A stretch of 39,965 bases of DNA, from IMG/VR virus record IMGVR_UViG_3300017963_000208, positions 67,601 to 107,565 of that record; one strand, written 5' to 3'. Each line of letters opens with the position of its first letter. Position 1 is the first letter of the stretch. The translations under genes and the position numbers were made by a program. Positions 1-39,965 of the stretch are shown in pieces. The notes beneath the pieces were generated by a model. That model made no database searches. It saw nothing but the letters and a program-made list of their open reading frames with translations, and was not told where the DNA came from. This DNA is from a virus.

Positions 1-18
1 CTAAAACCAGTAGCCTTT

Positions 19-204
19 TCATTCTCCTAACCTCTCAGCCTCTTTCTTATTCATCTTATATAGAAATACATACAAAGGAACTAGTAGAGCGTCTAGAATA
101 GCCCAGTGCCAGAATCCTTTGCTGGCCATTCCTATTGCTAGGCCGCCAAACATAATAGCCATAACCAGAAAGAAACGGCTAAAGAACGTAAATTGCTTTT
201 TCAC
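19..204 (-). CDS. small membrane protein (2 hydrophobic segments)
   Basis: 61-aa ORF with two hydrophobic stretches; GAGGTGG Shine-Dalgarno-like sequence upstream. Confidence 0.6.
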   Translation of the reverse strand: MKKQFTFFSRFFLVMAIMFGGLAIGMASKGFWHWAILDALLVPLYVFLYKMNKKEAERLGE

Positions 205-212
205 CTACCACC

Positions 213-1184
213 TCACGTATTAGTGTAATATAAACTCTTATTGGTTTCTATTCTTTTATCTGAGTTCTTAGCTAGGTGTCTCTTGTCCAAGAACTCTGAA
301 AATTCCATTTTCTTAATCAGGTTGGGCTGATTGCACCAGCTAGCCAGGTCCACGTAGAAGGGGTTGTGTTCTGATTCCCAACACTTGATGTCCCGCATTA
401 AGTACGGAAGACACTGTTTACTTCTCAAATACTCTACTCTTTTGACCACATTATCTAGGGGCATATCTGGATGACAGTAAACGAAGAACTTGAGTCTCCA
501 GGGCTTTCGCCAGGAAAGGAGAGGTAGCTTTTGTTCTATTTGGGTTAGGTACCGCCAATCGTCAAAAGCAAAAATGTACTCTCCCAGATAGTTCATCTGA
601 GACAGTAAATCAGAGTTCTCCTTATCTAACAACCTTATGTCTAATCCCTGATTAAACTGACACCGTATCTTCTTATCTACTAACTCTTTCAAGATGACCT
701 TATGGTTAGGTAGAGCTAAGATATTGTTATCTAAGAACTTTACCTTCTTATGCTTAACGATACGGTCTACGTTATTGACGTGCCTAATGCCTCCCTCTTT
801 CTTAGGGACCTTACAAAACTTACACTTCCTAATACAACCTCTTGATATAAACCCATAAGAGGTATCATTCTCTGGATATAGACTATAGTCTGGGTCTAAG
901 GCTTCTACTTCTGGGGGTAACTCCACCGAAAGAGAGTGTCCAGTACCTCCAAAAATAATATTTTTACCAGTAATCCAATCCTTAGTTCCCTCGAAGATTA
1001 CACTACAGTACACTTTGTCGTGGGTATTGGGTATCCTTCTTGTCTTCTTCTTTCTTGAGGGATAGTAGGGGATATGGAGCTGACGTAGACGAACTTCGTC
1101 CCCCAGGGCTTTGTGATAGGTAGAAAGCTTCATCAGAGCCAGGTTCGGAATAGTTGAATCCGCATCTACCAACAGGACTCTCAC
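213..1184 (-). CDS. radical SAM superfamily protein
   Basis: SRGCIRKCKFC is the CxxxCxxC [4Fe-4S] motif, followed by FLDNN and NQGLDIRL; N-terminal IPNLALMK segment. Confidence 0.85.
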   Translation of the reverse strand: MRVLLVDADSTIPNLALMKLSTYHKALGDEVRLRQLHIPYYPSRKKKTRRIPNTHDKVYCSVIFEGTKDWITGKNIIFGGTGHSLSVELPPEVEALDPDYSLYPENDTSYGFISRGCIRKCKFCKVPKKEGGIRHVNNVDRIVKHKKVKFLDNNILALPNHKVILKELVDKKIRCQFNQGLDIRLLDKENSDLLSQMNYLGEYIFAFDDWRYLTQIEQKLPLLSWRKPWRLKFFVYCHPDMPLDNVVKRVEYLRSKQCLPYLMRDIKCWESEHNPFYVDLASWCNQPNLIKKMEFSEFLDKRHLAKNSDKRIETNKSLYYTNT

Positions 1185-1603
1185 TTCCCTCTCCTTTTCT
1201 TATCTCTAGCCCTCCACTCCTTAATCTCAAAATACCTATCCTCAGACTTATAGAACTCTTCTAATTCGTCTAATTTTTCTTGGTACTTATCTTCACAATC
1301 AGGACAGTGCTCTACTACTTTTCGAGCTACAATCCCTATATCCTGCCACCACATATCACTTCCGGTAGCCACTTCATAACACTGGTTATATACGTCTAAA
1401 AACTTCTGTGGGTCTAGGTTAGGACCTATATGAAAGGCCAGACAACTAGCATCTTCAGCTCTCAGAGCCTTATAATAACTAACCACCTCCCCGAAGTGGG
1501 CGAAATCGACCCCCGGAAGTCCTACCGAAGGATTGTCAGAGTCCCAGACCAGCTCATAAGGCTTAACCATATAATTAGGAGTGTAAATTACTATTTCTCT
1601 CAT
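1181..1603 (-). CDS. hypothetical protein
   Basis: 140-aa ORF with 4-nt overlaps on both sides; contains CxxC. Confidence 0.6.
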   Translation of the reverse strand: MREIVIYTPNYMVKPYELVWDSDNPSVGLPGVDFAHFGEVVSYYKALRAEDASCLAFHIGPNLDPQKFLDVYNQCYEVATGSDMWWQDIGIVARKVVEHCPDCEDKYQEKLDELEEFYKSEDRYFEIKEWRARDKKRRGK

Positions 1604-2034
1604 TGACCAGTGCTCCCAAACCCTCCCGAACCTCTTCGAGTAGGATTAAGATTTTCAACCTCTTTAATAGCTAACGGCCTAGAAACCTTAGCCAATATCA
1701 ATTGAGCAATTCTAGTACCTGGTTCTAAGGGAACTTCATTATGACATGCAGTAGTTAGGAGTACTTTAATCTCTCCTCTATAATCAGAATCAATGGTGCC
1801 CGGAGAGTTAACTACCATAACGCCACGGTCTCTAGCCAGTCCTGACCTAGCTCTCACCTGGAGTTCATACCCCTGTGGTATTTCAACTGCTAAACCAGTG
1901 GAAACTTCTGTTACCCTCCCATGACCAACCATGGTGTGTTTTAGATTACAAATATCCATTCCCGAAGCTCCCATAGATTTATACTCCGGAATCTTGGCTT
2001 CTGGGTCCAACTTTTTAAAGCATAGAATTGCCAT
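1600..2034 (-). CDS. dut: trimeric dUTPase
   Basis: Motifs SGMD, RSG, GTIDSDYRGE, RIAQL, RGSGGFGSTG. Confidence 0.97.
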   Translation of the reverse strand: MAILCFKKLDPEAKIPEYKSMGASGMDICNLKHTMVGHGRVTEVSTGLAVEIPQGYELQVRARSGLARDRGVMVVNSPGTIDSDYRGEIKVLLTTACHNEVPLEPGTRIAQLILAKVSRPLAIKEVENLNPTRRGSGGFGSTGQ

Positions 2035-2129
2035 TCCTAACCTCTTAAAAATAGTCCTCTCAGAACAGGTAAACGCAATATTTGGGGGCTATTTTGAGCT
2101 AAAACAGGTCAACCCACCCCCAGGTATAC

Positions 2130-2336
2130 CTACTTTTTCTTAATGAGCATCCGACAAGCAGTTAACTCATTGTTTTTCTTAGTTCTTCCGACTATAATCT
2201 TGTGTCCTCCCGCTACGTTAACCGTCTGGAAATCATCGGGTTTAAAATCGTCTGATTTGATTCCTGGGAAGGAGTAGTGTAAATAGTTATCGGTCTCATG
2301 GACCAGCTCTAATTCGTCTTTTCTACGTCTAGCCAT
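2130..2336 (-). CDS. hypothetical protein
   Basis: 68-aa ORF overlapping the end of the upstream 2329..3006 ORF; AGGA upstream. Confidence 0.55.
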   Translation of the reverse strand: MARRRKDELELVHETDNYLHYSFPGIKSDDFKPDDFQTVNVAGGHKIIVGRTKKNNELTACRMLIKKK

Positions 2337-3006
2337 TGTTATTTTCCTTCTTCTGCTCTTTTAATTCTTTCTCCGATCCAACCCACGACTTGAGGGACAA
2401 CTGAGTTACCGAGGCATTTAAGTCGGTCCACCCTAGAGGATACCCCTGAAGCCACTCGACCCACGTTGGGCTCAGACTTCCACCAGCCGATGGATTGGAT
2501 TCTTTTACTGCTGTCTGTAGATTTGGTCCTCCCTCTCTGCCACTTCTTCCCGGCCCTGTATGGCAATTGGCATGAGGAGTAGGCCATAAGTTCTTCTTCG
2601 CCATTGTCTGTAGGCTGTGTCTGACTTTGCCCGTTCTTCCTGCTCCCCCTCCCTGATTTGAGCCGTAACTCCTCGCCGTGGGAGTAGGCAACAATCCAGA
2701 TGCGGTCCCTCTGGTGAGGCGCACCAAAGGCGGAAGCTGGTAAACATTGCCATTCAACAGTATACCCGCTCTCGGCAAAGAACTTGAGTATTTCTTTAAG
2801 TCCCCTTTTTTTAAGTGTGGGCACATTTTCCAAGAGGACCCACTTAGGCTTGCAATCTTCAATGAGTCTTGCGAGTTCCCACCAAAGACCAGACCGATCT
2901 CCTCCGAGTCCTCCTCCCTTTCCTGCACAGGAGATGTCTTGGCAGGGGAATCCACCACAGAGGATGTCTGCTCCTTTGATATCTTTGACCTCTTTAATGT
3001 CGCCAT
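2329..3006 (-). CDS. putative overlapping second (beta-like) subunit of the C5 methyltransferase
   Basis: 225-codon alternative-frame ORF with ATG and GGAG upstream; carries LLPTP/LWPTP repeats and LSPTWVEWLQGYPLGWT (motif IX-like). Confidence 0.65.
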   Translation of the reverse strand: MATLKRSKISKEQTSSVVDSPAKTSPVQEREEDSEEIGLVFGGNSQDSLKIASLSGSSWKMCPHLKKGDLKKYSSSLPRAGILLNGNVYQLPPLVRLTRGTASGLLPTPTARSYGSNQGGGAGRTGKVRHSLQTMAKKNLWPTPHANCHTGPGRSGREGGPNLQTAVKESNPSAGGSLSPTWVEWLQGYPLGWTDLNASVTQLSLKSWVGSEKELKEQKKENNNG

Positions 3007-3151
3007 CTAAGTTCTCTCCAAATCTCTTCTTATAAACCTGGCGGGCGTACCCGTCAATCTCACAGCCCCCAACGCACTCAAACCCCACGCTCTCTAGGCC
3101 TAGCCTGAATCCTCCGATGCCAGCAAAAGCATCATAAAACGTAAGGGTCAT
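2339..3151 (-). CDS. C5-cytosine DNA methyltransferase, main (alpha-like) polypeptide
   Basis: Motif I FAGIGG, IV GFPCQ, VI LENV, VIII QRDRIW, X LGNSVVP; no recognisable motif IX in this frame. Confidence 0.92.
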   Translation of the reverse strand: MTLTFYDAFAGIGGFRLGLESVGFECVGGCEIDGYARQVYKKRFGENLDGDIKEVKDIKGADILCGGFPCQDISCAGKGGGLGGDRSGLWWELARLIEDCKPKWVLLENVPTLKKRGLKEILKFFAESGYTVEWQCLPASAFGAPHQRDRIWIVAYSHGEELRLKSGRGSRKNGQSQTQPTDNGEEELMAYSSCQLPYRAGKKWQRGRTKSTDSSKRIQSIGWWKSEPNVGRVASGVSSRVDRLKCLGNSVVPQVVGWIGERIKRAEEGK

Positions 3152-3393
3152 TATGTAAACCTCTTTACAGACTTCATGGTTTCTAAAACCTGAACTTTAA
3201 AGTAATCTTCATCTTCTAAAGCCTCTTTACTCCATAGTCTTGTGGCTACCTCATTTTCTCCATCAAACTGTACTGTTACTAAATACGCTTGTGATTCATA
3301 TTTGAATCCAAGAACAGTAAATCTAGCCCACCTATCTGGACCAGTTCCTAACATATTCAGAACTGTTCCTTTTGTATATTTAGGCTTTTCCAC
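3151..3393 (-). CDS. small SH3/KOW-like protein with shared C-terminal tag
   Basis: N-terminal PKYTKGTVL; ends VQVLETMKSVK. Confidence 0.65.
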   Translation of the reverse strand: MEKPKYTKGTVLNMLGTGPDRWARFTVLGFKYESQAYLVTVQFDGENEVATRLWSKEALEDEDYFKVQVLETMKSVKRFT

Positions 3394-3634
3394 TTTTCCT
3401 AGATCTCATAGTTTTTATGGTACACACTGAAAAGATAGTACTTTCTATATAACCAGCCGCAAACTTCTCAACTCCGCTATAGTCTCCCCTCTCTCCCATC
3501 ATTTCTACCTTATAGACGTACTCATCCTCTAGACACTCAAGTATATGAAAGTACTTACAAGGAGACCCATCAAGGGCGTGCTTAAACTCCAAAACAGTAC
3601 CTTTAGGATATTTTAACTTAAAACACGTTTTCAT
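3380..3634 (-). CDS. small SH3/KOW-like protein with shared C-terminal tag
   Basis: LKYPKGTVL; ends VCTIKTMRSRK. Confidence 0.65.
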   Translation of the reverse strand: MKTCFKLKYPKGTVLEFKHALDGSPCKYFHILECLEDEYVYKVEMMGERGDYSGVEKFAAGYIESTIFSVCTIKTMRSRKSGKA

Positions 3635-3905
3635 CTTTAATATTCTTCATAGTTTTTATTACGTCTACCGAACATCGTTCTTCTAGAAACTCTCTAGGAA
3701 CTTCCTCAACCTTTTTCTTTTCCTTTACCTGACCATTAAGTGTTTTCAGTATGTTAACTATGTAGTTCTCTCCAGCTTCGTCGAACGCCACAATTTCTAT
3801 AAGAATACAAAAGTCAATCAGGGTGGGCTTGTATCTCTGCCTAGTTACTAGATTTTCCAAAGGCATTTTGAGCACTTGTCCCGGTAAGTATTTGGGCTCT
3901 TTCAT
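3618..3905 (-). CDS. small SH3/KOW-like protein with shared C-terminal tag
   Basis: Start reassigned to MKEPKYLPGQVL (ATGA overlap with upstream gene); ends VDVIKTMKNIK. Confidence 0.65.
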   Translation of the reverse strand: MKEPKYLPGQVLKMPLENLVTRQRYKPTLIDFCILIEIVAFDEAGENYIVNILKTLNGQVKEKKKVEEVPREFLEERCSVDVIKTMKNIKDENVF

Positions 3906-4123
3906 GTTTTCCTGTTTTTCATGGTTCTTATTATGTTGGGCTTGAAAATCTCTTCCAAAGTTTCTTCGTTCCAGCCCCGTCTTACTGCCTCTCCCCAAAA
4001 AGTCCGGCACTTACACTTATAAATACCTCTGTGAGGCATAACTTCGTAGATTCTTACGTGCTGTATGTCATTGTCCCAACGTTTTTCTTTGGCTATGAAA
4101 CAGTCTCCTACTTTGTACCGCAT
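3902..4123 (-). CDS. small SH3/KOW-like protein with shared C-terminal tag
   Basis: RYKVGDCF; ends PNIIRTMKNRK. Confidence 0.65.
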   Translation of the reverse strand: MRYKVGDCFIAKEKRWDNDIQHVRIYEVMPHRGIYKCKCRTFWGEAVRRGWNEETLEEIFKPNIIRTMKNRKT

Positions 4124-4620
4124 TTCAATAACCTGATATACTTAGTTAAGTACTTGATTTTTATCTCATCTAGGTTTATCTCAAAATGCAGTTCAAAATT
4201 GAACTCCCCTATCCGGTGTATAGCGTTACTACCCAAGGTATGATGGTCAGCACAAAGAGGAATACAAGAGTAATCTGAGCCCTTAGTGCCCATTCCGCCC
4301 ACGTCCGTGTGGTGGGGATGAGAACCTTCTATGCCACACACGCAACAGGGCTGTGAACGGATGAACTCAAGATAATGGTCGTCCTTCTCTCTGGTCTTTT
4401 TCTTCTTGTAGACCCTGGACTCCCCTATGTCTACCTCTACCTTTTTGGGAAGGAAACGTTTATAATCAAACTCCTGTTCCTCTGGCTCAGGCATTTCAAC
4501 AGTCTCGTTCTTATACAAAAGATAGCACGTTTGACCACAAAAGTAGTGCAACCCATGCCTAAAGGTTTTGTGGGCCGCTACTACTTGTCCGCAGTATTTA
4601 CACCTTGTTTTCAGAGCCAT
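4108..4620 (-). CDS. DUF968-like / HNH-type zinc-binding protein with extra N-terminal Zn finger
   Basis: YLEFIRSQPCCVCG...HH...GMGTK..D...IPLC..HH...H; N-terminal CxxC...CxxxC; directly downstream of recA. Confidence 0.7.
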   Translation of the reverse strand: MALKTRCKYCGQVVAAHKTFRHGLHYFCGQTCYLLYKNETVEMPEPEEQEFDYKRFLPKKVEVDIGESRVYKKKKTREKDDHYLEFIRSQPCCVCGIEGSHPHHTDVGGMGTKGSDYSCIPLCADHHTLGSNAIHRIGEFNFELHFEINLDEIKIKYLTKYIRLLKCGTK

Positions 4621-5575
4621 TAAGCTCCTCCATCACTTGAGTTAACCACTCTTCGTTGTTGGCTAGAGTCTCACAAGCATTGTTTCTACCTTGACCCAAC
4701 TTCTCCCCTTTATAGGAATACCAAGCTCCTGCCTTGTCTACAATCTTGTTGCTTACGGCCAAGTCAAACAAATCACCAATAATATCAACACCTTTGCCAT
4801 AGAGTAAATTAAACTTGGCTAAAGTGCCAGGAGCTGACAATTTGTTCTTCTTAACAACTACCTTCATTTCGTGGCCTATAACACTATCACTATTCTTTAG
4901 CTGCTGTACTCGGCGGACATCCAACCGCATAGTGGCATAATATTTCAATGCATTACCACCAGTAGTAGTTTCTGGGTTACCAAACATAACTCCTATTTTC
5001 ATACGTAGTTGGTTAATCCAGATAAGAGAAGTGTTGGTCTCACTTAGGATAGAAGTGAGCTTCCTACAGGCTTGGGACATTAACCGTGCAGTCAAACCTA
5101 TATGAGATTGGCCCATATCACCTTCTATCTCTGCCTGGGGGGTTAAAGCAGCAATGGAATCCAAAACGATTACACTGACTTTTCCACTTTTAGCCAAATA
5201 CTCAATAATACCCAGAGCCTTTTCTGCCGTGTCTGGTTGAGAGATAAGTAACTCTTCTACATTAACACCGAGGATTTCTGCCAAACTTAGGTCTAAAGAG
5301 TGCTCTGTGTCCACGTAGGCTACCACGCCTCCCTGTTCTTGAGCCTGGGCTGCCACATAAAGAGCTAGGGTGGTTTTACCCGTAGACTCAGGCCCGAAAA
5401 TCTCAATCATACGCCCTCGGGGGATACCACCAATACCCAGAGCTTTATCTAAAGACATAATACCAGTGGGGATAACATCTACGTCGGTACGGGTATCTTC
5501 CCCATATAATAGAACAGAGCCTTCACCAAAATGCTTATTGGCAGCTTTCTGTAGGTCTTTTAAGTCCTTGCTCAT
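4598..5575 (-). CDS. recA: RecA recombinase
   Basis: GPESTGKT Walker A, SQPDT, ARLMSQA, INQLRMKIGVMFGNPETTTGGNALK. Confidence 0.98.
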   Translation of the reverse strand: MSKDLKDLQKAANKHFGEGSVLLYGEDTRTDVDVIPTGIMSLDKALGIGGIPRGRMIEIFGPESTGKTTLALYVAAQAQEQGGVVAYVDTEHSLDLSLAEILGVNVEELLISQPDTAEKALGIIEYLAKSGKVSVIVLDSIAALTPQAEIEGDMGQSHIGLTARLMSQACRKLTSILSETNTSLIWINQLRMKIGVMFGNPETTTGGNALKYYATMRLDVRRVQQLKNSDSVIGHEMKVVVKKNKLSAPGTLAKFNLLYGKGVDIIGDLFDLAVSNKIVDKAGAWYSYKGEKLGQGRNNACETLANNEEWLTQVMEELNGSENKV

Positions 5576-5934
5576 TATGATCCCTTTGAAACTGTACGTT
5601 CAGTTGCCATAATACTTCTACGTGCCTCAAATGCGTTTGACCAAGCATCCATGTTGTTCTTGGCTTCTAACATCTTTGAAGTAGCGTCATTGTAGTCGTC
5701 TATAAACTGTTTCCAGTCTTTACTAGCATAAGCTGCTTCTTCTAAATCATCTCTTGTCCAGGTTTTCTTACCACTGGGAGGAGTAGTTTGTCGGATAGTC
5801 TGCTTAATCGTAGCCAATTTATGTTTCTCTCCCACCTGAAACCGGTGGTGAAGAGTCTTAGCAGCTACCCACTTCTCCCCAGCCTTGAAGAGCTTGTCTA
5901 CAATTTCTTCTATGCTTAGAACTTTATCCGCCAT
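5575..5934 (-). CDS. hypothetical helical protein (possibly recombination-associated)
   Basis: 119-aa helical ORF translationally coupled to recA; function inferred from position only. Confidence 0.6.
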   Translation of the reverse strand: MADKVLSIEEIVDKLFKAGEKWVAAKTLHHRFQVGEKHKLATIKQTIRQTTPPSGKKTWTRDDLEEAAYASKDWKQFIDDYNDATSKMLEAKNNMDAWSNAFEARRSIMATERTVSKGS

Positions 5935-6340
5935 TGGTCATTACTCCTACGAAAATATTTAAGATATTCCACAACACCACTATAGATAGTAGGTAGGTGG
6001 CGTATCTTAACACAAGGTATCGTTTTTTCCTTATAAAATAAAGGGTTACTAAAATTCCTATTAATAGTTTAACTACTATGAACCAGATAGGTCCGGCCTC
6101 CAGTAGAGCTTTCATAAGAGGGTTTACCTCTATAGCCCCTAAATGCATGGTGGCCATTAAAGTTAGTAATGCATCAGCAACATTAAAGTAGTTGAATCCG
6201 AAAACCCAAATCCGTCTATTTCTTGCTTCTTTTTCGTTTTGCGCTTTTACCTTTGATTCTAAACTCCGACCAAAAGACCTTACCCTCTTGTACCAATTTT
6301 TTAATCTTTTTTTGATTGTATGATAGATGGCTTTTACCAC
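5924..6340 (-). CDS. DUF5658-like membrane protein
   Basis: N.AD..LT......GA.EVNPLM followed by TM helices; start uncertain (GTG at 6340 has GAGG upstream). Confidence 0.65.
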   Translation of the reverse strand: MVKAIYHTIKKRLKNWYKRVRSFGRSLESKVKAQNEKEARNRRIWVFGFNYFNVADALLTLMATMHLGAIEVNPLMKALLEAGPIWFIVVKLLIGILVTLYFIRKKRYLVLRYATYLLSIVVLWNILNIFVGVMTNGG

Positions 6341-6764
6341 TTTTTACCTCTATGAAGTAGATGCCTTCGTCCTCAAAGGCAATATAATCAATAGGTTGTC
6401 CCAACCATTTCATGTTTCTTGGGTTGTACTTATCCATCATTAGTGGGGCTAAATGTTCTACTACGTGCCCCGTGCGAATCTCTGAGCTTTTCTTCATGCT
6501 CAGTATTTTTCGATTGTTCTCCACCTCTTGTTCTAATAGAGCCTGTTTTTCTTTTAGCTGTCTACTGTTATTATCTAGCTCTTTTTCTTTTCCACCAAGG
6601 AGTGTCTGCAAGCCTCCAACGGTTTCCCGTAATGTGCCGACTTCATACCTTAGTTGGTTATTTTCATTTTCTAAATGAGATGGAGAAGATCGCCTTAGTA
6701 TCAGAGATGCGATTAGGCCTAAAAGAAAACCTACCGCCAAAACTCCTACAGTTTCTAGTAACAT
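6216..6764 (-). CDS. membrane-anchored archaeal Holliday-junction-resolvase-like endonuclease (Endonuc_Holl-like)
   Basis: N-terminal TM, coiled coil, then GQPIDYIAF..IYFIEVKSG.S.LS..Q..IK (PD-(D/E)XK). Confidence 0.8.
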   Translation of the reverse strand: MLLETVGVLAVGFLLGLIASLILRRSSPSHLENENNQLRYEVGTLRETVGGLQTLLGGKEKELDNNSRQLKEKQALLEQEVENNRKILSMKKSSEIRTGHVVEHLAPLMMDKYNPRNMKWLGQPIDYIAFEDEGIYFIEVKSGKSHLSYNQKKIKKLVQEGKVFWSEFRIKGKSAKRKRSKK

Positions 6765-6773
6765 CTTCTCTCC

Positions 6774-7163
6774 TTAATTTGCTGCTCCTAACGCAAATCC
6801 GGCCCCCACCGTAAGGCCAATACCCAACAGTAGATAGAAAAATCTATTTCTATTTAAGGCCTTAGTGGTTTTAAGTAAGCTATTCTCGGTTTCTTCCCAA
6901 GCTGTCTTGTAGCGTTCTTCAATTTCTATATGAAACTTTATCTGGTCCTGGTAGTTCAAAATCAGATTGTCCTTGAGTTGTATCTGCTGTTTCAAATATT
7001 TTAACTCAATTAAGTCTGTCCTGAGCTTCTGCTCCTGGTCTATCGTGAACAGGTAGCCATCATAAGGAGCGGGTTCTCCTTTTTTGAGCTTGACAGGTCC
7101 TCCCGCAAACGCGGAGGTACTGACCATGAAGAACAACGCAATTGTAGCAATTAACTTCTTCAT
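6774..7163 (-). CDS. exported coiled-coil protein with C-terminal TM (spanin-like candidate)
   Basis: Signal peptide ending SAFA, GEPAPYDG motif, coiled coil, C-terminal hydrophobic helix. Confidence 0.55.
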   Translation of the reverse strand: MKKLIATIALFFMVSTSAFAGGPVKLKKGEPAPYDGYLFTIDQEQKLRTDLIELKYLKQQIQLKDNLILNYQDQIKFHIEIEERYKTAWEETENSLLKTTKALNRNRFFYLLLGIGLTVGAGFALGAAN

Positions 7164-7164
7164 A

Positions 7165-7767
7165 TTATTTACCTTTTAGTAGAATCCCTAACATTTTATC
7201 CGCCTTTTCTACTTTTGTTCTGTTCTTGTAAGTTAAAGTCATGGTTAGTTCAGCGTTAGACTGACCCAGGTCTATGGTATATATTCCATTGTCTCTGGGG
7301 GCAAAGGATAACTCACTAATTACACAATCTTCCAGAGTGTATAAATACTGTTTAGTATCCTTATTTTCTACTACATGGATTGAGCCTACCTTTTGGCCTA
7401 TGGTTAGGTTATCGAAGTCTATGTTATCCACGTTGAATCTTACAGTTTTTTCCTGGGCAGTTTCGGTAATAAGCATACCACTGGGATGTACAGTAGGAAA
7501 ATCATCGGCCATAATATACAACTCAAACCTGGGACTAAGGCTCCAAGTATTTGTGATATTTGTGGTTATGTTAGTATGCACGGGGTTCAATGCTCCATAG
7601 TTGCCGGGAGAACTGTATGTCTGGTTATTGGGAATTGTGTGGGTGTGGTTGTTGGTTACTCCCGTATTACCCGCCGTGCTTCCGCTACTTTTGGGGGCAG
7701 AAGTACCACTAGAGCCTCCAATAGAAAACCAGTTTCTGACATTAAACTTACCCACTGAAATATCCAT
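7165..7767 (-). CDS. hypothetical protein; low-complexity N-terminus, beta-rich C-terminus
   Basis: 200-aa ORF coupled to neighbours; S/T/N/G-rich first ~70 aa. Confidence 0.6.
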   Translation of the reverse strand: MDISVGKFNVRNWFSIGGSSGTSAPKSSGSTAGNTGVTNNHTHTIPNNQTYSSPGNYGALNPVHTNITTNITNTWSLSPRFELYIMADDFPTVHPSGMLITETAQEKTVRFNVDNIDFDNLTIGQKVGSIHVVENKDTKQYLYTLEDCVISELSFAPRDNGIYTIDLGQSNAELTMTLTYKNRTKVEKADKMLGILLKGK

Positions 7768-8047
7768 CCCAAAAGTCTTTAATTTCTTCCTCTGTAGCTT
7801 CCTTCGCTTTCTTCTTTTCTTCTCTCATTTTTTCCGCTAACTCAACTAACTTATCTTCTTCTGCTGCGGCTTCTTCTTCCGTTAGATGTAATTTGTCCTT
7901 GATCTCCTTTACATCATCCTGAACTTTCTTCTTCCTGAGAAGAGATTTGAGGTTTGCTATGGTATTCTGGTCCCGAAGAACCATGGCTACAAAGATAATA
8001 GCCAAACCAATCACCCCAATCCAAAAATACTCTTTAATTTTGGACAT
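7748..8047 (-). CDS. N-terminal TM plus coiled-coil protein (i-spanin-like candidate)
   Basis: One N-terminal TM followed by a charged helix. Confidence 0.55.
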   Translation of the reverse strand: MSKIKEYFWIGVIGLAIIFVAMVLRDQNTIANLKSLLRKKKVQDDVKEIKDKLHLTEEEAAAEEDKLVELAEKMREEKKKAKEATEEEIKDFWDGYFSG

Positions 8048-8780
8048 TGTATTTCCTCAATGGGTTAGTGACTACATTGCCGCCTTGCTCTTCCGGATTA
8101 AAGAAGAAAATGCCTCTACGCATGGACGGAAAAGGTTCGGCGGTGTAATAGAGTTCGTTGAGCACACCGTCTACGACTCCATATTTAGCTGCTTCTTCAG
8201 CCGTAAGCCACCAATTCTTTTTAGCCATATATTGGTAACTGTGAGTGGAAATACCCATTTGGTGAGCCACGTCTGCATCCACATTATCTAAGTATTTGGT
8301 AATAAACTGAACTACTTGGTAGATGCGTGCTGCTGAATCATATGGAATACTATATGAGGCCTCATGGAACATTACAGCCGCATGTTTGTGGATAAAGGTA
8401 CGATAGCAGAACTGAGAGAGGATCGCCGCCATAGAATACGCCTCACTCTCAATAGCACAATAAACTCTAGCGTCCAAGGCCTGTATAGTGTCTATCAGCT
8501 CCAGTCCATCTACCACAGAGCCACCCGGACTGTTGATGATAATGAATATGTCCTGGTGAGTCAACTCGTTCATTCCTTTAATAGCTGAAATAATTGGTGC
8601 AACACTGGCCGCAGTTATGGGACCTTTCAGTACCACCGTCCTCTCATTATTGATTTTGAGATTATAATTAATTACTTTCCCCGGCTTGTCTAGAGTAACC
8701 TTAGTCATATCCGAGGCCTGTACGTTGGTGGCTCCCAGAAGAAGAACCGCAGACAGAGTTCCCAATAATTTCTTTAGCAT
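8034..8780 (-). CDS. ClpP-like serine protease with N-terminal signal peptide
   Basis: INSPGGSV, YSMAA (Ser), MFHEAS (His), WLTAEEA..YG.VD; N-terminus MLKKLLGTLSAVLLLGATNVQA. Confidence 0.85.
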   Translation of the reverse strand: MLKKLLGTLSAVLLLGATNVQASDMTKVTLDKPGKVINYNLKINNERTVVLKGPITAASVAPIISAIKGMNELTHQDIFIIINSPGGSVVDGLELIDTIQALDARVYCAIESEAYSMAAILSQFCYRTFIHKHAAVMFHEASYSIPYDSAARIYQVVQFITKYLDNVDADVAHQMGISTHSYQYMAKKNWWLTAEEAAKYGVVDGVLNELYYTAEPFPSMRRGIFFFNPEEQGGNVVTNPLRKYNVQN

Positions 8781-9019
8781 TACTTCTTCTCCTTGCCATT
8801 GAGTTTCATATCACTATATTTACGCGCTGTGTAGGCAGCCACGGTCGGAGTAAGAATCGCAGCGTCAATGGCAGCTAGATGTTGAACAAAAGTAGAATTT
8901 CCGGTTAACCAGGCAGCCACGAAGCCAGCCACAGTCAAAATACCTGCCAAAATAAAGCCAGCTACGGCTAAACTAAGCATGGTGTCAGGTTTTTCAGTTC
9001 TTGGATGCTTTAACCACAT
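8780..9019 (-). CDS. small 2-TM membrane protein (holin-like candidate)
   Basis: Two hydrophobic helices and a basic C-terminus. Confidence 0.5.
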   Translation of the reverse strand: MWLKHPRTEKPDTMLSLAVAGFILAGILTVAGFVAAWLTGNSTFVQHLAAIDAAILTPTVAAYTARKYSDMKLNGKEKK

Positions 9020-9266
9020 TACGTAATTTCCTCCTTAGTTTTTTCATGTAACTGATGGGCTCCTCTTCCTCCATAGTTACGGTCACTTTTACTATTCTAA
9101 TTCTCTTAGGATTACATACAGCCTTTGCCTGTTCTTTTGTGGCATATATCCCGAATATCATACCACTGTGAAGATGGATCTCTTCTCCAGTTAAGAAATT
9201 CGGATACTCCCCTTCCTTAATGTAGAATTGAGGCATCCAGCCGTGTAGTTCCTTTTTCCAACCCAT
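8994..9266 (-). CDS. hypothetical protein with shared C-terminal tag
   Basis: Ends EEPISYMKKLRRK... Confidence 0.6.
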   Translation of the reverse strand: MGWKKELHGWMPQFYIKEGEYPNFLTGEEIHLHSGMIFGIYATKEQAKAVCNPKRIRIVKVTVTMEEEEPISYMKKLRRKLRNVVKASKN

Positions 9267-9880
9267 TACTTCAAGGCATCCTTATCCATCTTGAATGATT
9301 TACAATTATTTGGGTCTGCGGTAAACCACGCAAGGGCTAAACACAAGCTGTCGTACAAATCAGTAGGAGTAGCACGTTCCTTTTGAGTAATATTGGAAAC
9401 CAGTTTGTCTGGTATCCGTTTGGGGAACAACTTGTCTACATGCTTCTTTGCCGGAGCTTTCCACGCGGCACTACCAGCCTTGGTTCTATCCTTTTTGATA
9501 CCCAGGATAGACCGCCAGCTTTGGGGGAGCAGGGAATCAAAGGTTAGGGGCGGTTCCAGTTCGTGGCAAATAGATTTCACAGAGCCAGTCATCTCTGGAA
9601 TCACCAGTACCCCACACATTCTCTTCCTGTTGACCATATAACCTTCTGCCACTATACCTTCTATGCCATAACACACATAGGCAATGTTGGCAATAAACTT
9701 ATCCACATAGTTATATTTCTCTCCATGGTCCCATTTAGGATTGAACCAGAGAACCCCCGTCTTGTGGATGGTCATTTCCTTTTTGCCGATGTGCTGGCTA
9801 GCTACCGTCCAGCCACAGCAATTGGTGGACAGATCAAGAAATAGCAACTTGTTGTCCCCATAATTTTTAATATTACTCAT
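9266..9880 (-). CDS. RuvC-like Holliday junction resolvase (RNase H fold)
   Basis: LLFLDLSTNCCGW, IVAE, PQSWR, DLYDSLCLA give the RuvC-type acidic tetrad pattern. Confidence 0.75.
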   Translation of the reverse strand: MSNIKNYGDNKLLFLDLSTNCCGWTVASQHIGKKEMTIHKTGVLWFNPKWDHGEKYNYVDKFIANIAYVCYGIEGIVAEGYMVNRKRMCGVLVIPEMTGSVKSICHELEPPLTFDSLLPQSWRSILGIKKDRTKAGSAAWKAPAKKHVDKLFPKRIPDKLVSNITQKERATPTDLYDSLCLALAWFTADPNNCKSFKMDKDALK

Positions 9881-10139
9881 CAGATTCCTTTTTGTTTTTC
9901 ATATACCCAATGGTGGTGTGCCTGACCCTAAAGCGATTAATTTCTGAGGTACGTCCATGTGAATACAAAACCTCTTCCGTCCGTGTCTGTAGTTCTAGAC
10001 CAGCCTTATCCATCAAAGTCTGTAGAATTTCAGCAAATATGTTATCACAAGCCCCGGAAGGGTAGGACCTAGCAAGCTCCAGTAAATCTTGGCTTTTCCA
10101 ATCACCCTTCCAGTTACTTTTCGGTGTCTGTTTTTTCAT
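9873..10139 (-). CDS. hypothetical protein with shared C-terminal tag
   Basis: Ends HTTIGYMKNKK. Confidence 0.6.
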   Translation of the reverse strand: MKKQTPKSNWKGDWKSQDLLELARSYPSGACDNIFAEILQTLMDKAGLELQTRTEEVLYSHGRTSEINRFRVRHTTIGYMKNKKESDE

Positions 10140-10950
10140 CTACCTGTCCCAACATCTCTAACTGCTCTACGTTGTCTGTTTTTGGTGGAAGCTCTGGTTC
10201 AAACTCTTCCTTTTTGACGCTAATCACCAGTTCTTCAGGCATCTCTAAGTGAATACGTTTATATAAAGATTTCACCAATGACTTCATTTTTGTCTCTGAT
10301 GGAGGCTTGCCAAAAGTCTTTCTGCGTACCCCTCTCCTCAAATTACCCCGCTTGCGGGCGGGCATAACTTGGTCAGCTAGACCTAAAGCTATAGTTTCTT
10401 CGGCTGATAGAAACACATCCCTGCTACAAATGGTCTTCCAAAAGGCAGCAGACATAAAGGAATTGTCGGCATACATTTTAAACAGCCTATCATCCAACCT
10501 TCTCTCTTCTTCACTGTTGATGGCCATGTCTACTCCAGTGCCTTCCCCTTCCCAAGAACCGCCGTGTACCATAACAGTGGTGTTTTCAGATAGATACCTT
10601 TCATCGCAGACAGCCATGATCCAGGTACCAGCACTCATAATAAAGCCGTAGCCCCTGAAAATGAACTTACAAGAAGACTGTTGGATTTTATCAACTAGGG
10701 TGAGCATGGGGTAAGCATCCCCTCCGTATGAAGAGAATACCAACTCGATGGGCTCAGTCTCGTTTATATCCAACATCTTGTCTATAGCTCTAACCGCATA
10801 GGATATTGTGCTAAAATCAACTTCGTCCCCGTCTGGGAAAGCCACATCTCCAAAGTAAATACGCCGCTTGTAGAGGTCTACCCCGTACCGTAGGTAATTC
10901 TCTAATGCGTCGTTTTCCTTTTTGATTTTTGCCTTGTCGCCTCTGTTCAT
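10114..10950 (-). CDS. clpP: ClpP-like serine protease (cytoplasmic) with C-terminal extension
   Basis: FSSYGGD, IMSAG (Ser), MVHG (His), RDVFLSAEE..LGLAD (Asp). Confidence 0.85.
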   Translation of the reverse strand: MNRGDKAKIKKENDALENYLRYGVDLYKRRIYFGDVAFPDGDEVDFSTISYAVRAIDKMLDINETEPIELVFSSYGGDAYPMLTLVDKIQQSSCKFIFRGYGFIMSAGTWIMAVCDERYLSENTTVMVHGGSWEGEGTGVDMAINSEEERRLDDRLFKMYADNSFMSAAFWKTICSRDVFLSAEETIALGLADQVMPARKRGNLRRGVRRKTFGKPPSETKMKSLVKSLYKRIHLEMPEELVISVKKEEFEPELPPKTDNVEQLEMLGQVDEKTDTEK

Positions 10951-11840
10951 AATTCCTCACTAGCCCATACCGCTAATCTGGACCTCTCTGATTTAAGTAA
11001 ATGGATATGTCCAATAAAATCAGCATTTTTACCAGCTTCAACGGCTGTAACCAAGCCATTATTAGTGCTATCCAGCCCTTTTTCAAAGATTTGATCAGGG
11101 TCACCTACCATGATTATCTTAGAGTTCTCTGCGGGCCTAGAAAGCACCTGCTTAACAATCTCCCTATCTAGGTTTTGAGCTTCGTCTACTATAATCACCG
11201 CGTTAGAAATACTACGGCCTTGAATAAAAGTTATAGGACTAAGCTCTATCCGCCCATTGTTGTACTTGGTAAAATTCATATCCTCGTAATTGATAGTCAT
11301 TTTATCCAACTCATACTCAGGAACTCCCAAGACCTCAAAGTTGTCGTAGAAAGAACCTAACCAGGGCCGTACCTTACTATACATATCTCCCGGCAAAAAG
11401 CCGATATCCCGACCAACGGGTACAAAGTTTTTACACAAAACTACTTTATTAATCTTACCCTGCTTTAACTGCTCCATAGCAAAGGCCATGGCTAGCAGAG
11501 TTTTACCACTACCCGCCCTACCCGTAATGGTAATCAAATCAATTTCAGGGTCCAACAAAAGGCTCATAGCCATATACTGCTCTTTGTTTCTCGCCTTAAT
11601 ACCTGACATTTGGATATCTTGAGGAATTAGGCGGATGTCTTTTTCTTTGACTACTGCTAAAGCACTCTGTTGTCCATCTTTAAGAACCAGTCCCATATTT
11701 GGGAAGGTGGTTTCGGTAACTTTAGATAAGGGCAATTTTTTATTTTTATATAAGTCTCCTACGTGTTGGAAATCATTGATTACTTTCACTCCCGTGTATA
11801 ATCCTTTGGGCTTCTGGGACTTTTTTGACACTTTCTTCAT
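10947..11840 (-). CDS. phoH: PhoH-family ATPase
   Basis: GRAGSGKT, DIGFLPG, QGRS, VDEAQN, GDPDQ, RSRLA. Confidence 0.93.
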   Translation of the reverse strand: MKKVSKKSQKPKGLYTGVKVINDFQHVGDLYKNKKLPLSKVTETTFPNMGLVLKDGQQSALAVVKEKDIRLIPQDIQMSGIKARNKEQYMAMSLLLDPEIDLITITGRAGSGKTLLAMAFAMEQLKQGKINKVVLCKNFVPVGRDIGFLPGDMYSKVRPWLGSFYDNFEVLGVPEYELDKMTINYEDMNFTKYNNGRIELSPITFIQGRSISNAVIIVDEAQNLDREIVKQVLSRPAENSKIIMVGDPDQIFEKGLDSTNNGLVTAVEAGKNADFIGHIHLLKSERSRLAVWASEEL

Positions 11841-12498
11841 AGAACATCCTTGCCTTATCGTTTAATTCTTCTAAGGTGCCATTATTTTCCACTACGTAAT
11901 CATACTCTGATTCTTCTCCGAGAGAGTTTTCAGAGGGGTGAGCGTCTAGCGATTCCTTACCCGGTCTAACAATTCTTACTAGAATGGCCTCAAACTCTTC
12001 CTTCAATCTGCGGCGCTCATTCTCAAACCTAGCATCTGTAATCACCCAATTCTCTGGAGAGTTGGTAATACGTTGGAATAATACATCTACGTGGTAGGTG
12101 TCTATCAGACGCCGGCAGATGTCAGTGCCCACAAACTGTAATATTTCTCTTGCTGTAAAGAGCTCGGTGGGCTTTCCTGTCTGCTTAATAGGTCTATGAA
12201 TATATTCCTCTTCTATCCGCCGACACTCCTCAGCAAGACCCGTCAGGTCGTGGGTGCGTCCCATCCATCTCCGGATCAGTAAAAAATGCTTGCTGGTGAA
12301 CCTACGAGGTACTGAAAGCCTCATCTTCTTACCTTCGGGAGTGTTAATCATATGTTCAGTGAGATTAAAGATACTTTTACACATCTCCTTGAGATTGTGG
12401 GCAAAAGAACCTTGTTGAAATCCCCGTTTGGTCAAGGAATTGGCAAACGCATCCTTACCCGCTTCTTTTTCTCCTGCAATAGCTATAACTTTCCTCAT
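11773..12498 (-). CDS. deoxynucleoside monophosphate kinase
   Basis: IAGEKEAGKD, SFA..LK, REILQFVGTD, ITDARFENE, HPSE. Confidence 0.88.
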   Translation of the reverse strand: MRKVIAIAGEKEAGKDAFANSLTKRGFQQGSFAHNLKEMCKSIFNLTEHMINTPEGKKMRLSVPRRFTSKHFLLIRRWMGRTHDLTGLAEECRRIEEEYIHRPIKQTGKPTELFTAREILQFVGTDICRRLIDTYHVDVLFQRITNSPENWVITDARFENERRRLKEEFEAILVRIVRPGKESLDAHPSENSLGEESEYDYVVENNGTLEELNDKARMFYEESVKKVPEAQRIIHGSESNQ

Positions 12499-12501
12499 AT
12501 G

Positions 12502-13239
12502 TTACCCACTGATAATTTTGTCATTTAATCGACACTTATAGTTTACTATCCTATGAATATTGTGGAAAAATAAACCATTAGGCTTCACTACAGCCGTAGC
12601 GAATCCCAAAGACCAGTTAGAAAAGTCCTTGATATAATCGGCTTTGTTTTTATCACCTAACCAGCCGGGGGTGAAAGCTACGTGAGCCTCACCCATTTCA
12701 TTCACTTTCAAGGCTTCCTCAATGGTGTGTACGTGGCCAAAACATACGGAGTGCTCATACTTATCTAACATTGCTCTAGATACGTTTTTACGAGCTATGG
12801 TCCCATGTACCACTACCAGCTTACCCAAGCGATGATGTTTACCATATGGATAGTATTTATAACCACGCTCTTTGAGTCCTAGTAGGGTCTGGGTATCCAC
12901 TAGACCAAACAATTCAGGAGCTTTGTTCTTGATAAAACTGTTCAGTCGTTCCTCATGGTTGCCTTCCATGAACACCTTCTCGGCTTTGGGAAACAGCTTA
13001 TCTATTCTGTCCAGCACCCGATTAGCCTCTTCTACTTCCTGCTTCAGAAATCTATCTCTCTTAGGGTCCTTATCGTACCTACTGATAGAGTAGTTATCAA
13101 TAAAATCCCCCAAGATGATTATGATATCTGGCTTGAACGCCCGTCCAGCCTTGAACACAAGTTCCAAAGCCTTTTGGTCGTGGTAGGGCACATGCACATC
13201 TGGGATAATTAATGCTTTCTTATCTTTTTTTCTGGACAT
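12502..13239 (-). CDS. calcineurin-like metallophosphoesterase
   Basis: DVH, GDFID, GNHE, HG, GHVH motifs. Confidence 0.9.
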   Translation of the reverse strand: MSRKKDKKALIIPDVHVPYHDQKALELVFKAGRAFKPDIIIILGDFIDNYSISRYDKDPKRDRFLKQEVEEANRVLDRIDKLFPKAEKVFMEGNHEERLNSFIKNKAPELFGLVDTQTLLGLKERGYKYYPYGKHHRLGKLVVVHGTIARKNVSRAMLDKYEHSVCFGHVHTIEEALKVNEMGEAHVAFTPGWLGDKNKADYIKDFSNWSLGFATAVVKPNGLFFHNIHRIVNYKCRLNDKIISG

Positions 13240-13250
13240 TTATCTTTCCT

Positions 13251-15407
13251 TTACTTAGTTTCTGACAAAGCCTTGGCAATCTTAGGTTCAGCCACCAAGG
13301 GAACACTTAGCTTATAAGTGTTTTCCATCTTGTCTTTCATTATTTGAGCCACTTCCTGCGTATCTTCCTCCATACACTCACTTATTATCTCATCATGTAT
13401 TTGCCCCAGGATGTAGGCTTTCAGACCTCTTTTTTTGAACTCCTTGTTAATGGCTATCATCGCCCGGTTAGTTATAGAGGCTGCCAAAGACTGAATAGGA
13501 AAATTTACTCCGAGATTTAGCAACTTGTTTAAAATTCTCTTGTCTGCTCTGGCGCGAGAAGTCTTTAAACGGTCAACACCATCCATTCTTCTCTTTCGTC
13601 CTGTCTCGTTAGCAATTTCTCCCTTTTTCAGGATACATCCATGACATCTAAGAACATACTCTTTTAGATTAGGGTATTTATTCCAGTAATGCTGCAATTT
13701 CTTTTGAGCTTCTTTTACATCACAGTCTAAAATCTTGGCTAGTTTCCACTGCTTCATACCATACGCAATCCCCAAACCAATCTCTTTAGCGTCTTGTCTC
13801 TTTTGGGGATGCTTCTTCTTGGCCTCATTTGCATCACATCTCAGTTCAAAAAAGTCTATGGCTACAGTTCCATAGAAATCTAATCCCTTAACAAAAGCCT
13901 CAATAAGACGCTTCTCTCTGCTCATATGGGCAAAACATCTGGGCTCCAGTTGTGAATAGTCAGCTCCCACCAAAGCCATGTTTTTTCTGGCGATTATACC
14001 CCTTTTTATTCTTGTGTCTTCCCTGGGCAAGTTTTGGTAGTTGGGATTCTTGCAAGCAAATCGTCCCGACTCTGTACCAAACTGCATCCAATCCGGATGT
14101 ATGACCCCATCTACATTCAATTCCAAAGCTGCTTTTACGTAAGTGTTCAACAACTTATTGGCCTTACGCATCTGTACAATCTTACCCACAAAAGCATATT
14201 TGCTTTCAAATATCGCCAACACATCTTCATCTACCTGATAATTACCAGCCTCAGTTACCTTGATAGGCTTCTCTTTGAGGTGGGTAAACAAAATCTCCCC
14301 CAACTGTGGGTTACTATCTAAATTAATCAGGTATCTCTGATCCGCTTTTTTAGCCATCTGTATCCTGGCAGCATGAATTTTATTGCCTTCCAGAGCTATA
14401 AATTCCTCGTCTGTGAGCTGTCCAAGCTTCCATTTCAATAGATTACTCTCTGGATGATCTTCGAGAGTCTGTTCTATGACCTTCTTAGCAAAAGTAGGAG
14501 ACCCTTTCTTGTTGTAAATAATAGGAAATCCCTCATCCACAAACATCTGTTTGAAGAGATTTCCTCCACTCTTCATGGGTGCTTTATCATTGAGTATGGC
14601 CTCTTCCATACCGTGATACATCTTAGAGTAATCTTTCTTGAGGTCGGCGTGAATCTCATCTTCAATAGACTGGGCTTCTTGTTTCAACTCATCATGTAAT
14701 TGTTGGTAGTACTCTAAATCTACTTGCATGCCTCTAGAGTGCATGGTAAGTACAATTTCCACCAGGGGCATGACTTCTTCATCATAAAAGAACTTGTATA
14801 ACCCCTCTTGGTTAAGTAAGTCCTCAAATTTATAAAACAACTGAAGGGTCATATCTGCATCTGAAGCAGCATACTTACCTAGAATGATGGGATCGGCTTT
14901 GCCAAAGTCTTTCTCGTCCTTATTCCATTTACCACCATTCTTTTTCACCGACTCTTTAAGGTCATTCTGAGGGGTATCCCACCCTTCCCCTAAATACTTG
15001 ACTGCACAAGATTTCAGCTTGTGGGGCTTCTTCTCATCTAATGTGTGCTTCATCAAGATGGTATCTGCATGAAGGCGAGGAAGACAGTCTACTCCCATTG
15101 TATTCCTAAGAACCGAAATGTCAAATACACTATTGTGCATGACAATTTTTTTCTCAGGACTTTCTAGTAAGCCTATTAACTTAGCCCGGACCTCGAACAA
15201 CTCCTCATCGTTCAAGCCCTGGGTTGTTATATAGAACGCTTCGCCCGCCCTCACACAGAGAGAAATACCCAGGAGTTCGCAGGTGAAGCTATCTAAGCCG
15301 GTAGTCTCAGTATCTACCGCTATTATACCTCTAATTGGGGTAAGATAGTCAAAGACTTTTCTGCGCTTATCTTGGGTATCTGCTATATAATATTGTGAAT
15401 TAATCAT
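13251..15407 (-). CDS. polA: family A DNA polymerase with 3'-5' exonuclease domain
   Basis: Exo DTET, HNSVFD, YAASD; polymerase motif A DYSQLE, motif B R..AK...LG..YG, motif C HDE. Confidence 0.96.
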   Translation of the reverse strand: MINSQYYIADTQDKRRKVFDYLTPIRGIIAVDTETTGLDSFTCELLGISLCVRAGEAFYITTQGLNDEELFEVRAKLIGLLESPEKKIVMHNSVFDISVLRNTMGVDCLPRLHADTILMKHTLDEKKPHKLKSCAVKYLGEGWDTPQNDLKESVKKNGGKWNKDEKDFGKADPIILGKYAASDADMTLQLFYKFEDLLNQEGLYKFFYDEEVMPLVEIVLTMHSRGMQVDLEYYQQLHDELKQEAQSIEDEIHADLKKDYSKMYHGMEEAILNDKAPMKSGGNLFKQMFVDEGFPIIYNKKGSPTFAKKVIEQTLEDHPESNLLKWKLGQLTDEEFIALEGNKIHAARIQMAKKADQRYLINLDSNPQLGEILFTHLKEKPIKVTEAGNYQVDEDVLAIFESKYAFVGKIVQMRKANKLLNTYVKAALELNVDGVIHPDWMQFGTESGRFACKNPNYQNLPREDTRIKRGIIARKNMALVGADYSQLEPRCFAHMSREKRLIEAFVKGLDFYGTVAIDFFELRCDANEAKKKHPQKRQDAKEIGLGIAYGMKQWKLAKILDCDVKEAQKKLQHYWNKYPNLKEYVLRCHGCILKKGEIANETGRKRRMDGVDRLKTSRARADKRILNKLLNLGVNFPIQSLAASITNRAMIAINKEFKKRGLKAYILGQIHDEIISECMEEDTQEVAQIMKDKMENTYKLSVPLVAEPKIAKALSETK

Positions 15408-17388
15408 GTTCTAAGTGATGTCTCAATGCTTCTAAGGCCATTTCTTCTTCTTCTACTAAGTCCCTGATAATACCAGAGGGACCATGCCAAAATACATCCA
15501 CTCTCTTACTTGGACCTAACCTGTTTTTTACCATCTTAATAGACATGGTGAAATCATGGTCGGGATGAGTGAGTCCAAAAGGCCTCCAACAATTAATCTG
15601 TGTGGAAGCCTTCTCTTCCCAGGCCCCAGAACCTTTAGCTAGTACCTCGGCGTCTTTTCCCCCTCTAGGAGTCTGGGACAGACCCAGAATACAAACGCCT
15701 GTCTCTTTAGCTAAATTGGTTATCGCAATAGCATTTTCAGTATGCCTTGCGTATCCCTCTTTCTCTGAGTGGAGCAACTGCACATAGTCTACAATGACTA
15801 AGTGAGGCTTAGTTCCCTCCAGAGCTTCTTGAGCCTTGATCTCATCCCTAATGTTCTCCACAGAGATTTGGGTATTGTAATCTATCAACACATTGTCGGA
15901 TAGAGAATCAAATACCGCTTCCGCCTCTTCCACCAACGCCTCATTCTTTCTAGCATGGGCGATCATAAAATCTTTACCGCTCCATTTTGGCCTGCCGTGT
16001 TCATCTCTTAATAATATAGGTGCAAATCTTTGGACTAACATCTCTTCGGCCATGTCCATGCTAAAGAATAGGGCCTTGATACCGGCTCTGCTAGCATTAT
16101 CTAAAATGTTAAGCATCAAACTAGTTTTGCCTGTACCGGGCTTCCCTACAATGAGGTTGAAGGTGCCTTTAAATAGAGGCATTTCACCGTCCAAACCTTT
16201 TAAACCAGTTGGAACGATGTTACTGAAATACTCCCTGAAAAACGGTTTAGAACGTCTATAAGAATCGGCTACAGAAACAACCCTCTTAGTACGACTCTTG
16301 CTTCTAGATAAATAACAACTATTATCACATACCTCAGATAGAATAGAATCGTTACATCCAAAATCGTAGTCATTACTGAGGGCCTGTTTAGCTATCCTCT
16401 CCAGGTCATACTCGCTCATAGGGTCCAGCTTGGCTTTCTCAGGATCAGCAGCATCCATCTTATCGAGAACGCCTCTGAGCTTACCAACGATAACTTCCAA
16501 GGGCATGCCTTGTTTCTTCTCATGGACGGCTATTCTGAGTAGTGAGCTGTCTCTGTACTGCGTCACAGTGCCTTGGCAGAGCCTCCAGACACAAACCTTC
16601 TGTCCTCTAGGACATCGGCCTGAATCAGGCAGCCCTTCCGAGTTCATGGTAATTCCCGTGGACGCCGATTGACGAACTGCGTTTTGTATATCCTTAATGA
16701 CTTTCTTGGCCAATTCGGATAACTTAGTGGTATCTGAAATAGAATCAAACTCTACCGGCACTCTCATCTGGATGCAATACTTTTGGATTTCCTTAATAGA
16801 TGAATCCCTAAGCATCTTGATGGGGAGGCTAGTTTTGAATAAGTGAACTTCATGGTTGTCAATTGTGGAGGCTTTCTGGTGTATAGACCCCACAATGCGG
16901 TACAACCTATTGTGGTTATATATAACCCTGTCAAAGCTTTCTAGCTCCTGCGCCAGACTAAGACAGAACCGCTTAATTACGTAGGGAATATTCTCGTTAA
17001 ACTCATTGTCAATTCCCGAGATACCCTCTGTCTTTAGCTCTAGGGCAAACCCCTTACGTCCACTGAAAAATATTCCTACTTCAGAGTCTTTAATGTTGTA
17101 CTCAGTTTTCAGCCTTTCTATGAGTTTCAAAGAGTCCTGTCTGGCTATCTCCAGGTCGTTGTTATCAAAATCAAAAACCAACCGATCAATACCAGCCTTT
17201 CCACGGTACCCCGAAACGGTCCCTTTCTCCTTTACGTGGTCCAAGAAACTCTGGTCATAAAAGAACAAGCTTCTATAACAATCCTCTTGGGGATCAAGGT
17301 GTTTCGGTAGGTCCGTGAGAGGAATAACGGTATTTCTCTTCTCGGCTTTCTGTGACAGTCCTTTTCTAAACTCAATAAAACGGGTCAT
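15400..17388 (-). CDS. primase (AEP-like) - DnaB-like helicase fusion
   Basis: N-terminal FDFD and FSGRKG; C-terminal GKPGTGKT, SMDM, VIVDY.QL, SQ, KNR.G. Confidence 0.88.
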   Translation of the reverse strand: MTRFIEFRKGLSQKAEKRNTVIPLTDLPKHLDPQEDCYRSLFFYDQSFLDHVKEKGTVSGYRGKAGIDRLVFDFDNNDLEIARQDSLKLIERLKTEYNIKDSEVGIFFSGRKGFALELKTEGISGIDNEFNENIPYVIKRFCLSLAQELESFDRVIYNHNRLYRIVGSIHQKASTIDNHEVHLFKTSLPIKMLRDSSIKEIQKYCIQMRVPVEFDSISDTTKLSELAKKVIKDIQNAVRQSASTGITMNSEGLPDSGRCPRGQKVCVWRLCQGTVTQYRDSSLLRIAVHEKKQGMPLEVIVGKLRGVLDKMDAADPEKAKLDPMSEYDLERIAKQALSNDYDFGCNDSILSEVCDNSCYLSRSKSRTKRVVSVADSYRRSKPFFREYFSNIVPTGLKGLDGEMPLFKGTFNLIVGKPGTGKTSLMLNILDNASRAGIKALFFSMDMAEEMLVQRFAPILLRDEHGRPKWSGKDFMIAHARKNEALVEEAEAVFDSLSDNVLIDYNTQISVENIRDEIKAQEALEGTKPHLVIVDYVQLLHSEKEGYARHTENAIAITNLAKETGVCILGLSQTPRGGKDAEVLAKGSGAWEEKASTQINCWRPFGLTHPDHDFTMSIKMVKNRLGPSKRVDVFWHGPSGIIRDLVEEEEMALEALRHHLEHD

Positions 17389-17646
17389 TTATTCCTCTGG
17401 CATAAAAACTTTGAGCAACACATCGGGCTTCTTACTATCTTCCTCAGAATCGGTCTTAAAGGAGTTCTCAATAAGAATACAGTTGTTGTCACTTAATAGA
17501 AGCTCTGCTTGGTCCTCTTTACGTCTAAGAACGACCTCATACTTATCATCCTCGCGGTTTCCCGTGAACCTACATGAGGTATAGGAGAATCCGTTGTCGT
17601 TCACTTTTTCCCATCCTGCTGCTAGGACGATGCTCTTATCAGCCAT
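17389..17646 (-). CDS. small protein, DUF736-like (possible ssDNA-binding)
   Basis: GW.....G..Y.S...N..K...KPD pattern; located between the annealase and primase genes. Confidence 0.5.
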   Translation of the reverse strand: MADKSIVLAAGWEKVNDNGFSYTSCRFTGNREDDKYEVVLRRKEDQAELLLSDNNCILIENSFKTDSEEDSKKPDVLLKVFMPEE

Positions 17647-18097
17647 TTTTCTTTTCCTCCTTGGGGTTTTTCTTTGTCTTTTTCTTTGCTTTTTTTGGTT
17701 TTTCTTCTTTATCCTTCTTGTTCTTTTCGTGAACCGCGTCTAACATTAGAAAGAAACGAGCCATCTGAACTCTCTGAGCAATTGCAAATGCGTGAGTTTC
17801 CACTCCTGGTTGGACATCAACTTTGAGATCAGGCTCAGGAAATTGAAGAGTGGCTATGAGAACTCTTAGTAGACCTCTGGCACTTATCTTATTGCTACCA
17901 CTACTCTTAATAGCAGTCTTTAGGTCTCTTTCAAGAGTTATCATTCCTCCATGGTAATCCCTAAGAGAGATTTGCTTCATCTCATCTTTGGAGATCGCAG
18001 GAACCTCTGACCCTTTTTCCTTTTCCTCTGCTAGAGAAGTAACATCTGTTACCTTTTCCTGGTTTTTGACTTTCTCTTCTTTTTTATCCTTGGTCAT
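17639..18097 (-). CDS. hypothetical protein with charged termini
   Basis: Start reassigned to MTKDKK (GGAG upstream). Confidence 0.6.
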   Translation of the reverse strand: MTKDKKEEKVKNQEKVTDVTSLAEEKEKGSEVPAISKDEMKQISLRDYHGGMITLERDLKTAIKSSGSNKISARGLLRVLIATLQFPEPDLKVDVQPGVETHAFAIAQRVQMARFFLMLDAVHEKNKKDKEEKPKKAKKKTKKNPKEEKKNG

Positions 18098-18842
18098 TAA
18101 ACGACACTCCATCGAAATTTTCACTTAACCCGCTCTCTGCGAATGAAGCTGTAGAATCCTCTGTTTCTGAGAAACTACTAAACCTATCAGAACCATTCCC
18201 TCCCTTGGGGGGCTCCTTAGCAGTCTTCGCCTCAGTCTTGGCCTCATTTTTGGGGGCTTCGGTCTTCGTTTTAAATCCGCCGCCACTATTACTAGGTTTC
18301 TTAAAACCTCCACTGTTAGTGCTCTTAGGCTTATTGGCTTTGAATCTAGAGTTGGAAACAGGTTCTACAGTTACGTCTGCCCCTGTGGAATCTAAAGTTC
18401 CCCTGTAAGCCTCATTACCAATAGAAAGAAGAGATAGTGACTTGCCTATAGCATCGGTGATAGCTCCTTTGATAGCATCAGCCATAGCTCCGTGGACAAC
18501 AAAAGAACCTCCAGCGTGGGTTCCCGTTTCGTAGGCCACATTACCATTATCATCCATGAATTGTAGACTGACTAATGCAGTAACAGCAGTACGGGTTTTG
18601 TTTGATCCAGAAACCTCATACTCTAAAGCATCAATCTTGTAGTCATGGAGAACGTGTTTCCACTTACCTGTACCAAAGGCTCCATTCATCGCATCAATGA
18701 GGTACTGGGACTTATAGCCTACGGGTGTAAAGCGTTGCTTCCCCGTATCGTTGCCCATTTTCTTGATCTGAACAGCTTCTTTTCCAAAGCCTTTCAGAAT
18801 CTCATTAGCTTTTTGGGCTTTCTCCGTCAAATTGAACGTCAT
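18084..18842 (-). CDS. Rad52/Rad22-like single-strand annealing protein
   Basis: YLIDAMN..FG...W and DA.KGA.TDA..K....IG...Y, followed by a disordered tail; start at MTFNL with GGGAGG. Confidence 0.8.
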   Translation of the reverse strand: MTFNLTEKAQKANEILKGFGKEAVQIKKMGNDTGKQRFTPVGYKSQYLIDAMNGAFGTGKWKHVLHDYKIDALEYEVSGSNKTRTAVTALVSLQFMDDNGNVAYETGTHAGGSFVVHGAMADAIKGAITDAIGKSLSLLSIGNEAYRGTLDSTGADVTVEPVSNSRFKANKPKSTNSGGFKKPSNSGGGFKTKTEAPKNEAKTEAKTAKEPPKGGNGSDRFSSFSETEDSTASFAESGLSENFDGVSFNDQG

Positions 18843-19944
18843 GTGTTTTTTCCTCCCTCGTCTTAGGAAAAATGTATTTATCTCTGTCATTATAGTGACA
18901 TAAATGAAAATATGGGCAGAGGCCATAATCAAAACATCTGCGTAGATCCATATACCTTACGCCTTGAGTGGCCAACCTTGCCGTGCTAGCAAAACTTTTA
19001 ATTCCCTGTTCTTGTTTCTCCTTACTTATTTCATCTACCATTACCTGGGTGTGTCCTTTACAATCTACGGTCCACTCTCCCCCGCACCGTTGACCTTTCT
19101 TTTCCACTGGGCAAGTACGATACCGTGAACCCTTTTTCTTTTTCTTTCCACACACAGAGCATTTAGAATCCTTCTTCATAAACTTGAGGAGAACTATAAA
19201 TCCCACCAACTTCGTGTCTAAATCTTTACCGACCGCGTTCAAATAGAGCAAAAGTTGTTCAGAAAACATGGTCTTGTCTTTGTCATAATAAGAAGCTGAG
19301 GTTTTCATATCAAAAACAACTGGTCGATCATACCCCTCAAACTCGCATATCAGGTCTATATAGCCTCCGATTCTTGCTATATTTCCTACCTTGCCTTTAA
19401 TCTTATGTTGTATTGCTATGACCTTCTTGATTTTTGGTAACACCTCCAAGATAAAAGCATCCAACATCATTAGGCCTTTTCGTTTTAACGACAACCACGA
19501 AACTCTGTTGAACAGTTTTGTCTCATCAACGGTTAGTGGCTTCTTTCTAACCTTCTCGTCTTTGGTAACATAAGTTACCTTTGATTTGAGTTCTTTTTCC
19601 CACTGTTTTACCAACGTTTTGTCGGCTGGTTCAAGAACATCGAGGTCGTAGTCAGCCTTGGAGTATTTCTGAGATAGGTCATCAAAATAGTTTTCCCATC
19701 CCGAGTCCTTATCTGATAAAAAGACATCTTTACAATCTCTTATACCTTCCTGTTCTTTTCCCTCTTGTTTTCTTTCGAGCAAATAACCTGCCGCAACATC
19801 CATAGCGATTCCAAAGGCTAGGGAAGCGCCAACCTCTTTAGGCTTCACTCTGGCAATATACTGCTGGTAGTGACGCTCGCCGCAATCCTTCCAAGTGGAG
19901 GCTGCTGAAAAGGACATCAAGGGTAGTTTTTTTCTATCACTCAT
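18805..19944 (-). CDS. PD-(D/E)XK exonuclease, Cas4/RecB-like
   Basis: SFS.....DC, G..MD, GYIDL..VFDMKT, QLLLY, C-terminal C..C..C cluster. Confidence 0.85.
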   Translation of the reverse strand: MSDRKKLPLMSFSAASTWKDCGERHYQQYIARVKPKEVGASLAFGIAMDVAAGYLLERKQEGKEQEGIRDCKDVFLSDKDSGWENYFDDLSQKYSKADYDLDVLEPADKTLVKQWEKELKSKVTYVTKDEKVRKKPLTVDETKLFNRVSWLSLKRKGLMMLDAFILEVLPKIKKVIAIQHKIKGKVGNIARIGGYIDLICEFEGYDRPVVFDMKTSASYYDKDKTMFSEQLLLYLNAVGKDLDTKLVGFIVLLKFMKKDSKCSVCGKKKKKGSRYRTCPVEKKGQRCGGEWTVDCKGHTQVMVDEISKEKQEQGIKSFASTARLATQGVRYMDLRRCFDYGLCPYFHLCHYNDRDKYIFPKTREEKTHDVQFDGESPKS

Positions 19945-20168
19945 TTCAACAACGACTCTAAATCAGTTAGCATTTTTCGATAGGCTTCGGTTTTTGCCTT
20001 TATTTCCGGAAACTTGGTCATTTTTTGAAGAAGCTCTACCTTTAAATCCGGTGAGGATTTGCTTGTTAGCTTCATCATCTCCAAGTCTATTCGGAGTGTA
20101 TCTAAAATCTTTTTGTACTCTTCGATTTTTTCTTCTATTTTTTCTTGAATCGAGATTTTTGTACTCAT
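19941..20168 (-). CDS. small coiled-coil hypothetical protein
   Basis: Amphipathic helical composition; ATGA overlap with the exonuclease gene. Confidence 0.6.
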   Translation of the reverse strand: MSTKISIQEKIEEKIEEYKKILDTLRIDLEMMKLTSKSSPDLKVELLQKMTKFPEIKAKTEAYRKMLTDLESLLK

Positions 20169-20547
20169 TTGGATTCACCCATGTTCTCCAACCATTAGTA
20201 CTCTCGAACAATTCCCAGTACTTGGTGATTGGTTTTGCTTTCAGAGGACCCTTGGGATTGCCTTCTCGGTCCTTGGGCTGAATAGCAGTAACAGCTATAA
20301 TCTTGCCCACACATTCTTGTGGTAAGGTCTTATCTTCTGAATACTTAGTCTGTGTGAGCCTCAAGTGTCCTTGGGTTGGGTAAGTTTTACTAAAAAACTC
20401 CTGTTGAAAACCAGGATTAAGAATTACCCGCCTTTGCTTACTTTCGTCCAGCCATAGGACCTCTTCTACTTGAAAGCATCGTCTGAAAGTATCCCACTTC
20501 TTCTGTTCTGGTGTTTTTTCCTTAGTTCTTTCTCTGTTTTTGCTCAC
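19963..20547 (-). CDS. hypothetical protein (first gene after a promoter motif)
   Basis: GTG start with GGGAGG; 3' end overlaps the next gene by ~205 nt. Confidence 0.6.
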   Translation of the reverse strand: MSKNRERTKEKTPEQKKWDTFRRCFQVEEVLWLDESKQRRVILNPGFQQEFFSKTYPTQGHLRLTQTKYSEDKTLPQECVGKIIAVTAIQPKDREGNPKGPLKAKPITKYWELFESTNGWRTWVNPNEYKNLDSRKNRRKNRRVQKDFRYTPNRLGDDEANKQILTGFKGRASSKNDQVSGNKGKNRSLSKNAN

Positions 20548-20556
20548 AATATCCTC

Positions 20557-20594
20557 CCTCTACTAATAGAGGACTACTTACCATTTGGTAAATA
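20557..20594 (-). promoter_or_regulatory. phage promoter/operator, copy A
   Basis: Minus strand TATTTACCAAATGGTAAGTAG-N8-TAGTAGAGG, identical to copy B outside N8; contains palindrome TTACCA-N2-TGGTAA. Confidence 0.75.
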
Positions 20595-20598
20595 GTTT

Positions 20599-21027
20599 TT
20601 ATTGTTTTTTCAATCTTTTTTTGAGAACCTTCATTATTTCTATAATGGGCAGATTGGGTACGATATTCTCCTCAGAGTCCATGCCTTCAAAATAATTGTT
20701 TACTATATACCCTTCCCTTATATCTTGAATGACAGCACCTCTTATCTTACTGCCTATAATAGCTATATTTTTGCAATTTCTTACCAAAAGACCATTGCTA
20801 ACAAGGCTGCCCCCTAAATTATACCCCTTTCCTCCGACCAAGAATAAAGTTCCCTGCACATTACAGTCCTTTAATTCTACGCCGTGTCCTTCCCAAACTA
20901 CCACATCTGATAAGAAGAGACATTCATTAAAAAAGGCTCTCTCACAATCTACCACAAATATGGGGGTTTTAAAAGTCTGGTTGTGGTGAACTATGCAGCT
21001 TTCTTCTACAAATGTGGTGGAACTCAT
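20599..21027 (-). CDS. small beta-helix-like protein with tag-like C-terminus
   Basis: Repetitive beta-strand pattern; ends LPIIEIMKVLKKR. Confidence 0.55.
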   Translation of the reverse strand: MSSTTFVEESCIVHHNQTFKTPIFVVDCERAFFNECLFLSDVVVWEGHGVELKDCNVQGTLFLVGGKGYNLGGSLVSNGLLVRNCKNIAIIGSKIRGAVIQDIREGYIVNNYFEGMDSEENIVPNLPIIEIMKVLKKRLKKQ

Positions 21028-21031
21028 CTGT

Positions 21032-21406
21032 TTACCTCTTAATGACTCTTCCGGCTAAAGATTTTATCTTGTGCCAAATCTGGGGATTACTTTCAAAAAA
21101 TCTCCGCAACTCTGTCATATCCAACTCTCGAATCTGATTCTCCAATTCCTTCCATTCATGGAATTTCTTGTGTTGGAGTTTAATCACCTTCATAGTTTTG
21201 GTTATGTCCATTTTCCAACTGGTGACAAATGCCGACGCAGTAAGTATGTAGTCTCTGCTGTCAGGGTAGCAGTAAAGAGCGCAATAACTATTCCTAAATT
21301 TACTTCCCCGATGAGACAATACAAAGTACGGAGCGGAACTAGTAAGAGTTCTACCACTACGATACGTTCTGGTCACATAACATACTGAAAAAATAGGAGG
21401 TTTCAT
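21032..21406 (-). CDS. hypothetical protein with internal copy of the shared tag
   Basis: MDITKTMKVIK followed by a helical tail. Confidence 0.55.
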   Translation of the reverse strand: MKPPIFSVCYVTRTYRSGRTLTSSAPYFVLSHRGSKFRNSYCALYCYPDSRDYILTASAFVTSWKMDITKTMKVIKLQHKKFHEWKELENQIRELDMTELRRFFESNPQIWHKIKSLAGRVIKR

Positions 21407-21696
21407 TTATGTTTCAAAAACTCGTTGGTTTCTTCCTTAGTTACTTGTTTTTGTAAATAAGCGCCCAATCCCCCCACTTGTTGAGGATCAAGCACAACCT
21501 CGGCAAAACACGCCTCTCCCTTGGTCAAAACCTTCCAAGCTAGTTTGATACGTTTCCACAGAGAAGTGTCTTTTTGTGAAGCTCCAATAGATATAAAGAA
21601 ATCCGTACCATCCACAATAAGGTCTAAGTTATGTTCTGTCATCCCACAAGTACAGGGCAGCCTATAATGATCTTCTCTTACTTTAAACATCTTCAT
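21403..21696 (-). CDS. hypothetical phage protein
   Basis: CxCG..H and LWKRIK.AW..L segments; coupled overlaps. Confidence 0.6.
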   Translation of the reverse strand: MKMFKVREDHYRLPCTCGMTEHNLDLIVDGTDFFISIGASQKDTSLWKRIKLAWKVLTKGEACFAEVVLDPQQVGGLGAYLQKQVTKEETNEFLKHK

Positions 21697-22108
21697 CCTC
21701 TCTTACGTAAAAGATGCCTCCAACCTTCTCTACCCACCCTTCTGGAAGCGGTAATTGGCGTCTGGGAGACCAGGTTGCCATAGAAAGGTCATCAAAGACC
21801 ACTGAGGGCTTCTCAACCACATAATCAACTATTTTCTCTATTTTAAGGGCTTTTACTACCGATTGTGCCCAGTCCCAACCTCCCTGACTCCATACGATGA
21901 TTATAGCACCTTTCTTCTTGTGCTGTTTTAGCTCATCTATGGCTGCTTGATTGACCGCCAGGGTAGACTCAGAGCTAAAGCCTCCATAAAGATTATTCTC
22001 GAACTTAATGGTAACTTTAGTTCCCGTATAATCCTCGGGAGCACGGTACAGTACCAAAGTGTCATCCACATCACAAAAAAGAGTATAACGTCCCTTAACT
22101 ACTTTCAT
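21683..22108 (-). CDS. HAD-superfamily phosphatase
   Basis: FCDVDDTL (DxD), WS.GG, KP...DD. Confidence 0.8.
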   Translation of the reverse strand: MKVVKGRYTLFCDVDDTLVLYRAPEDYTGTKVTIKFENNLYGGFSSESTLAVNQAAIDELKQHKKKGAIIIVWSQGGWDWAQSVVKALKIEKIVDYVVEKPSVVFDDLSMATWSPRRQLPLPEGWVEKVGGIFYVREDEDV

Positions 22109-22778
22109 ATAAATTGACCTCAATACATTTGTGGGCTACGGTATAGCTTTCATCCACAATAGCTGCGTTGGCGTAAGTTATACCGTCTTTTATCTTAATT
22201 CCCCGGTCACAATGAATATGACCGCAAACATGGAGTTGGGGTTTGACTATTTCAATTCTCTTGGCCAGCATCTCACACCCCGTATATCTACAACCGCGTT
22301 TTTTGTTAGGACGATTGTCTGCTATATTCCAACTATTCCATACCCTGTCCAGAATCTTATGGGGTGGACCATGGGTAAGAAGAATATCTGTGTCCTCGGG
22401 AATGAGAACCCAGTGTTTGTTAATTTCTTCTCCCCGAATACGGTTGAACGCCCAGTTACAAAACCAGGGCTGCACCGGAGAACCCCAAACTTTAAATCCT
22501 TCTACCGTTGCTCCAGAATCGTTTAAATAAATAATACCCCTATCCTTACACATTTGTTCCATTAGGGCCGGGTCTTTCTCTCCTAGCCAATCATGGTTTC
22601 CACAGATAAGAACCTTGTGTTTGTGGGGAAGAGCTGCCAACCAGTCAAGAAAGGGTTGCACCTCGGCTACGCGGCCCATCATAGAAAAATCCCCCGCATG
22701 GAGGATAACATCCCCTGGAGGGACAATCATTTGCTCATGTCGGCTATGAGTATCGGACATACAAATGAACTTAGTCAT
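22095..22778 (-). CDS. metallophosphoesterase (239FB-like)
   Basis: SDTH, HAGD, GNHD, THGPP, CGHIH. Confidence 0.9.
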   Translation of the reverse strand: MTKFICMSDTHSRHEQMIVPPGDVILHAGDFSMMGRVAEVQPFLDWLAALPHKHKVLICGNHDWLGEKDPALMEQMCKDRGIIYLNDSGATVEGFKVWGSPVQPWFCNWAFNRIRGEEINKHWVLIPEDTDILLTHGPPHKILDRVWNSWNIADNRPNKKRGCRYTGCEMLAKRIEIVKPQLHVCGHIHCDRGIKIKDGITYANAAIVDESYTVAHKCIEVNLYESS

Positions 22779-22998
22779 TGGTCTTTTCTTCCTTAGTTTC
22801 TTCTGGAGTAGGGAGAATATCAGAATTATCTCTGCCCGTAATCTCATTTAAAGTTTGAACTATGATCCCTCTTCCAGCATTGGTGATATGAGAGGCACCA
22901 CAGCGCAGTAATCCACGCAACCTTCCCTTCACAACATCCAGATTTTGTTGGAGAGTTTCTACCTGTTTCTTCATCTCTTGGTTTATTGCCTTATTCAT
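22771..22998 (-). CDS. hypothetical protein
   Basis: Helical ORF; GGAG upstream of MNKAINQ. Confidence 0.5.
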   Translation of the reverse strand: MNKAINQEMKKQVETLQQNLDVVKGRLRGLLRCGASHITNAGRGIIVQTLNEITGRDNSDILPTPEETKEEKTND

Positions 22999-23260
22999 AT
23001 ACATCTCCATTACTCTGTATTTTACTGTTCTCATAAGGAGCCACTACTCTACGGTAAAACTCCAGCTTGGCTCCCTCTAACGCTCCCATAATATCGTTAA
23101 TTTTTTGGTAATCTAGAGGGGCTTTACTATGACAAGCATAATGCTCAATTATCCGAGTTACAAGATAGTTTAGCTCCCCCGGATTCCCCGGAGATTTGCG
23201 CCACAAGGTATCAACTATTTCGTCTAACCATTTTCTACGTTCTTTTTTTATGTATGGCAT
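22991..23260 (-). CDS. conserved phage protein (DUF6899-like)
   Basis: MPYI...R, GELNY..T, GALE.AK.EFYRR...PYE..KI..NGD. Confidence 0.7.
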   Translation of the reverse strand: MPYIKKERRKWLDEIVDTLWRKSPGNPGELNYLVTRIIEHYACHSKAPLDYQKINDIMGALEGAKLEFYRRVVAPYENSKIQSNGDVYE

Positions 23261-23610
23261 TTTTTATTCCTCTTCATATAGTGAAGTGTATCGGGCTGCA
23301 AAGTGCCCTCTTTCACAAAATTGTTGATAATGTCCTTCGATATATAAAATAGGTCGTCACTTTCTGATATGTAGGTCTCTAGTACCTGTTGTACGTGAGA
23401 ATCTCCCCCTCCTCTAGGGAAGTTTAAAAAAGGCAAGCCCTTAGCACCACCCACCCCTGTGTTAAAAATTTCTGGTGAGATTATATGTGCATACCCTTGC
23501 GGACAGGCCCACCTAAAAACACTGGTAGATACTCCATAGAACTTTGTGGTTTCGGCGCATATCTCAACAGAACACCCACAAGTGGCTTTATACCTCACCC
23601 TTCTTGCCAA
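23248..23610 (-). CDS. hypothetical protein with shared C-terminal tag
   Basis: TTG start with GGAGGG; ends PDTLHYMKRNKK. Confidence 0.6.
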   Translation of the reverse strand: MARRVRYKATCGCSVEICAETTKFYGVSTSVFRWACPQGYAHIISPEIFNTGVGGAKGLPFLNFPRGGGDSHVQQVLETYISESDDLFYISKDIINNFVKEGTLQPDTLHYMKRNKKCHT

Positions 23611-24311
23611 TATCCCTCCAACATACTCATCTGCAATTTTTCAATCTTTGCTTGGTCTGCTCCATATTGAAGGTCTGACTTTACGTAGGCTTCATCAATC
23701 AAATGCTCTAGCCGTTCTGCTTCAGCCAGGACTTTAGCCAAATCCCACTCGCCGTTACGAATGGCTTTCAGTTGCTTCCTATGAGGGCAGGGGTAAATAA
23801 GCTGCTTTGCTACCATTATGTCCAGCCCTTCATAAAGGAGCCTCATCAGGTGCATAGCAAATTTTGTATCGTAGCCGTGCTTTTCGATGAGCGCAACTCG
23901 TTTACCCTCTGCCTCTTTCGTGAGGATTTTCCTCTTCTGCGAGTGAGCATACCCCCTGAACGTGTGATATGATTTCTTAGAAAGGAATAACTCCCTATTA
24001 TCAATGATCTTTTGACCATATTCGTTCTTGAAAATAACATTTTTGTCTGGAGTATACAACAGACTCAGGATATTGGGATTATTATTCATGGCCAAGTGAA
24101 TGTACTTAGGCAAAGTGTAACACGTATAGTCGGTATCGTCAGATTTTACCTGAACCTGGTCACACCTGTGAAGCCCATAAACGTATTCCTTTGGCGGTAC
24201 AAAAATACCCTGATAGTCCCTATCGGATTCTGGTGTTTCGGTACCATAGAGGTAAGAACCAGTTTCGACTTTCAAAATAAGATTGCTTTCTGCCAGGTCT
24301 TGTTCTTTCAT
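23595..24311 (-). CDS. DNA polymerase beta-family nucleotidyltransferase (YcgL/RNA-repair type)
   Basis: GSYLYGT...SDRD, NPN, F.GYA..Q, YD.K...H..RL. Confidence 0.85.
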   Translation of the reverse strand: MKEQDLAESNLILKVETGSYLYGTETPESDRDYQGIFVPPKEYVYGLHRCDQVQVKSDDTDYTCYTLPKYIHLAMNNNPNILSLLYTPDKNVIFKNEYGQKIIDNRELFLSKKSYHTFRGYAHSQKRKILTKEAEGKRVALIEKHGYDTKFAMHLMRLLYEGLDIMVAKQLIYPCPHRKQLKAIRNGEWDLAKVLAEAERLEHLIDEAYVKSDLQYGADQAKIEKLQMSMLEGYWQEG

Positions 24312-24742
24312 TTACCTATCACCCAAATTCTATCATCTAACAGACATTCTAAAATAGGTTTAACTTCTGTTTTCCAATCTAGCCCGCCATTTCCACACCC
24401 CGGTTTAGGCAGCACCACCGTTTCTATATTGGTCTGGTCCATAAGCAACATCAAATCTTTAGCAGACTTTTCTATTAAGCATAAATCTGCTTTTTCCCAC
24501 CAATTATGCTTGACTGGAAAAGTAATTATATCAAAGCACTGATATAAGGTGACCCAATTGCCACTTTTCTTTAAATTTTCTCCTAACAATTTGGGAAATT
24601 CTGGAAATCTTTGGGTGGCTTCATAAGCGCAGCCTCGACCCATAACCGCGAGACCATTCTTTTTTACCGTGCCGTTGGTTGTTATGGCCACTGTAAAACC
24701 GTTGTCTAAAAATTCCCACAGATCACCTTTGATTTCTTTCAT
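24308..24742 (-). CDS. macro domain (ADP-ribose binding/processing) protein
   Basis: GDLW, ITTN, VMGRGCA, FPVK, LPKPGCGNGGLDW. Confidence 0.85.
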   Translation of the reverse strand: MKEIKGDLWEFLDNGFTVAITTNGTVKKNGLAVMGRGCAYEATQRFPEFPKLLGENLKKSGNWVTLYQCFDIITFPVKHNWWEKADLCLIEKSAKDLMLLMDQTNIETVVLPKPGCGNGGLDWKTEVKPILECLLDDRIWVIGK

Positions 24743-24861
24743 AGACTTCCCGTAGCTAACATAAAAAGATATAATAGAAGAGCGATGGTGCCCACATAGA
24801 CACTCCCGGCCATAAGTACCGCACCAGTTAAAACCAAAAATTCTATAAGCTTATCTTTCAT
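24739..24861 (-). CDS. 40-aa hydrophobic peptide (below ORF-track cutoff)
   Basis: MKDKLIEFLVLTGAVLMAGSVYVGTIALLLYLFMLATGSL; ATGA overlaps on both sides. Confidence 0.55.
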   Translation of the reverse strand: MKDKLIEFLVLTGAVLMAGSVYVGTIALLLYLFMLATGSL

Positions 24862-24977
24862 TTGTATTTCCACCTGTCGTGAATAATAAGAACAATTATG
24901 CCCACCATATTAACTAATAACACTAGTAGAGGTAAGGTTAGTAAAACTAATAAATATGCTTTTATTAAAGTAATCAT
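24858..24977 (-). CDS. 39-aa hydrophobic peptide (below ORF-track cutoff)
   Basis: MITLIKAYLLVLLTLPLLVLLVNMVGIIVLIIHDRWKYK; ATGA overlap downstream; weak RBS. Confidence 0.4.
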   Translation of the reverse strand: MITLIKAYLLVLLTLPLLVLLVNMVGIIVLIIHDRWKYK

Positions 24978-25056
24978 AAGTAATGAATATTATAAACTTT
25001 CTCTACCCAAATTAAAAAGTGATCCTCTTTTGAGAACTTTCCACTTACCAAATCGT

Positions 25057-26709
25057 TTATTCTCCACAACTTGAGCCTTTCGTGATCTCGCACACATCAC
25101 TTGATTCCATAAATACTTCTCCCGTATGCTTTAAAGCCGTGTGGAACTTCACCGGAGTAAGAGGTTGTCCTGTTCTAGCCCCATCTGGATAGGCTGTCAG
25201 TCCTCTTAAATGGGGTAAGTACTTGATTAACATATTACCAAAACCTAACACCGTATCATCATTATTAAATTCTGATCCCCATGCGGGTAAGTTTATGGTA
25301 GAGCTTATGCCATGGTCCACATACTTTTGTACCCACTCTTGGAATTGTACTCTTCGTTCTAGATCGTTAGACAAAGAAAAAGCATCTTCTATATCATCTG
25401 GAGATATGCCCTGGTTTACTAATTTGTGCGCCGTGGGATCTATCACATACTGGTAATGCCAGGTCTTGTGTTTCAGATACCGACGCTTGTATGAAGCACA
25501 AAAAATAGGTTCTATACCCGAAGTTGTTTCTCCCAAGATAGAAATAGAGCCCGTAGGAGCTATAGCCCTAGTTTTTATTGATTGGCTCAAATCCCACTTG
25601 TCTGCATATTTATGAGCAAAGTTAGTACTTTCTTTGTAAATTTCCAAATACTCTTCTAATTCCTCATCTATACCATAAGGTTTTCCATGTGATAATAGCC
25701 ACTCATGGATACCCATTAAGCCCAAACCAAGCCTTCTATTCTTAGTTCGTATAATATCCACTTTAGAATAGGGTACATCACTATATACTGTACCCGCCAA
25801 TAAAAAAGCTGTAGAACACTCTACAACTTCGCGCATTTCTTCTAGGGTGGATATTTTTGCTAAATTGATACTACCCAAGTTACATATATCTGAATCATCC
25901 TCTCCGGTCACTTCCGTACAAGCATTTCTCAAATCCTCTTTAGAATTTTCTCCGGTATTTATGGAAAAACCAGGTTCTCCTGTTTTCAACATTCTTTTTA
26001 TAGTAGCCCAGTATACTGAGTGGGCATGAGCGTGTAATATGTGTTTTTCATCGTGGAAAGCTCTAAAAAACTCATCATCTAAGACTACAGAAATGTTTGT
26101 CCCATCTAGGGGTGCTGGAAAACTAAAATTCTTTTGTTTTAATTCTCGTACTTCCTTAGACCAGTCTTTAATATGTATAAATTTATGAATATCAGGGTGT
26201 TTCCAGCTTAATCCAGACCAAATAGCAGCACGACGGCTACCTCCCTGCATAATTCCTCTGGCGCTCTCATTCAACATCTGCATTAAACTTATGGGACCTG
26301 ATGCAGACCCTCCCGTTTTTCTTATAGGTTTTCCTTCTGCGCGTATCGCACTATATTCGACCCCTATTCCCGCCCCAGTCATCAACGCCAAAGCTGAGTG
26401 TTTTAGCAATGTAGCCCAACCCTCTCTACTATCGTCAGCCCGGAGTAACAAGCAGTTTTGTGTTTGGTGGTAAGGATTTCCAGAGGCATATAGATATCTG
26501 CCCCCCGGTATGAATTTTCGTTGGCGAATGAGTTTGCGTACATTTTTAACCAACTCCTTATCCGCGTCCACTGACCTCATAACATGGGTAGAGACTCTGC
26601 GGGCAATTTCATCCCAAGTTTCTTTACGCCCCGTTCTCTTAGTATGAGCATACTTTTGCTCCATCACCGTTTCAGCAAAGGTTGACATTTTATTTTTGCT
26701 CACAGCCAC
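25057..26709 (-). CDS. nrdJ: ribonucleotide reductase, compact class II (B12-dependent) type
   Basis: PGGR, NC, GxG, SRRAA, GEPG, NACTE, CNLGSINL, RRLGLG, APTG, C-terminal Cys pair; no ATP cone and no NrdB in the window. Confidence 0.85.
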   Translation of the reverse strand: MAVSKNKMSTFAETVMEQKYAHTKRTGRKETWDEIARRVSTHVMRSVDADKELVKNVRKLIRQRKFIPGGRYLYASGNPYHQTQNCLLLRADDSREGWATLLKHSALALMTGAGIGVEYSAIRAEGKPIRKTGGSASGPISLMQMLNESARGIMQGGSRRAAIWSGLSWKHPDIHKFIHIKDWSKEVRELKQKNFSFPAPLDGTNISVVLDDEFFRAFHDEKHILHAHAHSVYWATIKRMLKTGEPGFSINTGENSKEDLRNACTEVTGEDDSDICNLGSINLAKISTLEEMREVVECSTAFLLAGTVYSDVPYSKVDIIRTKNRRLGLGLMGIHEWLLSHGKPYGIDEELEEYLEIYKESTNFAHKYADKWDLSQSIKTRAIAPTGSISILGETTSGIEPIFCASYKRRYLKHKTWHYQYVIDPTAHKLVNQGISPDDIEDAFSLSNDLERRVQFQEWVQKYVDHGISSTINLPAWGSEFNNDDTVLGFGNMLIKYLPHLRGLTAYPDGARTGQPLTPVKFHTALKHTGEVFMESSDVCEITKGSSCGE

Positions 26710-26711
26710 CT

Positions 26712-26897
26712 CTAGTTAAGAAAATCACTACCTTCTGGGTCATCATCTGAATACGGGTCAGCCCAATTGCTTGTATCTAGTTCTTGATTTCGATACTCTT
26801 CTTCAATTTGTTCTTCTAGGATAGTCTTTGCTTCGTCGAGAGTCTCTACAGTCTCCAACATCTCCAGAATATCCTCCAGCAGCTCTGCTCTAGTCAT
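26712..26897 (-). CDS. small acidic protein
   Basis: 61 aa, very D/E-rich; AAGGAG upstream. Confidence 0.6.
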   Translation of the reverse strand: MTRAELLEDILEMLETVETLDEAKTILEEQIEEEYRNQELDTSNWADPYSDDDPEGSDFLN

Positions 26898-26937
26898 GGG
26901 TTTTATGTCTCCTTATAATTGTTATGGCCAATCTCCT

Positions 26938-26975
26938 CCTCTACTATTGGCCGCCTACTTACCATTTGGTAAATA
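26938..26975 (-). promoter_or_regulatory. phage promoter/operator, copy B
   Basis: Same TATTTACCAAATGGTAAGTAG-N8-TAGTAGAGG as 20557..20594; upstream of the RNR unit. Confidence 0.75.
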
Positions 26976-26990
26976 AAAACTATAACTTTT

Positions 26991-27650
26991 TTACTTTTTA
27001 AATTTCCCTATTAATTCTCTGGCCTTACGTAACCTATACCAAACTGCGTGCTTGATTATACCTCTTTTTTTAGCCATTTGCTCTATGCTTTGATACTCCA
27101 TGTAGTACTCTTGCAGGGTTTCTGAGTAGAGCTTGGGAATGTATTGACCAAAGGCCTTGTACAAATCCCGATATTCCTTGTAGTGCCTAAGAATATCTAA
27201 AGCCCCTTTACGTTTACCGTAGCCATGGACAATGTGATAGGCACGCCCCTTACTTATCCCATATTTTTTAGCAATTTCTTTGTAGGACTTGCCGTTTTGA
27301 AAATGGTCCAGTATTATATCTTTATTCCTCTGTGGTATAGCTCCCCACGGTATATCCTTGAGGTGTAACTTTTGTTTACGAGTATGTGTTTCCTCTTTCG
27401 GAGGGCTATAGTCATAAATGTCGTGGTACTTTACGGTCTTGGGCGACGTGCTGTGGCTCCTACCTAGATAGCTCTGCATTTGCCGGCAAAGGGAGGTACA
27501 CTGATCTTTAATCTCACACACCATACAGGGGGTTACCAGGTCGCAAATAGAGTCTGCGTGAGAACAAGGCAGTCGCTTAGGACAGCTTGAACACACGTCC
27601 ACTCTTTTAATATTCTTAAAATCCTGTATTTCTTTAGCCGATTTTACCAC
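26991..27650 (-). CDS. transcription regulator with Cys-rich N-terminus and two sigma70 region 4-like HTHs
   Basis: CxxC clusters; GKSYKEIAKKYGISKGRA and QSIEQMAKKRG......RLRKAR. Confidence 0.7.
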   Translation of the reverse strand: MVKSAKEIQDFKNIKRVDVCSSCPKRLPCSHADSICDLVTPCMVCEIKDQCTSLCRQMQSYLGRSHSTSPKTVKYHDIYDYSPPKEETHTRKQKLHLKDIPWGAIPQRNKDIILDHFQNGKSYKEIAKKYGISKGRAYHIVHGYGKRKGALDILRHYKEYRDLYKAFGQYIPKLYSETLQEYYMEYQSIEQMAKKRGIIKHAVWYRLRKARELIGKFKK

Positions 27651-27664
27651 GCAATAAGCCCTTT

Positions 27665-27796
27665 TTACTTCCTACGCATCGCTTTCTTACGACCACTACG
27701 CTTCTGTTTTTTGCGATTCTTTTTATGTTTACCCTTCGCACTTCTAGCAGCCCGTTTGCGGCTACCTAGCTTCCTTCTACCCTTTTTACGTTTCAT
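27665..27796 (-). CDS. 43-aa extremely basic peptide (below ORF-track cutoff)
   Basis: MKRKKGRRKLGSRKRAARSAKGKHKKNRKKQKRSGRKKAMRRK; GGAG upstream; fills the gap between two genes. Confidence 0.65.
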   Translation of the reverse strand: MKRKKGRRKLGSRKRAARSAKGKHKKNRKKQKRSGRKKAMRRK

Positions 27797-28022
27797 TAAT
27801 CTCTCCTATGTTGATTTGATTAATGATATCTTCTTGACCATTCTGGAATCCCTCTTTATAACAATGTTCAAGATGGTCCCAGGAATAGCTGCCAAATCCC
27901 CAGTATTCTATAGAATCTCGCTTACCTCGTTCGTAATAATCCTGTCGTTCCCATCTATGGGCCATCCAAACCATCCCTAGAATGGCGATCATAAAAAAAG
28001 CTGATATAGCCAACTCAATCAT
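27786..28022 (-). CDS. small membrane-anchored hypothetical protein
   Basis: N-terminal TM; GGAGG upstream. Confidence 0.55.
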   Translation of the reverse strand: MIELAISAFFMIAILGMVWMAHRWERQDYYERGKRDSIEYWGFGSYSWDHLEHCYKEGFQNGQEDIINQINIGEINET

Positions 28023-28023
28023 C

Positions 28024-28770
28024 CTAAATCCTCCAACCTAATGATTCTAGCTCTTCTATGGCTACTGGGCAAATATTCGCTGCCTTGACTGCTTCTAACA
28101 TCCTCTGGGCGGCATACCGAATCTCTGGTTGAGCGTGTTCTGAATTGCGAAGGCGCTGATAATTTGCAAACGACCGCAAATTCATGGTAGTGACTCTTTC
28201 AGTTAAGCCTCCGACAGGGAGTTGTCCTCGCCAAAACTCTCTGGTTCTCTTATATTCTTCCTCAGATATGAGGCTGTCTTTCACGGCCTCTTTCATAAAA
28301 CGTATCCCCGATTGATAGTTATGGTAAGCCATCTCACAGGAATTGTAGTACATCTCCATAAGCTCAAGTGTTGGGGGAGATGAACGATGTCCTAAAGCCC
28401 TCTGCCAACGGTCCTCTGTGTCTCTGCTTTGAGCTTTGTTCAAAATATCGTAAACATCGTCTGGAATATCATAATACTCTCTAGGCATAGTTCGATATCT
28501 GCCTGATAGTCCGTTGTGGCTCATAGTCCGGTGTGTCATGTGCTGACGGTCCGTGAACAGAGGCCATCTGAACCAAAATCTAAAAACCACCGATTCAAAC
28601 GGAGTACCATGTCCATCCCTAGCCAACTGCCTAACCAAAGACTCAACCTCGAAATCAGTTTTCTTGGCTCTGGTGGCTTTGTTATAAGAAGATACCCAGG
28701 CAGTCTCAGCTATACTGCGGTCCGATCCTAGATGTCCCTGTAACTCTACTTCAATCTGTTCAAAACCCAT
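28024..28770 (-). CDS. thyX: flavin-dependent thymidylate synthase (variant signature)
   Basis: HGTPFE, RQ..THR..S.N.LSGRY, R...P, NLRS..N...R....AQ.EIR; start reassigned to MGFEQ. Confidence 0.88.
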   Translation of the reverse strand: MGFEQIEVELQGHLGSDRSIAETAWVSSYNKATRAKKTDFEVESLVRQLARDGHGTPFESVVFRFWFRWPLFTDRQHMTHRTMSHNGLSGRYRTMPREYYDIPDDVYDILNKAQSRDTEDRWQRALGHRSSPPTLELMEMYYNSCEMAYHNYQSGIRFMKEAVKDSLISEEEYKRTREFWRGQLPVGGLTERVTTMNLRSFANYQRLRNSEHAQPEIRYAAQRMLEAVKAANICPVAIEELESLGWRI

Positions 28771-29024
28771 TAGATAAACTCCAGCCAAACTCTCACACAG
28801 CCGCTGTTCCAAGAACTGGCAAATTCCCATTCTATCTCATTTCTATCTAGATAGGCAAGAACTGCGTCCTTTATTTTCCCATGGCCCACAATAAGTTCTA
28901 GAGCCATGGTGTCATCTAGGGCTAGGGAGTTTTCCAGGTCTGCTATAGCCTGGTCCACTGTAAGCCCGTGATAGTCCCTAACTGTCGTGGTTATCCTTTG
29001 CATCTTCTTGCACTTTCTCCGCAT
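28770..29024 (-). CDS. stand-alone Smr domain protein
   Basis: DYHGLTV..A, LIVGHG, N.G...V. Confidence 0.75.
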   Translation of the reverse strand: MRRKCKKMQRITTTVRDYHGLTVDQAIADLENSLALDDTMALELIVGHGKIKDAVLAYLDRNEIEWEFASSWNSGCVRVWLEFI

Positions 29025-29256
29025 AACCTTCCTCCAAATAACTGTCAGGCTGCGAACGTATATAGTTTACTAAGGTATCGACGTTTTCAACCCCTACCAA
29101 GATTTCAGCCAAAGATTCTGTCTTGGTGTGTTGGGCTAACAAGTCCTCAAACTCTTCTTCCGACATTTTATTAATACTATCAACTGCTTCCGCTACAGCT
29201 TCTGGTAAACTAAGCCTTATTCCTAGCTTTCTTTTTATTTTTCTTATTAGTCGCAT
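28978..29256 (-). CDS. hypothetical protein
   Basis: Basic N-terminus and acidic body; coupled overlaps. Confidence 0.5.
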   Translation of the reverse strand: MRLIRKIKRKLGIRLSLPEAVAEAVDSINKMSEEEFEDLLAQHTKTESLAEILVGVENVDTLVNYIRSQPDSYLEEGYAEKVQEDAKDNHDS

Positions 29257-29542
29257 TTTTACGTTCCTTCATTTCTAAGATTACATCTTCTCTTAAACGT
29301 TCCAGGGGTATCCTTGCCCATTTCTTACTTGTCCAGCTTGTATCAAGCCGCATAAGGAAACTCCCAAAGCTTTTCCACTTATAAGGTTCTACATAGTAAT
29401 ACTCCGTGTCACCTGAGAAATCCCGTCTTTTGACTTTAACGGGCAAACCATTCAATCTCTGGTACAGAGAGCGGTCCTCCGTCAGATTTAATCTAACAAT
29501 CTGTCCTGCTCTAAACTTGAATTTTAGTGGATTATCAATCAT
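29210..29542 (-). CDS. SH3/KOW-like protein with shared C-terminal tag
   Basis: FKFRAGQIVR; ends REDVILEMKERK. Confidence 0.6.
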   Translation of the reverse strand: MIDNPLKFKFRAGQIVRLNLTEDRSLYQRLNGLPVKVKRRDFSGDTEYYYVEPYKWKSFGSFLMRLDTSWTSKKWARIPLERLREDVILEMKERKNATNKKNKKKARNKA

Positions 29543-29735
29543 CTTCTAACTCTATTATATGAAATCCAAAAGGGTCCTCTTCGTCGCTGCTAGCGACTAT
29601 CTTTTTCTTGGGCTTTTCTTTAGCCCCTGTCCCCTCGCACTGAGGACACCACCTTGAGCGCCCCGAACCAAAAATAGGCTGAGTTTGCCCACCGCACTTA
29701 TTACATATTTCATTCGTGTCGTTTATCTTGCCCAT
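29535..29735 (-). CDS. small zinc-ribbon protein
   Basis: CNKC...CPQC. Confidence 0.6.
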   Translation of the reverse strand: MGKINDTNEICNKCGGQTQPIFGSGRSRWCPQCEGTGAKEKPKKKIVASSDEEDPFGFHIIELEDD

Positions 29736-30033
29736 ACTTCATCTGCTTAATTTGTTCTACCAGGTCTCTTACAAGAACCGAGTGGTGAAAACTTATCCAC
29801 TTGCCTCTGGTTTTGACCACGTAAGGGTGGATATACTGACCTGGAAAAGGCTCAAAGTAAATGTAACCTCCACTATAGGCAGCACGTCGCTTGACTACTC
29901 CCTTCAAACCTATACATGCCTTGTATGCCTCTTGAACTGAGTCTACGCAGCAATCCCAATAGGGACCGCCAACAACTCTAACTACATCTCCTACTTTAAA
30001 TCTTGTCTGTCCATGATATTTCAAAACTGACAT
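29710..30033 (-). CDS. SH3/KOW-like protein with variant C-terminal tag
   Basis: RFKVGDVVRV; ends RDLVEQIKQMK. Confidence 0.6.
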   Translation of the reverse strand: MSVLKYHGQTRFKVGDVVRVVGGPYWDCCVDSVQEAYKACIGLKGVVKRRAAYSGGYIYFEPFPGQYIHPYVVKTRGKWISFHHSVLVRDLVEQIKQMKYGQDKRHE

Positions 30034-30470
30034 CTCCAGAAAATCTCATAAAACTCCTCACAGGCTTCTTCGCTTTCATCATGGCTTATGCCTATCAGGT
30101 GTAGAATCTCATGGGGAATGGTCTCATATACCTTACACCCATCATTGTAGTACACGTCCGGGTCCAAATAAATCACGTTGTCGTTTAAGATGGCCTGTCC
30201 ACATACTTTAACTGGCATTATACGTTGAATATGTCTTACTCGGATATCTTTTTGAAGCAGAATTAATTTCCTAAATGCTTCAGGATAATGAGTCTGAAGG
30301 TGCTCACAATTCAATAGATTGTCGAACCCCAGGTAAAGGCTGTCAACTATGGCCTCGGCTTCAAACTTGGTCGCACTAGTTTCTATATGAATGTTGAGGC
30401 GGGGAGGGATTTTAGTACCACATCCGAACAAAAACATAGCTGTAAACAAGATAATAGCTAACTTTTTCAT
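30021..30470 (-). CDS. lipoprotein zincin-like metallopeptidase
   Basis: Lipobox LFGC after MKKLAII...; HEILHLIG..H. Confidence 0.65.
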   Translation of the reverse strand: MKKLAIILFTAMFLFGCGTKIPPRLNIHIETSATKFEAEAIVDSLYLGFDNLLNCEHLQTHYPEAFRKLILLQKDIRVRHIQRIMPVKVCGQAILNDNVIYLDPDVYYNDGCKVYETIPHEILHLIGISHDESEEACEEFYEIFWRCQF

Positions 30471-31414
30471 TATAACCCCACAATTTGTTTTGTTTTTATA
30501 ATACAAAGCTGATTCAACACTTTAAAATTAATGCTCTTTATCTTATTCTTCTGTACAAATCGCCACAGCTCTTCCGTAAAAACGTCGTAGTAGGTACGTC
30601 CTAGAAGTTCCCCAATGTATTGGGATTTCCACCCGCTGTTCTTTTCTGTCATTATTTTCTGTTTAATCTTCTCTATACGCCCCGGAGTAACGTATTCATT
30701 TACAAATAACTCTTCTGGCTCTACCTTGAGGTTCTTTTCTGGGCTACCCATAGCCAGATAGTTCTTCTCTTTGAACTCCTGACGTACAATTTTACCCCAC
30801 GTAGTACGCCCATAACGATTAACAAAGGGCTCTCCGTTTTCATGGAAAGCCTTGATTACCACGCCCTCGCCTACTTTGTTCTTGTCATCAATTAGATAAT
30901 TATTATTGTTGGCGTACCAATGTAGCTGTTCCATGTGGGCTTCGGTGACCAATGGACCCTTCAGCTTACAAATAGGTGGTACTGTATTAATTTCAAACTC
31001 CATCAGCATCTCTACACGCTTATCTGGAGAGTAAAATTTACCTGTATTCAGATTTAAGATATCAAAAGCATAAAACTGGTTCCAGGCAGAAAGACGATAC
31101 CAAGTAATAGTGTGCTTAACTAACCATTCGCCATAAATTATATGATTAGGATATTTTTCAAAGAAATCTAAGAACTTTTGTTGATTCTCATAGATATGGG
31201 CAGTTAAACCCCGAAAATCATCTCCTTGACCCAATACCTGACTACGTTTGGCTCCCCTCAATACCCCGTCTTTGTCGATTAGTACACTAGCATTAGCTCC
31301 ATCTATCTTGGGCTCGACCCAGATATGAGGTAAATGCAATAATCCATCCACCTCCGTAGTGTCTATACGTTCCAAGTGCGGGTACTTATACCAAACTTTC
31401 TGTTCGTTATCCAA
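30470..31414 (-). CDS. ATP-dependent RNA ligase (Rnl2-like nucleotidyltransferase)
   Basis: EPKIDGAN (KxDG), YGEW, AFDI, EGVVIK, GKIV. Confidence 0.85.
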   Translation of the reverse strand: MDNEQKVWYKYPHLERIDTTEVDGLLHLPHIWVEPKIDGANASVLIDKDGVLRGAKRSQVLGQGDDFRGLTAHIYENQQKFLDFFEKYPNHIIYGEWLVKHTITWYRLSAWNQFYAFDILNLNTGKFYSPDKRVEMLMEFEINTVPPICKLKGPLVTEAHMEQLHWYANNNNYLIDDKNKVGEGVVIKAFHENGEPFVNRYGRTTWGKIVRQEFKEKNYLAMGSPEKNLKVEPEELFVNEYVTPGRIEKIKQKIMTEKNSGWKSQYIGELLGRTYYDVFTEELWRFVQKNKIKSINFKVLNQLCIIKTKQIVGL

Positions 31415-31562
31415 TGACTCTATCTCCTATTCCGTAAAAGATGAACAGGGATATCCACCCAACCAGTACAAGGGGATGAATCCAACAAAGGAATATGGCG
31501 AAGGCAAAAGGAAGTCCCACCGCAAAGATTCCCACCAAAACTTTATATAGAAACTCTCCCAT
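31407..31562 (-). CDS. 51-aa membrane peptide (below ORF-track cutoff)
   Basis: MGEFLYKVLVGIFAVGLPFAFAIFLCWIHPLVLVGWISLFIFYGIGDRVIG; overlaps both neighbours. Confidence 0.55.
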   Translation of the reverse strand: MGEFLYKVLVGIFAVGLPFAFAIFLCWIHPLVLVGWISLFIFYGIGDRVIG

Positions 31563-31774
31563 CATTCGTCTGTGCTGTTGGCAATGGTTATTCCGTGATT
31601 GTTAAACCAATCATCTGATACTTCGGGCACTGTCTCCGTATCTAAAGTGATGCCTCTAGTGGTCCACTGGTATTTGACCACCATAGACTCTGATCCATCA
31701 AACATGGTGATAAACTTGTCATAGATCAAATCTTCTACTTCTTTCTTTGTTAGTTTAATCTTAATCTTGGCCAT
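31562..31774 (-). CDS. hypothetical protein
   Basis: 70-aa ORF; AAGGAG upstream. Confidence 0.55.
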   Translation of the reverse strand: MAKIKIKLTKKEVEDLIYDKFITMFDGSESMVVKYQWTTRGITLDTETVPEVSDDWFNNHGITIANSTDE

Positions 31775-32201
31775 TGCCTTGCTCCTTTAATAAATGCCAC
31801 GCTTCTTTGTACTGTTCATACTTACCAGTGGAATCTTTTTTATAAGTATAAAAATTTAATGTCTTGGCTCCTTGTGTGGCCTCCCAAGGCAGCACGTACC
31901 AAATATCTAGGGGGATTATGTGACAAGCAAAGAAATCTACTTCCTTGGCTTTGTACCCTATCTTATTTCGGCCACCTCTAGCAGCCATAACTTTGTAGCT
32001 TGGTGCCCCTTTCTTGCGCCCCCTGCTTTGAAGGTCACTGGTTGATTTTATCTGAACCTTAAACAATGTAGATCCATTATCAACTATTCTGTCATACGGC
32101 GCACTATCGCCCAAAGGCTCAGACACTATTAAACCATGCTCTACTGCTTTAACAGCAAATCTAGCTTCGGCCAACTCTCCCTGTTCTTTAACTGTGTTCA
32201 T
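31761..32201 (-). CDS. PD-(D/E)XK endonuclease, homing-endonuclease-like (I-Ssp6803I / PDDEXK_5 type), free-standing
   Basis: GE.AE..F, P.GD..PYD.IVD, KVQIKS, Y....VDFF. Confidence 0.8.
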   Translation of the reverse strand: MNTVKEQGELAEARFAVKAVEHGLIVSEPLGDSAPYDRIVDNGSTLFKVQIKSTSDLQSRGRKKGAPSYKVMAARGGRNKIGYKAKEVDFFACHIIPLDIWYVLPWEATQGAKTLNFYTYKKDSTGKYEQYKEAWHLLKEQGNGQD

Positions 32202-32446
32202 ATTATATATGACTTCATCTCTCTAACTAAATTCTCGTTGTTTCTTGCTTCTGCTTCTTCTACCATCCTATCTCTTATTCTAACATACTTTTGTCGTTTT
32301 GTCCAAACTTTTTCTGCTGTTTCCATATTTTTTAAACCAATATGCCTGTCTATCTGAGTCTCTAAGTCACTGATATATTTGACACACTCATAGAAATCAG
32401 CTAAGAGCTCGAAATCACTCATCTTTGTCAGATTCTTGGGTCTCAT
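32198..32446 (-). CDS. hypothetical helical protein
   Basis: 82-aa ORF; ATGA overlap; ends ENLVREMKS (possible weak tag). Confidence 0.55.
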   Translation of the reverse strand: MRPKNLTKMSDFELLADFYECVKYISDLETQIDRHIGLKNMETAEKVWTKRQKYVRIRDRMVEEAEARNNENLVREMKSYII

Positions 32447-33188
32447 CGAATATATCCTCCAAAGATACTGTTTTTAGATTACCAGAATCAATCTCTTTTT
32501 TAGCTTCTTCCCAACTGTCCATAAGTTCTTTTTCTTGCTTGTCTCGGCTCTCTGGACCTCCGTGGAAGGATAGTTCCCAAATAATTCCATAAAGTAACTC
32601 GAACAACGTAGGCTGACGAATATCTACCTCAAAAAGTACTTCCTGTCCAGCCTTCAAATCTTTACACTCGCAAATATCTTTATAGATTTTAAACTCAGGA
32701 TTAACTTTGATGGGATACTGGGCTAAATCATTGGCTGACATGAACATAACACTGTAGTTCATAGGATCATCTGCCTTCATACCAATATCCGGTTCATCTT
32801 TGCCATTAACTCCCTTAATGTGGACATCCATAAACTTAGCCCAACAGACATACACCCCATCATCTTCGTGGGAAGTCTCACAGGACCAGTAAGTTTCAAT
32901 ATAGTGTAGGTTAGCGTCTTTTGGCTTAGAAGGAGCCTTCATCCCCTCGATTAAGTACTCATCGCACCAATTACCCAACATCATATGCCAGTAATTCGGA
33001 TTACGATTCATATAAGTAAAGATATCTTTAAGAATCAAACCATCTTCCAGGCTACAACCCACTTCATGTAGCCATTTGGGAGAAATGAACATCTCATCGG
33101 AGATATCCTTATCTAACCACTTTTCTTGGCTCTCGTCGTAGTAGGTCTTTATTAGATGACCACCTTTTTTCAATATTAATTTATCCAT
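32415..33188 (-). CDS. hypothetical protein
   Basis: 257-aa acidic ORF with GGAG upstream. Confidence 0.7.
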   Translation of the reverse strand: MDKLILKKGGHLIKTYYDESQEKWLDKDISDEMFISPKWLHEVGCSLEDGLILKDIFTYMNRNPNYWHMMLGNWCDEYLIEGMKAPSKPKDANLHYIETYWSCETSHEDDGVYVCWAKFMDVHIKGVNGKDEPDIGMKADDPMNYSVMFMSANDLAQYPIKVNPEFKIYKDICECKDLKAGQEVLFEVDIRQPTLFELLYGIIWELSFHGGPESRDKQEKELMDSWEEAKKEIDSGNLKTVSLEDIFDETQESDKDE

Positions 33189-33555
33189 TACAGGCTCCTA
33201 CGTAATCTCCGTGCTTTAGATGTCCTTTCAAGGCATTGACTGGAATTTCCATAGTTTTTTCAGCCGGCGTTCCAGGTTTATGACAAATAGTTATCCGTAA
33301 AGGTGATATAGGCTCTTCTGGTGGAGTTGGTTCTGTGACCTCTTCTTCGTGGTCACCAACTTCAAAGTTTGTTTGTGCTTCATTGGGTATCATGGCTTGG
33401 GTTCCATCCGGGCACGTAATCATTAACCCGGAACCTATATCAGACACAGTACAGGGTAAAATTGTTCCGCGCTCTGCTTTGCCATGAATAGTATTCTCTA
33501 CCCCACATGATAGGAAAATTCCTAAAAACACGCCTATAAACAACAAATACTTCAT
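33181..33555 (-). CDS. lipoprotein with C-terminal TICH...H..HGD..G.C module
   Basis: Lipobox FLSC after MKYLL; P/E linker; ITICHK...GHLKHGDYVGAC. Confidence 0.65.
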   Translation of the reverse strand: MKYLLFIGVFLGIFLSCGVENTIHGKAERGTILPCTVSDIGSGLMITCPDGTQAMIPNEAQTNFEVGDHEEEVTEPTPPEEPISPLRITICHKPGTPAEKTMEIPVNALKGHLKHGDYVGACNG

Positions 33556-33563
33556 AGATACCT

Positions 33564-33824
33564 CTAAAAATTCATCCAACCTTTTTCAGTGGTGGGAACA
33601 TGAGCATCCTCTCTATTAACCGTGAGAAACTGTCCTCGGTAATAGATAATAAATACTTTTGTCCTGAAATGTTCCTCGCTCCTGACTCCCCTCATCTTCT
33701 CTTTTGTGTCATCGGGCAGATAATCCCACTCGATAGTATTTATACGAGTACCTCTAGGGATTACAAACCCCTTTTCTCTACCATCGCCTCTCCATTGTAC
33801 TTCTACTTTAAGCTCAATAATCAT
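33564..33824 (-). CDS. hypothetical protein
   Basis: 86-aa ORF; TAATG coupling. Confidence 0.55.
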   Translation of the reverse strand: MIIELKVEVQWRGDGREKGFVIPRGTRINTIEWDYLPDDTKEKMRGVRSEEHFRTKVFIIYYRGQFLTVNREDAHVPTTEKGWMNF

Positions 33825-34039
33825 TACAATTTACCTATAAGGTTCGGTAATTGACGATCCGACTCCATTAATTCAAATTCTAAGATATCTACCAACTCTT
33901 CTCTGGAATATTTCTCCAAATAAGGTCTTTCCAAAAGTTCGGTCTTGAGCATAGAGTCTGCATGTTTGTTTGCTTCCTCCAAATTAGTGAAGGCTTGGCG
34001 ACTCACCTCAATGTCGATAACTGGTACATAAACTTTCAT
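33824..34039 (-). CDS. hypothetical protein
   Basis: 71-aa ORF; AGGAG upstream. Confidence 0.55.
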   Translation of the reverse strand: MKVYVPVIDIEVSRQAFTNLEEANKHADSMLKTELLERPYLEKYSREELVDILEFELMESDRQLPNLIGKL

Positions 34040-34040
34040 C

Positions 34041-34580
34041 TTAGTCTCCTACCGCCGTCGATAGTTTGTGGGCCATCTCTATATCTTGTTTGAGTAAGGG
34101 CTTTTTCACCCTGTTTCGTAATATATAAGCCGGATGAAAGGCAGGAACCACTACAAAATCATGTAACTCAAAGGCTCTGCCCCTCAATCTGGTTATACTT
34201 TCTTGTTTTCCGGTGAGCACCTGTGCAGCAAAAGTGCCGAGAGCTATAATCACTTTGGGTCGTATCAGTTCTATTTGAGTACGGAGATAAGGAAAACAGG
34301 CATCTACTTCTTCTACTTCTGGATTTCTATTACTGGGAGGTCTACATTTGACTATGTTGGTGATATACACTTGCTCCCTTTCTAGTCCTACCTCCGCTAA
34401 TAATTCGTTCAATAATTGTCCAGACCTTCCGATGAAGGGCCTACCTTGTAAATCCTCATTCTTACCTGGAGCCTCGCCCACAACCATAATAGTAGCGTCT
34501 GTTGAACCTTCGCCCACAATGGGTTGTTGACAAGTACTAATTAACTCACAGAGAGTACAGGTTTTAATCTGGTCAATCAT
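34041..34580 (-). CDS. family-4 uracil-DNA glycosylase
   Basis: CxxC, GEAPG..ED..GRPF.G.SG, TN..KCRPP.NR, FHPAY. Confidence 0.93.
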   Translation of the reverse strand: MIDQIKTCTLCELISTCQQPIVGEGSTDATIMVVGEAPGKNEDLQGRPFIGRSGQLLNELLAEVGLEREQVYITNIVKCRPPSNRNPEVEEVDACFPYLRTQIELIRPKVIIALGTFAAQVLTGKQESITRLRGRAFELHDFVVVPAFHPAYILRNRVKKPLLKQDIEMAHKLSTAVGD

Positions 34581-34797
34581 AAAATAGATAATCCTTCAAC
34601 TGGGGGTAGACAGCCTCAATAAGCCACAGCATTTGGGCAGCGGTAAACTCCTTGTTACCTCCCATCCAAAATTTCAACTCATCTTCCTCATTCTGGTAGA
34701 TTACACAAATTCCCTTAATATCATCCCTTTTCTCATTGAGTTTAGTTAGAATATGCCCCGGTCCTCTACCATCTTTTAACCTAGTCACTTTGCCCAT
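34573..34797 (-). CDS. hypothetical protein
   Basis: 74-aa ORF; GAGG upstream. Confidence 0.55.
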   Translation of the reverse strand: MGKVTRLKDGRGPGHILTKLNEKRDDIKGICVIYQNEEDELKFWMGGNKEFTAAQMLWLIEAVYPQLKDYLFYD

Positions 34798-35386
34798 TGA
34801 TAATCCTCTCTATCTCTGAGATGTGTACGGGCGTGTAATCCCAATTCTCCACAGATACATTTATCATATTTTCCTGAATTTTCCAGGTGCTATGGTTGTG
34901 CCCGTGGATTAGCCATAAACCTTCGTTCTTGGGCCTAGACGCTATGAACATATTCTTATACTTCTCGCCTCTGTTCTTGAGGAACTCCAAATTCTCTGTA
35001 ACCAGGTAAGGGTAATGGCAGAGAAGCACTTTCTGGCCAGCAATGGTTAGTTCTAATCTGTCATAAACTTCCGTAAATCCTATGTCTCTCATTCTTGTAG
35101 CACTACCGTCATGGTTGCCTTTGATTAGGAACTTAACTCCGTTTAGTTGATCGAGTAGGTTCTTCTCCCAACTCTTCCCACACATGGCGAAATCGCCCAA
35201 GTGGTAGATAATATCTCCCGGTTTAACCACTCGATTCCAATTCTCAATCATGGTTTTATTCATCTCATAAACATTCTCAAAAGGACGGTCCTCATATTTC
35301 ATCACGTTTTTGTGATAGAAATGGGTATCCGCTATAAACCAGATATCTCTCTGGGTTCCTTCCGTGAAGTCATAATTATCTTGCAT
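34781..35386 (-). CDS. metallophosphoesterase (AQ1575-like)
   Basis: ADTHF.H, HLGD, GNHD, CHYP, HGH.H. Confidence 0.9.
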   Translation of the reverse strand: MQDNYDFTEGTQRDIWFIADTHFYHKNVMKYEDRPFENVYEMNKTMIENWNRVVKPGDIIYHLGDFAMCGKSWEKNLLDQLNGVKFLIKGNHDGSATRMRDIGFTEVYDRLELTIAGQKVLLCHYPYLVTENLEFLKNRGEKYKNMFIASRPKNEGLWLIHGHNHSTWKIQENMINVSVENWDYTPVHISEIERIINGQSD

Positions 35387-35660
35387 TTTTTCGAGCTTTC
35401 ATAGTTTTTAGTATGTCTAAACGTAAATACCGGATATCCGCTACCGAGGAAGTACCGTTCTTATGCTTGACTAAATAAAGACCGTCCCGGTTCCAAGGTG
35501 CCCATTGTGGATCTTCCTTAGTTAGTTTTTTAATAATTTCTACCTCATCTTCTCGCCAGGTGCAATTAATAACCAGATCATCCTGCACTTCTCCTTTTTG
35601 AGAAATGTCTAAATACGATAAGACGCCTCTATCTCCTGTTTTCAATTTAGGCTTTTTCAT
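35376..35660 (-). CDS. SH3/KOW-like protein with shared C-terminal tag
   Basis: KPKLKTGD; ends RLDILKTMKARK. Confidence 0.65.
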   Translation of the reverse strand: MKKPKLKTGDRGVLSYLDISQKGEVQDDLVINCTWREDEVEIIKKLTKEDPQWAPWNRDGLYLVKHKNGTSSVADIRYLRLDILKTMKARKNAR

Positions 35661-35886
35661 TCTTTCCACGTTTCATGTACTTTAAAGTTTCCAATCTCAT
35701 ATTTTGTTCAGCAGCATAAAATACATCCACCTCATCAACTAGTATTCTATAACCATATTGGGGAGTATCAGATATATAGTCTTTTGAGTATGCTATTTCT
35801 ACTCCAATTATGTGTCCAGTATAGCTATCTCCTGCATGACAAATAAAAGTTACTACCTCCCCTATTTGAAACTTAGGCTGTTTCAT
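35647..35886 (-). CDS. SH3/KOW-like protein with shared C-terminal tag
   Basis: Start reassigned to MKQPKFQIGEVV; ends RLETLKYMKRGK. Confidence 0.65.
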   Translation of the reverse strand: MKQPKFQIGEVVTFICHAGDSYTGHIIGVEIAYSKDYISDTPQYGYRILVDEVDVFYAAEQNMRLETLKYMKRGKNEKA

Positions 35887-36724
35887 CCAAAATGTTCTTT
35901 CCTTTAACGTGGAAGCCAGCAGCAGCCTTATGTCCTCCCCCTCCATTAGCTTTTGCAACCTCACTAACATCGAAATCGCCTCTTGACCTTAGTGAAACAA
36001 CCCAAGTACCTTTTTCTAGCTCAAAGAACGAAGCTGAGAATGGAGAATCAGGGTATTCTTCTAGCAGCAAGTGACATACATCAGAAACGTTTTGATTAGC
36101 ATTTACAACAGGAACGATGTGGCCATCAATCTCGGTTAAATAGGCGCTCAAAACTGTTTGTTTAGTCTGTTGCTTCCTAAAACGCATGATAGCTTCTCCT
36201 CTGTCAACGACTCTGTAAAAATCTCCACTGTCTATGTTGTGTATTTCGTGCTCTAAACTCTCCCATTCACCAAAATCTTTATCATAACTCCATATTAGAG
36301 CTGAAACCTCTTCTGAGTGGGGAAGTTTCCATTCCCATAAATCCCTATCCTGCACATACTGTAACAACTTCGGTAAGTCCATGTCTGGGTGAAAATATTC
36401 CCAAGCCAACACAGCTCCCGATTTGTGCATATCGAAGTAAGCAAAGTCTAAATCTTTTAAGGCAGCCTCGGAGGTCTTGTGATGGTCTCTAACCACTACT
36501 TTCTTCATGCGTTGGTTCAATTCTACCAATATGTCTTTAGGATAAGACATATCGAGAATGTAGACCTCAGAGTTGTCTCTCATCTGTGGTAGATGTTCGT
36601 GGTAAGCTACAGCTATGTATTTTGCCTTATCCCCAAATTTTTGCCAAGCGGCGTAGGCAGCTCCAAAGCCGTCCGCACAATTTGCATGATAAAGCACATA
36701 TATTCTTCCTTGTCTGGGTGGCAT
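35873..36724 (-). CDS. DHH/DHHA1-family phosphoesterase
   Basis: YH..CADG, LD, DHH, D.DLW, SLRS, GGGGH..AAG. Confidence 0.92.
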   Translation of the reverse strand: MPPRQGRIYVLYHANCADGFGAAYAAWQKFGDKAKYIAVAYHEHLPQMRDNSEVYILDMSYPKDILVELNQRMKKVVVRDHHKTSEAALKDLDFAYFDMHKSGAVLAWEYFHPDMDLPKLLQYVQDRDLWEWKLPHSEEVSALIWSYDKDFGEWESLEHEIHNIDSGDFYRVVDRGEAIMRFRKQQTKQTVLSAYLTEIDGHIVPVVNANQNVSDVCHLLLEEYPDSPFSASFFELEKGTWVVSLRSRGDFDVSEVAKANGGGGHKAAAGFHVKGKNILDETA

Positions 36725-36936
36725 TATAGTTTAGTCTCCCCTCTGAGAATACGCCTTCTCATCCGTTTATTCACCTTGACCAAAATATTGTTCTCATATC
36801 TACAATCCATTTTTGTGCAAGAGTATCGAACTATTACCAGTTTCGGCCATGGTCCCTTGCACTGTAGGTGTTCGCTACGAATTATAGAACCATTTCCACA
36901 TTTCGGGCACCAAGTTGTTTTACTTACCAGACTCAT
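36724..36936 (-). CDS. small zinc-ribbon protein
   Basis: CPKC...C....C. Confidence 0.55.
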   Translation of the reverse strand: MSLVSKTTWCPKCGNGSIIRSEHLQCKGPWPKLVIVRYSCTKMDCRYENNILVKVNKRMRRRILRGETKL

Positions 36937-37373
36937 AGTTTTCTGACCTCTATTCCTGCCTTCTCAAGTAATTCAACTGATAGGGTCTCCTGGTTGTAGT
37001 CCTCTGCGTAGACTACTCTTTTAATTCCACCATTTATAATCATTTTTGTACAGGTTAGACAGGGGTAAAGAGTACTATACAGAGTTGACCCTGCGACTGC
37101 TGTTCCATGATAGGCTGCCTGAATTATTGCATTTTCCTCTGCGTGGGAGCACAAACACTTATCCAAATCCTTTCCGGAGGGAGTACTAGAGTTACATCTG
37201 GGGCAGCCTCCTTCGTCGCAGTTTGTGAGTCCAGAGGGAGTACCGTTATAACCTGTCGAAATTATACGCCGGCCTTTGACAAGCACGGCGGCCACTTGCC
37301 TCGAAACGCAGTTTGAGCGCCTCGCAACGGTCTGGGCTATACCCATGAAGTATTCATCCCAATCAGGTCTCAT
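36933..37373 (-). CDS. dCMP deaminase (ComEB-like)
   Basis: MRP.WDEYFM, TGYNG, HAEENA, PCLTC; start reassigned to MRPDW. Confidence 0.93.
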   Translation of the reverse strand: MRPDWDEYFMGIAQTVARRSNCVSRQVAAVLVKGRRIISTGYNGTPSGLTNCDEGGCPRCNSSTPSGKDLDKCLCSHAEENAIIQAAYHGTAVAGSTLYSTLYPCLTCTKMIINGGIKRVVYAEDYNQETLSVELLEKAGIEVRKL

Positions 37374-37489
37374 TAATTGTCCTTGTTGCGGATTCTTGTG
37401 TCTTGAACCGAATAGTAACATAGGCACCAAATAGCAAAACTTCCAAAAGCTAGTACGCCTAAAATAACACATGCTGTAGGCCAACCCAT
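37373..37489 (-). CDS. 38-aa membrane peptide (below ORF-track cutoff)
   Basis: MGWPTACVILGVLAFGSFAIWCLCYYSVQDTRIRNKDN; TAATG coupling on both sides; GGAG upstream. Confidence 0.55.
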   Translation of the reverse strand: MGWPTACVILGVLAFGSFAIWCLCYYSVQDTRIRNKDN

Positions 37490-37698
37490 TACTTACTCTC
37501 CTTCTGTCTCTTCATATAACTGATAGTGTCTAATTCCCACAATCTTGGTGAAATAAATCCACTCCACATATCTCCGTCCCAGTACATATCGTGGGTTGCT
37601 ATAACTTTATTACCCTTAACCCAGGTCACAACCCCTTTAAGAACCTGACCATCTTTTAGTTTTCGTTCTATCTTATCTCCAACCTTAAACTTCGCCAT
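37489..37698 (-). CDS. SH3/KOW-like protein with shared C-terminal tag
   Basis: KFKVGDKI; ends ELDTISYMKRQK. Confidence 0.65.
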   Translation of the reverse strand: MAKFKVGDKIERKLKDGQVLKGVVTWVKGNKVIATHDMYWDGDMWSGFISPRLWELDTISYMKRQKESK

Positions 37699-37906
37699 TA
37701 TCCTTCCCTACCTGCATGTACTCTATTATATTTAAGTACCTACGCCCCTCACATTGAGGGCACACTCTTGTTTCAATATAATTAACCGTAATGGGGCCTA
37801 GAGCTTGATGCAGATAGTCCTCTCCGCAAATAACATTTTCTACTGGAATTTGTACGTCTATTGTACCTGAACCGTTACAAAATTCGCATTTATATAGCTC
37901 GGCCAT
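37685..37906 (-). CDS. DnaJ-type zinc-finger small protein with tag-like C-terminus
   Basis: CxxCxGxG...CxxCxGxR; ends YLNIIEYMQVGK. Confidence 0.6.
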   Translation of the reverse strand: MAELYKCEFCNGSGTIDVQIPVENVICGEDYLHQALGPITVNYIETRVCPQCEGRRYLNIIEYMQVGKDNGEV

Positions 37907-38103
37907 TACTTAAAAATCACTTTCAGGCCAACTATGGCCCCAATAATAAGAACAAAAAGGGCTAGAGGAATCCACAGGGGGCATAGGACCCACCACCAAG
38001 ACCAGGTAATCTTACCCAGTAACTTGAGCGTGATGAACACCAAAGCCAATAGCCCTGGAAATCCAATGTTCAATTTAGCTTCTGCTTTTCCTGACTGACT
38101 CAT
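37906..38103 (-). CDS. small phage membrane protein
   Basis: LKL.G.I.WSWWWV..PLW motif; GGGAGG upstream. Confidence 0.7.
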   Translation of the reverse strand: MSQSGKAEAKLNIGFPGLLALVFITLKLLGKITWSWWWVLCPLWIPLALFVLIIGAIVGLKVIFK

Positions 38104-38111
38104 TGTTGCCT

Positions 38112-38148
38112 CCCTACTATTATCCTAACGTCTATACATCCGTAAACA
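38112..38148 (-). promoter_or_regulatory. putative promoter, copy C (core only)
   Basis: Minus strand TTTAC-N22-TAGTAG with the same spacing as copies A and B, directly before an RBS; lacks the palindrome. Confidence 0.55.
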
Positions 38149-38308
38149 CTAACTATCTAATCTATGGAATTGCTTTAACAATTCTAACTATACTCCGAAA
38201 GGTACAAGCAATTCTTTATTAGCACTACCATATCTAGGTTATTGTTTTATACTACATAATGCTAGTTATAATTGCTATAGCACTATATAGTATTATATAA
38301 TAAGAATA

Positions 38309-38611
38309 TTATATAGTCTCCTTTTTCTTCTTCATATACTCTAGTGGATAAATTTTAAACTCACCTTCTTTAGGCATTTCTGTAAGAACGGCCCAGTTTA
38401 GTCCGGCGTCATCCCAAAAACATACCCTCAAGTCCGGTAAGAGCCATCCAAAAGCCTGTGGCATTATGTTTATCACAGGAGAGTATTCATGGCTATAGTT
38501 TTTTACATTTTTAACACTGGACAGAGTAGTGGTAGAAATTCGTACCCCATAAGTATTACAGTAGTAATCCATCTCCTCAACGGATTTCTGTAACAATTTA
38601 CTCAGCTTCAC
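38309..38611 (-). CDS. hypothetical protein with shared C-terminal tag
   Basis: Ends IYPLEYMKKKK. Confidence 0.6.
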   Translation of the reverse strand: MKLSKLLQKSVEEMDYYCNTYGVRISTTTLSSVKNVKNYSHEYSPVINIMPQAFGWLLPDLRVCFWDDAGLNWAVLTEMPKEGEFKIYPLEYMKKKKETI

Positions 38612-38855
38612 GTTCTTGCTCCATTGTTTTTATTGTATCTAACGTAATGCTTTCTTCTGCTACTTCAGCTATAAACTCCCTACCAGCCTCTTTGTCAAAA
38701 TAATTAACAAGATACATTGGAAATTCCTCAACGCCATAATCGGTATGATAGAATCTTCTTACCACTTCTCCCACCTGAGTTACAACCTTCTTGCATCCCC
38801 AATCAAGTGACCGAAAGTATACGATATCTCCCACTCTATACTTAAATACACTCAT
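38598..38855 (-). CDS. SH3/KOW-like protein with shared C-terminal tag
   Basis: FKYRVGDIV; ends TLDTIKTMEQER. Confidence 0.65.
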   Translation of the reverse strand: MSVFKYRVGDIVYFRSLDWGCKKVVTQVGEVVRRFYHTDYGVEEFPMYLVNYFDKEAGREFIAEVAEESITLDTIKTMEQEREAE

Positions 38856-39147
38856 CCTTTTTACGGCCCTTCATAGATTCGATTGTATTGACCACAGGGA
38901 TTTTTCCGTAACTGGGGTGAATTTCCCTGTGAAACCTAGAATATTCTTGGAAATAAAAGTTACCCACAACCTCACTTCTGTGGGCTGTTTCACAATGCTT
39001 AGTCAGCTCAAGCTCAACCATGATTCTAGAAGATTCGGGGTGGTGAATATCCAGATCAGCAAAAATATCTTTGACTCGGATTGTACAACCACAGGTAAGG
39101 TCAAAAGCGACCCCAACTAACTTGTCATTATCCCCCGGTCTTTTCAT
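38842..39147 (-). CDS. hypothetical protein with shared C-terminal tag
   Basis: LTCGC...C..H; ends VVNTIESMKGRKK. Confidence 0.6.
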   Translation of the reverse strand: MKRPGDNDKLVGVAFDLTCGCTIRVKDIFADLDIHHPESSRIMVELELTKHCETAHRSEVVGNFYFQEYSRFHREIHPSYGKIPVVNTIESMKGRKKDECI

Positions 39148-39514
39148 TCTGTGCCTCTAGTTCTTTCTTTTTAAGTTCAGCTAACTCTTTCAGTTCTTCC
39201 TTCCGCTTGCGCTTGATTCGCAGGATTCCATCGGTAAAGCTCTCACGCAGTTTCATGGTAGCAATCACATCCACTTCTAAATACCTGGTATCAAACTCTC
39301 TAGAACGATGTAGATGAAATACTTTAGTATCATCAGAAAAATTAAAGAAGGCTACTTCAGCGATATAATAGGTTTCTTGGCCCTCATGGTAATCTTTAAT
39401 TTCCCGACTGCCATGTACCATCACAGGAATACCGTTTAATTCAGCGAGGTTATGGTCATCGGGGTAAGAGATTCTAGCAATAGTCCGTTGTTCTATATTC
39501 TTTATTTCATTCAT
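39128..39514 (-). CDS. hypothetical protein with tag followed by a coiled-coil tail
   Basis: EVDVIATMKLR, then a K/E-rich helix. Confidence 0.6.
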   Translation of the reverse strand: MNEIKNIEQRTIARISYPDDHNLAELNGIPVMVHGSREIKDYHEGQETYYIAEVAFFNFSDDTKVFHLHRSREFDTRYLEVDVIATMKLRESFTDGILRIKRKRKEELKELAELKKKELEAQNEKTGG

Positions 39515-39526
39515 ACTTAGATCCTA

Positions 39527-39964
39527 TCACTTATTCTCAGCTTTGTCAAGCTGGATATCCTCTTCTTTTATGAAACTATCTAAGGAGCTTCCTGCGTAGG
39601 GATTTCCCTGACTCTGTTCTCTAATATCCTGAATTTCCTCACACTTGTCTGTGAAGAGAATACCGTCAAGATGATCTATTTCATGCTGAATAATAAAAGA
39701 TTCTATGTCGTAGGCCATCCCTGTGATATTATTGTTGTTCAAGTCAAGAAACTGTACTTTGATTTCTTTATGCCGCTTCACTTTACCATACTTATATGGC
39801 ACAGAAAAGCAAGCCTCATCACTATCCACCAACTCTTCTGATTTTTCTACAATCACAGGATTGATCATTACCTGTGCTGCTTTTTCCTTGTCCGGTTTGA
39901 CAACTATAATTCTGTAGTGCTCATTAATTTGAATGGCAGATAAACCTACTCCATTACTGGCAAC
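39527..39964 (-). CDS. def: peptide deformylase (5' end beyond window)
   Basis: GVGLSAIQ (upstream of the track's start), EACFS (EGCLS-like), QHEIDHLDG. Confidence 0.9.
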   Translation of the reverse strand, partial: VASNGVGLSAIQINEHYRIIVVKPDKEKAAQVMINPVIVEKSEELVDSDEACFSVPYKYGKVKRHKEIKVQFLDLNNNNITGMAYDIESFIIQHEIDHLDGILFTDKCEEIQDIREQSQGNPYAGSSLDSFIKEEDIQLDKAENK

Positions 39965-39965
39965 T

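What the first reader, a model, noticed from the sequence alone, without database searches (positions are those of the whole stretch)
3151..39514. About 19 unrelated small proteins share one C-terminal peptide tag: a candidate modular phage targeting or adaptor system
Seen: the following motif recurs at or near the C-terminus of small ORFs: VQVLETMKSVK (3151), VCTIKTMRSRK (3380), VDVIKTMKNIK (3618), PNIIRTMKNRK (3902), EEPISYMKKLR (8994), HTTIGYMKNKK (9873), LPIIEIMKVLK (20599), MDITKTMKVIK (21032), PDTLHYMKRNK (23248), EDVILEMKERK (29210), RDLVEQIKQMK (29710, variant), LDILKTMKARK (35376), LETLKYMKRGK (35647), LDTISYMKRQK (37489), LNIIEYMQVGK (37685), IYPLEYMKKKK (38309), LDTIKTMEQER (38598), VNTIESMKGRK (38842), VDVIATMKLRE (39128). 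The consensus is about h-[D/N/E]-[T/I/V/P]-[I/L]-x-[T/Y]-M-K-x-[K/R]-K, a short amphipathic helix with a near-invariant Met. I did not see it at the end of any recognisable enzyme in the window. The carriers appear to differ in fold (SH3-like, DnaJ Zn finger, beta-helix-like, CxC proteins), so whole-gene paralogy does not explain it. Inference: it is a portable docking signal for one shared partner. Options include a capsid-loading signal for injected proteins, a handle for a phage or host hub protein, or an adaptor tail delivering variable targets to a protease (two ClpP-like genes lie in this window). I do not recognise the motif as a described one.
Basis: partly seen in the sequence, partly recalled or inferred. 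Interest (0 to 1): 0.9.

Follow-up and report, generated by a model that had tools for sequence, protein, structure and literature searches.

The report
Shared tail tag on phage mini-proteins
About a fifth of the genes of this uncultured phage encode small proteins of several unrelated shapes that end in the same short helix; related phages use their own genome-wide versions of it, so it looks like an address label whose reader is still unknown.

Summary
Observation confirmed. Selection acts on the protein: codon choice in the motif equals genome usage. The other 13 do not match that family; they include a beta-helix and a zinc finger.

Relatives found through the capsid protein carry genome-wide flavours: Leu replaces Met in one sister phage, and the outgroup uses L-Y-G or A-I-Y endings. 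Orthologous tails fit their own genome's flavour in 27 of 36 cases. One complete, nested relative has no tag.

The phage ClpP idea fails: a complete tagged relative has no ClpP, and the untagged one has both. No reader was identified. A single shared partner is likely (about 0.8); procapsid loading (0.35) narrowly leads a host-hub adaptor role (0.27).

The scan noted this tag before in another window of this genome (e1-5358609), and similar but different tags in other phages. I found no paper describing it.

The parts
3151..3393 (-). 80-aa SH3-like carrier; tag at 3163-3195
3380..3634 (-). 84-aa probable SH3-like carrier (weak body score); tag at 3395-3427; tagged orthologue in G001
3618..3905 (-). 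95-aa probable SH3-like carrier (likely start 3905); tag at 3636-3668
3902..4123 (-). 73-aa probable SH3-like carrier; tag at 3908-3940
8994..9266 (-). 90-aa carrier that does not match the SH3 family; tag at 9033-9065; G001 orthologue has body 32/66 and tag 9/11 identical
9873..10139 (-). 88-aa carrier that does not match the SH3 family; tag at 9888-9920; G001 orthologue has body 21/60 and tag core 5/6 identical
20599..21027 (-). 142-aa right-handed beta-helix (residues 1-123) followed by the tag at 20620-20652
   Evidence: TM 0.74-0.75 to beta-helix models
21032..21406 (-). 124-aa carrier with an internal tag at 21179-21211, followed by a 48-residue extension
23248..23610 (-). up to 120-aa Cys-x-Cys carrier; tag at 23263-23295
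29210..29542 (-). 110-aa SH3-like carrier; tag at 29258-29290
29710..30033 (-). 107-aa SH3-like protein with a weak variant tag (Ile at the anchor) at 29737-29769
   Evidence: (3.8 bits leave-one-out)
35376..35660 (-). 94-aa SH3-like carrier; tag at 35388-35420; body homologous to genome gene 12845
35647..35886 (-). 79-aa SH3-like carrier (likely start 35886); tag at 35662-35694
37489..37698 (-). 69-aa SH3/Tudor/KOW-like barrel with the tag as helix 58-68; tag at 37501-37533
   Evidence: (pLDDT 81)
37685..37906 (-). 73-aa DnaJ-type zinc finger (two CxxCxG repeats); tag at 37703-37735
38309..38611 (-). 100-aa carrier that does not match the SH3 family; tag at 38321-38353
38598..38855 (-). 85-aa SH3-like carrier; tag at 38610-38642
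38842..39147 (-). 101-aa Cys-x-Cys carrier; tag at 38860-38892; its homologue in untagged G002 has an alignable but non-scoring tail
39128..39514 (-). 128-aa carrier with an internal tag at 39242-39274, followed by a 37-residue charged extension

Best explanation
The motif is a short amphipathic docking helix: an N-cap Asp/Asn, then hydrophobic Ile, Tyr/Thr and Met, then basic residues. It is appended to about 36 small soluble proteins so that one multivalent partner handles them as a class. Shown: the motif, its protein-level selection, its presence on several folds, and genome-wide flavours in relatives. Inferred (about 0.8): one shared partner reads it. Inferred, and the step I commit to (about 0.35): the partner is the inside of the assembling head. 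The tagged proteins would be loaded before DNA packaging and delivered with the genome as a fast-changing set of counter-defence or host-takeover proteins, as the T4 capsid targeting sequence does for internal proteins, but at the C-terminus and on ten times more clients.
For: For a shared reader: same-codon rate in the motif 0.437 versus 0.433 expected. Lys/Arg at +1 and +4 is kept in 7 of 7 carriers whose tag does not overlap the next gene's start region. The tag sits on an SH3-like barrel, a beta-helix and a zinc finger. The Met-trained profile retrieves mostly Leu-anchored tails in G004, and unseeded EM finds both consensuses. The cross-scoring matrix splits tagged relatives into two non-overlapping classes. 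Orthologue tails fit their own genome in 27 of 36 cases, with large margins between G005 and G011. One gene keeps a 95%-identical body with a replaced tail. For the head in particular: all carriers are 66-142 aa and none has a transmembrane segment (0/31 versus 15/77), which fits passage through a portal as described for T4 IPI (PMC9026906). A multivalent surface explains how 30-40 clients share one tag. Tag charge runs from +1.8 to -1.75 among phages with 63-75% identical capsid proteins, easier for a fast-evolving phage reader than for one conserved host pocket (inference). The L-Y-G flavour matches the C-termini of two head-region proteins of phage phiV10 (12.8 and 16.0 bits).
Against: The clade's own putative scaffold (the gene before the capsid gene) ends in a different helix that is alike in tagged and untagged phages and scores at most 3.1 bits with its own genome's tag profile. 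All head genes are kept in untagged G002/G003. The phiV10 capsid protein is not detectably related (1.7 bits), and this genome's own flavour does not match the phiV10 tails. Carrier bodies are not basic (net charge 0.008 per residue), unlike T4 internal proteins. No carrier lies in the structural module, although the T4 analogy does not require it. No virion proteome exists.
Confidence: 0.35

Rival explanations
1. Adaptor library: the variable domain (SH3/Tudor-like, zinc finger, beta-helix) binds a host target, and the helix recruits one host hub, such as an AAA+ unfoldase/protease or RNA polymerase. This would be a phage counterpart of F-box proteins. Flavours would track the host lineage, and a host switch would make the whole set useless at once.
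For: Architecture of a binding-type barrel plus a constant terminal helix. Carriers lie only in non-structural regions (Fisher p=0.0004). The nested G002/G003 lineage lacks the tag and most SH3-like genes while keeping the head genes. Phage adaptors for host ClpCP exist (SPO1 Gp53, PMC6873191).
Against: The host is unknown, so nothing could be tested. Tag charge reverses between related phages, which would need quite different hosts. No resemblance to a described adaptor tail was found (own knowledge, not a test).
Confidence: 0.27
2. No outside reader: the helix is a structural or self-pairing part of an expanded SH3-like family, and it spread to a few other genes by recombination.
For: 23 of about 36 carriers are one SH3-like family, and every such barrel in this genome is tagged. 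Tail replacement and a chimeric gene are seen in the sister strain. G011 shows excess identical codons (0.535 versus 0.394). Over all G000-G001/G020 orthologues the tag as a whole is no better conserved than the body (0.73 versus 0.71; core positions 0.85).
Against: 13 carriers do not match the family, and they include a beta-helix and a zinc finger. SH3-like homologues in G002/G003 lack the tag. There is no DNA-level homogenisation in G000, G004 or G005. Orthologues adopt their own genome's flavour.
Confidence: 0.12
3. Degron: the tail marks the carriers themselves for a host protease, so that this set of early proteins is short-lived.
For: C-terminal position; in G011 and G017 the tag ends at a fixed place, with a median of 0 residues after the Tyr-x ending.
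Against: In this genome 1-19 residues follow the motif, and 37-48 in two carriers; C-terminal degrons are usually end-anchored (established knowledge).
Confidence: 0.08
4. The reader is the phage's GP88-family protein (PF17338, three conserved Cys, radical-SAM-like), which binds or modifies the tagged proteins.
For: It is the only family found on both sides of the tagged clade and missing from both untagged genomes, apart from a 46-aa tail-operon gene. In this genome it lies at 9069-9800, between the two tagged clusters.
Against: The loss is a single event. G000's GP88 is closer to those of the L-Y-G phages (34-41%) than to that of G004 (24%), which has the sister tag. Outside the clade, GP88 phages show no shared tail (four cultured or annotated regions; G022 and G043), and a 96%-complete phage with another shared tail has no GP88.
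Confidence: 0.07
5. Membrane anchor: a basic amphipathic helix that holds the proteins on the inner membrane.
For: Helical, net charge +1.8 in this genome.
Against: Mean hydrophobicity -0.30 and moment 0.24 are low. Lipids would not select Met in one genome and Leu in the next. Several flavours are acidic.
Confidence: 0.05
6. Adaptor tail for the two ClpP-like proteins encoded in this window.
For: Both genes match PF00574 and lie next to carriers 8994 and 9873.
Against: Complete, tagged G004 has no ClpP, and complete, untagged G002 has both. One of the two has an N-terminal hydrophobic leader.
Confidence: 0.02

Closest known systems
Capsid targeting sequence (CTS) of T4 internal proteins IPI/IPII/IPIII (PMC9026906)
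   Same: A peptide of about 10 residues shared by small, mutually unrelated, dispensable proteins whose set varies between related phages.
   Different: The CTS is N-terminal, is cut off by the prohead protease and sits on about three basic proteins per genome. Here the tag is C-terminal, helical, on about 36 neutral proteins, with no sequence likeness; packaging is not shown.
AAA+ protease adaptors with docking tails (SspB, HspQ; phage SPO1 Gp53 on ClpC, PMC6873191)
   Same: A small binding domain plus a short docking segment; HspQ also has an SH3-like barrel (own knowledge; one carrier gave only a weak YccV-like hit, E 0.025).
   Different: Those are single proteins, not a genome-wide library; no motif likeness; the phage's own ClpPs are excluded as readers.
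Encapsulin cargo-loading peptides and microcompartment encapsulation helices (own knowledge)
   Same: Short terminal peptides or helices that load unrelated cargo into a protein shell.
   Different: They are bacterial, sit on a few enzymes, and differ in sequence.
C-terminal A-A-E-x-L-Y-G ending of phiV10 p09 (gene before the capsid gene) and p13
   Same: Scores 12.8 and 16.0 bits with the tag profile of relative G005.
   Different: No match to this genome's Met-Lys flavour; the capsid proteins are not detectably related; epsilon15's equivalents do not match; its role in capsid binding is itself an inference from an earlier scan note.
T4 sliding-clamp-binding C-termini (gp43, gp55, gp33) and T7 acidic tails (own knowledge and scan notes)
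   Same: Several phage proteins share a C-terminal peptide for one hub.
   Different: Their clients are replication and transcription proteins; here no enzyme carries the tag and no clamp gene was recognised.

Membership tests
T4-type capsid targeting sequence | N-terminal propeptide of 10-19 residues | tested here: not met
   The tag is C-terminal or near it; definition from PMC9026906
T4-type capsid targeting sequence | Shared by small unrelated proteins that vary between related phages | tested here: met
T4-type capsid targeting sequence | Clients are basic proteins | tested here: not met
   Net charge of bodies 0.008 per residue, the same as other small proteins
T4-type capsid targeting sequence | Clients are packaged in the head and the peptide is removed by the prohead protease | not testable with these tools
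   Needs virions; no cultured member
Scaffold-mimic capsid docking tail | Tag resembles and co-varies with the phage's own scaffold C-terminus | tested here: not met
   Own-genome scores at most 3.1 bits for 9 of 11 profiles' scaffolds and negative for most; scaffold end alike in untagged phages
Adaptor of the phage-encoded ClpP | ClpP present wherever the tag is, and lost with it | tested here: not met
   G004 tagged with no ClpP; G002 untagged with two
Adaptor of a host AAA+ protease or other hub | Tail binds the host hub | not testable with these tools
   Host unknown; MAG labels of related contigs disagree
C-terminal degron | Fixed position at the extreme C-terminus | tested here: inconclusive
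   Not met in this genome (1-48 residues follow); nearly met in G011 and G017
Single paralogous protein family | All carriers share one fold | tested here: not met
   23 SH3-like and 13 not matching, among them a beta-helix and a zinc finger
DNA or RNA element (repeat, promoter, translational coupling) | Conserved at synonymous positions or tied to the next start codon | tested here: not met
   Same-codon rate 0.437 versus 0.433; motif intact in 7 of 7 carriers 73-232 nt from the next start
GP88 enzyme-substrate module | Two-way linkage of GP88 and tags, and matching divergence | tested here: inconclusive
   Linked inside the clade (one loss event); not linked outside it; divergence does not follow tag flavour

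The most novel reading that the evidence does not exclude
A widespread clade of uncultured ~110-kb tailed phages devotes up to a quarter of its genes to a rapidly exchanged library of small binding domains, each carrying a genome-specific C-terminal helix that plugs into one receptor: either a generic loading code for co-injected counter-defence proteins, or a ubiquitin-free 'F-box' system that redirects a host machine to dozens of targets.
Probability: 0.45. Interest if true: 0.85.

Novelty: new variant of a known kind. Interest (0 to 1): 0.62.

Why it matters
If one partner reads the tag, 30-40 otherwise anonymous genes per genome become one functional class, recognisable from sequence alone and testable with a single peptide bait. 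That addresses the long-standing question of what the many tiny phage ORFans do. It would give an enriched list of candidate anti-defence proteins and a 10-residue handle for loading or targeting proteins. The natural flavours (Met-Lys, Leu-Lys, L-Y-G, A-I-Y) and the untagged lineage provide built-in specificity controls.

Tried and rejected
Co-folding GP88 with the 69-aa carrier, both as alignments: no answer, score 0.00, neither for nor against binding.

No RNA holder was listed for the window, so expression was not examined.

Single-sequence fold of carrier 38842 was unusable (pLDDT 43).

Pfam and PHROG scans of carriers gave only weak or zinc-finger hits. A homologue search of genome gene 2705 returned only itself. 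Direct locus searches with a carrier, the primase-helicase and GP88 found nothing. The profile search of 1.8 billion proteins returned this phage's own or near-identical proteins, two further small barrels with tag-like ends (P0140, P0149) and long repeat proteins.

RNR-linked loci of other viruses show no cluster of this tag.

Rejected: phage ClpP as reader; mimicry of the own scaffold or of the gene before the large terminase; a DNA-level or Shine-Dalgarno origin (overlap with the next gene's ribosome site may still add to the basic residues at +2/+3); an internal start at the Met (no Met in other flavours).

Host not determined: the three MAG labels conflict and the contigs look like whole phages. 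The first module tree timed out and was redone with FastTree.

Five literature searches aimed at such a tag or at GP88 found no description; the library lacks most subscription journals.
Full report
Setting. The window is the last 40 kb of a 107,565-bp virus record, 94% complete. It has a terminase and a capsid protein distantly related to YuA-like phages (about 34% identity). No cultured relative is close, and the host is unknown. The window holds the replication and metabolism arm, almost all on the minus strand.

The observation. All 19 peptides are present in frame. The anchor Met is 5-19 residues from the end in 16 proteins and internal in 21032 and 39128; 29710 is a weak Ile variant. A profile trained only on the window was applied to the 108 proteins outside it. 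It found 12 with a hit of at least 10 bits in the last 25 residues, against 0.13 (maximum 2) in 500 shuffles. With weaker but clear cases there are 17 carriers outside the window, in two clusters (genome 2289-7596, minus strand; 12364-14392, plus strand), so about 36 of roughly 183 genes. The consensus is h-[D/N]-[T/V/I/P]-[I/L]-x-[Y/T]-M-K-x-x-[K/R]. No protein over 150 aa, no small structural-module protein and no membrane protein carries it. Other sequencing runs hold the same DNA.

Protein, not DNA. Where two carriers share a degenerate residue they use the same codon 43.7% of the time; genome usage predicts 43.3%. Many tags end just where the next gene starts (13 of 34 at 16-17 nt from the Met codon). 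However, the seven carriers far from any start keep Lys/Arg at +1 and +4.

The bodies. One carrier folds as an SH3/Tudor/KOW-like barrel with the tag as a terminal helix. A tag-free HMM recovers 19 of 23 such bodies leave-one-out, hits no untagged small protein of this genome, and misses the other 13 carriers. Among those 13, gene 20599 is a right-handed beta-helix up to residue 123 with the tag after it, and 37685 is a DnaJ-type zinc finger. So two thirds are one old family and one third are not. SH3-like homologues in untagged relatives lack the tag, so the barrel does not need it.

Relatives. The capsid protein gave 51 loci; I fetched 18 records whole or nearly so. The near-identical species (G001, G020) has the same tag on a partly different gene set. 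G004 (75% capsid identity, complete) has about 26 carriers of a sister flavour, with Leu at the anchor and often Leu at +3. The outgroup (63-66%) uses A-x-x-V-L-Y-G (G005, 31 carriers; G016, 35), E-L-x-x-A-I-Y-x at the very end (G011, 32) and T-E-x-x-x-L-L-Y (G017, 43), with weaker versions in G006, G007, G009, G010 and G012. The two classes do not cross-score. Carrier counts rest on seeded profiles; the unseeded tests confirm the tags in G000, G004, G005, G007, G009, G011, G012, G016 and G017, and are marginal for G006 and G010.

Loss and switching. G002 (complete) and G003 (83%) show no shared tail by any method. Tail-gene and replication-gene trees nest them inside tagged lineages (support 0.999 and 0.87; the head-gene tree is weak), which points to one loss. 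The G002 homologue of gene 38842 aligns through the tag position but no longer scores. Among outgroup orthologues defined by body alone, 27 of 36 tails fit their own genome's profile better, most clearly between G005 and G011; several of the pairs are between genomes of similar flavour and are uninformative. One gene keeps a 95%-identical body between G000 and G020 while its tail is replaced by one resembling another carrier's. Whether the two classes are homologous or two independent solutions is not shown.

Phage ClpP is excluded by presence pattern. The putative scaffold and the gene before the terminase end in helices that neither match nor follow the tags. GP88 (PF17338) is the one substantial family shared across the tagged genomes and absent from G002/G003. 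That is one event, its divergence does not follow tag flavour, and outside the clade GP88 and shared tails do not go together. The L-Y-G flavour matches two phiV10 head-region C-termini, a lead taken from note e1-501022, but the Met-Lys flavour does not.

Mechanism. A short helix under protein-level selection, on several folds, uniform within a genome and different between genomes, is best explained by one shared binding pocket (inference, about 0.8). I put procapsid loading and co-delivery first (0.35). The clients are small and soluble, a many-copy surface tolerates dozens of clients, the flavours vary too much in charge for one conserved host pocket, and T4 gives a precedent (PMC9026906). 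A host-hub adaptor library is close behind (0.27; precedent PMC6873191), since it explains wholesale loss with head genes intact. Neither is shown.

Membership and novelty. It may work like a capsid targeting sequence, but it is not one: wrong terminus, no sequence likeness, neutral clients. It is not a scaffold mimic by sequence, not a partner of the phage ClpPs, and not a single gene family. The principle of a shared tail read by one partner is known. A C-terminal helix on roughly 10-26% of a phage's genes, switching flavour across a clade, was not found in the papers I could search. The scan had noted the same tag in this genome (e1-5358609) and other tags in other phages; those notes are not independent support.

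Verdict. Real, strongly non-random and undescribed as far as searched; reader and function open. New variant of a known kind; interest 0.62.

Noticed in passing
L247-L250 (G024, IMGVR_UViG_3300028654_000014; also L009): An unrelated 82-kb, 30% G+C virus carries its own shared tail, h-h-x-Y-[E/D/K] at the very C-terminus, on at least 17 of 85 small proteins; it has no GP88.
   Followed up: partly
window 20557-20618 and 26938-26999: A 62-nt intergenic repeat (74% alike) with a near-palindromic core, each copy downstream of a gene on the minus strand; possible promoter or operator (noted earlier as e1-5676256).
   Followed up: no
window 2329-3151: The C5 methyltransferase ORF (2339-3151) is overlapped by a second 225-codon open frame on the same strand (2329-3006) (noted earlier as e1-5676255).
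   Followed up: no
window 8034-8780: ClpP-like protein with an N-terminal hydrophobic leader; this gene and the second ClpP-like gene are kept in most of the clade but both are absent from complete G004.
   Followed up: partly
L228:3848-4153 (G020): Chimeric gene joining parts of two neighbouring SH3-like carriers of G000 (12364 and 12648) through short deletions; real shuffling or an assembly artefact.
   Followed up: partly
G001 54898-58002 and G002 54569-56482: The recA gene, whole in this window (4598-5575), is split into three and two pieces in these relatives, as by introns or inserted endonuclease genes.
   Followed up: no
L151:12462-15836 (G004): A 362-aa gene that reads like a MoxR-type AAA+ ATPase and a 481-aa gene downstream sit among tagged genes; no match to them was seen in G000. 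Family not tested.
   Followed up: no
L151:1876-3222 (G004): A 448-aa protein begins with a T-N-S-S-S peptide like the N-terminal tag of other scan notes (e1-126111, e1-2303833).
   Followed up: no
L002:7229-8596 (capsid gene): The 455-aa capsid protein has two insertions relative to YuA gp56 (about residues 132-180 and 276-385); candidate extra domains.
   Followed up: no
L001:647-1738 and 2045-2233: Two genes of unknown function shared only by G000 and G004, the two lineages with the Met/Leu-Lys flavour; no usable family or fold.
   Followed up: partly
L001:16638-17000 and orthologues: The gene before the large terminase ends, in the outgroup, in an I-L-H-G helix loosely like the L-Y-G tag, but it does not follow tag flavour.
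   Followed up: yes
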